In this document: positions 1-64,000 of the stretch, piece by piece
Layout of the letters: every line of letters begins with the position of its first letter
Numbering within the stretch: the stretch's first letter is position 1
NCBI GenBank assembly: GCA_945877765.1
Contig: CAMDWQ010000001.1
Coordinates: 86,253-150,252 of the forward strand
Source of the DNA: Candidatus Omnitrophota bacterium
GTDB lineage: Bacteria > Omnitrophota > Gorgyraeia > 2-02-FULL-51-18
Direction of reading: 5' to 3'
Length of the DNA: 64,000 nt
Notes under the pieces: generated by a model
The model's database searches: none
The model's input: the letters and a program-made list of their open reading frames with translations, nothing else
Told to the model about the DNA's origin: nothing
Made by a program: the position numbers and the translations under genes

Positions 1-483
1 TCAAAAACATAAGCTTGCGCGTAAAAAAATATTTGAAATTAACAAGTTTAAGATTGCCTTTGATAACCCAGTTGGGCTCCTGTTCAAACGGCAGCATGAT
101 ATTCAAGCCAAAACTGTGTTCGGCGCCGGCACCCACCATCGCCGCCTCCATGATTCCGCTGGCGCCGCCCGTCGTCACCATCCAGCCTTTTTTCACGACC
201 ATCTGGCCAAACGCCTCGGCCATTTTATAATTGGGATGAGTGGGCTTGGTGCGAGCCGATCCAAACACCGCGACTTTAGGAATTGAGCGGTAAGGTTTAA
301 AAATTTTCATCGCGTGGCGCAATTCTTTAAATGCTGTATTCAAAAGCCGGATTTCGAGCGTGTTTAAATTTTCATCACGCAGCTTGGCGATGTTAAAAAG
401 CATGTCACGAAAAATCTCATCATCCGAACTGGGCGGGAAATCATTGCCCAGGAGACTGGTGATATCCTTTTTAAAACGCAGCA
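1..483 (-). CDS. LOG family protein (TIGR00730-type Rossmann fold; cytokinin riboside 5'-monophosphate phosphoribohydrolase-like), 3' end beyond window start
   Basis: Not in the ORF track because it runs off the window. Manual reverse-strand translation from the ATG at 483-481 gives MLRFKKDITSLL...PKVAVFGSARTKP...WMVTTGGASGIMEAAMVGAG..., the hallmark LOG motifs. An AGGAGG lies about 36 nt upstream. Confidence 0.6.
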
Positions 484-501
484 TGTCTTTTTCGGTAATC
501 T

Positions 502-1293
502 TCAAAACTGAATTCCTCCTAAAAAATCTGGCGGTGGGGACGAATATTCAACCGTTTTGTAGGTTAACGGATGATTGAAGCTTAAAGTTTCTGCGTGCAA
601 TGCTAGACGTCTTAATTTTAGCCGTGCGAGCATTTCCTCGTCAATCCCATTCACCACGTATTTTTGAAAAATAGAAAGGTCGATATAAATTTTGTCGCCC
701 ACGACCGGATGCCCCAAAAAAGCAAGGTGCGCGCGTATCTGATGTGTGCGACCGGTCAAGGGCTCGACCTCCAAATAGGAGTAAACAGCACGTCCAGCCC
801 CAACCCCTTCGTGGACAGAAAGTACTCGGTACTTGGTCTGTGCCTCTTCCCCATTCTCAGGGTCGTGACTGCGCACCGTTTGGAACCCGGAACTTGTGTC
901 GCGCCCCAGACGATATTCCATCATTCCTTCGACCGCTTCGGGACTTCCAAACACCAGTGCCCTGTACTTTTTTTTCACCCGCGCAGCCAAAAATTCCTTC
1001 CCAATAAAACGCGCCGCTTCATAATTTTTGGCGATGAGAATCACACCACTTGTCTCCGCATCCAGGCGATGCATAAAGCGAAGAGTAGCCCCTTCCCACC
1101 GAGGATCTTTTTTTAAAAGTGTGTGCAGATTTTTTTCAGCGTAAGAACCTACCGGGTGGACGGCCAGCGGCGCTGGCTTATCAATGACAAGAATCGCTTC
1201 ATCCTCATGAATCAAGCGATAATTGGTATCGACATAAAAATTGGCCGCTTTGACCCGTTCTCTTGGATAGATAGGCAGCGTCGCTAGAGACAA
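502..1293 (-). CDS. RluA-family 23S/tRNA pseudouridine synthase
   Basis: Motifs ILVIDKPAPLAVHP, HRLDAETSGVILIAK and HQIRAHLAFLGHPVVGD. The track ORF runs to 1506, but its first 70 codons overlap the downstream end of the neighbouring gene. A TTG at 1293 placed immediately after that gene's stop gives a typical roughly 264-aa RluA size. Start is uncertain. Confidence 0.75.
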   Translation of the reverse strand: MSLATLPIYPRERVKAANFYVDTNYRLIHEDEAILVIDKPAPLAVHPVGSYAEKNLHTLLKKDPRWEGATLRFMHRLDAETSGVILIAKNYEAARFIGKEFLAARVKKKYRALVFGSPEAVEGMMEYRLGRDTSSGFQTVRSHDPENGEEAQTKYRVLSVHEGVGAGRAVYSYLEVEPLTGRTHQIRAHLAFLGHPVVGDKIYIDLSIFQKYVVNGIDEEMLARLKLRRLALHAETLSFNHPLTYKTVEYSSPPPDFLGGIQF

Positions 1294-1294
1294 A

Positions 1295-2329
1295 TTATTG
1301 AGTTGCCAAGACGTAGGCAAAAACAAGGGGCGCCACAATCGTAGCGTCTGACTCAATGATGAATCGCGGAGTGTTGCCGTCCAATTTTCCCCACGTAATT
1401 TTCTCGTTGGGAACCGCGCCGCTGTACGAGCCGTAGGAGGTGGTGCTGTCCGAAATCTGACAGAAATAGCCCCACAGACTGACTTTTTCTTTAAGATCCT
1501 GCTCAATCAGCGGAACGACACAGATTGGGAAATCTCCGGCGATGCCGCCGGCTATCTGGAAAAAGCCAATCGATTTTGTTTTTGTGTTTTCTTTGTACCA
1601 TTCAATCAGGTACGCCATCTGCTCAAGACCTGACTTTACCACCTGAAAATTAGACACTTCTTTGCGCATAACATTGGCGACAAAAATATTTCCCAGCGTC
1701 GAATCTTCCCAGCCCGGCGTAAAAATGGGTAAATTCTTTTCGCAAGCTGCTAACAGCCACGAGTCTTTGGGATCAATTTGATAATGTTCTTTAATCACTC
1801 CGCTGTTCAAAAGCTGATACATGTACTCGTAAGGAAAATACCGCTTTTTCTCCTGGTCGGCTTTTTGCCAAAATTTCAGCACCTGCCGCTCGATACGGCG
1901 CATCGCCTCTTCCTCGGGAATACAAGTATCGGTGACGCGATTCATTCCCTGTTCACGAAGCTCTACTTCTTGTTCGGCGGTCAGGTTGCGATATTGCGGC
2001 ACACGCTTGTAGTGGTCATGCGCGACGAGATTGAAGACGTCTTCTTCGAGGTTGGCTCCGGTGCAGGTGATCGCATGGACTTTGCCTTCACGAATCATTT
2101 CAGCAAGGGTGATTCCTAATTCCGCGGTGCTCATTGCGCCGCCCAAAGTCACCATCATTTTATTGCCGTTTCTCAGATGCTCGCAATAAGCCTCGGCAGC
2201 ATCGATGATCACCGCGGAGTTGAAATGACGAAAATTGTGCGTGATAAATTCTTTGACCGCTTTGAAATCAGTAGCTTTGGTAGCCATGCCGGCTTTAGAA
2301 ATTTTGGGTGACTGCGTCTGTATCGCCAT
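1295..2329 (-). CDS. deoxyhypusine synthase-like protein (DHS/homospermidine synthase family)
   Basis: 344-aa ORF with DHS-family stretches (MVTLGGAMSTAELG, AITCTGANLEEDVF, IAGGIAGDFPICVVP). Length and order are typical of bacterial DHS-like proteins. Confidence 0.8.
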   Translation of the reverse strand: MAIQTQSPKISKAGMATKATDFKAVKEFITHNFRHFNSAVIIDAAEAYCEHLRNGNKMMVTLGGAMSTAELGITLAEMIREGKVHAITCTGANLEEDVFNLVAHDHYKRVPQYRNLTAEQEVELREQGMNRVTDTCIPEEEAMRRIERQVLKFWQKADQEKKRYFPYEYMYQLLNSGVIKEHYQIDPKDSWLLAACEKNLPIFTPGWEDSTLGNIFVANVMRKEVSNFQVVKSGLEQMAYLIEWYKENTKTKSIGFFQIAGGIAGDFPICVVPLIEQDLKEKVSLWGYFCQISDSTTSYGSYSGAVPNEKITWGKLDGNTPRFIIESDATIVAPLVFAYVLATQ

Positions 2330-2358
2330 ATTCCCTCTCGTGGGTTCTATTTTTCTAC

Positions 2359-2485
2359 GTCATTCCCGAAAGTTTTAATCGGGAATCAAACCTCTGATCA
2401 TGTCATTCCCGAGGGCTTTAATCGGGAATCAAACCTATGTATGATCCCCGATAAATAATCTCGGGGATGACACTGTGGGATGACA
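2359..2485. repeat. Cluster of 1.5 copies of a palindromic foldback (MITE/RPE-like) repeat
   Basis: Unit is gtcattcccga-N9-tcgggaatcaaacct...atgatccccgata-N7-tctcggggatgacactgtggg. Two short hairpins are bounded by an outer gtcat/atgac inverted repeat. The same unit recurs at 2849-2938, 42219-42286, 42778-42843, 47802-47829 and 56282-56378. Confidence 0.8.
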
Positions 2486-2561
2486 AACTATTCCAAGTCA
2501 TTTTATAGCATTAATATATAACACGAATAGCGCTGGCGCCACAAGACAAATATGGGCCGTC

Positions 2562-2822
2562 TTAAGTTTTTCTAGATAAATTACGAACAAACGCCACTAG
2601 GAGCACGACCGCAACTACCGGAATGACGACATACACAAAAAAGAAGACAAAGAACACCAGCAATCCGACCCCCAAACAAATCCCAAAAATCTTCGTCAGG
2701 AAATTTTGAGGCACCACAAAACTGGACGCTTTGGGCGTGGCGGAATAAGTATAACGGATTTCACCCTGGTCGGGTTTTTCGGGGTGTAATTCAATAATTT
2801 GTTTATTTTCAGACGAAGCCAT
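2562..2822 (-). CDS. hypothetical small membrane protein (86 aa, C-terminal hydrophobic helices)
   Basis: ORF flanked on both sides by copies of the foldback repeat. It contains a strongly hydrophobic stretch LGVGLLVFFVFFFVYVVIPVVAVVLLVAFV. No recognisable family. Confidence 0.4.
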   Translation of the reverse strand: MASSENKQIIELHPEKPDQGEIRYTYSATPKASSFVVPQNFLTKIFGICLGVGLLVFFVFFFVYVVIPVVAVVLLVAFVRNLSRKT

Positions 2823-2848
2823 TAGAGCCCTCTACATCATTCCTACCT

Positions 2849-2938
2849 GTCATTCCCTATGTCATTCCCGAAAGTTTTAATCGGGAATCAAACCTGCACA
2901 TGATCCCCGATAAGAGATCTCGGGGATGACACTGTGGG
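2849..2938. repeat. Foldback (MITE/RPE-like) repeat copy
   Basis: Near-identical to the 2402-2480 unit: gtcattcccgaaagttttaatcgggaatcaaacct...atgatccccgataagagatctcggggatgacactgtggg. Confidence 0.8.
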
Positions 2939-2953
2939 TACTAGTAGAGACAT

Positions 2954-5218
2954 TCAGTTACCTTTCATCAAATTCAGTGCACTGCCCGCTTTGAACCACT
3001 CCACCTGTTCTTGTGTAAACGAGTGTGTGAGCTCAGCGGTATCTTTTGACTCGTCCGCATGCGTTATCGTCAACTTGAGATTTTTTCCGGGCGCCAGGTC
3101 TTTTAGGCCTGTAATGGCCAGCTTGTCATTTTCTTGAATTTTTTCATATTCCATAGGATTCGCAAATCTCGCCGCCAAGACTCCCTGTTTTTTGAGATTG
3201 GTTTCGTGAATGCGGGCAAAGCTCTTGGCAATTACGGCTTTGCAGCCCAAAAATCGCGGAGACATTGCCGCGTGTTCACGGCTGGAGCCTTCTCCGTAAT
3301 TCTCGTCTCCAATGACAACCCACGCCTTGGCGTGCTTTTGATAATCCCGTGCAACCGCAGCAGGGGGCATCTCTTCGGCGCTTTTGAGCCAGTTCTTCGC
3401 TGTGCCAGGTTTGCTGGTAAAAGCGTTGTTGGCGCCTAGAAACATATTGTCTGAAATTTTATCCAGATGACCGCGATACTTTAACCACACACCCGCAGGA
3501 GAAATATGATCCGTGGTGCATTTGCCTTTGGCTTTAAGCAACACCAGCATATTTTCGAAATCATTTCCGTCCCAAGCTTTAAACGGTGCCAACTTCTGCA
3601 AGCGGTCGCTTGAGGGGCTAATCACCACCTCTTTATTTTTTCTCTCGTCCATCGGAAGCGGCGCAATAAATCCCGCCTCACCCGGCGCATAACCTTTGGC
3701 GGGCAACTCGTCCGCGTGGGGGGCTTCCAAAAAGATTTCACGTCCATCCGCGGTTTTTAATTTATCCTTCATCGGATTAAAATCCAGCCGCCCAGCAATC
3801 GCGTAAGCCGTCACAATCTCAGGGGAACCAATAAACGAAAGCGTTTCGGCGTTGCCATCATTGCGTGCTGGGAAATTACGATTAAACGAACTCACAATGG
3901 AATTGGATTCTCCTTTTTTGATGTCATCACGTTTCCACTGGCCGATGCAGGGACCGCAAGCATTCGCTAGCACCGTGCCGCCAATACTTTCAAGCGCTTG
4001 GAGCTGTCCGTCGCGGCGAATCGTATTTTGAATTTGATCGGAGCCCGGAGAAATCAAAAAATAGCTGGCCGCTTGGATGCCCGCTTTCTTGGCCTGCGTG
4101 GCAATGTTGGCAGCGCGTCCTATGTCTTCATACGAAGAATTGGTACAGCTTCCGATGAGTGCCGCTTTCACGGTGACCGGATAGCCCTTCTCTCTGACTT
4201 CTTGGGCAAATTGGGATACAGGCCGCGCCAAATCCGGCGTGTGCGGGCCGACGATGTAAGGCTCAAGCGTCGACAGGTCTATCTCTACCACTTCATCATA
4301 ATATTTCCTGGGGTCCTTTTCGACTTCCGGATCCGCAACGAGAAACTCGCGGTATTCATCGGCAAGTTTGGCGATACCTTCACGCTGAGTTGCGCGAAGA
4401 TAAGCAGCCATGCGCTCATCATAAGGAAACACCGACGTCGTTGCTCCGAGTTCGGCGCCCATATTGGTAATCGTGCCTTTACCGGTACAACTGAGCGACT
4501 TGGTTCCGGGGCCGAAATACTCGACAATTTTATCCGTGCCGCCCTTGACGGTCAAAATGCCGCAAAGTTTTAAAATGACGTCTTTGGCCGATGCCCAGCC
4601 ATTCAAAGAGCCGGTCAATTTGACGCCAATGAGCTTAGGACATTTGACTTCCCAGCTAAGTCCTGCCATCACATCCGCCGCATCCGCTCCGCCCACACCA
4701 ATCGCCAGCATGCCAAGTCCACCGCCATTAGGCGTATGAGAATCGGTTCCTATAATCAAAGCACCCGGAAATGCATAATTTTCAAGCACCACCTGGTGAA
4801 TAATTCCTGAGCCAGGCTTCCAAAATCCCATCCCATAACGCGCCGCCGCCGAACTTAAAAAATCATACACTTCACGATTAATCTCAAGAGCATTTTTCAT
4901 GTCCTCCGCCGCGCCGCTACGCGCCAGAATTAAATGATCGCAATGAATCGTGGACGGCACCGCCACCGTCTCTCGCCCCGCCTGCATAAACTGCAAAATC
5001 GCCATCTGCGCCGTCGCATCCTGCATCGCCACTCGATCCGGCCTTAAAATTAAATAGCTCTCCCCCCTCTTGAATTCTTGCGAGGCTAAATTATCCGCAT
5101 GCGCCGCCAATATCTTTTCAGCAAGCGTCAGAGGCCGCCCAAGCTTCTTGCGAAGCGCTTCAACCGCCGATTTAAATTTAGCGTAAACAGCTTTCACTTG
5201 GGCTTCCATTTCGTTCAT
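2954..5218 (-). CDS. acn: aconitate hydratase (mitochondrial-type, about 754 aa)
   Basis: Aconitase family throughout (Fe-S cluster Cys region [19 protein letters not shown], swivel domain). The track start at 5257 is a TTG. An internal ATG at 5218 (MNEMEAQVK) is preceded by aaaggtaaaaaa and gives a typical length. Confidence 0.9.
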
Positions 5219-5423
5219 TTTTTTACCTTTCGATGAATAAAATTCTTGTGAGAACAATGGTGGTTATTATATCACGCCCCGCCATCCCGAGCGAGCATAG
5301 CGAGGAGGAAGTAGCTCCCGCGAGCGTCGTAGGTTTGCAGCTTGTGTGATCAATAGACACTATAAATTTGACTAAAATTGCCCCACCAAAATTGCTTAAA
5401 TTTGATTTTTGACATTCTCCATA

Positions 5424-5437
5424 CAATATTGTATAGT
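5424..5437. promoter_or_regulatory. Perfect 14-bp palindrome ATACAATATTGTAT in the aconitase upstream region (candidate operator)
   Basis: Seen directly. It lies about 200 nt upstream of the acn start, between acn and the DUF3800 gene. Function is not established. Confidence 0.25.
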
Positions 5438-5533
5438 TGCGTAGGTCGCTACTATTGTTGAACCCTGCACCTTATGGTGCAGTCCCCGCAAAGGGGTGCT
5501 TCCGAAAGGGAGGTAGACAATAGAGCGGCTTTT

Positions 5534-6313
5534 TTATTTATTGCCTCTGGGTGTGCTAGCTTTCCGCTTTGTCAGTGCCACTTCCACGTCAAATGTCCAG
5601 ATATTGAATGGAGCTCCCGCACGAGTATCATATTGGAGCCCCGCCCCCAATAGCTTTTCAATATAATGAATCATCTCTTTCTTGGCCTCTGAGGCATTGG
5701 CTTCTAACGCAAAGTTGTTCCGCACATAACCAATCGCCCCGATCAACACATCTACTATTTGAATGAACCCTTCAGGATGCTCGCCGCTAGAATGTCTGGG
5801 TTCCACGGTTGCTATGACATTCTTCAATTTAAGTTCCCTGGAAATCGAGGCATTTAAAGTTTTCTTAAGCACATCCAATCTGAATGGGTAGCGGTTCTTT
5901 TTATCATCCAACAAAATCAAAACATTGCTCCCATCCTCCTCAATCGCAAGCCTTTTGACAGATTGGAAAAGCAAGTGGAAAAATACTTTGTAAAACGAAT
6001 GCTCTTTATCTCCATCTCCATATTTTCTATATTCTTTTTTATAGGTATCAATCACATGCGCTCTAAATTGAAAATGATTGGCTTTTAAATGTTCAAAGAA
6101 CCATGCCACAAGCTTCTTGTATTTTTCAAGATAAGTTTTGCTTACTTTTGCCCACTTCACCTCACCCTGCCATTTTAATTGAAGGGATTCTTTTAAAGCT
6201 TTTAGTTCTTCGACTAAAAGAAGATGATTGTTCCTGGAAATAATAAGGGCGCCAATAATCAAATGCTTTTTATTAGTGCTACTTTCATCACATACGATTG
6301 TGTACTTCATCAA
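5534..6313 (-). CDS. DUF3800 domain protein
   Basis: N-terminal YTIVCDESSTNKKHLIIGALII matches the DUF3800 signature (hydrophobic-x-x-DES-G/S near the N-terminus). 259 aa. It lies in an AT-richer accessory segment. Confidence 0.65.
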   Translation of the reverse strand: MMKYTIVCDESSTNKKHLIIGALIISRNNHLLLVEELKALKESLQLKWQGEVKWAKVSKTYLEKYKKLVAWFFEHLKANHFQFRAHVIDTYKKEYRKYGDGDKEHSFYKVFFHLLFQSVKRLAIEEDGSNVLILLDDKKNRYPFRLDVLKKTLNASISRELKLKNVIATVEPRHSSGEHPEGFIQIVDVLIGAIGYVRNNFALEANASEAKKEMIHYIEKLLGAGLQYDTRAGAPFNIWTFDVEVALTKRKASTPRGNK

Positions 6314-6487
6314 TTACCCTCAAACTTTTTTTGGGGAGCAATTTTGATAATTATATCACAGGAAGATTTTAATAAGAGGTTCGAGCACCTCACACCTGCG
6401 GGGTGTGCCGCCGCATTTGGCGGTACTCCCCGGAGGTGTGTACACGGTAACACGGTGTTCAGTTGGATGTTGCATCAAATCCAGCAA

Positions 6488-6937
6488 CTACTGGGAGGGC
6501 GTCAAAACCTTTATCTCAAACATAAATTTTTTTTGATGAAAGGATATCTCTTCGACCTGCTCAAAAAAATCTCTCCCAAGAACCCCAATACTATGGTTAT
6601 TCATTTTCTCGGTAAAGGCTGCCTCGCAGGGAAAAACCCGCTCTTCGTTGTTGATGGAGATAATAATATTTATTTTGCGATAGTAACACTTCACGCTACC
6701 GCCAAAACCGGACCTGATGATGCCCGGAACTCCATCCACCACCACACCAATTTTTTCACCAAATGAGGAAGGAAACACAGAATGACGCGAACCGGAATCT
6801 ACCAGGGAGGGAAACAAAAAACTGGTTCTTATGCCCTTGTGCTCTATGGCGGTCTGGACCATCGGGAAATACACCACTTCTTGACTAGCGATAGGGTCCC
6901 CTATTTGGGTATAGGGAATTTGGTAGGTCTTGATCAA
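6488..6937 (-). CDS. retropepsin-like (clan AA) aspartic protease
   Basis: LVDSGSRHSVFP contains the D-S/T-G catalytic triad context of retroviral-type aspartyl proteases. 149 aa is typical of single-domain bacterial retropepsins. Confidence 0.65.
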   Translation of the reverse strand: MIKTYQIPYTQIGDPIASQEVVYFPMVQTAIEHKGIRTSFLFPSLVDSGSRHSVFPSSFGEKIGVVVDGVPGIIRSGFGGSVKCYYRKINIIISINNEERVFPCEAAFTEKMNNHSIGVLGRDFFEQVEEISFHQKKFMFEIKVLTPSQ

Positions 6938-7140
6938 AAGAAAAAAGAGATATCGGCGATATTAGGTACTTTGATCAAAAAAGGATTTGACTCACCCTTG
7001 ATCGTGGCTTCATTTAAAGCCTCATCCATCGTATTCCCTGATCCTAAAACGGTCTTTTCATCACGAGTAAGAGTTACCCACTTTCCTTTGAATGGCTCTA
7101 AAATGTGAGAGAGGTTGATAGGGATCATCGTGTGTTCCAT
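6934..7140 (-). CDS. small DUF5678-like protein, translationally coupled upstream of the retropepsin gene
   Basis: 68 aa. GKWVTLTRDEKTVLGSGNTMDEALNEA resembles DUF5678 small proteins. The 4-nt overlap with the 6488-6937 ORF suggests an operon. Confidence 0.4.
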   Translation of the reverse strand: MEHTMIPINLSHILEPFKGKWVTLTRDEKTVLGSGNTMDEALNEATIKGESNPFLIKVPNIADISFFF

Positions 7141-7361
7141 TTCTTAGGGATTAGGTACGTGCCCCAAAACTCTGTTCCACATCCCCTAATCTCTCCATAT
7201 CACGAAGAACTTCTAAAGAAGATTCTTTTACAAGAGCAGATTCCGTATGCAAGCATTTTTTCAGCATTTTACGATGGCTTAATTTATTGAAAAAACCTAA
7301 CGCTGTATTTCTATGGAGATTTCGTTTCATTTTCATCTGACGGGTACATCTTCGATATCTT

Positions 7362-7568
7362 TTAAGTGCCTACCGGAATCTCAACAAAAGAAGACTGTTG
7401 CATGCGAAACCGCGCCTCAAAATCATGGACGATAGCGCCGACAACTTTTTTGTTATCTTTGTGGTATTTAAGCAGGAGGCCGTTTCCCGCGTCCCGCGCA
7501 ACTGTGTTGGCCTGGTCTCCGAAAAAAACATACAGCGTATCTGTTTTGTCATCATAGGATATTTTCAT
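7362..7568 (-). CDS. DUF2283 domain protein (putative antitoxin-like partner)
   Basis: MKISYDDKTDTLYVFFGD is the characteristic DUF2283 N-terminus. 68 aa. Confidence 0.8.
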   Translation of the reverse strand: MKISYDDKTDTLYVFFGDQANTVARDAGNGLLLKYHKDNKKVVGAIVHDFEARFRMQQSSFVEIPVGT

Positions 7569-7900
7569 GTTAGGAAGTCCTTTGTCTCTTTAAACCACAC
7601 AATGTTGCCGCCCTTGATTTTATCGCTGATGTGCGCTGATTTTACGTGACTCTTCTCAACTTCCACATAAGCGACATGCACTAATGGCTTCTTTGCTCTT
7701 TTATGATAAATAACGGTATTCGGTAATTCATCCTCGGTCAATAATATTGGATCCTTCAATATAGCCTCTACAAATAGAAACGGCTCCCCAACATCAGGAT
7801 GAGACTGACGAATATGATCGATGGTGTGGTCATAAATTTTGACGGATTTCCCCTGAAAATCGACGATAACTCTAAAATCCTGGGATGTTTTTTCTTTCAT
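7565..7900 (-). CDS. DUF4258 domain protein (putative toxin-like partner)
   Basis: 111 aa, overlaps the DUF2283 gene by 4 nt. The DUF4258/DUF2283 pairing is a recurrent two-gene module. Confidence 0.7.
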   Translation of the reverse strand: MKEKTSQDFRVIVDFQGKSVKIYDHTIDHIRQSHPDVGEPFLFVEAILKDPILLTEDELPNTVIYHKRAKKPLVHVAYVEVEKSHVKSAHISDKIKGGNIVWFKETKDFLT

Positions 7901-8000
7901 TGCGCACCAATAGGTTGATATAAATTAACTTGTGTTAATTATGCCATATATTATATGCGCATTCAAATTCTCTAGGCGAGTCTTCAAAACCCCCAGCTTC

Positions 8001-9791
8001 TTACGCAGACTGTTCCGCCATGCGGGCGGCCTGAGAAAGGAGTCGTAGGGCGTTGTCTAGTTGCAGGAGAGGCAGAACCACGTAATGACTCAGATTGGGT
8101 ATCTCGTCGCCTTTCAAGGCTTTAATAAATGCCGCAATGTTACCAATCTTATGTCCCAAAAGAGTCTCGTAGACGCGAACTAACCTCTCGAAATAGCCCT
8201 TTCGCTCAGGAGTCAGCTCAGGAACTCTCGCCGCAAGCCTTGCGGCTCGATGAACGGCAGGATGCATAATGTCATTTTTATCCAATACTTTCACTATAAA
8301 GTGTCGAGCGGGGGTCTTGCCAATGATAGGCAGTTTGGCGGTGATTACTTTACCATCTTTAAAGCCGTCCATAGAAATAACTCTCACATTGTCTATGTCA
8401 TCCTTGTAGGGTTGGGGCAGGTCGGCTGGTTTGCTAATAAAAAGCTTCTGAACGTCAACCGGTAGATCATAAACCTCCGCCATCGCCTGTTCAATTTTCC
8501 AAGAATCTCCACCAAACAGCACTACAAAATTGGGATCCTGTTTCTTTTCCAGAATATAACGCCTTAACAAATAAGTCAGGTTGGGACCAAAAGCCTCTTG
8601 TGGAAGAATATTAAGATCAAATATCTCTACCACTTTAGTCTGGGTGATAGATTCGGGGAGGTCCTCGAAGAATTCATTGACACTTCTATCAGCCTCACCC
8701 AGCATCCTCGTGTAGTCGGACATCGGTAGCTTCACCTGGACTTTCTCAGGACTCAGCAAATCAGTCCCAGCGGGGATAATATTCTTGGGATTAATGACGC
8801 GGGGCATTCCTAAGCCCTTGAGCCAATACCTGCCCTGAGCATCAAGCACCACATGTAAAAGGGTGTCACCCACCACTATATCCCCGGCCCTGGTACGGTT
8901 TTGTTCTCTGATCACGCGCGCAACAAACGTAACTAATTCGCTTTCTTGGGCGGCGGTGCGAGTACTTGTTGGGATAGAAGTAGCAGTAACTGGTTGGGTT
9001 GTAGGGGCAAGACGGGCGGCAGTCGCCACCACTTTTCTAACAAGAGCAGCTTCTTCACCGTCGACCTCAACAAACTCAAATTTCTTTCTAAAATCCGTGA
9101 GATTATTTGGTGCATTGATTGCAATAAACGGATCACCCGTCACCAGCCCCCCATCTGCCATCATGCTATAAAGCTTATCCCACACCGCATCCAATCGATC
9201 TTCCCAAAGCTCGATACGAATCACTCCCGATGCAAAAATCAGTTTAAACTGAGTACCGGTGGGGGGCTCATAATCTAAAATATTATCTCTGACCAAAGTA
9301 ATCCTAGATTTTACGTCATCTTCCATGCGAATAAACGCCCGGATTCTTTTAATTGTATTCTGTAAATCAACATCCAGCGACGTGACGTGAGTCGCCTGGG
9401 CATGCTCTATGAAATACCGCGTTTCGGAGAACCCATCACCCTCCCCTAGCACCAACACGCCGTTATTGAATAAAAGGTTCTCGAGATTATCCAAAGCCAA
9501 GCTCTTTAAATATGCGCTTATGGTTGATTCGAAACGAAATAGCGACATAAAAGACCCTGAACCATCCTGTAGAACGGACGCAGAACGGTCGAGCTCGTCG
9601 TCAGTACGTCGGGATAATTGCACGAGAGTGGCTTTTTCGGTCAGAACATACTGCCTTGAAGCGCTCTCATAACTGACGCTAAAAGCCTTGCGTTTGTTAT
9701 CCCAGCTATCAACGTGTTGGGCATCACCACAACAACAACGAATCCCGTCAATAGTGTTGTCGCCGATGTCTTTCGTCTGACACCCCTGCAC
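8001..9791 (-). CDS. hypothetical two-domain protein; N-terminal class-I SAM-methyltransferase-like fold, C-terminal domain of unknown function
   Basis: VLVLGEGDGFSETRYF (GxGxG motif I), VTSLDVD (acidic end of beta-2) and FKLIFASGV (beta-4) fit a Rossmann methyltransferase. A low-complexity linker ATAARLAPTTQPVTATSIPTSTRT follows, then roughly 330 aa with no recognisable family. The track start is a GTG, so the true start is probably internal. Confidence 0.45.
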   Translation of the reverse strand: MQGCQTKDIGDNTIDGIRCCCGDAQHVDSWDNKRKAFSVSYESASRQYVLTEKATLVQLSRRTDDELDRSASVLQDGSGSFMSLFRFESTISAYLKSLALDNLENLLFNNGVLVLGEGDGFSETRYFIEHAQATHVTSLDVDLQNTIKRIRAFIRMEDDVKSRITLVRDNILDYEPPTGTQFKLIFASGVIRIELWEDRLDAVWDKLYSMMADGGLVTGDPFIAINAPNNLTDFRKKFEFVEVDGEEAALVRKVVATAARLAPTTQPVTATSIPTSTRTAAQESELVTFVARVIREQNRTRAGDIVVGDTLLHVVLDAQGRYWLKGLGMPRVINPKNIIPAGTDLLSPEKVQVKLPMSDYTRMLGEADRSVNEFFEDLPESITQTKVVEIFDLNILPQEAFGPNLTYLLRRYILEKKQDPNFVVLFGGDSWKIEQAMAEVYDLPVDVQKLFISKPADLPQPYKDDIDNVRVISMDGFKDGKVITAKLPIIGKTPARHFIVKVLDKNDIMHPAVHRAARLAARVPELTPERKGYFERLVRVYETLLGHKIGNIAAFIKALKGDEIPNLSHYVVLPLLQLDNALRLLSQAARMAEQSA

Positions 9792-9871
9792 CGGTCACGG
9801 TGATTTAACACATCAGCCTTGCTTTTGTAGGATCCGGAATTTTAAAGCTCTTGACCGGTCTCAAGACGAAT

Positions 9872-10552
9872 TTAGTTTTTTGGTTGCCTATAGGATTTTC
9901 CCTCCAGTGTTAAAAAAGTTCCTTTAAGATTCAATCTGTCGAGAATTGCTGTGGCTGTCGCAGGGTCAAAGATCTTGCCCCACTGAGAAGGAATGAGATT
10001 GGTCGTCACAAGGGTAGATCCGATCTCCGAGCGTTTGGAGATGATCTGAAAGATATCGTTGGCCTCTTCCAGAGACGGGAATACGTAGCCCAACTCATCT
10101 AGGCACAAGACTCTGACGCTTGCGTAGTACTGTATAAGGCTGTGTTTACTCCTGGAATTCTTGAGTTTTCCCACAAGATCGAAGCAACTGATAAAAATCG
10201 CTGTTTCGCCCTCCTGGATCGCTTGGTAACAAAGCGAGGTGGCAAGATGTGTCTTTCCCACCCCTGCCGGACCCACCAGAACGAGATTCTTGGCCTGCTG
10301 TATCCAGGGGGATTTGGCAAACTCCAAAAAAGATTCCCTTGGAAGCTTGGGGCTCATCTTCCAGTCGAAGTCTTGAAGACACTTGATTCTTTTGATGCCT
10401 GAACGATTCAGAAGGTATTGGATCCTCCGGCATTTTCTCTGACGGCACTCCTCCTCAAGGATGGGTGTTAGTGCTTTTATATCCTCTACAGAGAGGTCTT
10501 CGGGGTTTGATACGAACTTCAAGTCCTTCCAGAGTTCAGTTATTTTGGTCAT
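9872..10552 (-). CDS. istB: IS21-family helper ATPase IstB
   Basis: Walker A VLVGPAGVGKTHLA, Walker B VLCLDELGY and the IstB_IS21 family throughout. Start placed at internal M (MTKITELW), which overlaps the istA stop. Confidence 0.9.
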   Translation of the reverse strand: MTKITELWKDLKFVSNPEDLSVEDIKALTPILEEECRQRKCRRIQYLLNRSGIKRIKCLQDFDWKMSPKLPRESFLEFAKSPWIQQAKNLVLVGPAGVGKTHLATSLCYQAIQEGETAIFISCFDLVGKLKNSRSKHSLIQYYASVRVLCLDELGYVFPSLEEANDIFQIISKRSEIGSTLVTTNLIPSQWGKIFDPATATAILDRLNLKGTFLTLEGKSYRQPKN

Positions 10553-11963
10553 ATTCTTCAAGGCTCCTTGGTTGGTAGTGAATATCAAGAAGTTTTTGGT
10601 CGCTTGGGAAGACTTGGTCCGGATCTTTCTGTGCTGGCAGATTCAAAAGGCTAAGAAGAGCTTTTGTTTTATAGGTCCCCATAGACAGAAGTTCGGCAAC
10701 CGCCGAGACCAAGACAGAACGGTTGTGGTTTTTAAGGAGCTTAAAGATCTGATAAGCGCATTCAAGGCGCGCCGAATCATCCTCTCCCTGGGCCCTTAGG
10801 AACTTATAAAACACTGGCTCCATGGATTCGATAAGCCTAAGGATCCTTTGACGCTTAAAAAGAGGGGTTCTATTTAAAAGACTCTCTATGTGAAGAGGAT
10901 TCTGGAATATTTTGTGTTTTTCAAAAGATCTTTTATGCCGTGCCACAATTTTTGAGGCATGCGTAATCTCGATTCTATCCGGATAAATCAAAAGCCCGCA
11001 AGGCTTCTGGGCCAAAGAGGATGGGACGGAGTAGCGATTGGTTTCAAACTCGACAAGTGCTGTTTTTGAGACCACCCCTTGCGCGATTCGCCGCGGCGCG
11101 AACTCGATGCTGGGAAGTTTTAAAAGATTTTCTGATTTAAGCATGTCCATAGGCATCTTACCGGTGGAGCGGTGTATCAGGCTGTTGCGTCCTACAAGCC
11201 ACAGCCTGAAGCACTCGTTTAGGTCTTGGGCGTTTTTAAAAACCTGCCCGTATAGAAAGGAGGCTCTCACATCGCGTCCTAAGCGTTCGACTCTGCCTTT
11301 CTCATTGCCTTTGTAGGGATTGCAGGCGTGGATCTTGAATCCGTAGTGTCTGGCGAATTCCAAGAACTGCGGATTGTATTCGATCTTTTCCGGTGTGTGC
11401 TTTAAAACAACGCTCTTTAGATTGTCATACCGGTGGGTGCGGGCAAGACCGTTTAAGTGCTTGAAGCATTCCAGGTGTCCGTCTAAAAAGAACTCAAACG
11501 ACGTCTTGGGATAAAACTTCCCCCAAGCATATCTGGAATACGAGAGTACGTACAAAAAGAGAGCGACCCGTCCCACATTTTCAAGGTCCGCGAAGAACCA
11601 GTCCACCTGGGCCTCCTCTGAAGGCATAAAGTCCAGGGCATAATAAGTGACAGGCTTTTTTACTCTCCAGGATCTTGTGAAGCGCTCCACACTTGAGAGA
11701 CTACCAGCATAACTATATCCTTGGAGTCTTTTGTAAATCTGAATCGCCTGAAGGCGCGGATACTGCCGGTACCACTCATCCAGAAGATGCCGGTAAGCTT
11801 CCAAGGGTGAGGATTTCTGAGGATTTTGAGAGGGACACTGTTTATCCAGGATGCGTTTTAATCGCCTGTATCCGATATGAAGATGTCCGATCACCTGGCG
11901 GCGGCTTAACCGTTCGACGTCCAAGAGGTAGAGGATTTTTTCTTTCAGCGAGGTATCGTCCAT
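10536..11963 (-). CDS. istA: IS21-family transposase IstA
   Basis: 475 aa with an N-terminal HTH followed by a DDE integrase-core region. Typical IstA size and position upstream of istB. Confidence 0.9.
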   Translation of the reverse strand: MDDTSLKEKILYLLDVERLSRRQVIGHLHIGYRRLKRILDKQCPSQNPQKSSPLEAYRHLLDEWYRQYPRLQAIQIYKRLQGYSYAGSLSSVERFTRSWRVKKPVTYYALDFMPSEEAQVDWFFADLENVGRVALFLYVLSYSRYAWGKFYPKTSFEFFLDGHLECFKHLNGLARTHRYDNLKSVVLKHTPEKIEYNPQFLEFARHYGFKIHACNPYKGNEKGRVERLGRDVRASFLYGQVFKNAQDLNECFRLWLVGRNSLIHRSTGKMPMDMLKSENLLKLPSIEFAPRRIAQGVVSKTALVEFETNRYSVPSSLAQKPCGLLIYPDRIEITHASKIVARHKRSFEKHKIFQNPLHIESLLNRTPLFKRQRILRLIESMEPVFYKFLRAQGEDDSARLECAYQIFKLLKNHNRSVLVSAVAELLSMGTYKTKALLSLLNLPAQKDPDQVFPSDQKLLDIHYQPRSLEEYDQNN

Positions 11964-12110
11964 AAAGTCCTTATTTTTTCTTCTTTGTTTAGGGCGGAGG
12001 TCTTTTTTCCGTCACGATTTGTCCAAGGTTGTACATCGCCTGTCCGAAAGGCCGAACGATCCTTGGCGTATGACCCAGATCCTGGCATGCTCTGCCATAT
12101 TCGGTATATC

Positions 12111-12220
12111 GAGTTTGTTTTTTCAAACGCAGATGCACCCACCCTGATCGCGTGTTTAAGAAGCATCTATCGCTTTTGTTTTCAAGTACTTCCAAGAACA
12201 TTGAGTTTGTTTTTTCAAAC
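12111..12220. repeat. Pair of 18-bp direct repeats (gagtttgttttttcaaac) near the istA-proximal IS end
   Basis: Exact copies at 12111-12128 and 12203-12220, seen directly. Consistent with the reiterated terminal repeats of IS21-family ends. Confidence 0.5.
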
Positions 12221-12827
12221 AGCTTCTGGCTACGGATGCCTCTCATACGCAGTCTTGTGTCTTGGCGATTTTTGAGTGTTATCTTTGGATGATTAGCCCG
12301 GTAGCGCTTTCGATAATCGGGATGGCTTAAAAACCACTGCCGCGTGAGATCTTGCTGGTAGGTGAGGCAGTCGGGATTTTTGAGGTACCACCTTCGATTG
12401 TTTTGGCTATTGCGTTTGGATTGGCAAGAAGGACGGCCACAGCAGTGTTGCCGGTCTTTCTGGCGGCAATCCGGATAAAACATCTCTCGACAGATACGGC
12501 AAGTACGTTTACGGCGTCTCATAGCATCCTCACCCCCTTATAAGGGAAAGAATACTGGACTTTAAAGCAGGTTATCTCGGGAAGGAGGGGCTCTTCATCT
12601 TATCCACAGAATGAAGAACAGAGCTACTACTGAAAATTCTTTAACTAAAATCTAAAACACAACCCCGATAACACCCTGCCGGGATTCGTTATCATTTCTA
12701 TTACGCCCAACAATGATTTAGGGCAGCGCGCAGACGATGACCTTATTTAGGGGTGAGGCGCTAGGGCAGGTTTTGTTAATGATTACGTGACGATTTAGGA
12801 AAAATTTTCTGAAATAAAAAGGAATTT

Positions 12828-13325
12828 ATGGGCAGGCAATCATACTCAAGCCGTCTAACAACGAACGACTGCAAATCCATCTCTGTGAAGTTCTTGAAAA
12901 GTAACCTCTATTTCTATAAGGGCGGTTCCGACGGGATGAAATGGAAAAATACTAAGGGCGCAGAGACGGGGAGTATTGGTTTTTCGGTGTCCATGATTGC
13001 CGGCAACGAGCATATCCGGCTTGTGTATACAAGGGTAGTCGATTTTTCTGGAGAGAAATTCGATCTTGATTACACCGTCCGATTGAGCTCAACGCCTTGT
13101 TACTTCGGAGGCAGACGGTGGTGGTTTCGATGTCCACTAGAGGAGGATGGGCGGGTCTGCAATCGTCGTGCGGGGACATTGTATCTAGCTGGAGACAAAT
13201 ATTTTGGGTGCAGGATTTGCTATAACCTCACCTATGAAAGCTCACGGGATAGTCATAGATTTGATGGTGTGGTCCAGAGGATGGGGTATGCAGACTATAA
13301 GATCTTTAAAAAAATACTTAGATGA
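12828..13325 (+). CDS. hypothetical Cys-rich protein (putative zinc ribbon; CYFGGRRWWFRCP...CNRR...YFGCRICY)
   Basis: 165 aa, good RBS (aaaaggaatttATG), 4-nt overlap with the downstream HTH gene. No family recognised. Confidence 0.5.
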   Translation: MGRQSYSSRLTTNDCKSISVKFLKSNLYFYKGGSDGMKWKNTKGAETGSIGFSVSMIAGNEHIRLVYTRVVDFSGEKFDLDYTVRLSSTPCYFGGRRWWFRCPLEEDGRVCNRRAGTLYLAGDKYFGCRICYNLTYESSRDSHRFDGVVQRMGYADYKIFKKILR

Positions 13326-13522
13326 TGGATAAACTCCTAACCCCCAAACAACTCAGCGAGCTTTTGCAGGTCGATCAAAGCACCGTTTATTGGTGGTCGC
13401 ATACCGGCTTTATCCCGCATATAAAGATTGGAAAACTTGTTCGGTTTAAAGAAGTAGAGGTTGAGGAATGGGTTAAGCAGAGATCAAGACAGGGAAGAAA
13501 ACAGATAAAATATAATTCCTAA
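13322..13522 (+). CDS. AlpA/excisionase-family helix-turn-helix DNA-binding protein
   Basis: LTPKQLSELLQVDQSTVYWWSHTGFIPHIKIGKLVRF matches the Xis/AlpA MerR-like HTH (PF12728-type). 66 aa. Confidence 0.75.
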   Translation: MMDKLLTPKQLSELLQVDQSTVYWWSHTGFIPHIKIGKLVRFKEVEVEEWVKQRSRQGRKQIKYNS

Positions 13523-13644
13523 TATTCTTAAGTACGTATAACATTTGCTTTTTATCAAAGAAGTAGCTAAACTACTTATATAACAATATCTAAGTTAATA
13601 AGATTTAGTACATTTATTAACAAATTTAGCAAAAGGAAAAACTT

Positions 13645-13929
13645 ATGGGATTAATTTCAGTTCGCTGCTATGTAACCATTGGATCCTTTTCTACTGAGTA
13701 TATTGTTCAAGTGAAAGACGGAAACGATTTAAAATGGGAAGGGCCTGTTAGTAGAAAGATGGTTGATATAACTCAAGCAGTAAAACCAGAAGAAGCTGTT
13801 TCCGGAAGAATTAAAGCTTATCTTATAAACTCTGATGAAAAATCAGGGTTGGTAGAAATGCCTAATGATAGTTGGGTTCATGGAAGCAGAGTTAGAATAC
13901 CTCGTGCCTTGTTTGAAACAGCTAAATGA
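13645..13929 (+). CDS. hypothetical small protein (94 aa), translationally coupled to the downstream dCTP-deaminase-family gene
   Basis: Strong RBS aaaaggaaaaacttATG. Stop overlaps the next start (ATGA). Lies in a very AT-rich stretch. No family recognised. Confidence 0.45.
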   Translation: MGLISVRCYVTIGSFSTEYIVQVKDGNDLKWEGPVSRKMVDITQAVKPEEAVSGRIKAYLINSDEKSGLVEMPNDSWVHGSRVRIPRALFETAK

Positions 13930-14513
13930 TTCTTAGTGATATAGACATAAAACAAGCAATTAAAGCCAAAGAAATTATCATTGATCCCCTCCCAGATGAA
14001 ACCCAGTACGGGTCTTCGTCGCTTAATCTTATAGTTGGAAACGAATTTAAAAAGTGGAATCCCGCTCTATTAGGATCTGGAGGCACGAAACCCAGTCACC
14101 AAATACTAATTAATTTTATGGATTTTAATTATTCAACATTTTCAAAAAATTACCTCATTGATGTTCCGCTTGAAAGTGATGGTAGTATTATTCTTGCGCC
14201 AAATGATTTTATGCTTATTCTTTCAAGAGAATATGTTGAATTGCCACGAGAGGGATTGCTCGCAGCCAGAGTCGAGGGTCGGAGCACAATGGCCAGATTA
14301 GGGTTTACAGCGCATCTCTCTGCCCCTACAATCCATGCGGGTTTCGGCGGAAACATTACCTTAGAAGTGAAGAATTTTGGCCCATTTCATATAAAACTAA
14401 CTCCGGGGAAAGACCAAATCTGTCAGTTGATTTTTGAAAAAGTTCAATCCATTGCCGAAAAGACTAATTCTACAATTTTTCAAGGGCAAAAATCAGTCAC
14501 TGGAACTAAATAA
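13926..14513 (+). CDS. dcd: dCTP deaminase family protein (Dcd/dUTPase-fold)
   Basis: Aligns by eye with E. coli Dcd. [21 protein letters not shown] matches [33 protein letters not shown] matches [46 protein letters not shown] matches [34 protein letters not shown]. Confidence 0.85.
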   Translation: [195 protein letters not shown]

Positions 14514-14744
14514 CTTTTGTGACCAATTTGTGTCCAAACAACTTCAAATCCCTTCGAAATACTAGACTCATTCGACATACTCGAAAACTTTTTTAGATCG
14601 ATTCCTCGAGGGAGAAGTGGTAACTTAATGAAACAAAGAGGGTTGGGAGAAAATTAAGTTCAGGACTCCCAGTCTCTCCTCTGGAAATAATCCTCGTGTA
14701 GGTTTTTGACTATGCGAGGGTTTTTTTTGCGCTGATTCCGGTGT

Positions 14745-16373
14745 GTGTTCCTTAGAATGTCGTGTGGTAAGATGAAGCCTTGTTGTGAAAAAAAAGACAG
14801 TTCAGTTGATACGATAGGGCCCCTTTTGATAGCTGCGTTGATACGTCCCCATCAAAAATTCTGGAAAGAATTTTTCCCTCTTATTTTTCTGCTTCTTTTG
14901 AATGCCTTTTTTCTAAATTATAATTTTTTGCGCGGGTTTATTTTTTATGACATGGGTGTTTTTTTGGATGCGAGCTGGCGCGTCACCATCGGTCAAAAAC
15001 CACACATCGATTTTTATTTCATTTCGGGCCCGCTGCATTTGTACATGAACGCGTTTTTCTTTAAATTGTTTGGATTTGGAAAGACAGCGCTTGTCTCACA
15101 TCTTGTTGTTGCCAGCACTTTGGCGATCTTGGCGACTTATTGGGCGGCGCGCGGGAAAATGCCTTGGACCGCGCGTTTTCTCGTCACGACGCTGACGATG
15201 GTCTCATTTTACTGGCCTGTCTCTCATCCCTGGTACAACCAATCGGCGCAGCTTTGGGGGCTCTTGGCAGCCGCGTTATGGATGCGGACGATTCCTTTTC
15301 AAAATTCTCGCCGTGCTTTTTGGATCAGCGCTCTCGGTGGCGCTCTTGCCATGATTTCTTTCATGACAAAAACGAATATCGGCTTCGCTTTTCTTTTCGC
15401 TTTCTTCGTCATGCTTCTTTTTTCTCCTCAAAGAAATCGCGCAATATTGGGCTATTTTCTCGGAGCTATTTTGGCGCTCGGGATCATCACCATTTTATTT
15501 ATTCCCGATTTCAAGCTATTTTTCGAGCAGTCTTTTTTGGAGTATGGTATTGGTCAACGAGGTCGTCTTTTAATCTTACTGAACCCGAGCTATTGGGCTC
15601 AGAATTACTACTGGCCGATTGTCCTTTTTACGGTTTTAGGAGCTTTTTTTTGTTTTAAAAATAATAAAGAACGAGTTGTGCTTTTCGCGGGATTTTGGTT
15701 GATTGCGGTTATCTCAATTTTTACGAGTTCCCTGTTTAACTTAAAAGGGGAATTTCCCCTGATAGGGATTTATGCGGCTCTTGGTTTTATTTTGTTGTAC
15801 GATGCGACGCCGGCAAATTCTTCATGGTTGAAAAATCTAAACCATTTTTCAAAAGCGGCTTTAACGGCGGTATGTTTTTTGCTTATCTTTGTTTGCGTGC
15901 AACAGAGTGTGGTGTTTGGCTGGTGGCGTAATCCTGAGTGGTATAATTACCCGCTCCATGCTGCGCCGCTTCGGGGACTGCGAAGCGATCAAACTCACAT
16001 TCGTACTTTAGATGGATTGGTGGAGTTTTTTGAGAAAGTCCCCAAGAATGAAACGCTTCTGATTTTGACTGACATGCAAGTTCTTTACCCTTTGACCGGC
16101 ATGGAGCCTTACCGTGGAGTTCCCATTGGTTTTGTCGTGGATCTTATTCCTCCGCCGGGAAAACCGCTGGATGCGTTAAAAAAACGTCTTCGGGAAGATC
16201 CGCCGGTATGGATTGTCACTCATAAAAGATTTACGCAGGCCAAAGAGCTTCTTGAAATCGTTCACTATTTAGGGTTTACGAAACAACTGGAAACCAATTA
16301 TATTTTTGCCAAGGAGATTGGTACGTGTGTCGTTTTGCGAAGGAATGATTTTAAAAAGGAATTGCTAAAATGA
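14745..16373 (+). CDS. polytopic integral membrane protein, probable GT-C-type glycosyltransferase (ArnT/PMT-like)
   Basis: 542 aa with at least 10 hydrophobic helices in the first two-thirds and a soluble C-terminal region. First gene of the sugar operon. Start uncertain. Confidence 0.55.
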   Translation: MFLRMSCGKMKPCCEKKDSSVDTIGPLLIAALIRPHQKFWKEFFPLIFLLLLNAFFLNYNFLRGFIFYDMGVFLDASWRVTIGQKPHIDFYFISGPLHLYMNAFFFKLFGFGKTALVSHLVVASTLAILATYWAARGKMPWTARFLVTTLTMVSFYWPVSHPWYNQSAQLWGLLAAALWMRTIPFQNSRRAFWISALGGALAMISFMTKTNIGFAFLFAFFVMLLFSPQRNRAILGYFLGAILALGIITILFIPDFKLFFEQSFLEYGIGQRGRLLILLNPSYWAQNYYWPIVLFTVLGAFFCFKNNKERVVLFAGFWLIAVISIFTSSLFNLKGEFPLIGIYAALGFILLYDATPANSSWLKNLNHFSKAALTAVCFLLIFVCVQQSVVFGWWRNPEWYNYPLHAAPLRGLRSDQTHIRTLDGLVEFFEKVPKNETLLILTDMQVLYPLTGMEPYRGVPIGFVVDLIPPPGKPLDALKKRLREDPPVWIVTHKRFTQAKELLEIVHYLGFTKQLETNYIFAKEIGTCVVLRRNDFKKELLK

Positions 16374-17089
16374 GTAAGCCAATTTTAGCGGATTGCACCC
16401 CCGTCATTCTAGCGGGGGGCTTGGGCAATCGTCTTCGCTCGGTTGTTTCGGACCGGCCCAAAGTGCTTGCCGAAGTAAACCAAAAGCCGTTTTTAACTTA
16501 CCTGCTGGAGCAGCTTCACCGAGCAGGTTTTCGGAAGACAGTTTTATGCACGGGCTATTTGGGAGAGCATATTGAAAAAAATTTCGGATCCCGTTACAAG
16601 CATCTAGCTCTTTTTTATTCTCAAGAAACCAGGCCGTTGGGTACTGCCGGAGCGCTTCGCCTGGCTTTGCCGCTAGTCCAAACAAAGTCAGCTATCATTC
16701 TTAATGGAGATTCTTTCTGCGGGGCTTCTTTAGACAAATTTTATTTCCACTATCAAAAAAGAAAAGTGAGCGCGGCGATAATCCTGGCGCACGTTTCAGA
16801 CGCGCGCCGTTTTGGAAAAGTCTTTGTGGACGCGCAAGGCAGAGTCCTTCATTTTCTGGAAAAGGATAAAAAAGAGGGGAGCGGGTGGATTAATGCCGGT
16901 ATTTATCTAGTGAAAAAGGAGCTTCTCCGGTCGATTCCTTCCGGAGGGCCTGTTTCGCTCGAAAAGCAGCTATTTCCCCAATGGATACAGCAGGGAATTT
17001 ATGGGCATCAAAGCCGTGCCCGTTTCATGGACATTGGCACGGCAGAATCGTATAATTGTGCGGATAATTTTTTTTCGCCCAAAAAATAG
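16370..17089 (+). CDS. sugar-1-phosphate nucleotidyltransferase (HddC-like)
   Basis: N-terminal VILAGGLGNRLRSVVSDRPKVLAEV NTP-transferase motif. 239 aa. Lies with an HddA-like kinase in the same operon. Confidence 0.8.
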   Translation: MSKPILADCTPVILAGGLGNRLRSVVSDRPKVLAEVNQKPFLTYLLEQLHRAGFRKTVLCTGYLGEHIEKNFGSRYKHLALFYSQETRPLGTAGALRLALPLVQTKSAIILNGDSFCGASLDKFYFHYQKRKVSAAIILAHVSDARRFGKVFVDAQGRVLHFLEKDKKEGSGWINAGIYLVKKELLRSIPSGGPVSLEKQLFPQWIQQGIYGHQSRARFMDIGTAESYNCADNFFSPKK

Positions 17090-17098
17090 GACACGCTT

Positions 17099-18058
17099 TT
17101 GAAAATACTGATCACCGGAATTACAGGCATGGTCGGCAGCCATCTGGCCGAGTATGTTCTTGCGGATCATCGGGACGTGGAAATTCATGGGTTGGTCCGC
17201 TGGAGAAGCCCGCTGACGGCGATTCAGGGGCTCGTGCCCCGGGTGACTCTTCATCAGGCGGAATTAAGAGATTTAAATTCTCTCATTCTTTTGTTAAAAA
17301 AAGTACAGCCGGACCGGATTTTTCATTTAGCGGCGCAATCGTATGTGCCGGCAAGTTTTGAAGCGCCTGCCGACACGCTGGCGACCAATGTGATCGGCAC
17401 CACCAATTTGTTGGATGCGGTAAGGCACGCGAAGCTGGATCCCAAAATTCATATTTGCAGTTCCTCGGAAGTGTATGGCCAGGTCACCCAGGAAGAAACG
17501 CCCATCAAAGAAACCAATGCGTTTCGTCCCGCCAGCCCTTACGCGGTTTCCAAAATCGGGGAAGATATGATCGCGCTGCAATATTTTTTATCGTATGGCG
17601 TGAAAACGATCCGCACGCGGATGTTTACGCATACAGGCCCCCGGCGCGGGGATGTTTTTGTTGAGAGCGCTTTTGCCAAACAAATCGCCCAGATTGAGGC
17701 GGGCGTTCGGCCAAATCCGATGAAAGTGGGAAATTTAAACAGCATACGGACCTTCGCGGATGTCCGAGATGCCGTCAAAGCTTATTGGCTCTTATTAGAA
17801 AAGTGTCCGGCGGGGGAAGTTTATAATATCGGCGGGGAAGAAACGATGAGCGTCGGCCAGATGCTGGAGATGCTCAAAAAAATGGCGCGTTGTCCTATCC
17901 AGCACGAGGTGGATGCGTCGCTGTTGCGGCCGTCGGATGTGACGCTGCAGATTCCTGATTCTTCAAAATTTCGCGCCGCGACCGGTTGGAAACCCGAGAT
18001 TCCTTTGCAGACTACGCTGCGCGATTTACTCGATTATCACCGGAACAGGATAAAATAA
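17099..18058 (+). CDS. NAD-dependent epimerase/dehydratase (GDP-mannose 4,6-dehydratase/Rmd-like)
   Basis: LITGITGMVGSHLAEYVL...EIHGLVRWRS closely matches the Gmd N-terminus LITGITGQDGSYLAEFLL...VHGI. 319 aa, SDR extended family. Confidence 0.8.
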   Translation: MKILITGITGMVGSHLAEYVLADHRDVEIHGLVRWRSPLTAIQGLVPRVTLHQAELRDLNSLILLLKKVQPDRIFHLAAQSYVPASFEAPADTLATNVIGTTNLLDAVRHAKLDPKIHICSSSEVYGQVTQEETPIKETNAFRPASPYAVSKIGEDMIALQYFLSYGVKTIRTRMFTHTGPRRGDVFVESAFAKQIAQIEAGVRPNPMKVGNLNSIRTFADVRDAVKAYWLLLEKCPAGEVYNIGGEETMSVGQMLEMLKKMARCPIQHEVDASLLRPSDVTLQIPDSSKFRAATGWKPEIPLQTTLRDLLDYHRNRIK

Positions 18059-18067
18059 AACTATAAA

Positions 18068-19078
18068 ATGCTGATCTCCAAAACCCCTTTTCGTATTTCT
18101 TTTTTTGGCGGCGGCACCGATTATCCCGCTTGGTATACGAAAGAGGGCGGCGTGGTTTTATCGACGACGATCGATAAGTATTGCTATCTCAACTGCCGTT
18201 TTTTACCCCCTTATTTTAATATCAAACACCGCATTGTCTGGTCCCACATCGAAACCGTGATGTCGATTAAAGAAATCTTGCATCCGGCGGTCCGCGAAGG
18301 GCTTCATTTTTTAGGATTTGACGACAGCATGGGTCTGGAGATTCATCATCAAGGGGATTTGCCTGCCAGGGCCGGCATGGGATCCAGCTCCGCTTTCGCG
18401 GTGGGGCTGATTAATGCGCTGACAAATCTCAAAGGCACCTCTATTGAAAAAAAATCACTGGCGTTGAAGGCCATTGAGCTGGAACGCGATATTTTAAAAG
18501 AACATGTCGGGTCTCAGGACCAGGTAGCTGCCGCTTATGGCGGATTGAATCTTATCTTATTTGACCGCCAGGGCGATTTTCGTGTGGAGCCGATGGCGCT
18601 TTCCACGACCCGTTCGTCGTCTCTGGAGTCTCACCTGATGCTTTTTTATACCGGGATGAATCGAATGGCTTCCGAGGTGGCTCAGGGGGTGATCGAAAAT
18701 ATTCCTCACAAGAAGCAGACTTTTTTAAAAATTCGGAATCTTGTGGACCAAGCGTCCACTCTTTTGAAAGGTTCCGGAGATCTGGACGATTTTGGACGCC
18801 TGCTTCATGAGGGATGGAATTTAAAATGCGATTTAAGCGCCGCGGTGACCAATGCGCGCATCGATGATATCTATCAACGGGCATTAAAACACGGCGCGTT
18901 GGGCGGGAAACTTTTAGGCGCCGGCGGCGCCGGATTCATGGTTTTTTATGTGCCTTTGGGAAAACAGGAAGAAGTCAAGCAGGCGCTCAAAGACCATCTG
19001 TATGTTTCATTCAAATTTGAAAACCACGGCAGTGTCGTGACCGAAAGCAAACAGGTTTGGAAAAGCAATGGCAACTAA
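18068..19078 (+). CDS. GHMP kinase, D-glycero-D-manno-heptose 7-phosphate kinase-like (HddA-like)
   Basis: PFRISFFGGGTDYPAWY N-terminus and GHMP motif PARAGMGSSSAFAVGLI. 336 aa. Confidence 0.8.
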   Translation: MLISKTPFRISFFGGGTDYPAWYTKEGGVVLSTTIDKYCYLNCRFLPPYFNIKHRIVWSHIETVMSIKEILHPAVREGLHFLGFDDSMGLEIHHQGDLPARAGMGSSSAFAVGLINALTNLKGTSIEKKSLALKAIELERDILKEHVGSQDQVAAAYGGLNLILFDRQGDFRVEPMALSTTRSSSLESHLMLFYTGMNRMASEVAQGVIENIPHKKQTFLKIRNLVDQASTLLKGSGDLDDFGRLLHEGWNLKCDLSAAVTNARIDDIYQRALKHGALGGKLLGAGGAGFMVFYVPLGKQEEVKQALKDHLYVSFKFENHGSVVTESKQVWKSNGN

Positions 19079-20054
19079 AACAAGCCCCGAGCTGGAGCTC
19101 AATCTCGCTTTATACAGGAAGCTCTATCTCATCCGAAAATCCGAACAGAAGATCATCGAATATTACCCTGAAAATGAAATGAAGACACCGATGCATATGT
19201 CGATGGGGCAGGAAGCGATCGCGGTGGGAGTCTGTGCCGCGTTGGGCGACCGGGGACAGATTTTTTCTTCTTATCGCAGTCATGCCGCTTTTTTGGCCAG
19301 AACCGGCAACGTGGAAATGTTTTTTATGGAGATGTACGGACGCGGAGGCACATTGACCGGTGGCAAGGCGGGATCCATGCATTTGGCAAGCCCTTCGGAG
19401 GGTGTTCTTTGTTCATCCGCTATTGTCGGCAGCGCGATCCCTCTGGCGGCAGGAGCGGCGTTTGCGAATCGATACAAGAAAAATGATTTACTGGCTTGCG
19501 TATTTTTTGGCGACGGGGCGTTGGAAGAAGGAATTTTCTGGGAAACTTTAAATGCGGCGAGCGCCATGAAACTGCCCGTTTTATTGGTGTGTGAAGATAA
19601 CGGCTTTGCCGTGCATACATCCAAGCAAGCGCGGCACGGTTTTCGTTCCATCACGGAAATTGTTCGTCATTACCAGTGCCATGTTTTTCAGGAAGATACG
19701 ACGGATGCCGAAAAAATTTATCAGTTAACGCGGCAGGCGGTCACGGCAATGCAGCGTGATCCGCGTCCCGTGTTTTTACATCTTCAATGTTACCGTTATT
19801 TGGAGCATGTCGGGATCAACGAAGATTTTGATGCCAATTACCGCCCGCGCGAGGACTATGAGAATTGGTTGAAGAGAGACGCGGTGGCGCTCGGGCGAAA
19901 AAAACTTCTCGAAAGCGGTTTGGCGGAAGCCGATATTTCCCGGGAAGAGCGGAAGCTTGACGAGGAGATTGATCGTTGCGTTCAAAAAGCCAAGAACGCG
20001 CCGTTTCCCCAAAAGCAGGAACTGTATCACGGAGTTTTCCATGAGACAAATTAG
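19068..20054 (+). CDS. ThDP-dependent dehydrogenase E1 component, alpha subunit (pyruvate/acetoin dehydrogenase E1-alpha family)
   Basis: ThDP-binding GDG...N region (VFFGDGALEEGIFWETLNAASAMKLPVLLVCEDNGFA). 328 aa. Confidence 0.85.
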   Translation: MATKTSPELELNLALYRKLYLIRKSEQKIIEYYPENEMKTPMHMSMGQEAIAVGVCAALGDRGQIFSSYRSHAAFLARTGNVEMFFMEMYGRGGTLTGGKAGSMHLASPSEGVLCSSAIVGSAIPLAAGAAFANRYKKNDLLACVFFGDGALEEGIFWETLNAASAMKLPVLLVCEDNGFAVHTSKQARHGFRSITEIVRHYQCHVFQEDTTDAEKIYQLTRQAVTAMQRDPRPVFLHLQCYRYLEHVGINEDFDANYRPREDYENWLKRDAVALGRKKLLESGLAEADISREERKLDEEIDRCVQKAKNAPFPQKQELYHGVFHETN

Positions 20055-21081
20055 TTTCTGCGAAGCGCTCAACGAAGCGATGTTTCAGGAGATGGAGCGG
20101 GATCCGTCGGTTTTTGTGTATGGCATCGGTGTGCCCGATCATAAGAAAATTTTTGGTTCCACCGCGCGGTTGTCCGAGCGCTTTGGGGAACAGCGCTGTT
20201 TTGACACGCCTCTTTGCGAAGAAGCGATGACGGGGTTTGGTTTGGGCGCCGCGATCAACGGCCTTCGGCCCATTCATATCCATATCCGGATGGATTTTCT
20301 TCTGCTGGCCATGAACCAGCTGGTCAACATGGTTTCCAATTTTGTTTATTCCACCAATGGGACGCTAAAAGCGCCGCTGGTGATTCGCGTGGTGGTGGGC
20401 AGAGGCTGGGGCCAGGGCTATCAGCACAGTAAATCACTCCATTCTTATTTTGCGCATATTCCCGGCTTGAAAGTCGTGGTTCCGACGACGCCCAAAGATG
20501 CCAAAGGTCTTCTGGCATCCGCCATCCGTGACAACAATCCGGTCGTTTTTATCGAGCACCGCTGGCTTTATTGGGCGGTCGGTGAAGTGCCGGAAGAGCC
20601 TTTTACGATTCCTATCGGCGAAGCGAATATTATAAAAGAAGGCAGCGATCTGACGGTGGTTGCCGTTTCATGGATGAATATTGAAGCGCTGAAAGCGGCC
20701 GAAATTCTCGCCAAACGAGGCGTTCACATTGAGGTCATCGATCCCAGAACACTTTCTCCTTTAGACGATACGCTGATTATCCAATCGGTGAAAAAAACGG
20801 GCCATTGTTTGGTGGCTGACAATGATTGGGTGGATTGCGGTTTTGGCGCGGAAGTGGCGGCACGTGTTTCTGAAAAATGTTTTGGTCATTTGAAATCACC
20901 CGTCAAACGGATTGGGTTCGCGTTTACCCCTTGCCCGACGGTGAGAGTTTTGGAAAATGAGTTTTATCCTAATGCGGTGACGATTATCCGGTCGATTGAA
21001 AAGACGCTGGGGCTTTCTCCGACGGATATTTCCGACGAAGATTTTTACAGCCATGAAAATCGTTTTCAGGGGCCTTTCTAA
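20041..21081 (+). CDS. ThDP-dependent dehydrogenase E1 component, beta subunit (transketolase-like)
   Basis: Transketolase pyrimidine-binding and C-terminal domains (ISFCEALNEAMFQEMERDPSVFVYG...). Start placed at the internal ATG at 20041, which overlaps the E1-alpha stop. Confidence 0.85.
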   Translation: MRQISFCEALNEAMFQEMERDPSVFVYGIGVPDHKKIFGSTARLSERFGEQRCFDTPLCEEAMTGFGLGAAINGLRPIHIHIRMDFLLLAMNQLVNMVSNFVYSTNGTLKAPLVIRVVVGRGWGQGYQHSKSLHSYFAHIPGLKVVVPTTPKDAKGLLASAIRDNNPVVFIEHRWLYWAVGEVPEEPFTIPIGEANIIKEGSDLTVVAVSWMNIEALKAAEILAKRGVHIEVIDPRTLSPLDDTLIIQSVKKTGHCLVADNDWVDCGFGAEVAARVSEKCFGHLKSPVKRIGFAFTPCPTVRVLENEFYPNAVTIIRSIEKTLGLSPTDISDEDFYSHENRFQGPF

Positions 21082-21740
21082 TGACGTTCACGCTGTTTAT
21101 TCTCATGCGCAACGAGATTGAAGCGCTCCGCGTGATTTTGCCGAGGATCAAAAAAGAATGGGTGGATGAAATTCTTTTGCTGGATGGCGGTTCGACCGAC
21201 GGCAGCATCGAATACGCCGAATCCGTGGGCTTTAAAGTGACGCGGCAAAAAAGCAAAGGCCTGCTGGAGGGCACCAAGGAAGGCCATCGGATGGTCCGCA
21301 CCGATTATGTGATCCAATTTACACCCGACAACAACATGATCCCTGAAAAAATCCCCGAATTAACGGCAAAGGTGAGGGAAGGGTATGACATGGTGATCGT
21401 TTCGCGCTATTTAAAAGGCGCTAAGAGTCATGATGATAATGTGATTACCGGTTTTGGCAATTGGATGTTCACGACCATGGTCAATGTGCTTTTTGGCGCG
21501 CATTACACGGATGTGCTGGGTTTTTACAGAGCTTTCCGCACCAACCTTTTTGAAGAACTTGGATTTGAAATCAAACTTTCCGTGGATACGCAACTTTGTA
21601 TCCGCTGTACGAAAAAGAAATTGAGAGTGGCTGAAATTCCAGGCGACGAACCCAAAAGAATCGGCGGCGCGTCCAGCCGCAGTATTTTAAAAAACGGTTG
21701 GATTGAGTTGACAACGATCTTGGGAGAATTTTTCGGATGA
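21081..21740 (+). CDS. family 2 glycosyltransferase
   Basis: GT-A fold signatures (LLLDGGSTDGS, acidic DxD-like region). 219 aa. Confidence 0.65.
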   Translation: MTFTLFILMRNEIEALRVILPRIKKEWVDEILLLDGGSTDGSIEYAESVGFKVTRQKSKGLLEGTKEGHRMVRTDYVIQFTPDNNMIPEKIPELTAKVREGYDMVIVSRYLKGAKSHDDNVITGFGNWMFTTMVNVLFGAHYTDVLGFYRAFRTNLFEELGFEIKLSVDTQLCIRCTKKKLRVAEIPGDEPKRIGGASSRSILKNGWIELTTILGEFFG

Positions 21741-22945
21741 AGAAACTTTCGGACGCCGCGCATCATATTCACGGGCAACCGATGTTCCAGCTTCTTGAAA
21801 AAGCGGAAGCGTTGGAGAAGCAAGGGCGTCGTATCTTGCATTTTGAGATCGGCACTCCCGGTTTTGAAAGTCCCGCTAATGTGGTGGGTGCCGCGATGGA
21901 GGCGCTTCGAGCAGGCAAGACGCGTTATGTCAGCTCCTGGGGTATTGAAGAATTGCGGCAGGCTATTTGCAGGGATGCCGCTGCGGACTTGGGGTTCCAG
22001 CCGACGGACCGCCAAGTCCTGATTTTGCCCGCCAACGCCGGCATTTATTTTTTAATGCGCTGTGTGGTGAATCCCGGCGAAGAGATTCTCGTGCCGGATC
22101 CGGCGTTTTCCAGTTACTACTCGGCGATAGAATTTATGGGCGCCAAGGCGGTCCGTATGCCCTTAAAGGATGAGAACGCGTTTCAGATTGATCTGGAGGA
22201 TCTGGCCAAAAAAGTAAGCGACCAAACCCGCCTTCTGATCGTCAATTCGCCGCACAATCCGACGGGTTCGGTCTTGCAGCCGGAAAATATGCAAAAACTC
22301 GGGGCTTTCGCCAAAAAAAATGACCTCTATATTTTGAGTGATGAAGTTTACCGGAAAGTCCATTATGGCGAGAAAGCGATTGATTCTCCCTCGAGTATCG
22401 ATCATTGCAAGGAGCGGACAATCGTGCTGAATAGTTTTTCAAAATCTCACGCCATGTCGGGCTGGAGGCTTGGTTATGTGATCGGTCCGGAACCAGTGAT
22501 TGAAAAAATGGCGTTGCTGCTTCAGACGATACTTTCCTGTGTACCGCCGTTTATCCAATACGCAGGTATTGCCGCGTTGCGGCCCGAAACCGATGTTTCG
22601 GTCAAAACCATGGTAGCGGAACTAAAAAAAAGAAGAGATGTGATTGTGCGCGGACTCAACTCGATTCCCGGCATTACTTGCCGCGTTCCGGAAGGCGCTT
22701 TTTATGTTTTCCCGGATATTCGCGGCACAGGCCTTGACGCGGGACAATTTGCTTCGCTGATTCTGGAAAAAGCGGGGGTCGCTCTTTTGCCAGGGACGGA
22801 TTTTGGAAAATACGGAGAGGATCATGTGCGCCTCTGCTATTCCACGACAGAGATTTCGGTGATCGAAGAAGCGATTGAAAAAATGAAAGCCGCACTCCAG
22901 CAAGCGGAAAAGCCTCTTTTAAATAGGCAGGAACGGCGGTCTTGA
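21737..22945 (+). CDS. PLP-dependent aminotransferase, class I/II (aspartate/aromatic aminotransferase fold)
   Basis: LIVNSPHNPTG and SFSKSHAMSGWRLGY (Schiff-base lysine motif). 402 aa. Confidence 0.85.
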   Translation: MKKLSDAAHHIHGQPMFQLLEKAEALEKQGRRILHFEIGTPGFESPANVVGAAMEALRAGKTRYVSSWGIEELRQAICRDAAADLGFQPTDRQVLILPANAGIYFLMRCVVNPGEEILVPDPAFSSYYSAIEFMGAKAVRMPLKDENAFQIDLEDLAKKVSDQTRLLIVNSPHNPTGSVLQPENMQKLGAFAKKNDLYILSDEVYRKVHYGEKAIDSPSSIDHCKERTIVLNSFSKSHAMSGWRLGYVIGPEPVIEKMALLLQTILSCVPPFIQYAGIAALRPETDVSVKTMVAELKKRRDVIVRGLNSIPGITCRVPEGAFYVFPDIRGTGLDAGQFASLILEKAGVALLPGTDFGKYGEDHVRLCYSTTEISVIEEAIEKMKAALQQAEKPLLNRQERRS

Positions 22946-24666
22946 GAGTCGCCGACTACATCGCCAAATTTCTTGTCCGGGAGGGAGTGCGCGATATTTT
23001 CGTTCTGACAGGTTACGGAGCGATGTATTTGAATGATGCGATTACGCTGCAGCCCGAGCTTAAATATTATTGCGCGCGCAACGAAGCCGCGGCGCCGATG
23101 ATGGCCGAAGCTTACGCGCGCGTGAAAAAAAGTTTGGGTGCTGTCTGTTTGACCAGCGGTCCCGGGAGCACGAATGCCATTCCGGGTTTGGCGGAAGCTT
23201 GGGTGGATTCGGCCCCGATTCTTATTTTCTCCGGCCAAGTTCAACGCAGCCACACGACGTATGCCGCAGGGCTTCCGGGCCTGCGAACTTTTGGCACCGC
23301 CGAAATCAATATTGTTCCGATCGTGCGGACACTCACCAAATATGCGGAAATGGTCATGGAAGCCGAATCGATCCGCTATCATTTAGAAAAAGCAGTTTAT
23401 TTAGCGACCCACGGCCGGCCGGGACCGGTGTGGTTGGATATCCCGATGGATATTCAAAGCGCTGAAATTGATGAAAATAATCTTCGGCCTTTTATCGCGC
23501 CTGAGGAATCTTTTTCTGCCTCGGATCTGGAAGCTGGTGTAGAAAAAACAGCCAAGCTTTTACTGTCTTCGAAAAGGCCGCTGCTTCTGGGCGGCCATGG
23601 AATACGGCTGGGAAGCGCTATCGAAGAATTCCGCGCTTTATCCGAAAAACTTCAAATCCCTTTTATTCTTTCGCGTTTCGCTCAAGATATTATTCCTTAT
23701 TCGCATCCGCTCAACATGGGCCAGGCCGGCATCAAAGGCGTGCGTTATTGCGGAGCCGTGATGAAATCCGCGGACGTCGTGCTTTCGCTGGGCTGCCGCA
23801 TGGCGGTCCAATTGGCGGGTCATCGTTTTGATGCGTTTGCACCGGATGCCAAAATTGTCATGGTGGATATCGAAGAGGATGAATTAAAAAAACCCGGTGT
23901 CCCGCTGCATCTGGCGGTGCACGCCGATGTGAAAAAGTTCCTGCATAAATTATTAAAATATCTTCCATCGGCATCGTCTGCCGTCGGAGAAAAAAAATGG
24001 CTGGAGGATTGCGCCCAGCTAAAAAAGGATCATCCGATGGTCACGGCTGATTTTAAGAGAAACCCGATAGATCTCTATTATTTCATGTCGAGGCTGGACG
24101 CGCTTTCCGGATCCGAGCATCTGTTTACGACCGATGCCGGGTCCAACTATTACGCGGGAGGGCAGGTGTATCATTTTGAAAAAGGTCAGCGTGAGATTAC
24201 TTCCGGCACTTTCGCGGCGATGGGGCTGAGCATCCCCTTGGCGATAGGAGCGGCGATCGCGGCGAAGGACTCGCAGATTCTCGCGGTCACCGGCGACGGA
24301 TCTCTGGAGCTTAATATTCAGGAACTCAAAACCATTTCCTATTACAAGCTGAACATAAAACTTTTTGTCATCAACAACGGCGGTTATCTTTCGATGAGAA
24401 ATTGGCAGGACGGTTTTTTTGAGGGCCGCCGTATCGGGTCGGATGATGAAACGGGCGCTGAATCACTGAATTTGAAAAAAGTAGCGGAAGCTTTTGACTT
24501 AAAATATGAATGCATCGCGCGCTGCGAAGCGATTGATGACCAATTAAAAAAAATCATGAAAGAAAAAGGGCCCTTGTTTGTGGAAGTCATCTGCGACAAT
24601 CGCCAAAAGATCATCGAGCCGATCAAGGATTTTTCATCGCAGAAAGCGTCTTCGGCATGCAAATAA
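22942..24666 (+). CDS. ThDP-binding acetolactate-synthase-like enzyme (possible YerE-like sugar C-branching enzyme)
   Basis: N-terminal ThDP pyrimidine domain (MRVADYIAKFLVREGVRDIFVLTGYGAMYLNDAI), central and C-terminal ThDP domains with GDGS...NN motif (VTGDGSLELNIQELKTI...INNGGY). 574 aa. Confidence 0.8.
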   Translation: MRVADYIAKFLVREGVRDIFVLTGYGAMYLNDAITLQPELKYYCARNEAAAPMMAEAYARVKKSLGAVCLTSGPGSTNAIPGLAEAWVDSAPILIFSGQVQRSHTTYAAGLPGLRTFGTAEINIVPIVRTLTKYAEMVMEAESIRYHLEKAVYLATHGRPGPVWLDIPMDIQSAEIDENNLRPFIAPEESFSASDLEAGVEKTAKLLLSSKRPLLLGGHGIRLGSAIEEFRALSEKLQIPFILSRFAQDIIPYSHPLNMGQAGIKGVRYCGAVMKSADVVLSLGCRMAVQLAGHRFDAFAPDAKIVMVDIEEDELKKPGVPLHLAVHADVKKFLHKLLKYLPSASSAVGEKKWLEDCAQLKKDHPMVTADFKRNPIDLYYFMSRLDALSGSEHLFTTDAGSNYYAGGQVYHFEKGQREITSGTFAAMGLSIPLAIGAAIAAKDSQILAVTGDGSLELNIQELKTISYYKLNIKLFVINNGGYLSMRNWQDGFFEGRRIGSDDETGAESLNLKKVAEAFDLKYECIARCEAIDDQLKKIMKEKGPLFVEVICDNRQKIIEPIKDFSSQKASSACK

Positions 24667-25487
24667 AGCAGCTTCAACAAAAAGCGGCCTGGGTGAGAAG
24701 ACAGGTGCTGGAAGCCATCGCGGCCAAAGGAAAAGGGCATATTGGGGGGACTTATTCTTGCACGGATGTTCTGGTAGCGCTTTATTATGCCGGAATTCTG
24801 CGGATCGATCTGAAAAATCCGCGTCAGCCGGACCGCGACCGTTTTATTTTAAGCAAAGGCCACGCCTGCCTGGCGCTTTATTCTATTTATCTGGATCAGG
24901 GAATTTTCACTCCTGAAAAATTTGCGGAATATGGAGTCGACGGGGGAAGTTTGGGGGGACAGCTGGACATCCACATTCCCGGCGCTGAATACAATACCGG
25001 CTCGCTCGGCCACGCGCTTGGCATCGGCTGCGGAATGGCGCTGGCGGCCAAAATGGATGAGAAAAAATATAAAACCTATATTTTGATGGGAGACGCCGAA
25101 TGCCTGGAATGGTCCGTATGGGAATCGGTGATGTTTGCCTCTGAACATGGGCTGAATAATTTGATAGGAATTGTGGATCGCAATCGTCTTTCGGTCACGG
25201 ATGTCCTGGACGACGAACATGTGTTTAGAAATTTTAAAGAGAAGCTTCAAATGTTTGGCTGGAACGCGCAAGTGATCAACGGGCACTCTTTCGAAGAAAT
25301 TTTAAGTGCCTTTGAAGCGGCTAAAAATTCCGACAAACCTTTCATGCTATTGGCCAATACGATTAAAGGAAAAGGCATCTCTTTCATGGAAAACGGGATC
25401 AAGTGGCATCATTCGGTGCCAACACCGGCGGAGCTAGACAAGGCCCGCGCAGAGCTCAAAAAAAATGAAGACGCGCTGTCATGCTAA
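24657..25487 (+). CDS. transketolase, N-terminal (ThDP-binding) subunit of a split transketolase
   Basis: GHIGGTYSCTDVLVALYY, GHACLALYS and GSLGHALGIGCGMA transketolase motifs. 276 aa. Confidence 0.85.
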   Translation: MQIKQLQQKAAWVRRQVLEAIAAKGKGHIGGTYSCTDVLVALYYAGILRIDLKNPRQPDRDRFILSKGHACLALYSIYLDQGIFTPEKFAEYGVDGGSLGGQLDIHIPGAEYNTGSLGHALGIGCGMALAAKMDEKKYKTYILMGDAECLEWSVWESVMFASEHGLNNLIGIVDRNRLSVTDVLDDEHVFRNFKEKLQMFGWNAQVINGHSFEEILSAFEAAKNSDKPFMLLANTIKGKGISFMENGIKWHHSVPTPAELDKARAELKKNEDALSC

Positions 25488-26422
25488 AACTCGCCGAACT
25501 TGATATCCGGGACGCGTTTTTTGATGAGATCTATAGAATCGCCGCCGCGGACAAAAATGTCGTGTTTTTGACCGGCGATATGGACGCCTTTTCACTCCGC
25601 AAATTTAAACAGGATTTTCCTTCACGTTTTATCAATACCGGAGTCGCCGAACAGAATATGATCTGTGTGGCGTCCGGCCTTGCCGCCTGCGGGAAAAAAG
25701 TTTTTGTGTATGGGATCAACACCTTTGTGTCGATGCGGTGTTTTGAGCAGATCAAGATCAATATTTGCAGCATGAATCTTCCGGTGGTGATCATCGGCGC
25801 GGGGGCAGGGTTCTCTTTTGGGTTTGACGGCCCGACGCATCATGGCACGCAGGACGTGGCGGTGATGCGCGCCTTGCCGGAAATGGAAATTTGGAACCTG
25901 GCGGATGCCGGAATTGCCGCCGCTTGCGCGAAATTAGCCGCCAAAACAACTCATCCCATGTATATTCGCCTCGACAAGGGAAAATTTCCTGATTTTTATC
26001 AACCAGAAGAAAATATATCTGCCGGTTTTAAGCTATTAAAACCTCTTCAAAAAATAAATCTTGTCAGCACCGGTTTTATGACCCAGCAGGCGATGCAAAC
26101 CGCCCAAGCATTGGAACTTCAGTCGGTCTCCGTCGGGGTCGTCGATGTTTCACGACTCAAACCTTTAAATCAAGATTTAATCAAACAACTGATTGCTTCA
26201 TCCCATAAGATCTTCACGCTGGAAGAACATTGCCTGACGGGCGGCCTGGGATCTATTTTAAATGACGCGCTGGCTTCCCACAAAAACTCTATCACGCTTG
26301 AGCGGCTGGCGATCCCAGACCTTCAGTTTTTAGCTTACGGCAGCCGCGAATGGTTTCATCAAAGCAACGGGTTGGATGTTCAAAGCATCACCAACCGTAT
26401 CCAAAAATTGATTTCACGATGA
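25481..26422 (+). CDS. transketolase, C-terminal (pyrimidine-binding plus C-terminal) subunit
   Basis: FINTGVAEQNMICVASGLA and GPTHHGTQDVAVMRALP. 313 aa. Overlaps the N-terminal subunit gene. Confidence 0.85.
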   Translation: MLKLAELDIRDAFFDEIYRIAAADKNVVFLTGDMDAFSLRKFKQDFPSRFINTGVAEQNMICVASGLAACGKKVFVYGINTFVSMRCFEQIKINICSMNLPVVIIGAGAGFSFGFDGPTHHGTQDVAVMRALPEMEIWNLADAGIAAACAKLAAKTTHPMYIRLDKGKFPDFYQPEENISAGFKLLKPLQKINLVSTGFMTQQAMQTAQALELQSVSVGVVDVSRLKPLNQDLIKQLIASSHKIFTLEEHCLTGGLGSILNDALASHKNSITLERLAIPDLQFLAYGSREWFHQSNGLDVQSITNRIQKLISR

Positions 26423-27354
26423 ACAACGAGATCCAGTGCCTGGGTTTATCGGAATTTGCCTCTCTTTTTGGATGCAAGGCGGAGGAGATTCCTCAAGATT
26501 GCGCGCAGCTTATCGCCGAAAATGATTTTCGCTATCGTGTGGCAGAAGGGAAGGAATATGAGGAAATTCTTCAAGGAGTTCTCCATAAAATTGATTCCGG
26601 CGGATTTTCAATTGCCGGGGAAGAACGCCTTCCCAATTGGGAAAAGGGATGGGGCGAAAATCTGGAAGCTTTTTTAAAAACTAAAAATATTCTGGAGCTC
26701 GTCCCAAAATATTTCAGGCCCGGCCTGCCGCTGAGGCTTTTTCAGCAGTACATTTTGCCGCTGGATCCTAATTTTGAGATCAACTGGTATTCTGTTTTCA
26801 GGCTGTGGCTTTTTAAAACTTACTTCAAGAGTAGCGGCGCTATTTATGAATTCGGCTGCGGCTCCGGTTTCAACCTTCCGGTGTTAAGCAGCCTTTATCC
26901 GGACAGGAAAGTATTTGGTTTGGACTGGTCCCAAGCATCGGTGGATATCGTCAACCAAATGGCCAAAGCCTGCCGCTGGAATATGGAAGGCCGGCGTTTT
27001 GATTTTTTTAAACCCGATAAAAGTTTTATTCTCGAGCCGTCGAGCATTGTCACCACGATCGGAGCTTTAGAACAAACCGGCCAAAAATACATGGATTTTT
27101 TGGATTATCTAGTGGATTCCAAGCCGGCGCTGGTGGTGCATGCCGAACCTACGGTCGAGTGGTATGATAAAAACAATCCCGTGGATGAGGCGGCGATACG
27201 ATTTCACAAAACACGGCGCTACTGGGAAGGATTTATCGACAAACTTCGCCAACTGGAAAAACAGGGCCGTGTGCAGGTCATAAAAACCAAAAGATCGTAT
27301 TTTGGAAGCCTGTACGTGGAAGGTTATTCTCAAACGATTTGGAAATCCGTTTAA
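26419..27354 (+). CDS. class I SAM-dependent methyltransferase
   Basis: YEFGCGSGFNLPVLS motif I and VFGLDWS. Start placed at the internal ATG at 26419, which overlaps the previous stop. Confidence 0.6.
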   Translation: MNNEIQCLGLSEFASLFGCKAEEIPQDCAQLIAENDFRYRVAEGKEYEEILQGVLHKIDSGGFSIAGEERLPNWEKGWGENLEAFLKTKNILELVPKYFRPGLPLRLFQQYILPLDPNFEINWYSVFRLWLFKTYFKSSGAIYEFGCGSGFNLPVLSSLYPDRKVFGLDWSQASVDIVNQMAKACRWNMEGRRFDFFKPDKSFILEPSSIVTTIGALEQTGQKYMDFLDYLVDSKPALVVHAEPTVEWYDKNNPVDEAAIRFHKTRRYWEGFIDKLRQLEKQGRVQVIKTKRSYFGSLYVEGYSQTIWKSV

Positions 27355-27371
27355 AAAAAAGGGCCCCGACG

Positions 27372-28154
27372 ATGGATCTTGGGATCAAAGGAAAATACGC
27401 GCTGGTGACGGGGGGAAGTCACGGCATCGGCTTGGCGGCCGCACGGGCGCTTGCGTCCGAAGGTTGCCATGTGGCAATTTGCTCTCGGGACCCCAAGCGC
27501 CTTTCCACGGCTTTAAAAATTTTAAAAAAAGAGGGCGTGAAGGTTTTGGCGGTCCAGGCGGATGTGTTGGTGGCCGAAGATATTATCAACGCCACCAAAT
27601 TCATCGATAAATCTTGGAAGAAAATCGATATCCTGATTAATAACGTGGGTGGGGGCGGCCGCTGGGGCAGCGAGTCGATGGAAGAAACCTCTGAAAAGGT
27701 GTGGAGCGATGTGTTTGATAAAAACGCGACTGCTGCGGTGCGTTTTACGCGCTGGGCGATTCCACATATGCGGCGGCAGAAATGGGGCCGTATTGTCACG
27801 GTTGCTTCGGTTCACGGGAAAGAAGGCGGCGGCCGTCCGTGGTTTAACATGGCGAAGGCGGCGCAAATCAGCCTGATGAAATGCCTGTCTCTGAAGACGG
27901 ACCTGGTGCGGGATGGGATCACATTTAACACGGTGGCACCCGGCGGTATTCTGATCCCGGACACCGGCTGGGATGAAGAAAGAAAAAAGAATCCGAAGTT
28001 ATTTAAAAAAAAGGTGCTGGAAAATTTTCCGCTCGGCCGGTTGGGCACGCCGGAGGAAGTGGCTGGGGTCCTTTTGTTTTTATGCTCAAAAAATGCAAGC
28101 CTTGTGAACGGGGCGTGCATCACGGTGGACGGCGGCGAAAGTAAAAGTTTCTAA
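27372..28154 (+). CDS. short-chain dehydrogenase/reductase (SDR)
   Basis: ALVTGGSHGIGLAAARAL (TGxxxGxG) and the YxxxK region. About 260 aa. Confidence 0.85.
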   Translation: MDLGIKGKYALVTGGSHGIGLAAARALASEGCHVAICSRDPKRLSTALKILKKEGVKVLAVQADVLVAEDIINATKFIDKSWKKIDILINNVGGGGRWGSESMEETSEKVWSDVFDKNATAAVRFTRWAIPHMRRQKWGRIVTVASVHGKEGGGRPWFNMAKAAQISLMKCLSLKTDLVRDGITFNTVAPGGILIPDTGWDEERKKNPKLFKKKVLENFPLGRLGTPEEVAGVLLFLCSKNASLVNGACITVDGGESKSF

Positions 28155-28162
28155 AAAATCGA

Positions 28163-29161
28163 ATGATCCCTGAAAAAATCTTAAATTCTTTAAAAAATTC
28201 AAATGCGCTGGTGACGGGCGGCACGGGTTTAATCGGCCGGCAGGTCGTAGAACTCTTGGAAGAGGCCGGCGCGCATGTCCGCATTGTTTCTCTAGATCGC
28301 CTGAGGGTGAGCGGGAAAGCGGAACACGTTTATGGGGACCTGACGGATTTCTCTTTTTGCCGGGACACGGTCAAAGGAATGGATTATGTGTTTCATTTGG
28401 CCGGCATCAAGGGCTCGATTGAAGTGACCAAGGCCCGGCCGGCAAGTTTTTTTGTGCCGCTTTTGATGATGAATACGAATCTTCTGGAAGCCTGCCGCCT
28501 CCAAGGCGTCAAAAGGACGGTTTATACCAGTTCCATCGGCGCTTATCCCAGCGCTGAAATTTTTCGTGAAGACGATGACCACGCGGACGCGCCGCCGATG
28601 GATTTTTTCCCGGGGTGGGCCAAAAGAATGGCGGAGCTTCAGTTAAAATCCTATCAACTCGAATACGGCCATGAAAATTTCGCGGTGGTCCGGCCTTCCA
28701 ATGTTTACGGTCCCGGGGATAATTTTGATCCCGAAAACGCTATGGTGATTCCGTCTCTGATCGCGCGTGTTTTTCGCAAGGAAAATCCCGTCATGATTTG
28801 GGGGGACGGCTCGGCGGTGCGTGATTTTGTGTATAGCCGTGACGCGGCCGAGGGCGTCATTCTCGCCCTTATCCACGGCACCGCGCCGGGTTTTGTGAAT
28901 ATAGGCAGCGGCGAGGGAGTTAGCATCCGTGGGCTGGTTGAAACCCTGCGAACGGTCACCCCTTTTGAATACCAATTTGATATCGACAAATCTTCCGGTT
29001 TTCCACGGCGCGTCATGGATATCACGCGAGCCCGGCAGAAAATCGGTTACGCGCCCAGCGTCTCATTGGCGGAAGGGCTGAAGAAGACCTGCGATTGGTT
29101 TATGGCCCACAAAGATGAATATCTTTTAAGAAAAAATTATTTTGCCGATGCCGCTTCCTGA
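28163..29161 (+). CDS. NAD-dependent epimerase/dehydratase (GDP-L-fucose synthase-like extended SDR)
   Basis: ALVTGGTGLIGRQVVELL, YPSAE... and the PSNVYGPGD region. 332 aa. Confidence 0.8.
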   Translation: MIPEKILNSLKNSNALVTGGTGLIGRQVVELLEEAGAHVRIVSLDRLRVSGKAEHVYGDLTDFSFCRDTVKGMDYVFHLAGIKGSIEVTKARPASFFVPLLMMNTNLLEACRLQGVKRTVYTSSIGAYPSAEIFREDDDHADAPPMDFFPGWAKRMAELQLKSYQLEYGHENFAVVRPSNVYGPGDNFDPENAMVIPSLIARVFRKENPVMIWGDGSAVRDFVYSRDAAEGVILALIHGTAPGFVNIGSGEGVSIRGLVETLRTVTPFEYQFDIDKSSGFPRRVMDITRARQKIGYAPSVSLAEGLKKTCDWFMAHKDEYLLRKNYFADAAS

Positions 29162-30140
29162 TTTAAAAAAATCAAAAATCGTTGTCGCCGGAGCCTCGGG
29201 GTTCATCGGCTCTAATTTGGTGCGGTATTTTTTGAATCAAAATTACTCGGTCCGGGGGATTTTACGTCAGCGGCCTCCCGTGGTTGTCGATGACCGTATC
29301 GAATATGTTCACGCGGATCTTGCGACCAAGGAGGGCTGCCGCCTGGCGGTTCGTGACGCGGACTATCTGTTTATGTGTGCGGCTCAGACGGCCGGCGCGG
29401 CGGTAATGGCCGCCGACCCGCTCTCGCAAGTGACCCCGAATGTGCTGATTAATACACAACTTTTACAAGCCGCCTATGAGGCGCGGATCAAAAAAACCGT
29501 TTTTATCTCCAGCAGCGCCGCCTATCCTCCCACAGGCATTACCCCGGTCAAGGAGGAGCAGATGTTCGACGGTGATCCGCATGAAGTTTATTTTAGCGTG
29601 GGCTGGATGAAGCGCTATGCCGAAATTCTCTGCAAGATTTACGCTCAAAAAGTTCCCAACCCCATGCCGGTCGCGGTGGTGCGGCCATCCAATATTTACG
29701 GGCCTTTCGATAAATTTGATTTTAAAACTTCCCATGTCACCGCCGCGCTCTTACGGCGCGTCGTCGAACGCCACCAACCCCTGGAAGTATGGGGAGACGG
29801 TTCGGATATCCGGGATTTGATTTTCGTGGATGATTTTATAGAAGGAATGATGAAAGTATTTCATGCGCCCGACCCTTACGTTGCGGTCAATCTAGCATCC
29901 GGTCAAGGCACCACTGTTCGGCAAATCCTTGAGACTTTGCTGGAGGTCGATGGTTATAAAGACGCGAATATTCGTTATCTTAAGGATAAACCCCGAACGA
30001 TTCCGGCACGTTTTGTCGATACAACATTAGCTGAAAAAAAATTTGGATTTAAACCGGCCCACTCTCTCAAAGAGGGCTTTAAAAAAACAATTTCCTGGTA
30101 TCGGATGAACCCATATGGAGGTGACCGTGTCCGCGCTTGA
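29142..30140 (+). CDS. NAD-dependent epimerase/dehydratase (second extended SDR)
   Basis: VVAGASGFIGSNLVRYF and PSNIYGPFD. 332 aa. Confidence 0.8.
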   Translation: MPMPLPDLKKSKIVVAGASGFIGSNLVRYFLNQNYSVRGILRQRPPVVVDDRIEYVHADLATKEGCRLAVRDADYLFMCAAQTAGAAVMAADPLSQVTPNVLINTQLLQAAYEARIKKTVFISSSAAYPPTGITPVKEEQMFDGDPHEVYFSVGWMKRYAEILCKIYAQKVPNPMPVAVVRPSNIYGPFDKFDFKTSHVTAALLRRVVERHQPLEVWGDGSDIRDLIFVDDFIEGMMKVFHAPDPYVAVNLASGQGTTVRQILETLLEVDGYKDANIRYLKDKPRTIPARFVDTTLAEKKFGFKPAHSLKEGFKKTISWYRMNPYGGDRVRA

Positions 30141-30660
30141 AGTAGAAAAAACAGATTTGGACGGGGTGCTTTTGATTAAACCGTCGACGCATTTTAAAGA
30201 TTTCCGGGGTGAATATGTCGAGACGTATAATGAAAAACTTTATCAAGAAGCCGGGATTGACCTCCATTTTGTGCAGGATGATATTTCGACATCCAAAAAA
30301 AATGTGCTGCGCGGTATCCACGGGGACCAGAAGACGTGGAAGCTGGTCACCTGTCTTTACGGCGAGTTTTATATGGTTGTCGTTAACTGGGATCCGGCCT
30401 CCCCTCAATATAAAAAATGGACCTCGTTTGTTCTTTCCGATAAAAACCGGCATCAAGTTTTGATTCCGCCTAAATTCGGCAACGGGCATCTGGTTTTGTC
30501 GGAACAAGCAGTGTTTCATTACAAACAATCCACCTACTATGACCGCGCGGGTCAATTTACACTCCGTTGGAATGATGCTGATTTAAACCTTCGCTGGCCT
30601 ATCCAGAGCCCTATCTTGTCCGAAAGAGACGGCGGAATACCCACCATGTCGTCTGCCTAA
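30115..30660 (+). CDS. RmlC-like cupin, nucleotide-sugar 3,5-epimerase (dTDP-4-dehydrorhamnose 3,5-epimerase family)
   Basis: LLIKPSTHFKDFRGEYVETY..., RGIHGDQKTWKLVTCLYGEFYMVVVNW and PPKFGNGHLVLSEQAV match the RmlC family. 181 aa. Confidence 0.85.
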   Translation: MEVTVSALEVEKTDLDGVLLIKPSTHFKDFRGEYVETYNEKLYQEAGIDLHFVQDDISTSKKNVLRGIHGDQKTWKLVTCLYGEFYMVVVNWDPASPQYKKWTSFVLSDKNRHQVLIPPKFGNGHLVLSEQAVFHYKQSTYYDRAGQFTLRWNDADLNLRWPIQSPILSERDGGIPTMSSA

Positions 30661-30814
30661 ATCTCGGGGATTTAAATTTACCTCGGGTTCATATGATTGT
30701 TACATTGACTGGCTATACTCCCATTGAAGTCGCAAGAGGGAATAAAGCAGTTCCCTTGCAGTCATTGAAGAATAAAATTTAAAATACGGCTTCGATTAAT
30801 TGAGCGCGGTAAAG

Positions 30815-30852
30815 TAGCCGCTCCCTGTAGGGGGAGCGTTTTTTTTATTTTC
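30815..30852 (+). terminator. Rho-independent terminator ending the sugar operon
   Basis: GC-rich hairpin gccgctccc-tgta-gggggagcg followed by an 8-T run at 30839-30851. Confidence 0.6.
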
Positions 30853-30906
30853 CAATTGGGCGGAGCTTATTTTAAGTTTTAAAAAAGTAGGGGCCATTGG
30901 ATAGCA

Positions 30907-33900
30907 ATGGATGAACAAAAAAAATTCAAAACTCAATATGGAAATAGACTGAAAGCAGTCTCTGCCTTCCTGGTAGTAGCTTTTTTATCTCAGGACGTGG
31001 CTTATGCGATTGGCGGCATTAATTTTAATGCAGATTCCGCCAAGGTAGCCTCTAATCCAATAACATTCTCAAATGACACCGCCATCGTCCGTAAATTTTC
31101 TCAACGTTCGGACGAAATGGTGATCAACATCCAAGACGCCCACCAGAAGCTGGGGGCACAGCAAAGCATTTCCTCTATTCTCGATCGGCTTGTCTGGCAA
31201 TACGATCTTAAGCTCATCGCGGTAGAAGGAGGTAGTGGGGATGTCGATACCTCTGCTCTATCTAGTCTGCCCGATGAGGCGCTCCGGAAAAAAACGGGTG
31301 AGCACCTTCTCAAGGAGGGCCTTATTTCAGCCGCTGAGTTTTATTCGATTGTTTCGGGTAATCAAGTGCGTCTCTACGGCGTCGAAGAGGATGCTGTTTA
31401 CCGAGAAAATTTGGAAGTCTTTAAAAAGTTAATTGACGATAAAAAAGACCTTCGGCGCGAGTTGACACTTTTGCAGGGCGCGCTACGCTCGCTGGAAGAA
31501 AAAATTTATAGCCCCGCGCTCAAGGAGCTTGAAGCCAAAAAGATGAAGCATTTCCGCGGCCAGATGAAGTTTGCCGAGTACTGGGAATATTTTAGTAGCC
31601 TTGCGGCGCGTCTGGGGATTGCATTGGACCCATACCCCAATCTTGAAAAAATTTCAAGCACGGTGGTCTTGGAAAAAAATATCAATTTCTCTGCCGCTTC
31701 CGCAGAGCGTGAGTCTCTTATCAAAAGACTTAGCGCTGAATTACCAAAGCTATCGCTTGAGAAGCTTATTTTTGCTCTGCTTGAATTCAAACAAGGGAAA
31801 ATGGCCTCTGGCAAGTTTTACAAGAACCTCGTGGAGATGGCCGAAGCGGCGTCGATTGAGCCAACAGCATACAGCAATATGAGCACTTATTCGCGGTATG
31901 TATCACTCTACGAGGCGATCGATCTTTTGGCGGTATTTGATGAAGCGGAGCGTTTTGAAAGTAAAATCCGGGAGGCTCTTTTTGCCAACTTAGAGGAACG
32001 CAATCTCTGGGTCCTGACCCATCGAGTGGGCATTGTTTCAAGGCTTTTGGATGTGACGCTGGATTCGGCGGATTATGAACAAATCAAATCCCACAAGGCT
32101 GATTTCCAGATCAAGAAACTAAAAGAAGATCTTTTTTCTCTGGGTGTGCGGCATGGATTTTCCACAGCAGGGGACGTTGATTTTGACCGTCTTGAAAAAA
32201 ATATGCCCCTGGCTCTGCGCTTTTATGAACTAGCGTCGCAGAGAAACCAGATTCTTTTAGCCAACACACTTAAAAAAATGCGCCGGGAAAAAATTCAGGT
32301 GGCGGCACTCGTGACAGGAGGTTTCCATTCGGACGGTATCGCCAAACTCATGGAGGAAGAAAAAATTTCCTGTCTTGTGGTGATGCCCAAGTTTGATGAG
32401 AAGTCGCCGGACCGGCCTTATATCTCAGTATTAACTAAAAAGCCTAAAGAATATGAGCAGCTTTTTAAGGATTCTGATTTTTATCTGACCGCGGAAGTAT
32501 TTTTTAATCATTTTCCTGATTACGGCGAAGATCGGTTGGCGGCGCTGGTGGCAAGTCTAGACCGAGTCAGCGGAAAAAATCATTTCACCTCAGGCGTGGT
32601 CCATCAACGCGATTTTGTCAGGCGCTGGGTGCGTGGTTTACGCGCACGGACGCGTGATATACAAAACCCTGCGGTTTCTGTCAAAAAATTAAATCAGGCC
32701 CTGCGAGGTGTGTCTGCAGTCAGGCGCGAAGGCGATTTTTACCGTGTGAAAGTAGGCGAGCGAGAATTTAACGTACCACTGGATCAAGCTAGCCGTGAGA
32801 TTGATGGTAGTCCGATAGAAATCACAGCGGTCAAGGCGCCCGCTTCATTTTTGATAGAGACCGATAGCCGGCAAGCCACTGCCCAAGACGTCTCGGCGTT
32901 GGTGAATCAGTTTTCATCCAAAGTTTCTGTGTGGACGATGCCTGGTTCCACGCCAAGAACGGTGCGGGTTGCTGTCAATCGTGAAGTGGAGCGGTTTGAA
33001 AGGGCGCGGAAGGTTCGCTTTACTCCCCAACAGAAAAGAAGTTTTCAAACGGTGGGCGCGCGTCTATGCGGGCCGAATCTTACCGCCCGGCTCCGAGCGC
33101 TTCCTGAGAATCAACAGCCAAGTATTCGATTCCAGCCGTCTAAAAAGCCGTCGATCGATGTTATTCGATCTCCTCGACAAAGAGAAGTTGTCCGGGCACA
33201 GCTTGAGATTGCCGAGCTTCGTGGAGGGCAGTCGGGAGGCGCTGCCATCATGGCCCTTGATTCCAAGACTGGGCATGTGGTGGTTGTTTTTGGAAAAACT
33301 AAAAAACGCAAGCGTGAGAGTCCCTCTGTGGCCGTGGATGCGGCCGTAGAAAAACTTGTTTTAAAAGCAGCTAACGCCGGGATTGTCAGTCTTCCGGAAT
33401 ATGACGCCGAGATGTCTCATTTGCGCTGGGCCACTGGTGGTGAAAGTACCTGGGATAATGCTCAGCCACACTGGCATGAAGAGCCCAAAAACGTTGCCGT
33501 TTTTGGAGTTTCCCGTCAGGAACACGGGGGTCTCAAGCTAGGAAGCAAGATTATGACCGTTTTTAATATTATCCAACACAACGGCGACCTGGATTATCTG
33601 AAAAAATCATGGCTTGTTAACGGTATTCAACAGGTGGTGACTTTGCCTTTCAGAAAAGCTCGCGAGATTTATGTCAGGCTCATGCCGCGCTCCAAATCAC
33701 GAGGTACGTCCGACTCCAAAACGATCGCCGAAGACGTTGATTTTGAGCTCACCCAAGGGCAGGTTTGGAAATCGGTGCGTTATGCTTATGGAAAAAATTT
33801 TCATGACAATAGCCATCAAGATCTCCCTTTTAGTGAAAAAACGATCAATGATGCCTCTGCGATTGCCACCAGATGTATTGAGGAGGTTGGTCTGGATCTG

Positions 33901-36900
33901 GGGGATCGGTTTTTCAATCCTGGCGCAGTCACGCTAACCGATGCCAGTCCAGAAGCCGTGCTCGCGGTCAAACAGAGAGTGTTTGACCGGTTTAGAGACG
34001 AAAAAATATTTAATAAAAACTCTGAGCTTGAAGAATTTTCTGATGCTTTCACCAAGGCATTTTTCTATCACGACATGGCTTTTGTGATGCGTTATCTTAG
34101 CTTTGCTTTTGTGGGCACGGCGGTGGTTAATGTTATGTCGACGCTTGAGCCGCGGTGGGGGGTATTTGCCAAGACGCAGTCTTTCTCGATTGGTTTTAAC
34201 AGTGAGGGTGTTCTAGGAGCCGCCGAGCCCGAAGCGGTGACGGTACCCCTCATGCAAGATGGGGATTCAACGGCGCGGCAGATGTTTGTCCCCGATGGCT
34301 ACTACGGGACGATTGAGCAGGACCCCAGGGCGAACAATCTAATTCGTTTGCATGCCCCTTTGGTTGAATTTGACGATCTCTACCAGAGGCCAGCACCTTT
34401 ATCCGAAGGAGAGTTACACCTTTTTCCTGTCATTGGCAACCCCAAAATTGAAGTCGCCTCGGGAGATATTCGCCAGCTGGCCAGTGTGGAAAATAAAAAT
34501 GCCATCGAGGACATTCCTTCGGTGCTTAAGCGCGTGCGCGAATCGGTATTGCCCGGCGGCCGCAATCGAAAAGCACTCGATCATTTAAAAGCGCTCATCA
34601 CACGACAGGCCCAGGAGTGGATTTCGGATGAGGAGACGCTGATAGCCAAACATGCCCAAGAAGGCCGGGTGCACGAAGCTCATAAGGGAGGAAACTACAA
34701 TCTTGTTTTGTATGGCTCTGATTTTAATCTCGATCTGATTCGCCGTGTCGCCGACCAGATGCATGGCGGTATGATGGATTTGAACGTGGCTGTCATGGAT
34801 TCGGGAGAGCTTGTAGAGCTTTTTAAGAAAAAAGCCGCCGGCCGTGAAGTGCCTATCGGACCCAACACGATATTTCTAGCGGTCAGTAACTCGGGTCAGA
34901 CGCAGGCGGTCAAAGCCGCTCATAGCGAAATAGTCAAAATGCAGGAGAGGGGCCAGCTCAGAGAGGGAAACAATCTTGTTTTGACGCAGAAACTTTTCAA
35001 CGCGCTTAGCTCGGAAGGGGGCCAGGGCTATCAGCTTGAGGATGAGGTTTTGCCTTATACGTTTCTTAACCTAAGCCACATCCGTCCAGACGGTAGTATT
35101 ACCCGACGCAATTCCGAAGCAGCCAGCGTGACCACGGCGGCGACGGAGGCTGTGCTGACTGAAATGATGATCGGTGCTTACCAGGCCGTGAATGATTTGG
35201 CGCACAACTCTGCGCAGAATCCACAACAGCTAAGACCCTATAGACTCGCCAAAGATTTAACCAGCGAAGATTTTTTGGCTTTCCGTGAATTCCAGCTAGC
35301 TCACTATGAACAACAGGCGGCCAATCGCATCGGTGTCGATTCCGAAGGTCAGCCCATCACGGATTCGCCCGACCAGAAGGCACTCGGTCTGGAAGTTGAG
35401 TACCGCACTCAGTCGGTGACCGAATGGATCAAGGGATTTATGATATTCAATCTTGGCTACATCGCTTTGATTGCGTGTGTGTTGCAACTTCCTCTTTTCG
35501 GAACGGCACTGGGAAGCATTTTCAACGCCCGTTTTGACGGTGCTCTTGATGCAGTTTTCTACTTATCAGGTTTTTGGCTGACGGTGGTTTTGATTCGCTG
35601 GTGGGAGGGGCGTCCCTTGTGGGATCGTATCTTGCCTCGCGTGGAAATATTCGCCGATCACGTGGGTTATTCGAGAATCATCGAAAGATTCAATGTGGCG
35701 CTTCTTGCCAACGCGCAGGGTTTCTTGAGTCCGCTTTTTTATTCGGCGAATGTGGTGCGCGATGTATTGCACCGCTATTCGATTCGTGGCTGGCGCGGCG
35801 TCTTGTTTTATATTTATAGTCCCGACGAAACCATGGGTTTAAAAGAAGCCGGGGATGCGGACTCCGCTGGCATGGTGGCTAGCCAAGTGCGTTTTAACAC
35901 GTTCAATGCCGGCGGCCCGCACACGCATAAAATTCTTCTACAAAATTCTGCGTACAACCGTGGCATGTCCAAAAAAAGCGGTCACCAAGATGTGGGCCTG
36001 TCAGACGTTACCGATGAATTGAAGAGGAAATATAGCGGCAAAATATCCGAGACGATGCAACACTTAATCAACCGCCGCTTGGGGGATCTAAGCAATTATC
36101 TGATTCCGGAAATCGTGATCGGCTACCGGCGCGCGGTTAATCTCTCGCGTTTTTTTAATCATGTGCTGGACGAAATTTTCCTAAGCTCTCTTGTGGGTAA
36201 GTGGCCGGCTTCCGTGGTACGAAAAACTTTGGTGCTTGTGGGTTTTGGATGGTTTCACGAGACGTTTCCTATCGGCGAAAGCTCAGGACGCGCGGGGATT
36301 CTTTCTACCTCTCACCCGGTGAACTCAAGCCTTCCAGGTGAAGACTCCGCCCGGATGTTGACTCGACGGGAAGCTGCTCAACAAAACCGTAAAAAAGTTT
36401 TAAGTGAGCTTGTCAGTGCTGGCGCCAAGGAAATGGAGCAGTCTCAGATTTTGGAAGAGATAGAAGCTGAGGCCATTGTAATCCAAAAAGTAGCTGAGCG
36501 TACCTATCAGAGAGAAATTGCAGAGGCGGAAGAAGTTTTTGCAAATAAGGTGAGGACGATAGAGGAGCATTTAACTAACGCAAAAGCTTTGACAAATAAT
36601 CCTCTTATAGACGATTCTTTCTCCCCAAGTCTTGATGCGAGAGCGGATCGTGCTCGCGAAGCGGCAGTGGCAGTGAGGGAAGCCACGATGGAACAAGCGG
36701 GAAAAAGAAGAGAAGCGGCGTCAGAAAATGCAATTTTGGACGCGGCTTCACCCAAAATCAAGGCGCTGAAAGCTAACCGGCATTTGCCTGTCCCGGGGAA
36801 TCCGGATCGTATCGAGCTTAGCCAGACATTTGACGTGGTGCAGGCCGATGGGGGCATGGATGTCTATTTTCCTGGTGGAAAAAGAATCTCATTTAGTCTT

Positions 36901-39900
36901 GCGCCCGGCGGCCAATATTATCAAGGCGACAACTCACACCCTTCGGTGAAAGCGGTACGGCAGGTATACAAGGGACAACCAATGCTCGTTATTAGTGGAG
37001 ATCTTTCTTCGGTATGGAAAGAGCATAATCCTGAATATGATCTTGTGCTTCCTCTCGTCGACCAGGGTTCTGCTACCGGAGCTCGTCTGAGTAGCGGCGC
37101 TTTTCTTATCAAAAAAGGCATGCTTTTAGACCCAACCGAATTGGTAAGACCGCAAGAGGTAATCCCAAATGAAGTGTCGGGCAAAGCATATCTAGTCAAA
37201 AGATCCCCCGATGCTGTCGTCGCGGAGTCTTCGATCCGTCCATTCACAAGCGAGCCTTCTGCCGCGTTAAAGAGTGTCATTGCTAAACGTAAAGCATGGT
37301 TTTCAGAAGGAGCGCTCCGTTTATTAGGGATATCATTTCTCTCCGTTGTCATCTGGATTTTTGTGGATATGAACAGCCGCTCAACTAGAAAATCGTTAAG
37401 CACTTCAGCGCATGAAAATAATCCTCCGGCTGCCGCGGCTCTGGAAGAAAAGCCTTTAGTGCCAGAGTCTTCCCCGGTCGTCCCCTCGATAAACCAGGTG
37501 CAGGTTGTGGCAGGGGAGCACTTAAGAAAGGACTTGGCATCCGTGCTAGAAAAATCAAAATCGGAAGAAGAGAAAGCCGAGGAGCTAAAAGCCGCAAAAG
37601 AAATAGCCGAGACGGAACTGGCTTTGCTGGAGCAAGAAAAAAAACAAACTCAAGATGAGCTTGCGATTGTCTTTGCCAAAGAGCAAGTGGCAGAAGAAGA
37701 AAAAAATTCTGCTAGCCATGCACTGGAGGCGGCAAACACCCAGCGCGAACTATTCATCAAGCAAGCCTCACTCGTGGATCAGGAGATAGCGGCCATGGAC
37801 GAGGCGCAATTGCAGAAAGGTGCGGATGTACCGGTTAGTATCAAATCAGAAAGAAAAAAATTGTCGGCCGCCGATCTTGATCGGGCCGCAAGATCTACAG
37901 AGGAAGTTTTGAAATTCCAACCCGCTTTAAGTCCTTATACAAAAGAGCTTCTGTCTAACGGTGTGCTTCACAAGATCAATGAGAAATGGTCTTTTAAGCG
38001 ATTTGAAAGTCCTCAAAGAACCACTTGGTGGCCGTTGACCGAGCAACATCTTGAAGGCGTTAAAACACTTGAGCAGCATTGGAGAGATTCACGTCAAACG
38101 CTGACCGATGCTGGAGTCAACCGCAAGGAAAATGGCGAGTTTTGGGTCTCGGTAGATGGCACCAATTTCAAAATGCCCTTATTGGGAACCGATTTAGTAG
38201 GCATTTATTATCCCCAGAATAAAACAAAAGGTCAGCCTCAACTTTATTTTGTACAACTGGGCCGTGCGGCTTCTGCGAAAATCACACAACAAATCGCTAC
38301 CGAGAATTCTTTGGCGAGAATCGAGGCTGAAAAGAAAGCCCAGGAAGCTATCGAGAGTCACCGTCTTTTAATCGAGAAGAAAGCAGCGATTGATGTTCAA
38401 CATTTAGTGGTCGAGCAATCGATCAAGAGTTTTGGTGAGGAGATTCAAACAGCGGACGAAAAATGGCTAGGATTGAAAAACAAAGAGACCGAGCTCCAGC
38501 GGCTGATTCATTCTATTCAGATCGAAGAAGGTCGGGAAAAGCTGTTACAGCTTACTCACGAGGAAGAGAAGTCGCGTTCCGATGCCGATGAGTTGAAGAC
38601 TCAAGCGAAAAACCTCCAGCGGCAATTAGACGAAGCCCAAAAAAATATTCAATCAACAGAAAAGCCGAACACCTCAGAGACAACGCCGCCCGCCACTGCT
38701 TCGGTTTCGGAGCTTGCACCGCTTTTCAAAAAAGCTCTACAGGCTGATAATTTTATTCAATTCAGAGATCTTGAAAATAAATTTCTGGAACGCCTAGCCA
38801 AACTAAAACGAGGCGACAAAGACAAATTTTCTAAAGATGTCTTGGTGCTGCGCCAATTTCGCCAGTGGCACCTGTCCGTGAAGCGGATTAATGAGGCGAA
38901 GGCCCGAGCAAAAAATGCGGCAGCCACCGGTGATCTTGCGGCTTATCGCCGGGCACTCGGGCAATTTTATAATCACTTGGAAGTTTTGCGCGGTGTCGAA
39001 GAAAAGCTCCCGCCCGGACACCACTTTGTTAACTTCGACAAGGCGGCCAATAGCATTGTTTCGGCGGGAAAAGTATTTGGGGGTCGTAGTCCCGCGTCAC
39101 AGAAAATTGCCCGTCAAATTTTATCGCTTGCCGTCGCATCGACGGCGTCGGGAGGCCGTCTTGCGGCATCTTTTTCAACGGTAAACAACAGGAAATTTAA
39201 TCTTCTATTTCTGGTACCGCCGGGGGTCAGTGTCCAACAATTCTCGCGCCAAAATATCGATTTTAGAACCAGTCTTGGTCCAGCGGCATCGCGATTTAGC
39301 ACGCGCTACGCGCCAACGAGTGTTTATACCGAGCGTTTTCTCCGAGATAAAAATTACCCCGTGGATGCTATTTTGGACAGCACCTCGTCAACGCCTGAAA
39401 GTACTTTGCTACTTTTGACCAAACTTGCCGAAACGGATGCGCGGACGTTTTCAACACTCTATCCTTTCGTACAGCGTCTTCTGGCTCGTCCGGAAAATAT
39501 TTCTCGCTTGTCTTGGGCGGAGGAAGCGCTTCTGGCGGTGTGGGTTGAACAAACTCTACCCAATCCTGCTCCAAGGAGAACATTTGTCTCATCGGGACGT
39601 CTAGTCGCTCAACCTGAAATATTAACCAATCAAGCCGAGCAGGGCGGGCATTCTTCAGAAGTGCTTGCCTCGATACTGGATCAGGCGATGGCTCATACGA
39701 TACTTGCAGAAACTAAAGCAGAAAAAAATTCTGCACGGATCGACCTTCAAACGGCAACTGAAAATATTCTTCAATATCTTTCCCCATCATCCGCCGAAGA
39801 CGGAAGACTCGTATTTTCCGGCAAAGCCAATGCTTTGGCGCTTCAACTGGCTTCGACACAGCGCTCGCGCTATGCGCTTGTGGATCCCAGCTATCGCGTG

Positions 39901-40476
39901 GTTATTCCGGACGTTGCAGGCCAAGCGCGTAAAACGATTGTGACAGAGCTGGATGTGTTTGCCAAAGACGGGGCAGGAGTGCCTTGGAGTTACCGCATGG
40001 AGAATTTAGACCGTAAAGTTCCCGGAGTTTTTAATCACGTCTTATGGGTCAACGATTCTTCCATCCGCTCTCTGGCCGAATTGATCCGGCGGTATCCGCA
40101 GGCGGCGATTTTTGGAGACCAGGTGATTTTTGCGCCAAGCGCCAAAACACACAAAGATATTTACCAGGCACGCGGCACCGTCGCCATCGACGGCGAATCT
40201 ATCGTCCTTACGTCTAAGCCCGGCATGCTCGATGAGGGAACTCAGTCCGTTAGCGATGTCAGGCCCGCGATGGTTTTGGCTTTGGATGCGCAGGCAAAAT
40301 CTACCATCCGGTTTATGGAGGCCGGGGCGAGATACTTGCTGAATCATTCAGCATTGCCAGCATACGTATTTCGTCAACCCGACGGAAGCCTTGTTTTCAG
40401 ACTTCCGAATATAGTGCCTCTGGATTATATTCTTGAAAATCAGAGAGCTGCCCGAACCGCTGAAATGTCCGCTTGA
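30907..40476 (+). CDS. giant secreted protein A (3189 aa); conserved N-terminal module shared with B and C, GlmS-like segment, TM hairpins, long coiled-coil region
   Basis: Signal peptide MDEQKK...AVSAFLVVAFLSQDVAYA. Motifs IQDAH, LVEGGSGD and TGGFHS are shared with the two paralogues. HLRWATGGESTWDNAQPH (Ntn amidotransferase-like) and LAVSNSGQTQAVKAA (SIS-like) occur internally. Hydrophobic stretches around aa 1510-1570. E/K/A-rich heptad regions around aa 1850-2550. Confidence 0.8.
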   Translation: MDEQKKFKTQYGNRLKAVSAFLVVAFLSQDVAYAIGGINFNADSAKVASNPITFSNDTAIVRKFSQRSDEMVINIQDAHQKLGAQQSISSILDRLVWQYDLKLIAVEGGSGDVDTSALSSLPDEALRKKTGEHLLKEGLISAAEFYSIVSGNQVRLYGVEEDAVYRENLEVFKKLIDDKKDLRRELTLLQGALRSLEEKIYSPALKELEAKKMKHFRGQMKFAEYWEYFSSLAARLGIALDPYPNLEKISSTVVLEKNINFSAASAERESLIKRLSAELPKLSLEKLIFALLEFKQGKMASGKFYKNLVEMAEAASIEPTAYSNMSTYSRYVSLYEAIDLLAVFDEAERFESKIREALFANLEERNLWVLTHRVGIVSRLLDVTLDSADYEQIKSHKADFQIKKLKEDLFSLGVRHGFSTAGDVDFDRLEKNMPLALRFYELASQRNQILLANTLKKMRREKIQVAALVTGGFHSDGIAKLMEEEKISCLVVMPKFDEKSPDRPYISVLTKKPKEYEQLFKDSDFYLTAEVFFNHFPDYGEDRLAALVASLDRVSGKNHFTSGVVHQRDFVRRWVRGLRARTRDIQNPAVSVKKLNQALRGVSAVRREGDFYRVKVGEREFNVPLDQASREIDGSPIEITAVKAPASFLIETDSRQATAQDVSALVNQFSSKVSVWTMPGSTPRTVRVAVNREVERFERARKVRFTPQQKRSFQTVGARLCGPNLTARLRALPENQQPSIRFQPSKKPSIDVIRSPRQREVVRAQLEIAELRGGQSGGAAIMALDSKTGHVVVVFGKTKKRKRESPSVAVDAAVEKLVLKAANAGIVSLPEYDAEMSHLRWATGGESTWDNAQPHWHEEPKNVAVFGVSRQEHGGLKLGSKIMTVFNIIQHNGDLDYLKKSWLVNGIQQVVTLPFRKAREIYVRLMPRSKSRGTSDSKTIAEDVDFELTQGQVWKSVRYAYGKNFHDNSHQDLPFSEKTINDASAIATRCIEEVGLDLGDRFFNPGAVTLTDASPEAVLAVKQRVFDRFRDEKIFNKNSELEEFSDAFTKAFFYHDMAFVMRYLSFAFVGTAVVNVMSTLEPRWGVFAKTQSFSIGFNSEGVLGAAEPEAVTVPLMQDGDSTARQMFVPDGYYGTIEQDPRANNLIRLHAPLVEFDDLYQRPAPLSEGELHLFPVIGNPKIEVASGDIRQLASVENKNAIEDIPSVLKRVRESVLPGGRNRKALDHLKALITRQAQEWISDEETLIAKHAQEGRVHEAHKGGNYNLVLYGSDFNLDLIRRVADQMHGGMMDLNVAVMDSGELVELFKKKAAGREVPIGPNTIFLAVSNSGQTQAVKAAHSEIVKMQERGQLREGNNLVLTQKLFNALSSEGGQGYQLEDEVLPYTFLNLSHIRPDGSITRRNSEAASVTTAATEAVLTEMMIGAYQAVNDLAHNSAQNPQQLRPYRLAKDLTSEDFLAFREFQLAHYEQQAANRIGVDSEGQPITDSPDQKALGLEVEYRTQSVTEWIKGFMIFNLGYIALIACVLQLPLFGTALGSIFNARFDGALDAVFYLSGFWLTVVLIRWWEGRPLWDRILPRVEIFADHVGYSRIIERFNVALLANAQGFLSPLFYSANVVRDVLHRYSIRGWRGVLFYIYSPDETMGLKEAGDADSAGMVASQVRFNTFNAGGPHTHKILLQNSAYNRGMSKKSGHQDVGLSDVTDELKRKYSGKISETMQHLINRRLGDLSNYLIPEIVIGYRRAVNLSRFFNHVLDEIFLSSLVGKWPASVVRKTLVLVGFGWFHETFPIGESSGRAGILSTSHPVNSSLPGEDSARMLTRREAAQQNRKKVLSELVSAGAKEMEQSQILEEIEAEAIVIQKVAERTYQREIAEAEEVFANKVRTIEEHLTNAKALTNNPLIDDSFSPSLDARADRAREAAVAVREATMEQAGKRREAASENAILDAASPKIKALKANRHLPVPGNPDRIELSQTFDVVQADGGMDVYFPGGKRISFSLAPGGQYYQGDNSHPSVKAVRQVYKGQPMLVISGDLSSVWKEHNPEYDLVLPLVDQGSATGARLSSGAFLIKKGMLLDPTELVRPQEVIPNEVSGKAYLVKRSPDAVVAESSIRPFTSEPSAALKSVIAKRKAWFSEGALRLLGISFLSVVIWIFVDMNSRSTRKSLSTSAHENNPPAAAALEEKPLVPESSPVVPSINQVQVVAGEHLRKDLASVLEKSKSEEEKAEELKAAKEIAETELALLEQEKKQTQDELAIVFAKEQVAEEEKNSASHALEAANTQRELFIKQASLVDQEIAAMDEAQLQKGADVPVSIKSERKKLSAADLDRAARSTEEVLKFQPALSPYTKELLSNGVLHKINEKWSFKRFESPQRTTWWPLTEQHLEGVKTLEQHWRDSRQTLTDAGVNRKENGEFWVSVDGTNFKMPLLGTDLVGIYYPQNKTKGQPQLYFVQLGRAASAKITQQIATENSLARIEAEKKAQEAIESHRLLIEKKAAIDVQHLVVEQSIKSFGEEIQTADEKWLGLKNKETELQRLIHSIQIEEGREKLLQLTHEEEKSRSDADELKTQAKNLQRQLDEAQKNIQSTEKPNTSETTPPATASVSELAPLFKKALQADNFIQFRDLENKFLERLAKLKRGDKDKFSKDVLVLRQFRQWHLSVKRINEAKARAKNAAATGDLAAYRRALGQFYNHLEVLRGVEEKLPPGHHFVNFDKAANSIVSAGKVFGGRSPASQKIARQILSLAVASTASGGRLAASFSTVNNRKFNLLFLVPPGVSVQQFSRQNIDFRTSLGPAASRFSTRYAPTSVYTERFLRDKNYPVDAILDSTSSTPESTLLLLTKLAETDARTFSTLYPFVQRLLARPENISRLSWAEEALLAVWVEQTLPNPAPRRTFVSSGRLVAQPEILTNQAEQGGHSSEVLASILDQAMAHTILAETKAEKNSARIDLQTATENILQYLSPSSAEDGRLVFSGKANALALQLASTQRSRYALVDPSYRVVIPDVAGQARKTIVTELDVFAKDGAGVPWSYRMENLDRKVPGVFNHVLWVNDSSIRSLAELIRRYPQAAIFGDQVIFAPSAKTHKDIYQARGTVAIDGESIVLTSKPGMLDEGTQSVSDVRPAMVLALDAQAKSTIRFMEAGARYLLNHSALPAYVFRQPDGSLVFRLPNIVPLDYILENQRAARTAEMSA

Positions 40477-40519
40477 TTCGTACGCGAAGAAAGTCGTTTG
40501 AATTCACAGCTTCTTTTAT

Positions 40520-40978
40520 TTAAGGATGGTATTCCTGGACCCACTTTTGAAGTTTAGAATCATGAGGATCGTGCGAGAAATATCCTTTGATAACGAATTT
40601 TTTAAATTCTTCGTAGGGGTCCGTTTTGGAACAGGCTTTGCGAAGATGCTTTTCATCGTTTAGATAGAGGTAAAGGATTGTTTTGGGTTGATTTGAAAAA
40701 CAAAAGAACAGCCGGTATCGTTGCAAACCTTGTTTGTACCGCCGGTATTTTTTAAGCTCACCAGCTAGACGGTATTCAGGTCGGTCAGGATCTCGCGGAA
40801 TAATCTCCTGGTCCGCTTGCCGGATACGATAAGCAAATTTAACCACCTCGTGTCGTTTAAATTCCTCGTCGCTTAAATCACGGCGCAGTTCTTTGACTTG
40901 CTCTTTGAGCTTTTCAATCCTCTGGTAGTAAAATTCGTGGTAGCGGACAAGGTAACTATTTGTCATCAGCCGTGACAC
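40520..40978 (-). CDS. yhaV: type II toxin YhaV family (ribosome-dependent RNase)
   Basis: RYRLFFCFSNQPKTILYLYLNDEKHLRKACSKTDPYEEFKKFVIKGYFSHD aligns with E. coli YhaV RYRLFFRYSEKEKVIILAWMNDENTLRTYGKKTDAYTVFSKMLKRGHPPAD. Confidence 0.8.
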   Translation of the reverse strand: MSRLMTNSYLVRYHEFYYQRIEKLKEQVKELRRDLSDEEFKRHEVVKFAYRIRQADQEIIPRDPDRPEYRLAGELKKYRRYKQGLQRYRLFFCFSNQPKTILYLYLNDEKHLRKACSKTDPYEEFKKFVIKGYFSHDPHDSKLQKWVQEYHP

Positions 40979-41252
40979 CTTTAAGAAGCTCGTCCCATTC
41001 TTTACTCCAAACTTCTTTCGCTTGGCGAAGTTTTTCTGGGTGCTTCATGGCATCGGCCGCCAATGCTTGAATGAAGGTTGCAAAGAGAGGTTCGGACTCC
41101 ATCGTATCAAGTTCTGTTTTGTGGGAAATACTGATTTTTTGACCAACAACTTCCAAAATTACGTCATGACTTTTTGTCTGTCTAGCAAAACCAATGGGAA
41201 TATCTACGGCGTAGCTTCCGCCGTGTTTGAATAATTTCTTAAGTAGAATCAT
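40956..41252 (-). CDS. AbrB/SpoVT-type antitoxin (PrlF-like), partner of the YhaV-like toxin
   Basis: KHGGSYAVDIPIGFARQ is a SpoVT/AbrB swapped-hairpin motif. Start placed at the internal ATG at 41252, which has aaggag 8 nt upstream. Overlaps the toxin start. Confidence 0.65.
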   Translation of the reverse strand: MILLKKLFKHGGSYAVDIPIGFARQTKSHDVILEVVGQKISISHKTELDTMESEPLFATFIQALAADAMKHPEKLRQAKEVWSKEWDELLKGVTADDK

Positions 41253-41298
41253 GGCAAGGTCTCCTTTTCTATAGGAAGTATACATATAAATATATACT

Positions 41299-44200
41299 AT
41301 GTCAATCGTTGAAAAATTTGCTTTTTACCTGTTTATCAGCCATATTTTATGCATAGTTAAGCAATCTTATGTATGGGGTTCACTAGGCTATAAACAAGGG
41401 GATTTTGTATTGAATAATCGTAGTCTTTTAATAAGACATATCTCATTGGTGCTAATCGCGACTTTTTTGTGCCAAGAGTTGTCTTACTCAGCACCTGCTA
41501 TTCTGACACCAGCCGCACTTAGCGATTCCGTGGCTTCCTTTCAAGCCCCCACTGAGTTTTGTTCCCTGAAAGAATTTCACCAGGGGCAGGTAGGCAAACC
41601 CTTGATCATTCATATCCAGGATGCCCACTCCAATCTTTCCGGCCAGGAAAATCTCGCTAAGACCCTGGATCAAATCATGACCAAGTACAGTGTCTCCACT
41701 GTGCTCGTCGAGGGCGGTGGCACTGACGGCACGCTGGATCCTCTCAAGCAACTAGCGTCCCCTGAAATCATCCGGCGTATCGCCAAAAAGTTACTCATCG
41801 AAGGCAAGCTTGCAGGCGAGGAATATCTAAATCTGACTTCGGATCACCCAATGAAGATTCAGGGAATCGAAGACATGACCCTCTACAAAAAAAGCGTTGA
41901 AAACTATGCGAAGCTCGCCGATAGACGTGAGGCGATACAGGACTATCTGTCGGTTATTGAAAGATCTGCCGAGAAACTAAAGCGTAAATTATACCCCCAA
42001 GAGCTAATTTCCTACGAAGCGCAAAAGCAAAAGGACACGGATGGAGCTCTGGGATTTAAGTTCAAAGAACTTTTGAGCCTGGCAAAATTAAAAGAGGTGG
42101 AGATCACCAATTTCCCCAACCTTCAAAAACTGTCAGCTCTCGAGGAAAAGGAAAAGAGCATTGATTTCAATCTTGCGAATTTGGAACAGGCGGCGTTGAT
42201 GGAAAAAATCAACACAACGTCATCCCCGAAATCTTTAATCGGGGATCAAACCAAGTATGATTCCCGATTAAAACTCTCGGGAATGACGGTAGATCAATTT
42301 ACCTTCTTTCGTAACATTTTAAATATCGCCAAAGAAAAGAACATTGCCACTGAAGAATATCCCAACCTTCTGCGTTATTTTAATTATTTAAAAGACTTCA
42401 CCGATTTAGATCTGGAAGAAGTCCTAAATGAGTTTGAGCATCTAGAGGATAAAGTCTACGTAGCATGGCTCCCTAAAGAGGACTCGCGCCTTCTTCGCGC
42501 CATTGACCGCTACCTCGCCCTCTTAAAAATTGCTTACCGCATCCAGATGTCCACCAAGGATTTTGAATTCTTTAAAGCCAACGAGCCTGATTTTTCTACT
42601 GCGTCTTATCAGGCATTTTTGAACCGAAAATTAATAGAGCTTGGGTATTTTGAGGATGTGATTCCGTATAAGAATATCTTGGAAGAAGGCAAAAAAGCGT
42701 TGGAGGATTTTTATGATTCGGTGAGCCAGAGAGACCTTGCGTTTATTCAAAACACGAAACGGATATTGGGAGATTCTGTCATCCCCGCGAAAGCGGGGAT
42801 CCGTTCATCACTCGGTGCAGATTCCCGCTTTCGCGGGAATGACAACGCTAACATAGCTGTCCTCATCACTGGCGGTTACCACACGTCTCACTTGAAAAAA
42901 CTTTTTCAACAAGAAGGTTTCTCCTATGTAGTTCTGACACCGATCGTGACCGCCGAGACCAACCAGAAAAAATATGAAAATCTCCTTCTCTCAAGTGTTC
43001 GGAAGGAATCTAAAACAATCGAGGTCGTGCAGGGAGAATCCAAGCAAAATAAAACCTCAGTTCAATTGGATGTAGATTTATTAAAGATTGCAAAAAAAGA
43101 GGGTGCGCGTTTTGCGGGGGCGGTGATGACGCCTGCGAGGCTTGCTCAGACGTTGGAATCGTTCGGAGGATTAAATGACAGAGCGCTTAATACAATTCAA
43201 AAGGAATTCGCGGCAAGACTCGCGAACAACATCTCCGAAGAGACAAAAACTCCGGCGGCGACGCGGTTGGCGAATGAGCCAATCGCATCCTCAAACAACC
43301 CCTCTAGGTTGGGCTTGGTAGCTTTAACTTTAAATCTCAGGGTGGCGCTGTGGAAGCTTTCCTTGTACAGCGGATTTTCATTTGGACGTCTGCAGACGTT
43401 TTCATGGTTGGAAAAAAACGATCAGGGGTATTCGAATAGCTATTGGTTGTCGCCTCGGAAAACCGCGACATGGCAGGGAAAACAGGTCATCCCAAATTCC
43501 CGTTTAAGAAAATCCGGAATTCAACTCCATACTTTAGCCCTGACGCTTCTTGATCTTATGGACCAGGGGTTGTCCGATCCTTTGAAAGAGGAACTATTTC
43601 GTTTACTGGAAAAATCCGTTGCGCAACATAATCTATTGGCGCAATCAGAACATGATCCCGGAGCCAAGATGTCTTTACCGCTTCTACTTGTCAGAGCAAC
43701 GAGTGTCTTAATCAGGCCGGATAGTAATTATGTTCGATTGTCGCGCGCCATGATGCAAGCACCGAAGCGCTTTTTAAAGCCCATAGCCATTCTTCAGCTT
43801 AGAGCTAAGCAGATCCATCTCAACTTTATTTATTTATCGCCCGACATAGTGGATTTTTACGCTAGCCATGAGGCTATAAAATTTATTCTTGAGCCCGAAA
43901 ACATAGAAGACCCAAAACTTAAAAGCGCACTCATTGGATTTTTGGCAGGTGTTTTTAAAAAAAAGACTTGGCAGGACCTAGCGAAGATGGTGGAGGAATA
44001 TGGTTTGGGAGAGTTTGATGTTAACTCTGACGATTCCAAAGCGATGTTTGATGATTTTAAGACTCTCCTAAAAAAGCATGATATCCAGATGGTGAATTGG
44101 ATGAAAAGCCAAGCGTTGTCGACGGGATTGGAAAGAATCGGGGTTCAGTTTCTTCCCTATCTTGAGTTGTCGCGGCTTCTCACATCGCATTCGGAAAATT

Positions 44201-47200
44201 TAGAATCTTTATTGTTGGATCCGCAGAGCGCTTCAAATCAATCATTTTTTTTAAAAATATCCAAGGATGTCACTTTTGGTCTAGAGCCCAGCGCCCGGAA
44301 TATTGTTGAGGGCATTTACATTCAAGAGGACATAGATGTTGACCAATACTATCAAGACGTTTCCAACAACTTCATGACTTTCGAAAATGTCGGCGCGCGG
44401 TCGGCGAATAGTTTAAGCGACCAGATTAATTCTATACAGATTGATCAAGCTTTAGAAGATCAGGCTGGGCTGATTCGTGATGTCTTGCAAAAAGCCATGA
44501 CCAATCTTTTTGAGGTTGACTCTCCGGAGTATTTACGCGTTCTTGAAAGCCTGAAAAAACTAAGGTTTATGCGAGCGTATCAAAAGCGCGGTCATGAAGG
44601 TGCCAGCAGCCACTATGTGCCTAATTATATTTCTTTGATGTCATTCGCCGATGAACATACGATTATTCATGAATTCGGCCATCACCTAACCTATGCTTTA
44701 AAATTAAATGATCCAGTATCTGTGATGGGAAATATCACCGAAGCTGTTTATGATGCGGGAGAAAATCAACGTGATCCTACACATTTCCAAATCGGGGCAA
44801 AGTTTGTCGATGATTTTTCAGCGGAAAAAATTACCGACCCCGAATTCAAACTGCAAATAATGCGGCTTTGGAGTGAACGCGAATATAGGGAGGGGCCTAT
44901 GGGTGATATCAAGGAAGCATATACCTCGGCAACTATTCTCGCGGGCATTCTCTATGAACTAAATGGCAGAGATAAGAGAAAAGCTATGAATGCCGCTATT
45001 CACCTTTCTAAAGAAGACTGGTTCACGAGAGCGCTTGCCGTGGATCGCAAGCTTGAATTTTTTAAAAATTTGGCGAGTCTTGGATTAATCGCCCCGCTTG
45101 CGATGGGATCCTACAGAGCTGCATTTGTTGCCTATCGAGCGACGAATTCGGTTTTATATGGAGCCCTTGCTTTTATGGTGCCCATTATTTCTGTGCTGCC
45201 TTTTTTATTTTATTTAGGCCCAAAACTTTTTACTTACTGGGAAAACAAATTTTTTCAATCCATTGATTGGGGGCCTCCTTTTGTTGTGAACGCTAAAACA
45301 AAAGCGACTTTGTTGCAGGCCGAGGGACCAGAGAATGTGGGGGCGCGGTTGGCAGTTAGAGATGAGTTGGCTGGTGAAATCTCTCGCGGTGAATGGGATT
45401 TATTTGAGAGGCGCTTCGAAGCTTATGACAGGGACACATTACTTAGTTTGCTTACAACCTTAAGCCAAATGGCTCACGATTCAAATAAGAATGTGACGAC
45501 TGAGATTTCTGGGGATGCCGCGAGAAGAATATTTGGGATTCTGTCGGATTCATATCTAATTGAGTATTACCAGGATCCCTTCATCATGGCTTGGTATACG
45601 ACTCTTGCCCAATCCCTGATGGTTTTGATGCCTGACCAGGGTGACGAGAATACTATACTCGCGCGAAAAACACACGAGGAAACCACAGAGATGGTTCTGA
45701 TATCTGTGCTTGCTCATGTCAAATTTTCAGATCTATTGAATAGGCTGGTTTCTGATTTTGAGCCTGTCCGCCACCGTCGAGTTGTCCAGGCATTGTTCAG
45801 CAAATTTGAAAGTGAAGATGAGAGCGCAGAGGATATCGTGAGGGTTTTGCAGGATGATTTCACAGGTGGCCATATGTTCCGGCTATTTTTATTTATTTGG
45901 CAACATTTTGACCAGCCATTTGCCCAAAGCGTCGCAAGGCTTTTGAGGAAATTAAATAGGTATTTAAAGCTTATAGGTCAAAGTGAGGCGATGTTGTTGG
46001 ACGCGCAGATTGAAATTTTTAGAAGCGCTCTGTTTTCTGATAATGTAGCTGAGAGAAAAATTGCGATCGCCTTCTTTAGTGAGTTCATCCAAGGGGGTGT
46101 CACCGATACGCCTGAATTTGTAAATCGCTTGAAGAAATTGTACTGGAGCGTGGCGGAAAGTCTTGATATTTACGATCAGAGTACGGCGTCATATATTCGG
46201 AATATATTATTTTCCCAAACACATTCAATTGATGCCGCCGACTTAAAGGAGCTGGACGCTGATAGACTTGATCACCACCGTTTGGAATATCGAGATCAAG
46301 GGGTTATCGACATGGTTTTATATCATCTCTATGACTCTTTTGGTTTCGACATTCGAAGAAAGGAAATACGCGAGCAAATCATTGCCAATACCTATTTTTC
46401 GGACATCCTTGATATCGTTCTGACCAATCTTTCCGACGACGATTCCCCTTTTGCCGCCAATTTTAACTATGCAACTAAACTACTGGCCCTTAGAGAGCTT
46501 TTTGGTTCTCGAGGTGAAGGTATGACCCCGACTGGAGCCCAGGAGATGATTATCGACATCGTAGTGGATATCACGGCGGAGAGGATGGATGATGCCGCGC
46601 GGCTTGCCTCGCTAAACATTCCCTCCGGCTGGAAAAGATGGGCGCCGGCTGGGGCGGTGGTGATGGGACTTATTTTTTCGTCGAAGGGTAATACCCTTTC
46701 ACAAGTTAATCAACAGCCTGCGTCAGCGGTTGCTCATGATGGAGTCGGGGCGCCTGAGGTAAACAGCCTTAAGCAAATATTCAAAGTTGCTGGTGGCCCT
46801 ATGAAGAGCGCAAATGAATCTGATATCCTCAACATCGACAATGAATCGGTTCAATTGATCACCCGGTGGTATGTGGGGATGCACGGAAACACGCAGGGTC
46901 CAGCCTCTGTTATGATACAGACCAAACACGCGCTTATTACCTTTGTCCATGAGGAGGGAGATCCGGAGATTCAGTTTCGCGATGTGGCTAATACAGCGGA
47001 GATTCTTGGACGCATTCCTCTTTCTGTGGACATGCTAAATGCCGCTAAAACTGCCAATGAAGAGGCGAAGGCGCTTCCTACCGAACAAGTTATGAACGTT
47101 GAGGCCGAAGCTCTCGCGGCCGCGGTTAAGACAAGAAGTATTAATCACCTGGTGGTTAAGCGCCTATTTCCTTGGATACTCAAAAATATTTTAGAGGATC

Positions 47201-47784
47201 AGCAGGTGGTGATTTTCCAGGCAATTGACCGTGATCGTATCAGTCAAGATCCGATCGCCAAGGCGCAAATGGACCTTATCGAAGCGACGATCAAATCCAT
47301 CCAAAATTTGCTTGGCGAAGAAAAGAAAAAATTCGTTCATTTTGTATTTACGGATCCAAAGGGAGTTGCACAATCAGATGTATCTAGATTTAACTCCAAA
47401 GAATTTAGAAAGATTTATGTCGCCCAGCCAAACACAGATGTTCTCCATCAGGCTTATCTTGCGCAAGCAGGATTTTTTGCGTTACCGGACCTGTCCAAGG
47501 GAGATGGTGTTGTTCCACTACAAGCCTTGTATTCGGGAGCGCTTGGTGTGGCTTTGTCAGAAACAATGACCGATCCGCTAGCCTGGAGCCTGAATAAATT
47601 AATTCGTCCGGACTCTTCGTCAACACTGGATCCTCAAAAAGACTACCCAAGACTCAAACAAGTGACTAACGAGAAGGATAGAGATTACTTTGGGAATCTT
47701 ATGATCAGGCCGCTTGCTATCAATATTCAGGCATACCTCACCGCCGCTCGCTTGGCCATCCAGTATGTGGAGAGCGCGGCTTAA
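41299..47784 (+). CDS. giant secreted protein B (2161 aa); shared N-terminal module, HEFGHH zincin motif, two in-frame foldback-repeat insertions
   Basis: N-terminal signal-like LIRHISLVLIATFLCQELSYSA. The real start is possibly the TTG at 41410. Motifs IHIQDAHSN, LVEGGGTDG and ITGGYHTSHL. HEFGHH at 44668-44685. Hydrophobic hairpin around 45080-45240. Confidence 0.8.
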   Translation: MSIVEKFAFYLFISHILCIVKQSYVWGSLGYKQGDFVLNNRSLLIRHISLVLIATFLCQELSYSAPAILTPAALSDSVASFQAPTEFCSLKEFHQGQVGKPLIIHIQDAHSNLSGQENLAKTLDQIMTKYSVSTVLVEGGGTDGTLDPLKQLASPEIIRRIAKKLLIEGKLAGEEYLNLTSDHPMKIQGIEDMTLYKKSVENYAKLADRREAIQDYLSVIERSAEKLKRKLYPQELISYEAQKQKDTDGALGFKFKELLSLAKLKEVEITNFPNLQKLSALEEKEKSIDFNLANLEQAALMEKINTTSSPKSLIGDQTKYDSRLKLSGMTVDQFTFFRNILNIAKEKNIATEEYPNLLRYFNYLKDFTDLDLEEVLNEFEHLEDKVYVAWLPKEDSRLLRAIDRYLALLKIAYRIQMSTKDFEFFKANEPDFSTASYQAFLNRKLIELGYFEDVIPYKNILEEGKKALEDFYDSVSQRDLAFIQNTKRILGDSVIPAKAGIRSSLGADSRFRGNDNANIAVLITGGYHTSHLKKLFQQEGFSYVVLTPIVTAETNQKKYENLLLSSVRKESKTIEVVQGESKQNKTSVQLDVDLLKIAKKEGARFAGAVMTPARLAQTLESFGGLNDRALNTIQKEFAARLANNISEETKTPAATRLANEPIASSNNPSRLGLVALTLNLRVALWKLSLYSGFSFGRLQTFSWLEKNDQGYSNSYWLSPRKTATWQGKQVIPNSRLRKSGIQLHTLALTLLDLMDQGLSDPLKEELFRLLEKSVAQHNLLAQSEHDPGAKMSLPLLLVRATSVLIRPDSNYVRLSRAMMQAPKRFLKPIAILQLRAKQIHLNFIYLSPDIVDFYASHEAIKFILEPENIEDPKLKSALIGFLAGVFKKKTWQDLAKMVEEYGLGEFDVNSDDSKAMFDDFKTLLKKHDIQMVNWMKSQALSTGLERIGVQFLPYLELSRLLTSHSENLESLLLDPQSASNQSFFLKISKDVTFGLEPSARNIVEGIYIQEDIDVDQYYQDVSNNFMTFENVGARSANSLSDQINSIQIDQALEDQAGLIRDVLQKAMTNLFEVDSPEYLRVLESLKKLRFMRAYQKRGHEGASSHYVPNYISLMSFADEHTIIHEFGHHLTYALKLNDPVSVMGNITEAVYDAGENQRDPTHFQIGAKFVDDFSAEKITDPEFKLQIMRLWSEREYREGPMGDIKEAYTSATILAGILYELNGRDKRKAMNAAIHLSKEDWFTRALAVDRKLEFFKNLASLGLIAPLAMGSYRAAFVAYRATNSVLYGALAFMVPIISVLPFLFYLGPKLFTYWENKFFQSIDWGPPFVVNAKTKATLLQAEGPENVGARLAVRDELAGEISRGEWDLFERRFEAYDRDTLLSLLTTLSQMAHDSNKNVTTEISGDAARRIFGILSDSYLIEYYQDPFIMAWYTTLAQSLMVLMPDQGDENTILARKTHEETTEMVLISVLAHVKFSDLLNRLVSDFEPVRHRRVVQALFSKFESEDESAEDIVRVLQDDFTGGHMFRLFLFIWQHFDQPFAQSVARLLRKLNRYLKLIGQSEAMLLDAQIEIFRSALFSDNVAERKIAIAFFSEFIQGGVTDTPEFVNRLKKLYWSVAESLDIYDQSTASYIRNILFSQTHSIDAADLKELDADRLDHHRLEYRDQGVIDMVLYHLYDSFGFDIRRKEIREQIIANTYFSDILDIVLTNLSDDDSPFAANFNYATKLLALRELFGSRGEGMTPTGAQEMIIDIVVDITAERMDDAARLASLNIPSGWKRWAPAGAVVMGLIFSSKGNTLSQVNQQPASAVAHDGVGAPEVNSLKQIFKVAGGPMKSANESDILNIDNESVQLITRWYVGMHGNTQGPASVMIQTKHALITFVHEEGDPEIQFRDVANTAEILGRIPLSVDMLNAAKTANEEAKALPTEQVMNVEAEALAAAVKTRSINHLVVKRLFPWILKNILEDQQVVIFQAIDRDRISQDPIAKAQMDLIEATIKSIQNLLGEEKKKFVHFVFTDPKGVAQSDVSRFNSKEFRKIYVAQPNTDVLHQAYLAQAGFFALPDLSKGDGVVPLQALYSGALGVALSETMTDPLAWSLNKLIRPDSSSTLDPQKDYPRLKQVTNEKDRDYFGNLMIRPLAINIQAYLTAARLAIQYVESAA
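42219..42286. repeat. Foldback (MITE/RPE-like) repeat copy embedded in-frame in giant gene B
   Basis: gtcatccccgaaatctttaatcggggatcaaaccaagtatgattcccgattaaaactctcgggaatgac. Translated in the gene frame as SSPKSLIGDQTKYDSRLKLSGMT. Confidence 0.8.
42778..42843. repeat. Variant foldback repeat copy embedded in-frame in giant gene B
   Basis: gtcatccccgcgaaagcggggatccgttcatcactcggtgcagattcccgctttcgcgggaatgac (two GAAA/TTTC-looped hairpins). Translated as VIPAKAGIRSSLGADSRFRGND. Confidence 0.8.
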
Positions 47785-47801
47785 AGATTCTATCATTTTA
47801 A

Positions 47802-47829
47802 GTATGATTCCCGCTTTCGCGGGAATGAC
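47802..47829. repeat. Half-copy of the variant foldback repeat immediately 3' of giant gene B
   Basis: gtatgattcccgctttcgcgggaatgac. It generates the spurious antisense ORF 47620-47868 (TPGVIPAKAGI). Confidence 0.7.
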
Positions 47830-47954
47830 ACCGGGAGTTGTTCGGACTACAACGGACAAGCCGATCAATCAATCACTGAGTAGTTTTACTCAGTCATTGA
47901 GTAATATTGACAACGCGGCAGTAGCCCAAAATTTATTGCATGCCGGGCTATTTT

Positions 47955-48692
47955 CTAGGGAAGACTTCTTTCGATCTCGGTAAGAAGTGTGGATTTAAAA
48001 TTTTTAAGCAACACATGCTGGCCAGTGGGCAAGAATCGCTTAAGTTCGCTTCGTATATCGAGTTTTTGGCGGTCAATCATGGCTAGAAGTTTCGTCTTCA
48101 ATGTTTTATCCTTCGAAAAAGTTTCCTTGAACGCCATGCGGCTTCGCAAGATAAAATAAACGTCGTAGAAATCCCGGGCTTTGGCGCGGGTCAGGCAAGC
48201 TTGAATCTTCTCGGCAACCAATCTCTTTTGGTCAAGATGCACCAACGTGTAAGGCGGCAATAAATCTGAATTGACCAGAGAGGCGACACCGGCATCTTTT
48301 GGCTGGGCTCGAAGAGAAACTTCCACTTGAATGCCGCTTTCGTATTCGTCCGTTTTGAAATGGAAAATGGCAAGATAGCCGCCGGATGTTTTCTTGGATT
48401 CTTCGATATCTGTTTTAATCCCTTCGCTTTCAATCTTTTTCAGGACAGCTTCCATCAGCGATTCAATTCCGGCGATGGAAATTTTTGAACCCGTAAAATC
48501 CAGATCCTCGGAAAATCGGGGACTTCTCCAAACAAGCCGCAACGCGGTTCCTCCTTTGAAAAGAAGAGATTCGGATTTCTTTTCCTGATACAGAAAAGAA
48601 AGAAAAAGGTGCTGGAGGTATTCCCTCACAACGTTATCCATTGTCGTTTGGTAGCGATCCGAAAATTGTTTAAGAGTTTTTGCCTCAATCAT
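47955..48692 (-). CDS. abiEii: AbiEii/AbiGii-family nucleotidyltransferase toxin (DUF1814, type IV TA)
   Basis: LLFKGGTALRLVWRSPRFSEDLDF is the nucleotidyltransferase motif of AbiEii. 245 aa. 4-nt overlap with the upstream AbiEi gene. Confidence 0.85.
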   Translation of the reverse strand: MIEAKTLKQFSDRYQTTMDNVVREYLQHLFLSFLYQEKKSESLLFKGGTALRLVWRSPRFSEDLDFTGSKISIAGIESLMEAVLKKIESEGIKTDIEESKKTSGGYLAIFHFKTDEYESGIQVEVSLRAQPKDAGVASLVNSDLLPPYTLVHLDQKRLVAEKIQACLTRAKARDFYDVYFILRSRMAFKETFSKDKTLKTKLLAMIDRQKLDIRSELKRFLPTGQHVLLKNFKSTLLTEIERSLP

Positions 48693-49282
48693 AGAATGCT
48701 CTTTACAAGTTTTGTGAGGCTTTTTCTTTTAAAAAAATGGGCGTAAGAAAGTACCGACTTTTTATTGATGTTTCGGAGATTCAACCTCTCGTTTAGAGTT
48801 CTTCGCTTTAAATCAACGAAATAAAGGTAATCAATCAAGGCTTTCTCAGGCTCGGCAATGAAAATTACTCCTTGCCCTTTTTTCTCGGATCGATACCCTC
48901 GGTAGGCTTCGATTTTAATTCGGTAGTATTCATAGGATTTTTCTTGCGCTGTAAATTCCCTCGTGATTTTCGGCGTCGCTGAGGTGATTGTATAGACGGA
49001 TTCGGGGATGATACGGTAGTGAGCCAGTGCATACTCAAAAGATACGTAGGAAGGAAAATAAAGCCGGTTGGCTATTTCAAGCTCTGCCGGAGGATCCGAT
49101 TTAAGTCCATAGAGACCATTGCGAAGTTTGATAAAAATATCTTTCGTATGGTTCTTGATAAAAGCTTGAGCCGCCCATTCTTTAACCGAAAAAATACGAC
49201 GAAACTCTTCAGGTGAAAAGAGCCGGAGCCCCTTCGCCCTCAGTGTTTCCTGGACTTTTATAGGTTTCAGTTTTTGTGTCAT
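48689..49282 (-). CDS. abiEi: AbiEi-family antitoxin / transcriptional regulator
   Basis: 197 aa. N-terminal winged-helix-like region and C-terminal AbiEi_4-type domain. Canonical position upstream of AbiEii. Confidence 0.75.
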   Translation of the reverse strand: MTQKLKPIKVQETLRAKGLRLFSPEEFRRIFSVKEWAAQAFIKNHTKDIFIKLRNGLYGLKSDPPAELEIANRLYFPSYVSFEYALAHYRIIPESVYTITSATPKITREFTAQEKSYEYYRIKIEAYRGYRSEKKGQGVIFIAEPEKALIDYLYFVDLKRRTLNERLNLRNINKKSVLSYAHFFKRKSLTKLVKSIL

Positions 49283-49473
49283 ATAGTACTAAAAGTGAAA
49301 TGTATATTTAAGCCAATTATAGCTTATTTCCAGCCGGATTCAAGCGCTTTTGGAAAATCGGTAAAAGTGCTTTTGCAAGGGGTAATTTGACTTTTCACCT
49401 GTTTAGAGGTAACCTCATGAAATCATTGATGATACAAAAATAGGTTGCGCCCTAAAAAAAGGATTAATCCACG

Positions 49474-49704
49474 ATGAGAAAAAGAAGCCATTCCGAAGTG
49501 ACCAAGCAAAAAATGAGCCGCAAAGCCAAGGGGAAAAACAACGCCATGTTTGGCAAGAAACACACCCAAGAGGCGCTCAAAAAAATTCAGCGGGCCAGCA
49601 AGGGTAAAAATAATCCGATGTTTGGCAAGACTCACTCGGTCGCCGCGCGCAAGAAAATCGGTTTGGCGGCCCGCAAGCGTTGGAGCCGGGTCAATTCCAA
49701 ATAG
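49474..49704 (+). CDS. small basic protein made of three NUMOD3 DNA-binding motifs
   Basis: Three repeats of the K-G-K-N-N-x-M-F-G-K-x-H-(S/T) pattern (GKNNAMFGKKHTQE, GKNNPMFGKTHSVA, RKAKGKNN...), as in homing-endonuclease NUMOD3 modules. 76 aa, no nuclease domain. Confidence 0.55.
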   Translation: MRKRSHSEVTKQKMSRKAKGKNNAMFGKKHTQEALKKIQRASKGKNNPMFGKTHSVAARKKIGLAARKRWSRVNSK

Positions 49705-49788
49705 AACATCGTTTTTTAAGTAAGTCTTTTCAAAATTAAAAGCCAGCCGGTCTCTTCTTTGCCGCCTACTCCCCAGCGGTTTTATTTT

Positions 49789-50868
49789 ATGGATGCTTTG
49801 CGTGCAGGAGCGATGATTGCCGTCGTCTTTCTGCATGCCTCGATTACTTACATGACCATCCGGATTCCGGATCTTGCCTGGCATATACAGGAAGCCTACG
49901 CGGTGCCGTTTTTTGACGGCTTTTTTTTATTCATCCAGGGATTTGTCATGCCTCTTTTTTTCATTCTTTCAGGATTTTTTTCCGAGTACTTAACGCAGTC
50001 TGCGGGAGCTTCCGGTTTTCTGACCAATCGGAAAAATAAAATTTTATTCCCATTTCTCTGGGGATGCCTGATTCTTTTGCCGGTGATTTATTTTATCTGG
50101 TCTTACGGATGGTGGATGTCCGGCCAGTGCGAATTGGGTGAAGTTGTAAGAGTGAATTTTTCTAGCCCATTTCTTAAAAAAAATTTGTATGGCCCCGCTC
50201 ATTTATGGTATCTCGAGTATCTTTTAATTTATTCCATTGTTTTTTTTCTATGGCGAAAAACACGAAAGCTGCCGGCTGTCCCTGCTTTCCTTTTTGTGCC
50301 GGCAACGGCGCTCATTCTTTTCTTTGGGCCGAGCGCGATGTTTAACTTTAAAAATTCTTTTGTGCCGGACCCGATGCGCCTTCTTCACTACGCTGTATTC
50401 TTTTATTTTGGGGCATGGTTTTACGCTTTTGGCCAAAAGTCGGACCGCTGGGTGCGTCTGGCGCCGCTGTGTTTGGTTTTGTCGCTTGTCGCTTTTTTGG
50501 TAGAGATGAGTTGCTTTCTACAGCAACAACCCATCGTTGCTGGAAGCATCGGATCAGCGGGCTTGGCGGTGTCGACGGCTTTTTTCACTTGGTTTTTTAT
50601 CGTGGGATGCCTGGGTCTTGGCTTTAAATTTTTTAACCGGCCCATCAAGTGGATCCGCTATCTCTCGGATGCCTCCTACTGGGTTTACTTGATTCATCTA
50701 CCGGCGGTGGGCTTGGCTCAGGTGATATTATTTCAATTTCATCTATCTTCCGTTTTAAAATTTTTAATCGTTGCTGTGTCGGCCATGGTTTTTAGCTTGC
50801 TCAGCTATCCTATTTTTGTCCGCGGTTTGGGCAGGGTAGGTTTTTTTAAAAGGAAGGCTGTGTTATAA
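49789..50868 (+). CDS. acyltransferase family 3 (OafA/OatA-like) integral membrane protein
   Basis: MDALRAGAMIAVVFLHASITY, typical of the acyltransferase-3 N-terminus, followed by about 10 TM helices. Start placed at an internal ATG. Confidence 0.8.
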   Translation: MDALRAGAMIAVVFLHASITYMTIRIPDLAWHIQEAYAVPFFDGFFLFIQGFVMPLFFILSGFFSEYLTQSAGASGFLTNRKNKILFPFLWGCLILLPVIYFIWSYGWWMSGQCELGEVVRVNFSSPFLKKNLYGPAHLWYLEYLLIYSIVFFLWRKTRKLPAVPAFLFVPATALILFFGPSAMFNFKNSFVPDPMRLLHYAVFFYFGAWFYAFGQKSDRWVRLAPLCLVLSLVAFLVEMSCFLQQQPIVAGSIGSAGLAVSTAFFTWFFIVGCLGLGFKFFNRPIKWIRYLSDASYWVYLIHLPAVGLAQVILFQFHLSSVLKFLIVAVSAMVFSLLSYPIFVRGLGRVGFFKRKAVL

Positions 50869-50875
50869 TTTGTCC

Positions 50876-51847
50876 ATGAAAACTATTTTAGTGACGGGTG
50901 GGGCAGGCTACATCGGTTCGGCGATGGTCCATGAATTGATTGCCGAAAAATACAGGGTCGTTGTGCTGGATGATCTTAGCATGGGGCATCGGAGGCTGGT
51001 GCCAAAACAGGCGGAATTTTTCAAAGGCGATTTAAAAAATATTACTGACTGCCGACAGATTTTTAAAAAATATAAAATTACCGCGGTGATGCATTTTGCG
51101 GCGTCGGCTCTAGTGGGTGAGTCGGTTGCCAAGCCTCTTCTTTATTATCAAAATAACACAGCAGCCTGCGTGAATCTTCTTAATGCCATGCAGGAAGCCC
51201 GCGTTCACCAGTTTATTTTTTCATCCACCTGCGCCACTTACGGGGAGCCCAAGACGATTCCGATGCCAGAGTCTCATCCCCAGGATCCGACCAATCCTTA
51301 CGGCCGGTCGAAGCTTATGATTGAGTGGATGTTAAGAGACCTCGCAAAAATCTCCAACTTTTCTTACATTGCCTTGCGGTATTTTAATGCCGCGGGCGCG
51401 CATTCATCGGGGTTGACGGGGGAAATTCACGAACCCGAGGCTCATCTAATCCCCAACATTCTTAAAGCGGTGCGCAACCCCAAAAGAAAATTGGTGATTT
51501 TTGGAGGTGATTTTGACACGCCAGACGGTACTTGTATGCGGGATTATGTGCACATTCAGGATATTACCCACGCGCATTTTTTGGCGCTTAAGGCGCTGGG
51601 GAGGGGCGTGAAGAATGAAGTGTTTAATCTGGGGCTTGGACGGGGGATATCCAATCTTGAGATTTTAAAAATGGCTGAAAAGGTGACGGGTAAAAAAATT
51701 GGCTACAAAATTGGAGCGCGGCGTCCGGGGGATCCCTCTCGGCTGGTGGCTGATAACTCCAAGGCTAAGAAAATACTTGGGTGGACTCCTAAGCGCGGAT
51801 TAGAGGAGATTATTCGGTCGGCGTGGGAGTGGGAGTTATCACTGTAA
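50876..51847 (+). CDS. galE: UDP-glucose 4-epimerase
   Basis: MKTILVTGGAGYIGS, the YGEPK.. region and YxxxK. About 324 aa, GalE family. Confidence 0.9.
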   Translation: MKTILVTGGAGYIGSAMVHELIAEKYRVVVLDDLSMGHRRLVPKQAEFFKGDLKNITDCRQIFKKYKITAVMHFAASALVGESVAKPLLYYQNNTAACVNLLNAMQEARVHQFIFSSTCATYGEPKTIPMPESHPQDPTNPYGRSKLMIEWMLRDLAKISNFSYIALRYFNAAGAHSSGLTGEIHEPEAHLIPNILKAVRNPKRKLVIFGGDFDTPDGTCMRDYVHIQDITHAHFLALKALGRGVKNEVFNLGLGRGISNLEILKMAEKVTGKKIGYKIGARRPGDPSRLVADNSKAKKILGWTPKRGLEEIIRSAWEWELSL

Positions 51848-51851
51848 TTTT

Positions 51852-51872
51852 CCTCCCCTTTCGAAGGGGAGG
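51852..51872 (+). terminator. Perfect palindromic hairpin after galE (cctcccctttcgaaggggagg)
   Basis: Seen directly. It lies 5 nt after the galE stop, in a convergent intergenic region. Confidence 0.45.
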
Positions 51873-51958
51873 TGCCAGAGGCGGAGGGGTTGTAAGGTCT
51901 GTTGTAGGAACTATGTTTGAAGCGCGACGTGTCAACCACCCCGTCGCCTTCGGCGCCA

Positions 51959-51979
51959 CCCCTCCTTCGAAAGGAGGGG
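51959..51979 (-). terminator. Perfect palindromic hairpin after pepF (cccctccttcgaaaggagggg)
   Basis: Seen directly. It lies immediately 3' of the pepF stop on the minus strand. It mirrors the galE hairpin and shares its TCGAA centre. Confidence 0.45.
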
Positions 51980-51982
51980 AAA

Positions 51983-53776
51983 TTAACCAGCCAAACTTTC
52001 CGTTTGGATTACTAAATCTTCCAGAATTTTTAATCCCGACTTCCAAAAATCTTTATTCTTAATATCTAGCCCTGCAATCTTGGCGATGTCTTCGGGTTTT
52101 TTGGAGCCGCCAAGAGAAAGCATTTCAAAATACTTGGGAATAAATTCTTTGGGGTTCTCTTTGTATTTTTGGTAGAGGGAGAGGACAAAAAGCTGGGCAA
52201 AGGCGTAGGCGTAGCAATAAAATGGTGAGTGGACAAAGTGTGGAATGTACTTCCAGCCGTGGCGGTAATTGTCCGTGAGGACGACACTTTTTCCATAAAA
52301 GCCTGCGTTAACCTGTATCCAAAAATCGCTTAGGCGGTCGCTTGAGAGCTCGCCTTCTTTTAAACCTGATTCATGGGCCAGAAGCTCAAAATCGGTCATG
52401 GTGATCTGGCGAAACACTGTCGCAAAATTATCATCGATTTTTCCGCACAGAAGTGCTAGTCGTTTTTTGGGATCTGTTTCTTTTTCGAGAATTTTTTCAA
52501 AAATAAGCATTTCACCGAAAACGGAAGCGCATTCGGCCATTGTCAGCGGCGCGCCTGATTCCAAAATCCCCGAGCGGCGGGCCAGGTACTGGTGCATGCC
52601 GTGGCCGAGTTCGTGGGCGACGGTCATGACGTCGCGGAGACTGCCGGTGTAATTGACGAGAATGTAGGGGTGGAGTGACGGGGTAGTTTCACAACAGAAA
52701 CCACCGCCTTGTTTTCCCTCGCGGACTTCGGCGTCGATCCAGCGGCGTGTAAAAAACTGCTCGACGATTTTCCCAGCCTCCGGCGAAAAGGCGTTGTATC
52801 CATCCAAAACAATTTGGCGGCACTCGGAAAAATCAATTTTAGTTTCCTCAGCTTCGACGGTGGCGTAGCGGTCGTAATCGTACATCGTATCCAGCCCCAA
52901 GAGTTTTTTCTTAAGCGCATAATAGCGCTGTGCTAGCGGAAAGGCCGCGTGGACGTTCTCGATGAGATTGCGCACACTTTCTAAATCAATCTCATTGGAA
53001 AGGTTCATGGCGTCCATGGGGTGTGCGTAATTGCGAATCTTAAGCGACGAGCGGTGATCGGCGAGAATCATATTGTAGATATAAGTCAGAAGGTGCGTGT
53101 TTTGCGAAAGGCCCTCGGCCAGACTGTCAGAGGCTTTTTTTCTTTCGGTGCGGTCGGCGCTGTGAAAAAGAGACAGGACTTCGCCCTCGGTTTTTTTGAC
53201 GCGCTGGCCCTGGCTTTCGATATAAAAGGGAATGTTGTTCATTACCTCATCAAATAGCCGCGAGAAGGCACTGCCGGACGTATTGGATTTGATGGACATG
53301 ATTTTTTCCTCGCCCTCGGCGAGTGTGTGAGGCGCCCAAACGCGCATTTTTTCAAGAAAATGGCGGTCGTTTTGTACGGAGGCATCGCTCATCAGCCGGT
53401 CGGCTATTTTGGCGTCGAGTTTATTCCAGCGGACTTCAAAAAAAAGTAGGTGGGCGTTGATATCCGTGAGTGTCACCTGGATTTTTTGCATGAAGGCGCC
53501 GATTTTGGCGTCGTTGGTTTTTCCGGCAAAGGACAGATGAGAAAAAACTCCCGGTTTAGTCAGGAGCTCGATGATTTCTTTGTAGTCCTTGAGCAGATCC
53601 GCCAGAGGGAAAGCGCTTTTTTCATCCAAAGAATCAAAAAGTGGCTTGTATTGACTTTCAAAGCCTACTGCCCGCGACTGTGCCAGATTCAGGTCGGACT
53701 GAATCTTGGGGTCCTCCATAGAAGCATAAAGATCAGACAAATCCCAGCGGATACCCTTGGCAAAATTTTCTGACAT
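51983..53776 (-). CDS. pepF: oligoendopeptidase F (M3B metallopeptidase)
   Basis: HELGHGMHQY zinc-binding motif, M3 family length (597 aa) and conserved C-terminal region. Confidence 0.9.
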   Translation of the reverse strand: MSENFAKGIRWDLSDLYASMEDPKIQSDLNLAQSRAVGFESQYKPLFDSLDEKSAFPLADLLKDYKEIIELLTKPGVFSHLSFAGKTNDAKIGAFMQKIQVTLTDINAHLLFFEVRWNKLDAKIADRLMSDASVQNDRHFLEKMRVWAPHTLAEGEEKIMSIKSNTSGSAFSRLFDEVMNNIPFYIESQGQRVKKTEGEVLSLFHSADRTERKKASDSLAEGLSQNTHLLTYIYNMILADHRSSLKIRNYAHPMDAMNLSNEIDLESVRNLIENVHAAFPLAQRYYALKKKLLGLDTMYDYDRYATVEAEETKIDFSECRQIVLDGYNAFSPEAGKIVEQFFTRRWIDAEVREGKQGGGFCCETTPSLHPYILVNYTGSLRDVMTVAHELGHGMHQYLARRSGILESGAPLTMAECASVFGEMLIFEKILEKETDPKKRLALLCGKIDDNFATVFRQITMTDFELLAHESGLKEGELSSDRLSDFWIQVNAGFYGKSVVLTDNYRHGWKYIPHFVHSPFYCYAYAFAQLFVLSLYQKYKENPKEFIPKYFEMLSLGGSKKPEDIAKIAGLDIKNKDFWKSGLKILEDLVIQTESLAG

Positions 53777-53802
53777 TTAAGCTCCTTTAGACGGCTGGCG
53801 GT

Positions 53803-54273
53803 TTAGTGGGAATGGCCGTGTTCGCCGTGCGCGTGGCCGTGTTCAAGCTCTTGCGCCGTGGCTTCACGAAGGCCTGTGATTTCGATCGCAAACGTCAAAT
53901 CCACACCTGCCAGCGGATGATTACCGTCCAAAGACACCTCGGTGTCATGGATTTCGGTGACGGTAAAAACCGGCGAGTGGTCGTCGGCGCCTCCACGGAA
54001 TTTATCCCCGAGCTTTATTTCTTGGGTCGGAAGGGAAGATTTGGGGGCCTTGATGATCAATTCCGTGTCTTTTTCGCCGTACGCATCAGCGGCGACGACA
54101 TTAATTTGTTTCTTATCGCCAATGTTTAATTGTAGCAATTCTTTTTCAAGTCCCGGAATAATTTGTCCCGCCCCCTCCATAAACGTAAGGGGTTCGCGGC
54201 CTGCGGACGAATCCATGGTGGCACCGAAAGCGTTGGTCAGTGTGTAATGGAAGGAAATCACTTTTGGGGTCAT
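53803..54273 (-). CDS. slyD: FKBP-type peptidyl-prolyl cis-trans isomerase SlyD-like with His-rich C-terminal tail
   Basis: MTPKVISFHYTLTN...FMEGAGQIIPGLEKEL is the FKBP/SlyD fold. The C-terminus ELEHGHAHGEHGHSH is a metal-binding tail. Start placed at the internal ATG at 54273. Confidence 0.85.
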   Translation of the reverse strand: MTPKVISFHYTLTNAFGATMDSSAGREPLTFMEGAGQIIPGLEKELLQLNIGDKKQINVVAADAYGEKDTELIIKAPKSSLPTQEIKLGDKFRGGADDHSPVFTVTEIHDTEVSLDGNHPLAGVDLTFAIEITGLREATAQELEHGHAHGEHGHSH

Positions 54274-54403
54274 CGACGTCTCCTGTTTATTTAACGGCGA
54301 TAATTCTACCACACAATCTTTTGGGGGAGGTAAGGCCTTTATTTGTAGGATTTTTTTGGGACGGGTGATAAAATACCGTGCATGTTCACCCGAGGGCATT
54401 CCG

Positions 54404-55120
54404 ATGCATAAATCTTTTTCAATTCTAAGTGCGGTGGTGTTCTTTACCGCTTTGTTTCCTGCGTCCGTCATCGCCGCTGAGGCTCCCTATTGTGAAGTCG
54501 TGCGTGTCGCTGGAAGTGTCCAATTAAACCGCCGCGGTCAGGCTCCGGCGGATATTCAGCAGGGCATGATGATTTTGAAAGGGGACAAGCTGGTTGTCTC
54601 GAAGGCTTCTTCGGCGGATCTTGCTTTTGACCCACAGTGGCAAAATGTCGCTCACTTAAATGAGAACACGCGCGTGGTCGTGCGCTATCTCAACCCCACC
54701 CGCCTTGAAATGGTGTCCGGCGATATTTATTCGAAGCTGGACAGCCTGCCGAAAGGATCTAGTTTTGAAGTCGTTACGCCGACCGCGATTGCTTCTGTGC
54801 GAGGGACCAAGTTTAGGACCACGCATGAAAAGGGGACAACGACCGTTTACAATGATTCAGAGACTTCTTTGGTTTACGTGTATCGCCTGGATGAAAACGG
54901 AAATCGCTCCGGCCGCGCTGTCGTTCTTAAGCCGGGAGAATCTACGACGTTGATTGGTGAGGTAGAGGTCTATGATTCTATGATTGAAGATCTTCAAGAC
55001 TCTCGTGACCGAGAGGACCAGGATCAGCTTAATGATGATCTTAAAAATCGCGTAAAAAATGAAGCTTCTTCTGGTGACGGTGAACAATTCGGAGACGGGG
55101 AAGGGGATACTCAGCGCTGA
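54404..55120 (+). CDS. FecR-domain protein (secreted)
   Basis: Signal peptide MHKSFSILSAVVFFTALFPASVIA. TAIASVRGTKF matches the FecR-family motif. Acidic C-terminus. Confidence 0.55.
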   Translation: MHKSFSILSAVVFFTALFPASVIAAEAPYCEVVRVAGSVQLNRRGQAPADIQQGMMILKGDKLVVSKASSADLAFDPQWQNVAHLNENTRVVVRYLNPTRLEMVSGDIYSKLDSLPKGSSFEVVTPTAIASVRGTKFRTTHEKGTTTVYNDSETSLVYVYRLDENGNRSGRAVVLKPGESTTLIGEVEVYDSMIEDLQDSRDREDQDQLNDDLKNRVKNEASSGDGEQFGDGEGDTQR

Positions 55121-56226
55121 TGCCTACAAAAAATTTGAAAATGAAGAAGCTGTTATTTTTAGCCCCCAAACTTTTAAAAACAGCAGGAGTCTTTGGGCTT
55201 CTAACAATTTTGACGGTCACTTCCGTCGTGGCGGCGAATCTTTCTGATGAAGAAAAAGCACAAAAGCGCCAGGATCTTGAGAAATTTTTCTCCAACGCTC
55301 TTATCCAGACCAAACCCGAGGCCGTCAAAAAAACCTACCAAACTTTACAGATGACTGGTAGTGGCTCCACTCGCTATGGTTATGACAGCAATGTCGATCT
55401 TGACAGCAGTGAAGAGGGTGATTTTTTCTACCAAGAGAAAATTGGCGGTAAATTGGAGTACGCGCCGGAGGGGGCCTCGCTTTGGGGGATGCCTATCTTA
55501 GGAGGCGTTGAAGGCCGCTATGATTATTGGGGGTACTTTGACCGCGATGATATGAATCGCCAGACGATTTACGGCGCGCCTTATCTTCAATTAAACATCA
55601 ACCAGGATTTGGAGCTTCAAGCCGCGTATGAGTTCCGGGCGCGCCTCTACGATACGCGTGATGATTTAAGTTATTTTTCTAACGGCGCCAAGACTTCGTT
55701 GACTCACCGAATTATCCCTGGCTTGACGCAAAAAGGCACGTTTAGCTACGAACGTCTGGATTATACGGATCGCGCCGCGCTTTTACCCGATGGAAATTTT
55801 TCAGCCAGCGACCGGCAGGATAACCGGTACGAAGCATCTTATGGAATTAGAGACCGGATAGGGCCTTGGACCATTGACCTAGGAGGAAGTTGGCTCTGGA
55901 ATGATTCCAACGATCAGTATTTTGATTACAATGATTTCAACGAAGCGGGAATTGACGGGTCCGTGTCCTACCGCGCGACAGAGAGACTAGTGTTGACCGG
56001 CTTCGGCGGCTGGCACAAAAGAGAGTATGACTCCCGTTTAATTTCGCCAGAGTTTACCACGGTGCAGAGTGACGATTGGTATTATGCCGGCGCAAGGGCT
56101 TTTTATGCCATCAATGCCTGGTCGGGCCTGGATGTGACTTTCACCTACTATCAAAATGACTCCAATGACCCCAACCATGAGTACGACTCCATGATTACTA
56201 GTGCTGGGTATCATATTTATTTTTAA
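55120..56226 (+). CDS. putative outer-membrane beta-barrel protein
   Basis: Signal peptide. Alternating amphipathic strands rich in Y/G/D. C-terminal ...GYHIYF ends in an aromatic residue, as OMP beta-barrels do. Start overlaps the FecR-like stop by 1 nt. Confidence 0.5.
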   Translation: MPTKNLKMKKLLFLAPKLLKTAGVFGLLTILTVTSVVAANLSDEEKAQKRQDLEKFFSNALIQTKPEAVKKTYQTLQMTGSGSTRYGYDSNVDLDSSEEGDFFYQEKIGGKLEYAPEGASLWGMPILGGVEGRYDYWGYFDRDDMNRQTIYGAPYLQLNINQDLELQAAYEFRARLYDTRDDLSYFSNGAKTSLTHRIIPGLTQKGTFSYERLDYTDRAALLPDGNFSASDRQDNRYEASYGIRDRIGPWTIDLGGSWLWNDSNDQYFDYNDFNEAGIDGSVSYRATERLVLTGFGGWHKREYDSRLISPEFTTVQSDDWYYAGARAFYAINAWSGLDVTFTYYQNDSNDPNHEYDSMITSAGYHIYF

Positions 56227-56227
56227 A

Positions 56228-56420
56228 GGGGGTCCAAATTTGTAACCCCTTAGCATTTCCGAACGATTAATGAGCGCCCATGTCATCCCCGAAATTTTTA
56301 ATCGGGGATCATGTTAAAGGGACAGTCTATGGATTATTTTAAGTATGATCCCCGATTAAAAATTTCGGGGATGACATTAGGGGGAGTTGTTCGGAGATGC
56401 TAAGGGGTTACCCAAATTTT
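56228..56420. mobile_element. Composite MITE-like element: roughly 33-bp terminal inverted repeats enclosing a perfect foldback copy of the repeat family
   Basis: ggtccaaatttgtaaccccttagcatttccgaac at 56229-56263 is the near-exact reverse complement of gttcggagatgctaaggggttacccaaattt at 56386-56420. The core 56282-56378 is gtcatccccgaaatttttaatcggggat ... atccccgattaaaaatttcggggatgac. The motif gggagttgttcgga is shared with 47827-47840. Confidence 0.7.
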
Positions 56421-56539
56421 CTCCCCAAGATCTAATTCAAAATTGCTTATATAAGCTTTAAATTAATCACTAAAGTTAAAAAATATTTAATTTAAAATTT
56501 TTAGAAATAATTTTTTTTGTCCTATTTTTGGTTCTTCTA

Positions 56540-56568
56540 TTGTATTTGTACAAAACCTCAGGTAAAAT
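56540..56568 (+). promoter_or_regulatory. candidate sigma70-like promoter for giant gene C (ttgtat-N17-taaaat)
   Basis: Seen directly in an AT-rich leader about 45 nt upstream of the gaggag RBS and the ATG at 56611. Speculative outside model organisms. Confidence 0.3.
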
Positions 56569-56610
56569 TTCGATGTCCAAATCCCGCAAACTCATTTCGA
56601 GGAGAAACTA

Positions 56611-59600
56611 ATGAAGTTATTCAATAAGTCGTATTCGGTTCGTGTGATGAAGGCATTTAGCTTCATTCTTCTTGTTTCTTTCGCGGGTTCTGAGATTGCC
56701 CAAGCGGCTTCTCTTTCCGGCGTTTCTAGTTTGCCGGCAGCTTCTAAAATTTCTTCACCTCTTCTCGATGTTTCGTCTTTCCAGGTTCCTGGCGCCTACA
56801 GCCAATATAAGGAAAGCCACCAAGCTCCCTTACAGAACGGTTCCCCTGCGCCGCTGATTATTTTGATCCAGGATGCGCATGCCAATTTGTCCAGCCAGGA
56901 AAATCTTGCCAAGACTCTCGATGACTTGATGGAACGCTACCAGTTTAGCGATGTTCTGGTGGAAGGCGGAAGCGGGGATGTGTCGCTTAGTCCCTTGCGC
57001 GAACTGATGGATGCCGCGTCGATGAAGCGTGTGGCAGGACGCTATCTGCGCGATGCTGAGATTTCCGGGGCAGAATATCTCAACCTGACTTCTTCTCGGC
57101 CGATGAATCTGAAGGGCATTGAAGACTTGGATCTCTACGTACAAGGACTTAAAGCCTACGCCCAGTTGGCGGATCAGCGAGAAAAAATTCTAAGCTATCT
57201 AGATAAAAGCCGCATAGCCGTGGAAAATCTTAAGAAAAGACATTACCCCTACGCTTTGTTGTCCTATGAAAAATCAGCCAACAGAGCGGTTTCGCCTGAA
57301 AAATTGGTGGAAGTGGCCCAAAAACAGGGCATCTCATTTTCTGAATTTGCCGAACTAACAAAACTTTCTTTTCTGTTGATCGAAGAGAAGCAAATTGATT
57401 TTAGCCTCGCTCAGCTTGAGCTGGGGTCGATCGTCGAGAAGATCGGCGCTAAAGATGCTGGCAGTCTTGTGCGGGAGCTCTCCCTCGAGCCCAAGCAAAA
57501 GGGCGCGGGGCAGTATGCCTATTTTAGAAAGATTATCGAAGCAGCTAAAGCTCACAACGTCGACCTCTCCTCGATGAGCCAATTTCAAAACTACACCGCG
57601 TATCTAGAAAAGTTTTCAAAACTAGACATGGCGGTACTTCTTGAAGAGGCCGAGAAATTTGAGCAAATCGTTTATAGCCGCCTGCTCGATCATGAGACCG
57701 CCCATACGCTGCGTGCCGTGGACCGCTACCTCGAGCTTCTAGAGACGGCCTACCGCATCCAGATGACCTCGTCTGAATTCGCTTTGTTTCTTGAAAATAC
57801 ACCCGATTTTCCGACGATCTCCTGGCAAGCTTTTTTAAATCGCAATCTTTTGGAAGAAGGCTTCAACGAAAGCCTCGTGCCCCTTGAAAAATATCTCGAA
57901 GAGGGCCGTGTGGCGCTGGAAGCGTTTTATCGCGCGGTAGACGCAAGAGATCTTGCGTTTATCAAAAATATAGAAAATTGGAAAAAGGAAAATCAGGCTA
58001 ATACACAATCCAAGATTTGTGCTTTAATTGCCGGAGGTTATCACACCAGCCACCTGGCCAAACTTTTGAAGGAAAAAGGTTATTCATATGTAGTGATCAC
58101 CCCCATTGTCACTTCCGCGACCAACCAGGCCAAGTATGAAAAAGTACTCCTAGCGCCTTTAAAATCCGAAACCAAGATCGTCCAGACCGTCAACGGCAAA
58201 GCGCATATTGCCGGGGTCGATGGACAGGCGACCTATGCCGCTTTCGCGGGACAGGTTCCGGTTGCTATTGTCAGAGAATCCGGAAGGACGCGGCTTTCTC
58301 CACGCGTGGAAGGTTTTGTTGGTCAGACGACGCGGGCGAGACGCAATTTCCAAGGCGCTCTTTTGAAAAATACAGGCGTATCGTCTGCGACAACTTTAGC
58401 TCCGGCGAGGTTGGCGGAAGTCCGTTTCGGTTTCGAAAACGCAGAAAAACAGACAACTCATTCTTTTGCTTCTTTCAATATTGGAAAATTGCTGAATCGG
58501 CAGCTTTCGATTCTTCCTGATGCGGCAGTCGATGCTGTGCGCGAATATCTGCAGAGAGCCTATGATAAAAAATGGATCAAAGGGTTTAAAGTTGTGGATT
58601 TGACGGCCTCCCAGATTAACATTCATATTTCTCACAATCATGGAGAGAACAACGCGGATGTGCACCGGATCATGCTTGAAGCTATTCGTGCAGGTCTTGA
58701 AACCAAATCAATGAAGGGTCGATTAAATATTAATCCTTCCGCAATTAGCGCGCTTGAGTTGACGAAGGCGCTCCAGGTTTCTTTTGCGGATCACCGTTTT
58801 CTGGAAAGGCCCGGAGTTTCTGAGAGCGTTGAGGTGGCGATGGGTGTGAATGTGGACATTTCCGCGTTCAACAATACAGCCTATGATCTTTTCGGCAGCC
58901 TTGATTTCAATCCCGCCCCGACGCTCAGCGGAGACAAGATCCGTGGTGTCCGGTTTTACTTCCAAAAACGTGCAGATATTCTTCGCGGGATCACCAAGAT
59001 CAGTGTTTTGGAAGTCTCTAAAAAAGAAGAAGGCGGGTATGATATTAACCAGCTTGATAAAATAAAAATAATGCTCTCGCAAAATGAAAATATTGTCACT
59101 GCAGTGTATCCAGTTCGGGGGGCTGCGTTTAAAGATCCAAGCGAACCATTGATGACGGTGACATTCCAGCCAGTGTTCGGTTCCGACGGCGAACCTGCTC
59201 TCAATCCCATCGCTATTTTTCGTGGACAAAGCGGGGGCCCTCCTGTTGGCGCGATCGGGCATACGGTCGCTAATACGCGCTATGTTTTAGGGGGACCTAA
59301 AGCAGACCGCTATGTTGCGGTTAGACCTTATACGCTTAAACAAGCGCGCAAACCTATCAGAGAAAAGGGTATTGGCGGCTTTGTGATGTATGGTTATGAA
59401 CAAGCGGGCAACGGGTATATGCCACGAAATGGCTATATCTCAGATTATTTTGGTTTAAGCGTGACATTTCTTTATGCCTACATTCAAAAAGCAAGAAGGT
59501 TTGCCAAGGTGATGCTTGCACACGAAGGATTCCAGCCTTTTCTTCACCCGCGTGCAGCAGCCAAGTACGCTGAGCCCGTCAGACATGAGCTCAATGATCG

Positions 59601-62600
59601 ATTTGTCGATGTCGTCAAAGACTTCGAAACGGATCCATTTTATACGGACGTCGACCGTCGGGTGGCGGCCGGAGAATTGGTTAAATTTACATCCGGTAAA
59701 GTCGATTTTGGTGCGACCAATGGGCATACGAAGGCACCCGCCATATACACAGCACTCCAGAGAGCATATTTAGAGGTAATGAAAGAACGCGGATTGATCA
59801 CGGACTACTTTACTCTTGGACAGGATACCGATGACAAAATGAAGCGTGTAAGTCTGGAAGCTAATTATGGGACGGGCGATGATACTCACGTGACTGTCAT
59901 TGGAGGAGAAGCCGAGGACGTCCAGTTGATCATCAAAAGAGCCCTGGGGGCGGGACCTGTTTTTCATATGCTTGCTTTTAAAGATACGGACCAGAAAGAG
60001 AAGCCCGGTGTCGGCACTTACGGTCTTTTGCAGGATCTGCAAGGCTCGGACGCGGAGGCTGTTAAAAAGAATCCTTTCGGCTGGCTGGGACTAGGAGACA
60101 AAGCTGTTGCTGAGAGATTTTTTGAACTGGCCAATCAATTGGCGGATGAGCGTGATATCAAAGCCGGCGTGATCGAGTCCCTTTATAACCAATGGAAAAC
60201 TTGGAACCTGACGCAAGATCAAGAAGAGCAAGAGCTCGTTAGGGGAAGCGGTAATACTTCCGCCCAGGGTATCGGAGTGGCTTACCAATACATGGATGCT
60301 AAGAGGGACAAGGGCTACGCGGAGTTGAATGCCGATAAAATGGGGCCGCAATCCAAGAATGTCCTCTGGGCCCACGTGATCCAGCAGGATGTGCCAGCCA
60401 ACGGCCGAACGGTTGAAATTTGGGATGTAAAGGCTTTTGATGAAAAGGGCAATATTGCAAGTAAAGATCTTCCCAGAAGCTGGTCGGATTTAAGCTATCT
60501 GGTTCTTTCCGCTCTAAAGGCGAAAGAGCAGCGTATTACGCCCGCGGATGCTGAATGGCTTGAAAAAACAGCCTATGCGGGTGGCACGCTGTCAGACGCT
60601 GCGAAATATGACCGTTTGAATACTATTTTAAAGCACATTGGTTATGTGCCCTCCAAACGCATTTTCATGGATGTGGAAACAGAGCTTGAGCAGATCAAAA
60701 CCATCCTCGGAGACTCTGATCGTTTTAATGTGAAGGCGCTTTGGGACAAGAAGCAGTCGGGTTGGGATCCTAGTCGCGCTGAGGATTATCTGGACCGCCC
60801 TGTTGCCATGTCTACCGTATCCCGTTTGGGACTTTTGGCGGGCGGAGAATATGTCGGAAAAGATGATGACAAAATTATGGGTACCCCTGACGTGATGCAA
60901 CATTTTTTTGATTACTTGGAAAAGACTCCATGGATGCTTCAGGGGGATATGAATGGCTCCCATCAGCTTCAGGCATTACTTCTTCCTTTAGACGAAGCGG
61001 TGGCCACGATCAATAGCGCTCCTATTGCCGTAGCACTGATTAATCACTTTGACGAAAATGGCCGGCCGACAGGAGTGACAGACGTCTTCAAAAGCAAAGC
61101 ATTTCAAAAACGAAGCAAGCAAGCCGCTGTTTTTAATCTTGATTTTATTTTGGCGCAACGAGCCACCAACCCTCATCTAGCACATCGGGAACAGGTAGAA
61201 GGGGCTTATGCCATCGAAGCTATCTCTCGGGCATTGGATTCTCCCGATAGCCCGTATTGGCTTGATAAACTACAAGCTCAACATCCGGGAGAGTACCCAC
61301 GGCCGGTATCTGCTGATGCATCGATGCTCTATACCGCGGTGGGCGGAAATCGGGTGGCTTCCTATCTAGAGCTTTCCGCTGCGCGACTTGCTGTCAATAC
61401 TGTCCAATTAACTCAAGATCGCCTCAACACCATCTCACTTGATTTTACCGATAACACATCGGATGCGGTGATTAACAGGGCGATTGAAAATGGAGCTACT
61501 GAAGTGACCACCAACCCATTCTCTATCGCCACTTCTCTTGTGAAGGGAAATGATCCAGCACTGTCCGCACTTATCGCTGCGGCTCCACCAACTTTAAGAG
61601 GGCGGGAGCTTTTGAAGTGGGTGTATTGGAATCGCGGCAAGCAAATTGCCAAAAATCCACAGCTCGTGAAATTTTTTAAGGAAAGCAAGGGAGATCATGG
61701 CTGGGTCACTGTCGAAGTAGATCCGACGTTCTCTTATCTTTGGGAAGTGCAAACCACCGACGGCATAATAGTCACGCCTGTCCTCGATGAAAAGGGTATT
61801 TTTATCCGTAAGGAGCTCCAAGGTGTGCTTGGGGAACAAGTTGAGAGTTTGCAGGCTCTTGAAAGAATGTTGTCTGATGGATCTCTTAGAGTACAAGTTC
61901 ATAATGCGCTTGTAAAAGCAATACTTCTTGAAGTTAAAGAAATTGCAACGTATGCCCCCAACATCGCGGTCACGGTAGGCAATACTCGTGGTTTAAAACA
62001 ATACCTCGGAGAAGACTTGGCTCTGTCGGTCGGGCTTACAGTTCTTGAGGAAGCCACAGCCCTAGGCATTTCGACTAATTTTACGCGGATTTTTGGCCGT
62101 GTGGATGCCCAAGCTAACCAGGCCGCCTGGCGGCAAGGCTATCTTCGTGCACAAAATGTAGGCTTGGTCAGTGCCGATAACCCTGTTCGCGGGCATAACA
62201 GTGTTTTTGTCAGCCCTGTCGAGCCCTACACACTTGCCAACATTAGGGATAAAGGCGATTTGGACTATGCTCAAGGGATGGTAGGTCTCGTGACAGCCGT
62301 GGAAACTTATTTGCGAGGTTACAGTGAAAACCTGACCAATGATAGTACTATTAATAGGGATCAAAATTTAATTATTGCAAGTCTCGAAAACGAAGGTGAT
62401 GGTCCTCCCGATTTTAATATGTCAGCGCTGATTGGCGGCGGTGAACGGGCGGTGTTAACTATCACGCCGGATATTATTGATAGTTTTAATCAAAATGACC
62501 CAAATAGTATAACGCCCACTCTTGGTGAAGCCAGGACGATATACCAGAGCACGAGGTCTTTGGAAGCTGCCATAGTCCCTCTCATTACTCCTTTTTTTAA

Positions 62601-64000
62601 GATGGCTGATAGACTCCAACCTCTTTTCAATACCGGATACATGGTTGATTTAAAAGAGGGACGCATCAATGCTGAAATGGCCGCCGTGCGTGCCTACAGA
62701 GAATACAATAGATTTAGGACCTTGTCTTCCAGTAAAACCATGCTTGATACTCTTTCTGTTGAGGGAGACGTCAAGTTTGCTGGTCTATTCCTTCTGGCTA
62801 TTTCAAAAGTTGACCAGGCTGGTGCAGCCGCCAGACTTGCTTCAAACACCAACCAATTAAGTGACGCTGGCCCCAATGCAGATCTTGCATCAACCATCAC
62901 CGTTAATTTAGCGAATCAAAGCTCCAGCCTAGCTGCCGCAAATGTAACTGCGGCTCCCGCAGCGGCAGGTCTGGTATCCACTGGCATTGATGGTTTAGCT
63001 CCTAATGGCAGGAACCTAGTTAGCAGCACAAGCACAGTTGAGACTTCCGCGTCAATCATCCATTTCGCTTCGGGTGAGGTGCGCATTCCACCAAGTCAAT
63101 TAACGGCTGAGCAGGCAGAGTCTATTCAATTCACCCAACGTGACAGCGCGGCTTTGGCTCAACTAGCGGAAACACCAACTACCTTATCCACGTCGTTCGC
63201 TTTTTCTTTAGAGAGTGTAAATGGATTGGCTGTGACCGCTACACCGACGTCGGCTGTTACGGTTGTTATTACCACCAATCAAGGCAGTGCACGTACCGAA
63301 TTTCGTTCAACTTCTCAAGACCGCAGCGCCGCACAAGGTCAAGCTAGTAGCCTCCGGAATGTGTCTAGCGCTGTTTCAAATGAGAGTCGGTATATCGAAC
63401 AAGCCAGAGATGTTTATCATAGCGAAGTCCAAGCTGCGGGAGGCATCAAAAAAATCGAAGCTCGTATGATTGATATATCGCTATCTCGATACGCCACAGG
63501 ATCTCCAGCGCTTCAAAAAGAGCGAATCTTTAATCTGTTGGAAGCGCTTCTTCAAGTTGCCAACGCTGAAGGTGACAGTCTCTTTATGCACCGCTTTGTA
63601 GACGTGGAGAGTGTGAATGCAAATGTTCTAAACGACAGCGCTATTCAGGTGCTTGTGGATATTTTAGTAAGCAAGAATGTTTTAGCTCCAGACCCATTGT
63701 CTGGCACCATGTCTCCTTACAAGGATGCGGTCACGGGGCTTGCGGTAAAGGAATTTACGATGGCTTCCTCTGTGAACTTAGCCGAGGTGACCACAGGTTA
63801 TTTGCCTTTTGCTCCATATAGCGCAGATGGTGGAGGATATGCCAGAGAGCTAGCTTGGCTGTATCTGATTAGGACAGCGAGTATTCAGGATGCCAACGAC
63901 CCTTCCCAGGCATTTATGGAACTGTATCTATCTTATTTACCTCTGGCACAACGAAATGATACCAATCGGACCGCTCGTATTAAAGCCTTCTTAAGGGGTG
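56611..64000 (+). CDS. giant secreted protein C (more than 2460 aa, 3' end beyond window); paralogue of A and B
   Basis: Not in the ORF track because it has no in-window stop. Manual translation from the ATG at 56611 (gaggag RBS) gives signal peptide MKLFNKSYSVRVMKAFSFILLVSFAGSEIAQA, then LIILIQDAHANLSSQENLAKTLDDLMERY...LVEGGSGD and ALIAGGYHTSHLAKLLKEKGYSYVVITPIVT at 58021-58110. These are in frame with, and collinear with, giant gene B. A Ser/Thr/Ala-rich low-complexity tract lies at about 62860-63360. Confidence 0.8.
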   Translation, partial: MKLFNKSYSVRVMKAFSFILLVSFAGSEIAQAASLSGVSSLPAASKISSPLLDVSSFQVPGAYSQYKESHQAPLQNGSPAPLIILIQDAHANLSSQENLAKTLDDLMERYQFSDVLVEGGSGDVSLSPLRELMDAASMKRVAGRYLRDAEISGAEYLNLTSSRPMNLKGIEDLDLYVQGLKAYAQLADQREKILSYLDKSRIAVENLKKRHYPYALLSYEKSANRAVSPEKLVEVAQKQGISFSEFAELTKLSFLLIEEKQIDFSLAQLELGSIVEKIGAKDAGSLVRELSLEPKQKGAGQYAYFRKIIEAAKAHNVDLSSMSQFQNYTAYLEKFSKLDMAVLLEEAEKFEQIVYSRLLDHETAHTLRAVDRYLELLETAYRIQMTSSEFALFLENTPDFPTISWQAFLNRNLLEEGFNESLVPLEKYLEEGRVALEAFYRAVDARDLAFIKNIENWKKENQANTQSKICALIAGGYHTSHLAKLLKEKGYSYVVITPIVTSATNQAKYEKVLLAPLKSETKIVQTVNGKAHIAGVDGQATYAAFAGQVPVAIVRESGRTRLSPRVEGFVGQTTRARRNFQGALLKNTGVSSATTLAPARLAEVRFGFENAEKQTTHSFASFNIGKLLNRQLSILPDAAVDAVREYLQRAYDKKWIKGFKVVDLTASQINIHISHNHGENNADVHRIMLEAIRAGLETKSMKGRLNINPSAISALELTKALQVSFADHRFLERPGVSESVEVAMGVNVDISAFNNTAYDLFGSLDFNPAPTLSGDKIRGVRFYFQKRADILRGITKISVLEVSKKEEGGYDINQLDKIKIMLSQNENIVTAVYPVRGAAFKDPSEPLMTVTFQPVFGSDGEPALNPIAIFRGQSGGPPVGAIGHTVANTRYVLGGPKADRYVAVRPYTLKQARKPIREKGIGGFVMYGYEQAGNGYMPRNGYISDYFGLSVTFLYAYIQKARRFAKVMLAHEGFQPFLHPRAAAKYAEPVRHELNDRFVDVVKDFETDPFYTDVDRRVAAGELVKFTSGKVDFGATNGHTKAPAIYTALQRAYLEVMKERGLITDYFTLGQDTDDKMKRVSLEANYGTGDDTHVTVIGGEAEDVQLIIKRALGAGPVFHMLAFKDTDQKEKPGVGTYGLLQDLQGSDAEAVKKNPFGWLGLGDKAVAERFFELANQLADERDIKAGVIESLYNQWKTWNLTQDQEEQELVRGSGNTSAQGIGVAYQYMDAKRDKGYAELNADKMGPQSKNVLWAHVIQQDVPANGRTVEIWDVKAFDEKGNIASKDLPRSWSDLSYLVLSALKAKEQRITPADAEWLEKTAYAGGTLSDAAKYDRLNTILKHIGYVPSKRIFMDVETELEQIKTILGDSDRFNVKALWDKKQSGWDPSRAEDYLDRPVAMSTVSRLGLLAGGEYVGKDDDKIMGTPDVMQHFFDYLEKTPWMLQGDMNGSHQLQALLLPLDEAVATINSAPIAVALINHFDENGRPTGVTDVFKSKAFQKRSKQAAVFNLDFILAQRATNPHLAHREQVEGAYAIEAISRALDSPDSPYWLDKLQAQHPGEYPRPVSADASMLYTAVGGNRVASYLELSAARLAVNTVQLTQDRLNTISLDFTDNTSDAVINRAIENGATEVTTNPFSIATSLVKGNDPALSALIAAAPPTLRGRELLKWVYWNRGKQIAKNPQLVKFFKESKGDHGWVTVEVDPTFSYLWEVQTTDGIIVTPVLDEKGIFIRKELQGVLGEQVESLQALERMLSDGSLRVQVHNALVKAILLEVKEIATYAPNIAVTVGNTRGLKQYLGEDLALSVGLTVLEEATALGISTNFTRIFGRVDAQANQAAWRQGYLRAQNVGLVSADNPVRGHNSVFVSPVEPYTLANIRDKGDLDYAQGMVGLVTAVETYLRGYSENLTNDSTINRDQNLIIASLENEGDGPPDFNMSALIGGGERAVLTITPDIIDSFNQNDPNSITPTLGEARTIYQSTRSLEAAIVPLITPFFKMADRLQPLFNTGYMVDLKEGRINAEMAAVRAYREYNRFRTLSSSKTMLDTLSVEGDVKFAGLFLLAISKVDQAGAAARLASNTNQLSDAGPNADLASTITVNLANQSSSLAAANVTAAPAAAGLVSTGIDGLAPNGRNLVSSTSTVETSASIIHFASGEVRIPPSQLTAEQAESIQFTQRDSAALAQLAETPTTLSTSFAFSLESVNGLAVTATPTSAVTVVITTNQGSARTEFRSTSQDRSAAQGQASSLRNVSSAVSNESRYIEQARDVYHSEVQAAGGIKKIEARMIDISLSRYATGSPALQKERIFNLLEALLQVANAEGDSLFMHRFVDVESVNANVLNDSAIQVLVDILVSKNVLAPDPLSGTMSPYKDAVTGLAVKEFTMASSVNLAEVTTGYLPFAPYSADGGGYARELAWLYLIRTASIQDANDPSQAFMELYLSYLPLAQRNDTNRTARIKAFLRG

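Follow-up and report, generated by a model that had tools for sequence, protein, structure and literature searches.

Repeat units of the window and their genomic setting

The window (the whole 64-kb stretch of DNA analysed here) contains exactly 12 hairpin units with 8-bp stems, identified by regular-expression and hairpin scans, which are arranged as five inverted pairs and two singlets (half-elements) in the intergenic regions around an 86-aa ORF and a porin-like gene, and within and just past one of three giant paralogous ORFs. The features are as follows.

2359–2388 (+): type A singlet, GTCATTCCCGA-N9-TCGGGAATCA, single-stranded DNA fold −6.9 kcal/mol
2402–2431 (+, ATTCCC stem) / 2442–2471 (−, ATCCCC stem): type A inverted pair, 70 nt
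2472–2484 (−): partial duplication of a unit 5′ end plus flank, 13 nt, GTCATCCCACAGT on the minus strand
2562–2822 (−): predicted membrane-protein ORF, 86 aa, bracketed by two element clusters
2849–2860 (+): partial duplication of a unit 5′ end, 12 nt, GTCATTCCCTAT, abutting unit 2861–2890 on its upstream side
2861–2890 (+) / 2901–2930 (−): type A inverted pair, 70 nt, foldback z −4.1
41299–47784 (+): giant ORF, 2161 aa, one of three window paralogs, host to two in-frame pairs
42219–42248 (+) / 42258–42287 (−): type A inverted pair, 69 nt, occupying 23 in-frame codons of the giant ORF
42778–42802 (+) / 42819–42843 (−): type B inverted pair, 66 nt, occupying 22 in-frame codons of the giant ORF
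47805–47829 (−): type B singlet, 21 nt past the giant ORF stop, with an exact dRS3 at 47807–47826
47834–47846 (+): accessory module GGAGTTGTTCGGA, adjoining the 47805–47829 singlet
56242–56264 (+): left arm of an outer inverted repeat, 23 nt, 96% complementary to 56389–56411
56282–56311 (+) / 56346–56375 (−): type A inverted pair with a 34-nt spacer, inside the outer 23-nt inverted repeat
56389–56411 (−): right arm of the outer inverted repeat, GTTCGGAGATGCTAAGGGGTTAC, overlapping a module at 56383–56395

The unit is an oriented hairpin of 25–30 nt, GTC-ATYCCCG-loop-CGGGRAT-C, in which the stem ATYCCCG(A/C)...(T/G)CGGGRAT carries a GTC head on its 5′ side and a single trailing C; all 12 units start with GTCAT and end with ...GRATC. 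The sequence GTCATYCCCG occurs 12 times in the window against 0.31 expected from dinucleotide-preserving shuffles, none of which (0 of 100) reached 12. Two types can be told apart: type A, with nine of the units, has a 9-nt loop and is closed by a GA..TC pair, and type B, with the other three, has a GAAA loop. Among 84 units collected with a pattern scan that imposed no Y–R pairing, the free Y/R stem position was T–A in 34, C–G in 49, T–G in one and C–A in none, and since Watson–Crick pairing is thus retained in 83 of the 84, the stem appears to be under constraint.

All seven copies placed in this region by the original prediction are present at those coordinates, and its description of variable loops between conserved stems and GTCAT/ATGAC ends is borne out by the window units. 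Its view of them as seven full elements holds for the five inverted pairs, those at 2359–2393 and 47802–47829 being lone units, and its intervals 2402–2480, 2849–2938 and 56282–56378 are indeed elements but take in short flanking material, namely the 13-nt and 12-nt partial unit-5′-end duplications and a common tail, ACTGTGGG. The proposed two-hairpin architecture survives as a local alternative, the most stable full-strand form of each pair being one long foldback of unit 1 against unit 2 (z −4.1 to −11.1). A long foldback of this kind would mask the single-unit hairpins recognised by the nuclease Ssn (discussed below), which counts against the main reading developed there.

The 2359–2388 unit opens a tandem run of 43-bp period with unit 2402–2431. 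The 2402–2471 pair (foldback −18.8 kcal/mol, z −5.7) is intergenic, with the 86-aa ORF on one side and a deoxyhypusine-synthase-like gene on the other, and the 2861–2930 pair, to which it is 88% identical, separates the stop of aconitase from the start of the 86-aa ORF, so that this small ORF is flanked by copies, as had been predicted. The 13-nt module at 2472–2484 is present once in the window and as a fourfold tandem (GTCATCCTACAGT) in contig L001; partial 5′ duplications of this sort were found upstream of 17 of 434 units versus downstream of 3 of 434. The GGAGTTGTTCGGA module recurs at 56383–56395 and beside a pair in the foreign MAG L045. The 56282–56375 pair is likewise intergenic, after the porin-like gene and upstream of the third giant paralog; its arms 56280–56312 and 56345–56377 are 100% complementary, and its foldback (−38.1 kcal/mol, z −11.1) has the strongest z of the pairs. 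Its position between 56242–56264 and 56389–56411 agrees with the predicted nesting within a larger TIR element.

In-frame copies in a giant ORF

Coding sequence holds four of the 12 units (two of the seven loci), in frame, and the earlier claim of copies within a coding region is thereby confirmed for two pairs, both inside ORF 41299–47784, in which no Pfam domain was found. The 42219–42287 pair codes for SSPKSLIGDQTKYDSRLKLSGMT within a variable linker, and homolog L314 carries a pair at the equivalent linker. The 42778–42843 pair codes for VIPAKAGIRSSLGADSRFRGND; these 22 residues are missing in both paralogs and in seven of 11 aligned homologs, and the boundaries of the 66-nt insertion relative to the paralogs fall precisely at GTCAT and ATGAC. 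No stop codon interrupts the read frame of either intragenic pair (69 and 66 nt); the intergenic pairs (70, 70 and 94 nt) have stops in six of six frames (94-nt pair) or five of six (each 70-nt pair). In other genomes, six in-ORF units share their reading frame with 42219–42287, and the in-ORF cases outside the window come to seven in all. Such repeated in-frame survival within giant and other genes goes further than the published account of these hairpins (see below).

Relationship to Ssn-related motifs and GIY-YIG genes

Ssn is a small single-strand-DNA GIY-YIG nuclease whose hairpin recognition site was described in 2025 (Chenal et al. 2025, Nat Commun, PMC11893778). It is a single-domain protein of ~94 aa that binds single-stranded DNA hairpins sequence-specifically and cuts a few nucleotides upstream, a strand-specific activity published only for the Neisseria and Wolbachia enzymes; cleavage and binding depend critically on the GTC head and on the C that follows the palindrome, and the RNA form of the hairpin is not bound (PMC11893778). 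The recognition motifs (SRM/NTS) number in the hundreds per genome, and do so in many phyla, inverted units flank the ~94-aa GIY-YIG gene, Rickettsia is among the SRM-rich genera, and 19% of SRM-rich genomes are without an Ssn gene (PMC11893778).

The window units share with SRM/NTS (PMC11893778) the oriented hairpin, the (C)GTC head, the ATTCCCGCG...CGCGGGAAT-like stem and the trailing C. All 12 possess the GTC head and trailing C at the positions that PMC11893778 calls critical, which we count in favour of SRM identity, and all 12 are short hairpin-forming semi-palindromes with an ATTCCC...GGGAAT-like core, as SRMs (20–50 nt) are. The published pattern, HGTCWYN(0-2)YYVSBRHN(0-5)WNVSBRGN(0-2)RNCYNB (PMC11893778), is matched by 42777–42804 (+) and 42817–42844 (−), both type B (shuffle mean 0.13), and missed by the third type B unit (47805) in its 3′ tail only; the nine type A units all fail to match, owing to their 9-nt loop and A–T closing pair, so that nine of the 12 window units, with their GA/TC closing pair, stand outside it. 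Type B units differ from the NTS consensus at two to four positions (four for 47805–47829). Exact dRS3 sequences (ATTCCC-N8-GGGAAT) lie at 42821–42840 and 47807–47826, against 0.02 expected, although only these two of the 12 units qualify. Judged by sequence, we conclude that the repeats belong to the NTS/dRS3-like hairpins of the SRM class, type A being a long-loop form beyond the published pattern. An anonymous repeat family of an uncultured Omnitrophota-like genome is thus placed in a class described only in 2025, and since the long-loop unit type, likewise an addition to the published account, is missed by its search pattern, surveys using that pattern would undercount.

The likeness to the dRS3/NIMEs of Neisseria extends to the exact ATTCCC-N8-GGGAAT at two sites, short-module neighbours and a rearranged junction, but the phylum is another, most window units have ATYCCCGA stems and longer loops, and neither RS elements nor Nf phage were encountered. 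Two further differences from SRM/NTS are that most window copies are tight inverted pairs (gene-less cassettes) and that four of 12 lie in coding sequence, compared with 2% of the motifs in N. meningitidis (PMC11893778).

In other genomes the units accompany a GIY-YIG gene. In an Omnitrophota MAG (L039), inverted type B units enclose a GIY-YIG gene of 95 aa (Pfam PF01541, E = 7.5e-16), and the same unit–gene–unit layout occurs in L097, L098 and L104–113; in L151, L163 and L116 the immediate neighbours of the gene are type A units, with similar units in L104–113. Across 80 metagenomic loci for the ~94-aa protein, a (+) unit lies upstream in 67, a (−) unit downstream in 65, and both in 58. The flanked proteins gave no named match in NCBIfam or PDB; in a 94-aa homolog (P0071), Y6, Y17 and E64 coincide exactly with the positions that were mutated in Neisseria SsnA, which is likewise 94 aa long. 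One such cassette (L107) adjoins an IS110-family transposase. In L163 a gene-less pair of the cassette's two units follows immediately after the cassette, and the window pairs usually comprise one ATTCCC and one ATCCCC unit, as do cassette flanks. Considering these two observations, the pairs look like Ssn cassettes minus the gene, i.e. putative gene-less derivatives of unit(+)–ssn–unit(−) cassettes. A GIY-YIG gene was looked for and not found, both within the 64-kb window and in additional contigs of this population totalling ~10 kb, which counts against the main reading. Tight inverted pairs resembling gene-less unit–ssn–unit cassettes are a further addition to the published account, and support the idea of a present or past mobile element.

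Dispersal and origin of the pairs

The family is dispersed, as originally predicted, and is not a local duplication: a further pair of the same genome lies beyond the window (L083, 11904–11980), and copies occur in many genomes. The type A pattern has at least 78 matches in many phyla versus ~1 expected (a uniform-base estimate for the collection size), and the type B pattern is found in at least 120 IMG/VR contigs. Comparison with a related species showed the same gene order free of units: over 7.7 kb of shared order none is present (DS protein 93% identical), and the homologous 82-aa ORF (L315) has none around it. Contigs of this population from Logan (k=31) stop within units in three cases. 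Within the population, the 2359 site has three or four units (a 43-bp tandem difference), and L001 has a different neighbour exactly at the element edge, a junction that may have been produced by chimeric assembly across the repeat; these were the only changes, and no insertion or excision event was seen. The view of the copies as a structured, non-coding rather than protein-imposed repeat is supported. Of the further proposal, that the element is mobile or structured, structure and dispersal stand, while mobility is reached indirectly and part of the copy-number change is tandem (43 bp). The likeness to REP, RPE and MITE elements is retained for architecture, akin to REPINs in the inverted pairs and to RPEs in the in-frame copies, and not for membership of the REPs, in view of the missing GTAG head and RAYT, or of the classical MITEs, given that target-site duplications are absent and that no DDE transposase has the same ends. 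RPEs are in-frame palindromes of about 100–150 bp inside unrelated genes, to which they add short peptides (PMC10969869); the window copies resemble them in persisting in frame at tolerated positions of coding genes, the RPEs being set apart by their size.

The window repeats are similar in outline to REP/REPIN–RAYT systems, for example in that the five inverted pairs have a single foldback as their minimum-free-energy form. Those systems, which PMC11893778 also discusses, consist of single and inversely paired palindromes, often in mosaic clusters; the hairpins are recognised as ssDNA, a small gene is flanked by its own sites, and targets are not duplicated. If the units were repetitive extragenic palindromes and the pairs REPINs, moved by a RAYT (a domesticated IS200/IS605-type Y1 HUH transposase), this would account for palindromic singles, for inverted pairs that fold as one long hairpin without target-site duplication, for module-mixed clusters as in BIMEs and for the chiefly intergenic placement. 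We nevertheless consider it very unlikely, because the head is GTCAT and not GTAG, the unit is common across phyla and not lineage-specific, the recurrent neighbours in 78 loci are housekeeping genes with no Y1 transposase among them, and the consistently flanked gene (58 of 80 loci, both sides) encodes a GIY-YIG nuclease and not a Y1 HUH enzyme; the Pfam scan for RAYT covered part of the window ORFs. Marginally less credence still is due to a classical MITE, that is, a cut-and-paste deletion derivative of a DDE insertion sequence with shared TIRs and a target-site duplication: small, multicopy elements with terminal inverted repeats of up to 33 nt (100% complementary) and an IS21 copy in the window would suit it, but a search for target-site duplications, expected of such elements, found no direct repeats flanking the five pairs, the in-frame 66-nt insertion runs exactly from GTCAT to ATGAC relative to the paralogs, no GTCATYCCCG lies at or near the IS21 genes (9872–11963), and no transposase recurs beside units in the 78 loci. 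A purely local duplication in place of a dispersed family could explain the 2359/2402 tandem run of 43 bp, whose copy number varies in the population, and the 88% identity of the 2402 and 2861 pairs; it is refuted for practical purposes by copies spread over 54 kb in differing contexts, by the pair outside the window and by occurrence in many unrelated genomes.

The location of copies just past stop codons (that of aconitase for 2861, of the giant ORF for 47805 and of the porin-like gene for 56282) and strong predicted folds might suggest RNA-level elements, i.e. terminators, mRNA stabilisers or small-RNA genes conserved through RNA function. This, too, we judge highly improbable, given that no T-tract follows the copies (with no terminator-like sites in three regions), no Rfam match was obtained, sequence is conserved across phyla beyond structure alone, copies lie within ORFs, and the RNA form of the hairpin is no ligand of the published nuclease; a secondary effect of the units on transcripts is possible. 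Somewhat less remote, though unlikely, is that the repeats are targets for recombination or integration (attachment sites of an IS110/Piv-type transposase or filamentous phage, or homology for rearrangement), to which the known role of dRS3 as a phage-recombinase target (PMC11893778), the altered neighbour at the element edge in L001, the transposase beside the L107 cassette and the IMG/VR matches to type B all lend some weight. No IS110 element or phage was found at any of the 12 window units, however, and this explanation leaves the repeat origin and the GIY-YIG link unaccounted for; it is compatible with the main reading rather than an alternative to it.

We regard it as probable, taken as a whole, that the repeats are SRM-class hairpins and gene-less Ssn-cassette derivatives that are spread or kept in trans. 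The ancestral layout would have been IS-like, unit(+)–ssn gene–unit(−), the 66–94-nt foldbacks of the window representing both flanking units minus the gene and the singlets half-elements. An Ssn encoded elsewhere in the genome may spread or maintain the copies in trans, local tandem duplication may expand and contract the arrays, and scattered copies may serve as substrates for rearrangement. Within genes, the survivors would be those whose length is a multiple of three and which are stop-free in the frame read, persisting as hydrophilic linker insertions of 22–23 residues.

IS200/IS605 elements have subterminal ssDNA hairpins, a small nuclease or transposase, no target duplication and gene-less palindromic derivatives. 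The window repeats would be like them in hairpin recognition and in the gene-less forms, with no TnpA or TnpB here. We know of no case in which transposition by Ssn has been shown. More speculatively, and with considerable doubt, we suggest that the gene-less pairs could be non-autonomous elements in active movement, with an Ssn-type nuclease acting on them in trans (a GIY-YIG counterpart of RAYT–REPIN and IS200/IS605), and that they would land repeatedly in permissive linkers of giant Omnitrophota proteins, where in-frame, stop-free versions would be kept as protein-length variation like the Rickettsia RPEs; the short 5′ tandem duplications, which several lineages show just upstream of units, would then be scars of Ssn cleavage and repair. 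Should Ssn indeed mobilise the pairs, a new kind of enzyme would be known to generate REP- or MITE-like repeats. In practical terms, the units break short-read assemblies and give rise to spurious or chimeric peptides in MAG annotations.

Hairpin units and the Ssn-related motif class

The elements of the window are new members of a recently described class, the Ssn-related hairpin repeats, whose published description (Chenal et al., 2025; PMC11893778) was found through a full-text literature search for the motif. On reading the sequence, the same building block, a 25–30-nt oriented hairpin with a GTC head, recurs at all seven loci of the original prediction, and a hairpin scan returned exactly 12 units and none beyond these. 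The motif GTCATYCCCG has 12 copies over both strands, where dinucleotide-preserving shuffles predict 0.31 (0 of 100 reached 12 copies). The seven-copy observation is confirmed. Nine units (type A) read GTCATYCCCGA-N9-TCGGGRATCA and three (type B) GTCATYCCCGC-GAAA-GCGGGRATC; they form five inverted pairs, unit(+)–spacer–unit(–), and two singlets, with the following starts.

2359, singlet
2402, inverted pair
2861, inverted pair
42219, inverted pair
42778, inverted pair
47805, singlet
56282, inverted pair

In the flanks, the sole regularity seen is that the base directly before GTCAT is a pyrimidine in all 12 units. The best fold of each pair as ssDNA is a single long foldback (z from -4.1 to -11.1); the two-hairpin architecture drawn originally holds as a local alternative but not as the best fold, the long foldback being more stable. 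Neither Rfam (at gathering thresholds) nor an ARAGORN tRNA scan gave a match over the window.

Chenal et al. (2025) defined the Neisseria Transformation Sequence (NTS) as CGTCATTCCCGCGMAVGCGGGAATCYRG, within which dRS3 lies, together with a degenerate ‘Ssn-related motif’ (SRM). For the 94-aa GIY-YIG protein SsnA, the paper shows binding to the hairpin in its ssDNA form alone and cleavage a few nt upstream; ssnA homologues across many phyla are flanked by SRM-type motifs, with an IS-like NTS–ssnA–NTS layout (PMC11893778). Two units of the window contain exact dRS3 matches. The type B units have 2–4 mismatches to the NTS consensus and two of the three fit the published SRM pattern, whereas type A units do not fit it, yet retain two features that are critical for cleavage and binding, the GTC head and the C following the palindrome (PMC11893778). 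The original interpretation as MITE/REP/RPE-like elements was right in kind but not in the family named, and the variant features (the long-loop unit, gene-less pairs and in-frame coding copies) merit follow-up.

A second repeat module, GGAGTTGTTCGGAGATGCTAAGGGGTTAC, accompanies hairpin units at 56242–56264 and 56389–56411, where it forms an outer inverted repeat enclosing the pair at 56282, at 47834–47846, and in another MAG, CAZBIH01 (locus L045, 718–742), where it also flanks both sides of a pair. Since it surrounds pairs in both genomes, the two modules travel together as a mosaic.

Dispersal and association with Ssn-like genes

Scanning 185,579 species genomes with the type A pattern matched at least 78 stretches, where approximately one would be expected by chance (19 fixed and 2 two-fold positions, 1.2e12 sites; our own calculation). 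The matches listed include Omnitrophota, Planctomycetia-labelled MAGs, Nitrospirota, Ignavibacteria, Elusimicrobia, Bacteroidota, Desulfobacterota, Gammaproteobacteria and others; among them many units are paired with an inverted one only a few nt away, and in these foreign loci the loops of the two pair halves are often complementary too. Across 84 units the free Y/R stem position is T-A in 34, C-G in 49, T-G in one and C-A in none, so the stem is clearly under a pairing constraint. The same genome carries an extra pair approximately 3 kb before the window start (L083, 11904–11980), and contigs from its population assembled in Logan (k=31) break off inside units in three cases (L002, L093, L095), which fits a multicopy unit. 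With matches in many phyla and a pair outside the window, the dispersed family originally claimed is borne out. Comparison with relatives was also raised in the original prediction: a species whose deoxyhypusine-synthase-like (DS) protein is 93% identical keeps the gene order and a homologue of the small 86-aa ORF (2562–2822), and has no units in 7.7 kb. In a species with DS 88% identical, the gap between an 82-aa ORF and DS is 101 nt, against 232 nt in the window (gene table). At least 120 IMG/VR contigs, viral or proviral, contain the type B pattern, and two of them encode an Ssn-like protein (L224, L275); the type A pattern gave no match there.

Both unit types are tied to Ssn-like genes in other genomes. 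One of the type A loci, from Omnitrophota (L039), encodes a 95-aa GIY-YIG protein (PF01541, E = 7.5e-16) with inverted type B units on both sides of its gene. This protein family is very large, with approximately 70% identity between phyla, and NCBIfam and PDB searches with the flanked nuclease returned no named family; the 94-aa homologue P0071 carries Y6, Y17 and E64, the positions at which Neisseria SsnA was mutated. The same bracket of units stands on contigs of four further homologues, the downstream units sometimes in tandem arrays whose unit number differs between contigs. Among 80 metagenomic loci with a gene for the protein, an upstream (+) unit is present in 67, a downstream (–) unit in 65 and both in 58. 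In L151, L163 and L116 the units on either side of the gene are of type A. A gene-less pair of the same two units directly follows the cassette (unit–ssn gene–unit) in L163, and given this and the gene association we read the window pairs as putative cassette flanks without the gene. Neither a motif scan nor tblastn detected a GIY-YIG gene in the window or in same-population contigs. Decayed cassettes are suggested by L039 (5731–5805), where a fragment of an Ssn gene, 25 residues long, adjoins a type A unit. An IS110-family transposase adjoins one Ssn cassette (L107, 1–705).

Copies within coding sequence, local dynamics and possible mechanism

Two pairs lie within one of three giant paralogous genes, as follows.

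30907–40476, giant gene, 3189 aa
41299–47784, giant gene, 2161 aa
56566–64000, giant gene running past the window end, at least 2478 aa

At 42778 the pair measures exactly 66 nt and begins on a codon boundary; the 22 residues that it encodes are missing in both paralogues and in seven of 11 aligned homologues, the remaining four having unrelated insertions there. The 69-nt pair at 42219 lies within a variable linker and takes up about the same length as the native linker sequence of other homologues, so that a deletion likely accompanied its insertion. A 42%-identical homologue has two in-frame pairs of its own at the DNA level (L314), one at the same linker, and six further in-ORF units from other genomes, one in a histidine kinase, are all in the SSPxxxxGDQ reading frame. 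The intergenic pairs of the window are 70, 70 and 94 nt long, with stops in every one of the six frames of the 94-nt pair and in all but one frame of each 70-nt pair, while the intragenic pairs have lengths that are multiples of three and are read in a stop-free frame. This is the outcome expected of purifying selection on random insertions. Two giant-protein homologues (P0005, P0007) carry peptides (RHSERSEES..., ...EILRFAQNDV) that presumably resemble translations of other GTCAT-headed palindromic repeats, and GTCATTGCGAGCG- and GTCATTCTGAGG-type hairpins adjoin units in foreign loci (L029, L030, L048, L070). These sequences suggest a wider superfamily of GTCAT-headed hairpins that often come to lie in coding sequence in these MAGs. 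The in-frame coding copies of the window parallel the Rickettsia RPEs (PMC10969869).

Upstream of DS, units number three or four within the population and repeat every 43 bp. One contig (L001) matches the DS side of the window up to the element edge and then enters a different neighbourhood, and has four tandem copies of the 13-nt piece GTCATCCTACAGT against one in the window; the junction reflects either genuine rearrangement at the repeat or joining during assembly via another, near-identical copy. Of 434 units, 17 have a partial duplication of at least their first 7 nt directly upstream, against three of 434 in the downstream control; these duplications may be connected with cleavage on the upstream side of the hairpin. 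The duplicated pieces, from several lineages, comprise the first 7–11 nt of the unit plus 3–17 nt of upstream flank.

2472–2484, window
2849–2860, window
3968–4019, L001
11880, L083
1184, L314
also in L153, L127 and L170

ssDNA-specific binding and upstream cleavage by Ssn are known from the literature (PMC11893778). By extension, the window's genome would encode a cognate Ssn, which may spread the pairs and whose cleavage may have left the 5′ duplications as scars. We consider other explanations weaker. A REP/RAYT system would call for RAYT genes, but all-against-all BLAST of ORFs in the 78 type A loci listed found no RAYT or transposase among recurrent neighbours, the recurring families there being housekeeping only (IF-2, ABC ATPases, histidine kinases, UvrD). 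A MITE derived from a DDE insertion sequence fits less well, as no target-site duplications were seen in the flanks of the window elements, and the reading of the units as intrinsic RNA terminators was dropped since none of these elements carries a T-tract. Integration targets are likewise a weaker reading, and local duplication alone, which copies restricted to the window would have favoured, is contradicted by the L083 pair and the foreign matches.

Other genes and features of the window

Metagenome contigs from ENA and Logan, as well as the NCBI MAG GCA_947444795.1, contain exact proteins from the window. The window has housekeeping genes (pseudouridine synthase, DS, aconitase), and almost every named homologue of the giant protein and of DS comes from a Candidatus Omnitrophota MAG. 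The giant paralogues have in common an N-terminal region of approximately 600 aa with the invariant motif ...HIQDAH.N..GQ.N..., and a Pfam search of them found no domains. An integron attC/gene-cassette reading of the 86-aa ORF was dropped, there being no integrase and no GTTRRRY core sites; the unit-free homologue in the relative also contradicts it. Further features are as follows.

9872–11963, minus strand, IS21-family element, unrelated to the hairpin repeats: IstA (rve and Mu-transposase C-terminal domain) 10536–11963, IstB 9872–10588
40520–41285 and 47955–49282, minus strand, two toxin–antitoxin-like pairs, one each side of the 2161-aa gene
49474–49704, plus strand, 76-aa ORF with two NUMOD3 DNA-binding motifs (PF07460, E = 9e-22) and no nuclease domain

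One toxin–antitoxin-like pair comprises a YhaV-like toxin (PF11663) and a small upstream ORF, the other an AbiEii toxin (PF08843) and a 197-aa partner. The 76-aa ORF looks like a remnant or stand-alone derivative of a homing-endonuclease DNA-binding module. The GC skew changes sign at approximately 8000–14000, its cumulative minimum falling near 10 kb, and genes switch from minus to plus orientation near 12.5–12.8 kb; this may mark a replication origin, or a boundary made by the IS21 insertion.

Follow-up and report, generated by a model that had tools for sequence, protein, structure and literature searches.

The minus strand of the 64,000-nucleotide stretch analysed here (the window), whose host genome is probably that of an Omnitrophota bacterium, carries a DUF3800 gene, a retropepsin-like aspartic protease gene and a small DUF5678 gene next to each other, which raises the question of whether the three act together and what they might do. 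ORF analysis confirmed all three reading frames, and we agree with the first-pass annotation that none of them has an established function. The block had been described as an AT-richer accessory stretch, and this description is borne out by the GC profile (0.37–0.43 across 5.5–8.0 kb vs 0.48–0.53 over most of the aconitase gene) and by the absence of a counterpart at the syntenic site of L023, the closest long genome contig, from the nearest Omnitrophota genome. The block is part of a variable, AT-richer islet, which also holds an IS21 element and two further small genes that overlap each other (111 aa + DUF2283) and are presumably toxin/antitoxin (TA)-like. A Pfam match was obtained for the DUF2283 neighbour; the label DUF4258 given earlier to the 111-aa neighbour was not reproduced, as no Pfam DUF4258 match was found at E ≤ 0.1. 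NCBIfam returned no match for any of the six genes searched.

The DUF3800 gene (5534–6310, minus strand) encodes 258 residues of an RNase H-like family and matches Pfam PF12686 with 31.5 bits (cut-off 21). The length of 259 aa reported earlier holds for a TTG start (5534–6313), but the 258-aa product is likelier because an ATG directly follows the TTG, as gene callers have it. The CDES motif noticed before is found at residues 8–11, and D9-E10 together with Q185-I-V-D188 correspond to the N-terminal DE and C-terminal QxxD motifs described for DUF3800 (PMC7736814). An RNase H-like fold and a linkage to defence or mobile genetic elements have been published for this domain (PMC7736814, PMC10910872, PMC13594972). 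The contexts of relatives that we found, such as a type I restriction–modification operon on a plasmid and the integrase end of a phage, likewise agree with the recurrence in mobile or defence settings that the first-pass annotation had claimed. Known DUF3800 proteins of type VII retrons, and the TPR-DUF3800 proteins beside Cas12a2/Cas12a3, share the Pfam domain and both motifs with the window protein, whereas no reverse transcriptase, Cas12 or TPR gene was found near the window gene in the ORF list or the domain scans. Rfam searches detected neither a DUF3800-I to XI motif nor another RNA family near the gene or anywhere in the window, which also sets it apart from the DUF3800 genes with associated RNA motifs.

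The closest relation to a defence model is a full-length match to the PADLOC candidate PDC-M04A (E 2.3e-37); among PHROGs, the protein matches phrog_3732, an unnamed family, at E 1.6e-23. The PDC-M04 architecture, a DUF3800 gene followed by a B gene of about 150 aa, was verified in L175, a Phyllobacterium plasmid. A tblastn search for a PDC-M04B partner or remnant downstream of the window gene was negative there and throughout the window, and what follows the gene is a non-coding stretch of just 276 nt. The gene thus looks like a separately transcribed orphan that would represent one half of PDC-M04.

The 174-nt spacer between the DUF3800 and protease genes (6314–6487) has a predicted fold of −56.1 kcal/mol (z = −3.68; 1 of 200 shuffles as stable). 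On the minus strand, downstream of the protease stop, it contains a GC-rich extended hairpin (6391–6438), a short hairpin (6376–6391) and a U-rich stretch; this region (6376–6438) is likely the transcript end of the upstream genes or an unclassified RNA element. The hairpin was also considered as a dispersed repeat, and no second copy exists in the window. A direct sequence search located an extended −10-like box, TGATATAAT, on the minus strand at 6350–6358, some 40 nt ahead of the DUF3800 gene, and judging from its sequence and position the box probably acts as DUF3800's own promoter. An identical 9-mer is found before the aconitase gene (5266–5274).

These features bear on the idea that all three genes constitute one defence system, in which DUF3800 would be the RNase H-like nuclease effector and the protease and its small neighbour would serve as sensor or regulator. 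The same-strand adjacency, which recurs in six conspecific metagenome contigs, would agree with such a system, as would the fact that DUF3800 and the protease each match a PADLOC candidate model. The two matches, however, come from different candidates: the protease matches PDC-M08B weakly (E 2.3e-7), and PDC-M08A matched neither the small protein nor six homologues of it nor any neighbour. PDC-M04 and PDC-M08 are candidate systems only, each is incomplete in the window, and no publication was found on either. Moreover, no DUF3800 homologue lies within ~3 kb of any of the 79 other protease loci, and the spacer with its strong hairpin and −10-like box separates the genes here. The reading as a single unit is contradicted by these observations, and we regard a three-gene system as highly improbable. 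The locus consists of two unrelated units, a DUF5678/protease pair and a separate DUF3800 gene; DUF3800 is unlinked to the pair, with which it has only the variable islet in common. Splitting them keeps a false three-gene "system" out of defence catalogues.

The protease gene (6488–6937, minus strand) encodes a stand-alone protein of 149 aa. Homologues conserve an N-terminal "IPYT" motif that is encoded when translation begins at the TTG, which supports this start. The catalytic D47-S48-G49 lies within L-V-D-S-G (VDSGS), followed by the flap glycine G77 (GFGG) and L120-G121-R122-D123. With Pfam PF13650 (Asp_protease_2), the protein scores 22.9 bits (E 1.5e-4), just under the gathering threshold of 24.3, and some relatives, for example P0032 and P0109, pass it in precomputed annotation; the window protease thus belongs to a divergent subfamily that PF13650 barely covers. 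A word-indexed homologue search retrieved only the query itself, and a full HMMER scan was needed to recover the family, which comprises 89 clusters. The family profile matches Ddi1 (E 0.0047 among PDB sequences) and the FIV and HTLV proteases, and PHROGs gave a marginal "protease" match for the gene.

The AlphaFold2 model of the protease (pLDDT 85.8, pTM 0.80) was compared with the PDB by Foldseek, which returned 30 matches at E ≤ 1e-3, nearly all of them retroviral proteases, Ddi1 RVP domains or ApRick. EIAV protease matches at E 2.3e-5, alongside Ddi1 RVP, FIV and HTLV proteases and ApRick, and a single match is to chymosin, which belongs to the same clan but is a two-lobed pepsin. The target-normalised TM-score reaches 0.69 for the predicted model. 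At the level of the model, the retropepsin fold is confirmed, and the family assignment is secured by the 89-cluster homologue family, the Ddi1/FIV/HTLV profile matches and the fold match. The single-domain clan-AA protease proposed at the outset is thus upheld, with the VDSGS motif present. Seven residues (D47, S48, G49, G77, F108, G121 and F124) are invariant in 45/45 intact distinct copies, and L120-G121 is conserved in the family.

Ddi1 RVP and the HIV, FIV, EIAV and HTLV proteases are the best profile and fold matches and share with the window protease the DSG/DTG motif, the Gly-rich flap and a G-R-D/N-type motif. Unlike them, the window protease lies outside any polyprotein or ubiquitin-shuttle architecture, and any protein that regulates it would be encoded by a gene of its own. 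Among bacterial proteins, Rickettsia APRc/ApRick (COG3577) and the "predicted aspartyl protease" COG5550 are likewise single domains of about 120–150 aa with a D-S/T-G motif, and are also presumed homodimers. ApRick (5c9f) shares the retropepsin fold (E 1.7e-4, TM 0.59–0.66 against the predicted model), but its sequence similarity to the protease family profile is marginal (E about 1.3). The window family differs from APRc/ApRick in a conserved N-terminal extension of about 20 residues with the PYT motif and in its obligate DUF5678 partner. APRc is described as membrane-embedded and autoprocessing, whereas the N-terminus of the window protease, inspected by eye, shows no evident membrane or secretion signal.

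The small gene (6934–7140, minus strand) encodes 68 aa, read from an ATG at 7140; with a start at the ATG at 7128 instead, the product would have 64 aa. The protein matches Pfam PF18929 (DUF5678) at 26.4 bits against a cut-off of 23.2, its homologues are 50–84% identical, and the partners of distant protease homologues score 16.9–41.9 bits against the same family. The predicted fold, α1-β1-β2-α2-β3, is followed by an uncharged hydrophobic C-terminal tail (...VPNIADISFFF). The AlphaFold2 model, built on a 5-sequence alignment, has a pLDDT of 81, with the tail of low confidence or disordered in the monomer. Charged residues make up 6% of the last 8 positions vs 29% in the body, and the FYWLIVM share is 58% in the last 4 residues vs 31% in the body. 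PDB sequence and fold searches with the small protein gave nothing significant (best fold match E 2.9), and its best viral fold matches in BFVD are Pandoravirus proteins annotated DUF5678. Neither a fold nor a profile match to HTH, RHH or AbrB-like domains was found, though the small protein may still bind DNA; with no recognisable DNA-binding fold, classical type II autoregulation is not supported.

The start of the protease gene (TTG) and the stop of its partner (TGA) overlap in TTGA at 6934–6937 on the minus strand, matching the 4-nt overlap originally reported; in sequence terms, an overlap of this kind is what translational coupling would lead one to expect. We collected 80 protease-homologue loci with identities down to about 20%, 78 of which were assessable. 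A DUF5678-like ORF is in contact with the protease homologue in 77/78, in line with the obligate partner that had been proposed from this one locus. In 71 loci the partner precedes the protease on the same strand; in the other 6 it is convergent with overlapping 3′ ends, so it has been kept through rearrangement. Among 57 distinct pairs with an upstream partner, 31 overlap by exactly 4 nt. No natural DUF5678–protease fusion was found among the 89 clusters, the longer members being leader-bearing or repeat artefacts.

The surroundings of the pair differ from locus to locus. Across 137 flanking genes, each Pfam family occurs in 2 loci at most, PADLOC identified no consistent neighbour, and no defence-island enrichment of the pair was seen elsewhere. 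The DUF5678/protease pair is a conserved autonomous two-gene module. Between loci, identity in one protein tracks identity in the other (r = 0.81 for pairwise identities; 0/2000 permutations reach this value), although linkage by itself would also lead to co-divergence. No protease homologue, and only spurious small-protein matches, came from the phage and plasmid collections of cultivated organisms, and 3 of 2.9 million IMG/VR contigs (putative viral) carry the pair; mobility is thus argued from its patchy occurrence alone.

The two genes also decay unequally. The protease is split or truncated beside an intact small gene in L110, L114, L133, L143, L144, L145, L150, L156 and L169/170, and in L008/L009 a Fic gene replaces it, leaving a 12-codon protease remnant after an 84%-identical small gene. 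Both genes are broken in L174, and an intact protease with a broken partner was seen in no locus examined, although this reverse case would have been favoured because the loci were found with protease patterns. About 10 loci thus have a broken or missing protease next to an intact small gene. On the assumption that breakage is proportional to gene length, this one-sided decay reaches only moderate significance, ~0.69^10 or roughly 0.02. Some of the breaks counted may also be spurious, since sequencing errors can produce frameshifts in metagenome assemblies.

The decay pattern helps to weigh one reading of the pair, in which the small protein would be a trans-acting prodomain or assembly chaperone that folds or dimerises an ordinary cellular protease with no role in toxicity or conflict. 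Tight co-occurrence and coupled translation would suit such a helper, as would the housekeeping genes among many neighbours, the rarity of the pair on recognised mobile elements, and the signal or lipoprotein leaders of some longer family members, which show non-conflict uses of the enzyme family. A helper of this kind is hard to reconcile with the patchy distribution, the absence of the pair at the syntenic site of a close relative, and neighbourhoods wholly unrelated to each other. Pseudogenisation is, moreover, frequent and always affects the protease rather than the helper, and orphan small genes outlast protease loss. We consider a maturation role rather unlikely.

The same observations resemble type II TA modules. 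As in those, the stop of a small first gene overlaps the start of a larger second one by 4 nt, the cassette is autonomous among unrelated neighbours with a patchy distribution, first genes occur as orphans, and decay is biased to the second gene; the neighbours of the pair also include an IS element and the two overlapping small genes (111 aa + DUF2283) mentioned above. Adjacency, co-direction, short overlap, conserved pairing, autonomy and patchy scatter are all found in the pair. The pair departs from type II modules in that a clan AA aspartic protease would serve as toxin and a DUF5678 protein as antitoxin, neither of which we found described as a TA component, and in that the small protein has no recognisable DNA-binding domain. 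The pair is probably toxin/antitoxin-like, and the earlier proposal of a TA-like or protease-plus-inhibitor pair fits the gene order, 4-nt coupling, module autonomy and one-sided decay.

The best reading of the small protein is that it would be a cognate, antitoxin-like inhibitor of a dimeric protease. Retropepsins all act as homodimers with one catalytic Asp per subunit, and the window protease presumably does the same. The pair would then be an autonomous, horizontally scattered bicistronic cassette, from which the upstream DUF5678 protein and the downstream protease would be made by coupled translation, and the small protein would bind the protease and most likely hold it silent. Retroviral proteases are inhibited by product-like or flanking peptides, and by analogy only we model inhibition on this behaviour: the uncharged hydrophobic C-terminal tail may occupy the substrate cleft like a bound product. 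Alternatively, the small protein may block dimerisation. If the small protein were lost or degraded, the protease would become free to cleave proteins of the cell or of an invader, with both the toxicity and the trigger being part of the proposal, and the outcome would be TA-like, as addiction, stress response or abortive infection. A coupled inhibitor/protease cassette next to an independent orphan DUF3800 gene is the best overall explanation of the locus, and we hold it tentatively, at somewhat short of even chances.

A further reading turns the relation between the two proteins around. ImmR/ImmA and COG2856-Xre modules are pairs of a small regulator and its cognate protease, and, as in the present pair, the small upstream gene is followed by the protease gene in a two-gene unit. 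By this analogy, the small DUF5678 protein would be a regulator or effector controlled by cleavage and the protease its dedicated processing enzyme, with a signal prompting cleavage at the conserved "...V-P-[DE]" junction or close by, so that the hydrophobic tail is released or removed. The matching gene order and coupling speak for such a switch, together with the conserved Pro-containing junction before a variable hydrophobic tail, the strict conservation of the catalytic residues and the co-divergence of the two proteins. Those modules combine a Zn-metallopeptidase with an HTH repressor, whereas an aspartic protease is paired here with a non-HTH α/β partner that has no recognisable DNA-binding or other effector fold. 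No conserved third gene appears as a regulated target, and the survival of intact small genes where the protease is lost would be odd if being processed were their sole role. A cleavage-controlled switch is thus unlikely, at perhaps one chance in a handful.

The inhibitor reading can be extended to a family. The pair may found a TA or abortive-infection family in which a retrovirus-type aspartic protease toxin is held inactive by the product-like tail of its partner, widespread in uncultivated groundwater and soil lineages and occasionally viral; we regard this broader proposal as possible but doubtful. The lineages concerned are Omnitrophota and CPR-like bacteria, the latter judged from sample names and neighbouring genes only. 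Literature searches on PDC-M08, COG5550, PF13650/PF18929 and retropepsins with antitoxins found nothing on the pair, no precedent was found for a cytoplasmic retropepsin as a toxin, and DUF5678 turned up in full text only once, in a plant paper on an unrelated subject. Very little is known of retropepsin-like proteases in prokaryotes, and no role is known for DUF5678; the near-obligate coupled partner joins these two orphan families into one testable module. The small protein is a candidate natural protein inhibitor of the retropepsin fold, and the pair could supply a new toxin class for TA and defence biology.

The window copy itself departs from its family at two sites. It reads DSGSR rather than DSGAD, with D at the fifth position in 43/45 relatives, so that the second acidic residue of the clan AA signature, present in the family as a whole, is missing here. 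Its LGRxGFF motif has one residue deleted. Given both changes, the window enzyme may be attenuated.

Three minus-strand ORFs were found at the positions proposed in the first-pass annotation: a DUF3800 gene (5534-6313, opening with TTG directly followed by ATG; gene callers give 258 aa), a retropepsin-like protease gene (6488-6937, 149 aa, including L-V-D-S-G-S) and a small gene for a 68-aa Pfam DUF5678 protein (6934-7140). The 4-nt overlap described for the latter two was also recovered, with TTGA common to both genes. That annotation had interpreted all three together; its protease/small-protein pair is supported, and the association with DUF3800 is not. The pair belongs to an undescribed but well-defined two-gene family, and our literature search found no paper on DUF5678 function, the PADLOC candidate system PDC-M08 or a retropepsin/antitoxin pair.

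The comparative signal for the pair is strong and cheap to test. A 64-72-aa ORF contacts the protease start in five of six homologue loci looked up (22-27% identity); four of these five small ORFs match Pfam DUF5678, and one had escaped gene calling. A metagenome scan contributed 73 further loci. Overall, as judged with HMMs of both proteins, a DUF5678-like gene is in contact with the protease gene in 77 of the 78 loci with the flank present, bearing out the proposed co-occurrence of the two families; in the lone exception, L010, the candidate partner is very divergent and doubtful. The small gene lies directly upstream on the same strand in 71 loci; of 57 distinct upstream pairs, 31 overlap by exactly 4 nt. 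The remaining six loci, all of one subfamily (L155, L157, L159, L161, L162 and L163), carry a convergent small gene overlapping the protease 3' end by 4-17 nt, for example in L157 (protease 2938-3372, plus strand; DUF5678 gene 3356-3568, minus strand). Pairwise identities of the two proteins are correlated (r=0.81; 0 of 2000 permutations as high), and no protease-DUF5678 fusion was seen among the protease family members. No flanking Pfam family recurs in more than two loci among 137 neighbouring genes. PADLOC matches in the flanks are sparse; only ShosA and PsyrA matched twice with strong E-values, probably reflecting the two neighbours that Pfam identified as DprA-like (DNA_processg_A). The partner is also present in two of three protease-bearing IMG/VR contigs, amid ORFan genes, and the collections of phages and plasmids from cultivated hosts contain neither gene.

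Prokaryotic single-domain clan AA peptidases have been termed little known (PMC2642776). The protease reaches 22.9 bits against Pfam Asp_protease_2, slightly below the 24.3 cut-off, and a word-indexed homologue search returned nothing beyond the protein itself. Across 1.84 billion representatives, a full HMMER scan gave 89 protease clusters at E<1e-3, nearly all stand-alone proteins of 90-175 aa. In their alignment, D-S-G is invariant, the flap is Gly-rich (G77) and L-G-(R/Q/G)-x-G-F-F forms a further motif; an N-terminal extension bears a conserved P-Y-T, which validates the TTG at 6937 as the start codon. The family profile matched Ddi1, FIV, HTLV and HIV proteases in the PDB with marginal E-values (best 0.0047). 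The AF2 model (pLDDT 85.8, pTM 0.80) resembles EIAV, FIV and HTLV proteases, Ddi1 RVP domains and Rickettsia ApRick (E 2e-5 to 1e-3), and the predicted retropepsin fold is therefore secure. DSG, G77, F108, G121 and F124 are invariant in all 45 intact distinct copies, and catalysis in the family is, judging from the alignment, under selection. The window copy is atypical at a near-invariant residue close to the active site: residues 47-51 (6785-6799) read DSGSR, the fifth position being D in 43 of 45 relatives, and residues 120-125 read LGRD-FF, one residue short of the LGRxGFF of nearly all relatives. This copy may represent a charge swap or a weakened enzyme. Two family representatives, P0054 and P0061, begin with a signal or lipoprotein-like leader (e.g. 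...FWLLSC), and the family thus includes exported members. Besides a decayed DUF5678/protease pair, the L114 contig encodes, 1.3 kb upstream of that pair, a second, divergent retropepsin-like ORF (1264-1713, 149 aa, DSGAS) that lacks its own small partner.

The small protein scores 26.4 bits against Pfam DUF5678 (cut-off 23.2). Its AF2 model (pLDDT 81) shows a small domain of a-b-b-a-b topology and, after it, a tail of low confidence, and nothing similar was found in the PDB (best E 2.9). The closest viral predicted structures in BFVD are the Pandoravirus DUF5678 proteins A0A2U7UG46 and A0A2U7UD66 (E 0.03-0.07), which support the family assignment without a functional hint; these giant viruses of amoebae are an unexpected place for DUF5678. 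A conserved V/A-P-D/E junction precedes the tail, in which charge falls to 6% versus 29% in the body, and the tail end is 58% hydrophobic/aromatic versus 31%. The endings include ...SALLY, ...AAFIY, ...GFVLI, ...FSLSP and, in the convergent subfamily, ...VSYAP; the window protein ends in ...ADISFFF.

Decay of the pair is one-sided. In L110, L114, L133, L143, L144, L145, L150, L156 and L169/170, an intact partner accompanies a split or truncated protease, and both genes are broken in L174 only. No locus combines an intact protease with a broken partner, although the protease-based search would detect such cases. If breaks occurred in proportion to gene length, all ten would hit the protease with a probability of about 0.02 by our own arithmetic; assembly errors could still account for apparent protease breaks. 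In two related contigs (L008 1-595 and L009 1-541, compared with window 6900-7140), the small gene is intact and 84% identical and is followed by just the first 12 protease codons (LIKTCQIPYTQD*), then by a gene whose start resembles, by eye, a Fic-family N-terminal region. By this comparison, the protease was deleted or replaced in a related organism and the small gene retained intact. In L007, a 50% identical small gene precedes an unrelated ORF.

In its anatomy, the pair is a candidate type II toxin-antitoxin-like cassette: translation of the larger enzyme gene is coupled to that of the small gene preceding it, the cassette stands on its own and has a patchy distribution, and the 'toxin' is lost preferentially, leaving orphan 'antitoxins'. 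If this reading is true, the pair varies a familiar type of system by a toxin class without precedent. On the functional side, we infer a chain in which the protease would act as a homodimer and the small protein would bind and block it, plausibly by filling the substrate cleft with its hydrophobic C-terminal tail in imitation of a product or, alternatively, by covering the terminal beta-sheet through which the protease dimerises; removal of the small protein would then unleash proteolysis. Every step is inferred, and as a whole this most economical mechanism is tentative, with somewhat less than an even chance. The main rival, a regulator plus processing-protease switch resembling ImmR/ImmA, is unlikely, and a small protein serving as trans-prodomain or chaperone of an ordinary protease is more improbable still.

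The DUF3800 assignment and its CDES motif were both correct: the protein exceeds the Pfam threshold (31.5 bits against 21) and carries C8-D-E-S together with Q185-I-V-D, in line with the family's DE and QxxD motifs as published (PMC7736814). It matches PDC-M04A, a component of the PADLOC candidate system PDC-M04, over its full length (E 2.3e-37), and also phrog_3732. On a Phyllobacterium plasmid, a type I R-M operon encloses a PDC-M04A gene, with a 151-aa PDC-M04B gene next in order; in a Moorella phage, a DUF3800 gene of this type adjoins the integrase. The literature assigns DUF3800 an RNase H-like fold and ties it to retron type VII, Cas12a2/a3 loci and eleven unexplained RNA motifs. The entire window lacks PDC-M04B and any Rfam DUF3800 RNA motif, and no DUF3800 gene lies near the other protease loci. 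The 174 nt between the pair and the DUF3800 gene hold a very stable, GC-rich hairpin (6376-6438, minus strand; z=-3.68), located after the protease stop and ahead of the putative DUF3800 promoter region. Rfam has no match for it and the window no second copy; a terminator lacking a clean U-tract is one possibility, an RNA element like those reported near DUF3800 genes another. The 9-mer TGATATAAT, an extended -10-like box, occurs on the minus strand ahead of the DUF3800 gene (6350-6358) and the aconitase gene (5266-5274). Because M04B, the RNA motif and linkage elsewhere are absent, and the gene has a hairpin spacer and its own box, we regard DUF3800 as an incomplete defence-candidate gene that is independent of the protease pair and has only the islet in common with it.

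The AT-richer setting noted earlier is evident, with GC of 0.37-0.43 over 5.5-8.0 kb versus 0.48-0.53 in most of the aconitase gene. Of the DUF4258/DUF2283 neighbours, DUF2283 was matched in the 68-aa gene (7362-7568, minus strand), and the 111-aa gene overlapping it by 4 nt (7565-7900, minus strand) has no Pfam match at E<=0.1. Between these and the DUF5678 gene, one gene caller places a 61-aa ORF (7151-7336) with no family in PHROGs or PADLOC scans. This block is 100% identical in six metagenome contigs. Identity to one of them, the conspecific contig L002, ends at 9714, where the window continues into an IS21 element (istB 9872-10588, istA 10536-11963) and L002 into codons 1-97 of a 667-aa gene and then a giant gene of >3000 aa. 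The 596-aa ORF of the window (8001-9791) is thus a gene truncated at its 5' end, its GTG start being fortuitous, and the missing parts occur nowhere else in the window. The aconitase is nearest to Candidatus Omnitrophota MAGs (76% identity in L028, 71% in L023), apart from a single 91% match on a 2-kb contig labelled Planctomycetia. Downstream of aconitase, gene order in L023 is seemingly that of the window, as judged by ORF sizes and positions only; upstream, a giant ORF ends about 100 nt away, with the accessory genes absent. From the L002 breakpoint and this absence, 5.3-9.8 kb is a variable islet containing the overlapping 111-aa/DUF2283 pair, the protease pair and DUF3800. At E<=1e-4, Pfam matches no domain in two giant plus-strand ORFs of the window (30907-40476, 3189 aa; 41299-47784, 2161 aa), and another giant ORF flanks aconitase in both the Omnitrophota relative L023 and L002.

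Follow-up and report, generated by a model that had tools for sequence, protein, structure and literature searches.

What might be made by a run of genes that combines heptose activation with several ThDP-dependent enzymes, and do these genes belong together at all? We analyzed the whole 64-kb stretch of DNA around them (here referred to as "the window"). From sequence comparisons we lean towards the reading that the operon makes a GDP-activated 6-deoxy-heptose, which would be branched by ThDP enzymes and handed on by way of a lipid carrier to a glycosyltransferase in the membrane.

The operon and its relatives

Sixteen co-directional plus-strand genes follow each other from 14772 to 30660, according to the ORF layout and to gene calls made independently on identical metagenome contigs, and this block is a real operon. 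The junction distances from gene 1 to gene 16 are -4, 9, 9, -11, -14, -1, -4, -4, -10, -7, -4, 17, 8, -14 and -26 nt; neighbouring genes overlap, by 1-26 nt, at 11 of the 15 junctions, and the remaining four junctions are gaps of 8-17 nt, in agreement with the first-pass annotation, which had described sixteen consecutive and mostly overlapping genes. G01 more likely starts at ATG 14772 or 14826 than at GTG 14745, and the true starts of the ORFs at 19957, 26350 and 27339 are 20041, 26419 and 27372, respectively. The operon is bracketed by the two strongest plus-strand terminator-like hairpins in a scan of 13800-31200. The features are as follows.

14689..14722, + strand: terminator-like hairpin 5' of the operon, 13-bp stem then T-run, second-ranked plus-strand site of the scan
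14772..16373, + strand: G01, GT-C-fold membrane glycosyltransferase (GT39/PMT_2/ArnT-like), from fold and a weak Pfam PMT_2 match
16370..17089, + strand: G02, sugar-1-phosphate nucleotidyltransferase, HddC/ManC-like, proposed GDP-heptose synthase (Pfam NTP_transferase, 3e-30)
17099..18058, + strand: G03, GDP-heptose 4,6-dehydratase-like extended SDR (Pfam GDP_Man_Dehyd; closest solved relative 7US5)
18068..19078, + strand: G04, GHMP sugar kinase, HddA/WcbL-like heptose-7-phosphate kinase (solved relatives WcbL, 3K85, HddA)
19068..20054, + strand: G05, E1 alpha, alpha-keto-acid-dehydrogenase-type ThDP enzyme of the alphaKADH2 class (Pfam E1_dh, 4e-53)
20041..21081, + strand: G06, E1 beta subunit (Pfam Transket_pyr and Transketolase_C)
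21081..21740, + strand: G07, small soluble GT2 of the polyprenyl-phosphate glycosyltransferase type (AglJ/DPM1/ArnC-like; Pfam GT2)
21737..22945, + strand: G08, class I/II PLP aminotransferase, AspAT/aromatic-AT type (Pfam Aminotran_1_2, 2e-67)
22942..24666, + strand: G09, YerE/JanthE-like three-domain ThDP carboligase ("ALS-like"; top PDB match JanthE, 8RPH)
24657..25487, + strand: G10, N-terminal (PP-domain) subunit of a non-canonical split transketolase-family enzyme (Pfam Transketolase_N)
25481..26422, + strand: G11, C-terminal (Pyr and C domain) subunit of the split transketolase-family enzyme (Pfam Transket_pyr and C)
26419..27354, + strand: G12, class I SAM methyltransferase-like protein (weak Pfam Methyltransf_25 match)
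27372..28154, + strand: G13, classical SDR, candidate branch ketoreductase with a YerF-like role (Pfam adh_short)
28163..29161, + strand: G14, extended SDR, GDP-fucose-synthase-like reductase/epimerase (NCBIfam Fcl, 150 bits)
29148..30140, + strand: G15, second extended SDR, Fcl/GDP-mannose-3,5-epimerase-like (NCBIfam and PDB matches)
30115..30660, + strand: G16, RmlC-fold 3- or 3,5-epimerase, GDP-4-keto-heptose type (TIGR01221; Pfam dTDP_sugar_isom)
30819..30848 (about), + strand: terminator-like hairpin closing the operon, 8-bp stem with 6 GC pairs, T8 tail

The first hairpin is the end of a preceding dCTP-deaminase unit; the closing one is the top-scoring plus-strand site and lies upstream of a 3189-aa ORF. 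The domain assignments made earlier were each recovered by Pfam and NCBIfam, weakly for PMT_2 in G01 and the methyltransferase in G12.

Eleven independent loci, spread over several phyla (among them Omnitrophota, Chloroflexota, Nealsonbacteria and Curtissbacteria), have the same gene set, so the arrangement is not a matter of chance, and similar operons occur in at least four bacterial phyla. Shared cassette genes are 42-79% identical at the protein level, with E1 alpha and the nucleotidyltransferase more divergent (27-54%). The order transketolase (TK), reductase, methyltransferase is kept in the window and in 9 of the 11 related loci, in two non-homologous versions. Moreover, several parts of the cassette are fused in related loci: the C-terminal TK subunit with the G12 ortholog (L007), AKR with RmlC (L088), the G15 ortholog with GT2 (L084), and GHMP with the nucleotidyltransferase and a methyltransferase (L090).

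This synteny across phyla upholds the earlier view of a dedicated nucleotide-sugar operon. That primary-metabolism ilvB, tkt, pdhAB and aspC merely came to lie beside a sugar operon is highly improbable. The domain architectures do match those of housekeeping enzymes, and E1 beta comes near the cut-off of the PDH E1 beta subfamily (306 against 321 bits), but the conserved synteny, the overlapping start and stop codons within the block, the scores below cut-off of all the ThDP proteins, the non-canonical active-site residues of G09 and the TK (see below), and the absence of IlvN, IlvC, E2 and E3 from the window ORFs scanned against Pfam largely refute it.

Probable heptose activation

Three of the sugar-nucleotide enzymes have GDP-heptose enzymes from Campylobacter and Burkholderia as their nearest relatives, and for all three the heptose relatives outscore their hexose counterparts. 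G03 scores 273 bits against 7US5, a GDP-D-glycero-D-manno-heptose 4,6-dehydratase, and 161 bits against E. coli Gmd; its orthologs, 59-79% identical, are found in 8 of the 11 related loci. The closest solved structures to G04 are WcbL (4USM/4USK, 139 bits), 3K85 and HddA (4N3O). G16 exceeds the cut-off of TIGR01221 (158 against 155.75 bits) and is closest to the C. jejuni GDP-heptose epimerases 7AN4, 7ANG, 8DB5 and 8DCO (141-143 bits), with true RmlC at 117 bits. The heptose machinery proposed in the first-pass annotation thus gains from the structural relatives of G03, G04 and G16, and the heptose reading is well supported.

Two points weigh against our main reading here. First, G02 and G04 fall far under the HddC and HddA equivalog cut-offs: the top NCBIfam matches of G02, mannose-1-phosphate guanylyltransferase (166 bits) and HddC (144 bits), are both below cut-off, and G04 reaches 133 bits against NCBIfam HddA, whose cut-off is 600. 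Second, a search of the full 64-kb window turned up neither a SIS (GmhA) nor a HAD (GmhB) gene, which extends the earlier remark that both steps are missing from the operon. GmhA and/or GmhB genes, or nucleotidyltransferase-GmhB fusions, do lie inside the related cassettes L004, L007, L086, L088, L091 and L092. In L088, L091, L092 and Azospirillum, the relatives of G02 carry a fused GmhB-like HAD domain.

Three ThDP enzyme systems

The ThDP content was counted before as four enzymes; in fact, five genes make up three enzyme systems. None of the five proteins reaches the NCBIfam cut-offs for IlvB, Tkt or PdhAB, and by these scores and by the features given below the operon enzymes are distinct from those primary-metabolism orthologues. 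YerE-like, alphaKADH2 and split-TK enzymes each have, taken alone, an established or proposed role in keto-sugar branching (PMC12247030, PMC9306805). Our literature searches found no characterised pathway with the combination of ThDP enzymes and GDP-heptose, and so the earlier statement to this effect stands for the combination and not for its single classes. The three classes together on a GDP-heptose scaffold appear to be undescribed.

G05 scores 242 bits against TIGR03182 (cut-off 394). G06 has orthologs of 42-69% identity in nine related loci, and its closest annotated cultured homolog (51%) lies in a glycan locus on a plasmid of Azospirillum lipoferum 4B, beside a nucleotidyltransferase-GmhB fusion. 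The E1 pair directly adjoins the 4,6-dehydratase in six related cassette loci, and in L094 and Azospirillum an E1 pair is beside an extended-SDR/oxidoreductase gene. To date, the alphaKADH2 enzymes that have been characterised take keto sugars as direct substrates, together with pyruvate (PMC12247030).

The top PDB match of G09 is JanthE (8RPH; PMC12188165) with 318 bits, compared with 255 for IlvB and 234 for PpYerE; against TIGR00118 it reaches 351 bits (cut-off 538). The AHAS motif RFDDR reads RMAVQ in G09, and AHAS Asp376 and Arg377, including the acceptor arginine, are absent. In a neighbour-joining tree with AHAS as outgroup, the placement relative to YerE that had been called for, G09 groups with JanthE inside a polysaccharide-linked YerE-like radiation. 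In its sister clade (Streptomyces/Kitasatospora, L016/L017), an ALS-like gene and a split TK lie together in a small-molecule cluster of the NRPS/ATP-grasp kind that has no sugar genes, so such a pair is able to work on small molecules and, by analogy, G09 and the split TK here may build a donor instead of touching the sugar.

Next to G09, the aminotransferase G08 has P. horikoshii ArAT/AspAT as top PDB match (267 bits), retains the Schiff-base Lys and the alpha-carboxylate Arg motifs of amino-acid transaminases, and is not of the sugar (DegT) type. In 14 distinct loci, which represent two ALS-like clades, its ortholog adjoins the ALS-like gene, and in 13 of these it is directly upstream. Because of the retained Arg and this neighbourhood, G08 is more probably a supplier of a keto-acid donor than a sugar-aminating enzyme, and the aminated product suggested at first becomes less probable.

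The split TK is closest to that of C. hydrogenoformans (G10, 6YAK, 195 bits; G11, 6YAJ, 164 bits), and G11 scores almost alike against NCBIfam TK (178 bits) and DXS (170 bits). G10 has GDA as ThDP motif, and in all primary cassette orthologs Gln takes the place of the donor-binding His110 (human numbering; E. coli His100). At the phosphate-binding positions of G11, Ser345 is replaced by Phe, His416 by Gly and Arg474 by Lys, changes common to the cassette orthologs, while Arg318, the cofactor Glu and Asp424 are retained. The enzyme has therefore lost its donor-binding His and three of the four residues that bind phosphate, with family-wide changes at four canonical substrate-binding residues, which the canonical sugar-phosphate TKs, including that of C. 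hydrogenoformans, have kept.

Proposed route, alternatives and transfer

We propose the following route. GmhA encoded elsewhere would give heptose-7-phosphate, which G04 would phosphorylate at C1; GmhB, also encoded elsewhere, would take off the 7-phosphate, and G02 would form GDP-D-glycero-manno-heptose. G03 would convert this to GDP-6-deoxy-4-keto-heptose, the 4-keto-6-deoxy acceptor, with epimerisation at C3 and/or C5 by G16. The keto sugar would then be the electrophile in ThDP-dependent carboligation. Most likely E1 alpha/beta, with orthologs next to the dehydratase in six related cassettes, would place a C2 (acetyl) unit from pyruvate onto C4. G08 would turn an amino acid into a 2-oxo acid from which G09 adds an acyl unit, and the non-canonical G10/G11 would add one more two-carbon unit. 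Each new ketone could be the next acceptor, or be reduced (G13, G14, G15) and methylated (G12). Any of the three ThDP enzymes may act on the sugar itself or on another enzyme's product or donor. The predicted sugar is undescribed, and the choice between a branched and a chain-extended (C8-C9) product is one that we infer. Ketone acceptance in vitro has not been demonstrated for several YerE-like enzymes nor for any sugar-cluster TK (PMC12247030), which counts against the route.

Among the tailoring genes, G12 carries a YEFGCGSG motif and has orthologs in L090 and L007, the latter with three copies, one of them fused to the C-terminus of TK-C. Orthologs of G13, 60-63% identical, hold the same place after the TK and methyltransferase in L007 and L090. 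G14 has Fcl and GalE-like proteins as top PDB matches and orthologs of 52-68% identity in 8 of the 11 related loci; those of G15 (43-59%) are in nine. The first C4 branching would leave no 4-keto group, so the roles given to these Fcl-like reductases are guesses, which also counts against the main reading.

Alternatively, only G09 would touch the sugar, and E1 alpha/beta, the split TK and the aminotransferase would build a long functionalised 2-oxo-acid donor; its attachment in one step to GDP-6-deoxy-4-keto-heptose would give a caryophyllose- or erwiniose-type long-branched sugar. Long-branch sugars do arise in this way, with accessory enzymes making the donor (PMC9306805), and L091 holds a DmpG/DmpF-type aldolase and dehydrogenase pair (ErwI/ErwJ-like), the same pair that provides ErwE with its donor in the biosynthesis of erwiniose (PMC9306805). 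The sister-clade pair in a non-sugar cluster and the amino-acid/2-oxo-acid nature of G08 point the same way. However, the genes for E1 alpha/beta go with the dehydratase gene and not with the aminotransferase-ALS-TK block, the characterised alphaKADH2 enzymes work on the keto sugar directly, and the TK-C/methyltransferase and AKR/RmlC fusions bind tailoring enzymes to sugar-nucleotide steps. We regard this scheme as unlikely.

Transketolases normally take aldehyde acceptors, and many cassette hosts, among them CPR and Omnitrophota, have a reduced metabolism. The TK and/or E1 could thus use aldehydes and lengthen the side chain of the heptose, giving an octose or nonose, or could supply sedoheptulose-7-phosphate, with no ketone branching; L005 and L007, with two TK pairs each, would fit. 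We hold this to be quite unlikely: a plain TK of the supplying kind is disfavoured by the lost sugar-phosphate residues, and for chain extension an oxidase for the C7 aldehyde was not identified, the SDRs being candidates.

The non-sugar cluster with the related ALS-TK pair and the non-DegT aminotransferase could also mean that two unrelated pathways share one operon, one for an ordinary GDP-6-deoxy-heptose and one for a small molecule or non-carbohydrate substituent. Yet both halves stay together in the 11 loci across phyla, interleaved in varying order and bridged by fusion proteins. According to Pfam, the operon encodes no ligase, acyltransferase, E2/E3 or AHAS small subunit, so that the C-C bond is the sole coupling chemistry encoded, and it has no exporter for a separate product. 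Such a division is very unlikely.

Returning to the branched GDP-heptose, G07 would load the finished sugar onto polyprenyl phosphate and G01 would move it to an extracytoplasmic acceptor. No flippase gene is in the operon, which is a further point against the main reading. G01 stays below the Pfam PMT_2 cut-off (23.7 against 26.1 bits), but its homologs in Omnitrophota carry the name GT39, it has at least seven strongly hydrophobic segments, and its AlphaFold model (pLDDT 88.5, pTM 0.88) finds GT-C enzymes as all 25 best PDB matches (to E 0.044), including STT3, ArnT (TM 0.52-0.55), ALG9/12, AftA, PglB and Pmt4. NCBIfam ranks AglJ, dolichyl-phosphate hexose transferase and ArnC highest for G07, and none of them reaches its cut-off. 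The modelled GT-C fold together with the small GT2 implies a predicted polyprenyl-phosphate-mediated transfer. The same GT2 and PMT_2 pair is seen again in L091, whose GT2, adjoining the PMT_2 gene, is 35% identical to G07 (E 8e-42).

Organization of the operon and its probable heptose scaffold

The ORF scan, as well as independent gene calls taken from Logan ERR5863105 and two other identical metagenomic contigs, confirmed the first-pass observation of sixteen consecutive plus-strand genes, at 14772-30660. These genes are as follows.

Genes of the operon (14772-30660, plus strand, in order)
G01, GT-C membrane protein
G02, nucleotidyltransferase (NT)
G03, 4,6-dehydratase
G04, GHMP kinase
G05 and G06, E1 alpha and E1 beta
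G07, GT2 glycosyltransferase
G08, class-I aminotransferase
G09, YerE/JanthE-like ("ALS-like") ThDP enzyme
G10 and G11, split transketolase, N and C subunits (TK-N, TK-C)
G12, methyltransferase (MT)
G13, SDR
G14 and G15, extended SDRs (eSDR1, eSDR2)
G16, RmlC-fold epimerase

The distances at the successive junctions from G01 to G16 are -4, 9, 9, -11, -14, -1, -4, -4, -10, -7, -4, 17, 8, -14 and -26 nt; 11 of the 15 junctions are overlapping and the largest gap is 17 nt. The top two plus-strand terminator-like hairpins within 13800-31200, at 14689-14722 and 30819-30838, immediately flank the block, which is therefore one delimited transcription unit, with the 3189-aa ORF downstream as a separate one. 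Rfam and tRNA scans gave no match. Every domain assigned in the first-pass annotation agrees with Pfam and NCBIfam, but the "four ThDP enzymes" counted there are in fact three systems encoded by five genes, namely E1 alpha/beta, the ALS-like enzyme and the split transketolase. Only the RmlC-like G16 reaches an NCBIfam equivalog cut-off, while the other proteins are clear members of their families and equivalogs of no named enzyme.

The closest solved relatives of several of these proteins act on heptoses. By this measure G03 belongs with the GDP-heptose-specific 4,6-dehydratases: its top solved relative, at 273 bits, is 7US5, the 4,6-dehydratase of C. jejuni for GDP-D-glycero-D-manno-heptose, whereas E. 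coli Gmd scores 161. The top solved relatives of G04 are all heptose kinases (WcbL, 3K85 and HddA), and those of G16 are C. jejuni GDP-4-keto-heptose 3-/3,5-epimerases (141-143 bits, vs 117 for true RmlC). G02 is closest to the HddC/ManC families in NCBIfam. The equivalog scores are far under the cut-offs for both G04 (HddA, 133 vs 600) and G02 (HddC, 144 vs 300). G14 and G15 are GDP-fucose-synthase (Fcl)-like, and the operon holds an epimerase of the GDP-4-keto-heptose type together with Fcl-like reductases.

The missing GmhA and GmhB steps, already remarked on in the first-pass annotation, are absent from the entire 64-kb window as well, as searched with Pfam on ORFs of at least 150 aa and on the 94-aa ORF at 13645-13929, and by tblastn with the GmhA and GmhB of L086, one of the 11 related cassettes from other genomes (handles beginning with L designate loci of other genomes). 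Both genes were found within the related cassettes L004, L086 and L092, GmhA also occurs in L007, and NT-GmhB fusion proteins are encoded in L088, L091 and L092. The source organism presumably encodes its own GmhA and GmhB at another position of the genome.

Gene orders of related cassettes with GmhA or GmhB
L004: GmhA, GmhB, epimerase, dehydratase, E1 alpha, E1 beta, ALS, TK-N, TK-C, kinase, two SDRs
L086: GmhB, GmhA, E1 alpha, E1 beta, dehydratase, kinase
L007: kinase, GmhA, NT

From the closest relatives of G03, G04 and G16 and from the GmhA and GmhB genes inside related cassettes, we infer that the scaffold is GDP-D-glycero-manno-heptose, which would be converted to GDP-6-deoxy-4-keto-heptose. 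The GDP-6-deoxy-heptose pathway is listed in PMC10680097. The enzyme set of the operon matches those of C. jejuni (HddA/HddC, DdahA/B/C, MlghB/C, Cj1427-1430) and of the B. pseudomallei capsule (WcbK/L/M/N, GmhA), with a 4,6-dehydratase, an RmlC-fold 3/3,5-epimerase and Fcl-like reductases in common, besides a candidate GHMP heptose kinase and a putative guanylyltransferase. However, these known pathways are without ThDP enzymes, class-I aminotransferase and GT-C transfer step, the first two of which are present and the third predicted here; GmhA and GmhB were not found in this window, and the 4-keto intermediate is predicted to be taken by carboligases in the operon. Several of the related cassettes also contain NUDIX genes, which could encode putative sugar-nucleotide hydrolases.

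Three ThDP-dependent enzyme systems

According to a 2025 review, three classes of ThDP enzymes form tertiary alcohols on keto sugars (PMC12247030), and each of them has a counterpart in the operon. The first is the alphaKADH2 family of E1 alpha/beta enzymes, for which transfer of a pyruvate-derived acetyl group to C3 or C4 ketones is established, with aldgarose, kibdelomycin, avilamycin and paulomycin as examples of the C2 addition (PMC12247030). G05/G06 has the arrangement typical of this family, an E1 pair beside a sugar dehydratase and without E2/E3: no E2 or E3 (lipoyl, 2-oxoacid_dh or Pyr_redox domains) was detected among the window ORFs scanned, and the E1 pair directly adjoins the dehydratase gene in six cassettes (L004, L084, L086, L088, L091, L092). 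It shares the heterodimer without E2/E3 and the neighbouring dehydratase with the E1 enzymes of aldgarose, kibdelomycin (KbDH-alpha/beta), avilamycin, paulomycin and trioxacarcin. PMC12247030 takes its examples from the branched sugars found in secondary metabolites, for the most part antibiotics, whereas the operon E1 occurs in cell-surface glycan cassettes of uncultured lineages, with a predicted heptose scaffold and two other ThDP classes alongside. The identities of E1 beta, 51% to an Azospirillum glycan-locus protein and 47% to Thermus AcoB-like proteins, do not discriminate branching enzymes from pyruvate dehydrogenase or acetoin E1.

The closest annotated E1 homolog from a cultured organism (51%) is encoded on plasmid AZO_p6 of Azospirillum lipoferum 4B (NC_016588.1, 42-49 kb), in the order NT-GmhB fusion, oxidoreductase, E1 alpha, E1 beta and DegT aminotransferase. 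There, as in the further locus L094, the E1 pair stands beside an extended-SDR/oxidoreductase gene, which it follows as an eSDR in L094. This A. lipoferum sub-cassette is a possible experimental handle on E1-type branching of heptose. The surrounding AZO_p6 glycan locus also has GT2, GT41 and sulfotransferase genes.

The second class comprises the YerE-like enzymes of the decarboxylase family, which attach short to long branches in yersiniose, erwiniose, caryophyllose and gastriose (PMC12247030). One of them is JanthE, which joins 2-oxo acids to ketones (PMC12188165). Placement of the ALS-like G09 relative to YerE, as proposed in the first-pass annotation, put it nearer to JanthE than to acetohydroxyacid synthase (AHAS), with PpYerE itself outside. 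JanthE (8RPH) is its best solved structure at 318 bits, above E. coli IlvB (255), plant AHAS and PpYerE, the last of which, at 234 bits, is no nearer to G09 than AHAS; identity to both JanthE and PpYerE is about 31-33%. In a neighbour-joining tree of 94 sequences rooted on plant AHAS, the G09 clade is monophyletic inside a large radiation of polysaccharide-locus ThDP enzymes that contains JanthE, with PpYerE just outside this radiation and IlvB next. In AHAS, the acceptor keto acid is bound through its carboxylate by Arg377 of the motif RFDDR (A. thaliana numbering); the motif reads RMAVQ in G09 and RLAIP in JanthE. G09 is no AHAS equivalog either (351 bits against TIGR00118, cut-off 538), the operon contains none of the AHAS partners (ACT-domain small subunit, ilvC, ilvD), and G09 shares its operon with a ketoreductase gene and a gene for a nucleotide-sugar 4,6-dehydratase, the context of YerE-like enzymes.

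A sister clade of the ALS-like enzyme, also with a split transketolase partner, occurs in Streptomyces sp. NRRL F-6131 (L017, 7670-19901) and Kitasatospora misakiensis (L016). No sugar genes are present in its cluster, which encodes a PhyH dioxygenase, a semialdehyde dehydrogenase, a PGK-like kinase and an ATP-grasp ligase, together with a condensation domain and a fusion of an adenylation domain with a 2-hydroxyacid dehydrogenase; the cluster looks like an uncharacterised small-molecule pathway employing the same ThDP pair. We rejected L016/L017 as a characterised sugar-branching precedent for the ALS-TK pair, L017 being an ATP-grasp/NRPS-type cluster without sugar genes.

The aminotransferase gene adjoins the ALS-like gene in 14 distinct loci from two ALS-like clades, directly upstream in 13 of them. 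In G08, both the Schiff-base Lys and the Arg with which amino-acid transaminases bind the alpha-carboxylate are conserved. G08 thus probably converts an amino acid to the 2-oxo-acid donor rather than aminating the sugar, and the "possibly aminated" product of the first-pass annotation gives way to donor supply as the more probable role. In erwiniose biosynthesis, the donor of the YerE-like ErwE, 4-hydroxy-2-oxopentanoate, is made by a BphI/BphJ-type aldolase and dehydrogenase pair (PMC9306805). In L091, a DmpG/DmpF pair separates the TK module from the SDR-epimerase module, and this erwiniose-type donor pair ties the ALS-like clade to the same donor logic. The YerE, ErwE, MygE and JanthE systems and the operon have in common a three-domain ThDP enzyme beside a nucleotide-sugar dehydratase, an accessory enzyme that provides, or in the operon would provide, the 2-oxo-acid donor and a ketoreductase acting afterwards (PMC9306805, PMC12247030). 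On the other hand, the acceptors named in PMC9306805 are CDP-3,6-dideoxy-4-keto-hexoses and not a GDP-heptose, and genes of the G09 clade are always followed by the split transketolase, with an aminotransferase instead of an aldolase as probable donor supplier (L091 being the exception).

For the third class, the split-gene transketolases, hydroxyacetyl branching has only been proposed, in miharamycin and amipurimycin; the 13 branching candidates are all from Streptomycetes and none is characterised (PMC12247030). The closest structure to G10/G11 is the genuine split transketolase of Carboxydothermus hydrogenoformans, and TK-C scores near-equally with the TK (178 bits) and DXS (170 bits) models. 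We aligned the cassette TK copies of eight related loci with this enzyme, human TK and E. coli DXS. In human numbering, the window TK carries His110->Gln, Ser345->Phe, His416->Gly and Arg474->Lys, and the Glu preceding Asp424 is lost in the cassette TKs. We take these four positions to be His100, Ser385, His461 and Arg520 of E. coli TK, in which His100 binds the C1-OH of the donor. The change to Gly is found in every cassette TK copy and that to Lys in all except the second pair of L005, while Gln and Phe occur in most primary orthologs (L085 has Glu in place of Phe). The second TK pairs deviate at the Gln and Phe positions, where L007 keeps His and L005 has Ile. By these substitutions, three of the four phosphate-binding residues are altered in the cassette TK. 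The canonical residues are kept in both the C. hydrogenoformans and human enzymes, and G10/G11 departs from canonical Tkt in this respect. At the same time, the cassette TKs keep His37, His77, His258, Arg318, the cofactor Glu, Asp424 and the His473 equivalent, that is, the ThDP-binding and cofactor-activating residues. G10/G11 is therefore probably an active ThDP enzyme, with substrates different from those of canonical TK. A transketolase serving chain extension or the supply of sedoheptulose-7-phosphate is less likely, as the phosphate-binding residues are lost.

G10/G11 resembles the miharamycin and amipurimycin enzymes as a two-subunit TK in a sugar-modifying cluster with a proposed ketone acceptor (PMC12247030), but differs from the Streptomycete candidates by its non-actinobacterial lineages and the defined substitutions at substrate positions. 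The cassette offers a natural case on which the proposed sugar branching by split transketolases can be tested, and its replacements of His by Gln, Ser by Phe, His by Gly and Arg by Lys lend themselves directly to testing.

Recurrence of the cassette and its possible product

More than 100 homologs of the ALS-like protein, at 55-83% identity, were found in metagenomes and in MAGs labelled Omnitrophota, Chloroflexota and Curtissbacteria. We examined 11 related loci, obtained by exact-protein look-ups and by a scan in which each species was represented by a single genome, and the operon genes recur in them.

Protein identity to the window in the 11 related loci
Dehydratase, 59-79%
GHMP kinase, 45-64%
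E1 beta, 42-69%
ALS-like enzyme, 54-69%
TK-N, 44-64%
TK-C, 44-61%
Two extended SDRs, 43-68%
Epimerase, 49-73%

The ALS, TK-N and TK-C genes are invariably adjacent and in this order across the loci. The hosts belong to Chloroflexota (L004, L006), Nealsonbacteria (L007), Curtissbacteria (L092) and Omnitrophota (L085, L088), and L084 and L091 come from unclassified genomes of 1-8 Mb. Fusion proteins (AKR-RmlC in L088, eSDR2-GT2 in L084 and GHMP-NT-MT in L090) bind parts of the cassette to sugar-nucleotide chemistry. The gene combination is not due to chance. The refuting case named in the first-pass annotation, ThDP orthologues of primary metabolism in a chance synteny, is not borne out: the cassette recurs, none of the ThDP proteins reaches an NCBIfam equivalog cut-off, and the residues of G09 and the TK are non-canonical. 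Conserved synteny, fusions and active-site changes also speak against two independent pathways sharing an operon and against housekeeping genes brought side by side by chance. The core of the first-pass interpretation is supported, and refined as to enzyme count, aminotransferase role and where GmhA/GmhB are encoded.

Compared across loci, the order of the genes points to four modules. The first comprises the dehydratase and E1 alpha/beta, the second an optional aminotransferase and the YerE-like enzyme. In the third, the split TK is followed by a reductase and a methyltransferase, in one of two non-homologous versions: an aldo-keto reductase (AKR) with a 250-aa TylF-like protein (L004, L005, L007, L084, L086, L088, L091, L092), or G12 with G13 (window, L007, L090). 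Both versions occur in L007, where there are two TK pairs and one TK-C subunit is fused to G12. The fourth module consists of an SDR, the epimerase and another SDR.

The 250-aa protein has no Pfam match and is 56-67% identical across phyla. It accompanies the cassettes of L004, L005, L007, L084-L086, L088, L091 and L092 (e.g. L086, 14615-15448), usually after the aldo-keto reductase, and its motifs FGTRWGxNLALF and FDFDLYEPT resemble those of TylF-type methyltransferases. When compared, G12 and this protein proved to be of different families, and neither the 250-aa protein nor its AKR partner is present in the window.

No ligase or acyltransferase is encoded in the operon, which leaves C-C bond formation as the only available coupling of the ThDP products to the sugar. 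In the mechanism that we propose, the E1 pair would acetylate C4 of the 4-keto-heptose, the YerE-like and TK-family enzymes would attach more acyl groups, either on the sugar itself or on the ketone that the preceding step had produced, and the resulting ketones would then be reduced and methylated. The fullest form of this mechanism is an iterative acyloin "assembly line", in which every addition to a ketone would create the next ketone acceptor, and the three ThDP enzymes in turn would build a multiply C-branched sugar (C11 or larger) on GDP-6-deoxy-heptose, to be delivered via polyprenyl phosphate and a GT-C enzyme to the cell surface. We put this form forward as a speculative proposal that is rather unlikely to hold in full. 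If true, it would represent a monosaccharide class not yet seen and the first working sugar-branching transketolase-family enzyme outside actinomycetes, and the sugar would decorate the surfaces of Omnitrophota-like and CPR bacteria, possibly on the neighbouring giant proteins. The strongest rival of the proposed mechanism is a variant of it, donor assembly, in which the YerE-like enzyme would be the only one to act on the sugar, with a donor assembled by the other ThDP enzymes; the ALS-TK pair of the Streptomyces and Kitasatospora sister clade, placed in an NRPS/ATP-grasp cluster without sugar genes, supports it.

The cassette belongs to an already-known type, ThDP-dependent branched-sugar biosynthesis. 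To our knowledge, ThDP branching of keto sugars is limited to a small number of sugars from O-antigens and antibiotics, each of which involves a single ThDP enzyme. As the first-pass annotation had supposed, our literature searches (the survey of Krug et al. 2024 lying outside their scope) found no characterised pathway with this combination, nor any paper tying one of the three branching classes to GDP-heptose or describing the three side by side. What is new is the predicted GDP-heptose scaffold, the combination of three branching classes and the occurrence in lineages without known sugars of this kind, the product itself being predicted from sequence. A conserved cassette would bring all three known or proposed branching classes to one GDP-heptose scaffold. 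If the model is right, Omnitrophota, Chloroflexota and CPR bacteria, all poorly known lineages, would carry on their surfaces branched monosaccharides of higher carbon number that form a new family. It also offers new carboligases possibly accepting ketones, which biocatalysis groups seek for tertiary alcohols (PMC12247030, PMC12188165).

Some variants of the cassette are enlarged. L085 (Omnitrophota CP070780, 13471-18543) and L088 (2062-4044) have additional genes for radical SAM enzymes (B12-binding and SPASM types among them), for a DegT aminotransferase and for a second ALS-like enzyme, which suggests that sugars of this family are further C-methylated or rearranged. The related cassette of L084 is itself broken up by DDE transposases, and the operon has an IS21-family element about 3 kb on its upstream side; together they are consistent with horizontal spread of the cassette.

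IS21-family element of the window
9872-11963, minus strand, IstA transposase (475 aa) and IstB ATPase (238 aa)

Predicted transfer through a lipid carrier and neighbouring genes

G07 is a soluble GT2 of 219 aa, with AglJ, dolichyl-phosphate hexose transferase and ArnC as its best NCBIfam families, all below cut-off. G01 is a multi-pass membrane protein with a sub-threshold Pfam match to PMT_2. A structural model of G01, built on an alignment of 29 homologs (pLDDT 88.5, pTM 0.88), has a predicted GT-C fold: its best 25 PDB fold matches (to E 0.044) are all GT-C enzymes, among them STT3, ArnT (TM 0.52-0.55), ALG9/12, AftA, PglB and Pmt4. In L091, a GT2 35% identical to G07, a PMT_2 protein and a Polysacc_synt flippase precede the cassette. 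In L094, the eSDR-E1 alpha-E1 beta block is preceded, at a distance of about 7 kb, by a G01 homolog with GT2 genes directly downstream of it. The family of G07, the modelled fold of G01 and these gene contexts indicate ArnC/ArnT-like delivery of a single sugar via a lipid carrier. Like the ArnC/ArnT and GtrB/Gtr systems, the operon joins a small GT2, putatively of the polyprenyl-phosphate type, and a membrane enzyme of predicted GT-C fold to sugar-nucleotide pathway genes, but differs from them in that no flippase-like gene was identified in it. G01 was also considered as a sequence relative of the L091 PMT_2 protein, but BLASTP found no similarity and the likeness is at the fold level only.

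Downstream of the operon, the window contains three giant ORFs with toxin-antitoxin-type genes between them, and a further pair of genes about 19 kb from the operon.

Features downstream of the operon
30907-40476, plus strand, giant ORF of 3189 aa
40520-40978, minus strand, YhaV-family toxin
41299-47784, plus strand, giant ORF of 2161 aa
47955-49282, minus strand, AbiEii nucleotidyltransferase toxin and upstream 197-aa partner
49759-51847, plus strand, Acyl_transf_3 membrane acyltransferase and extended-SDR epimerase/dehydratase
About 56566-64000, plus strand, giant ORF of at least 2478 aa, running off the 3' end

The two complete giant ORFs (3189 and 2161 aa) have no Pfam match and begin with an N-terminal hydrophobic segment. 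The giant proteins could be surface proteins, and it is their proximity to the glycosylation operon that makes them candidate acceptors of the sugar. The gene pair at 49759-51847 may be a separate unit of glycan O-acylation or sugar modification.
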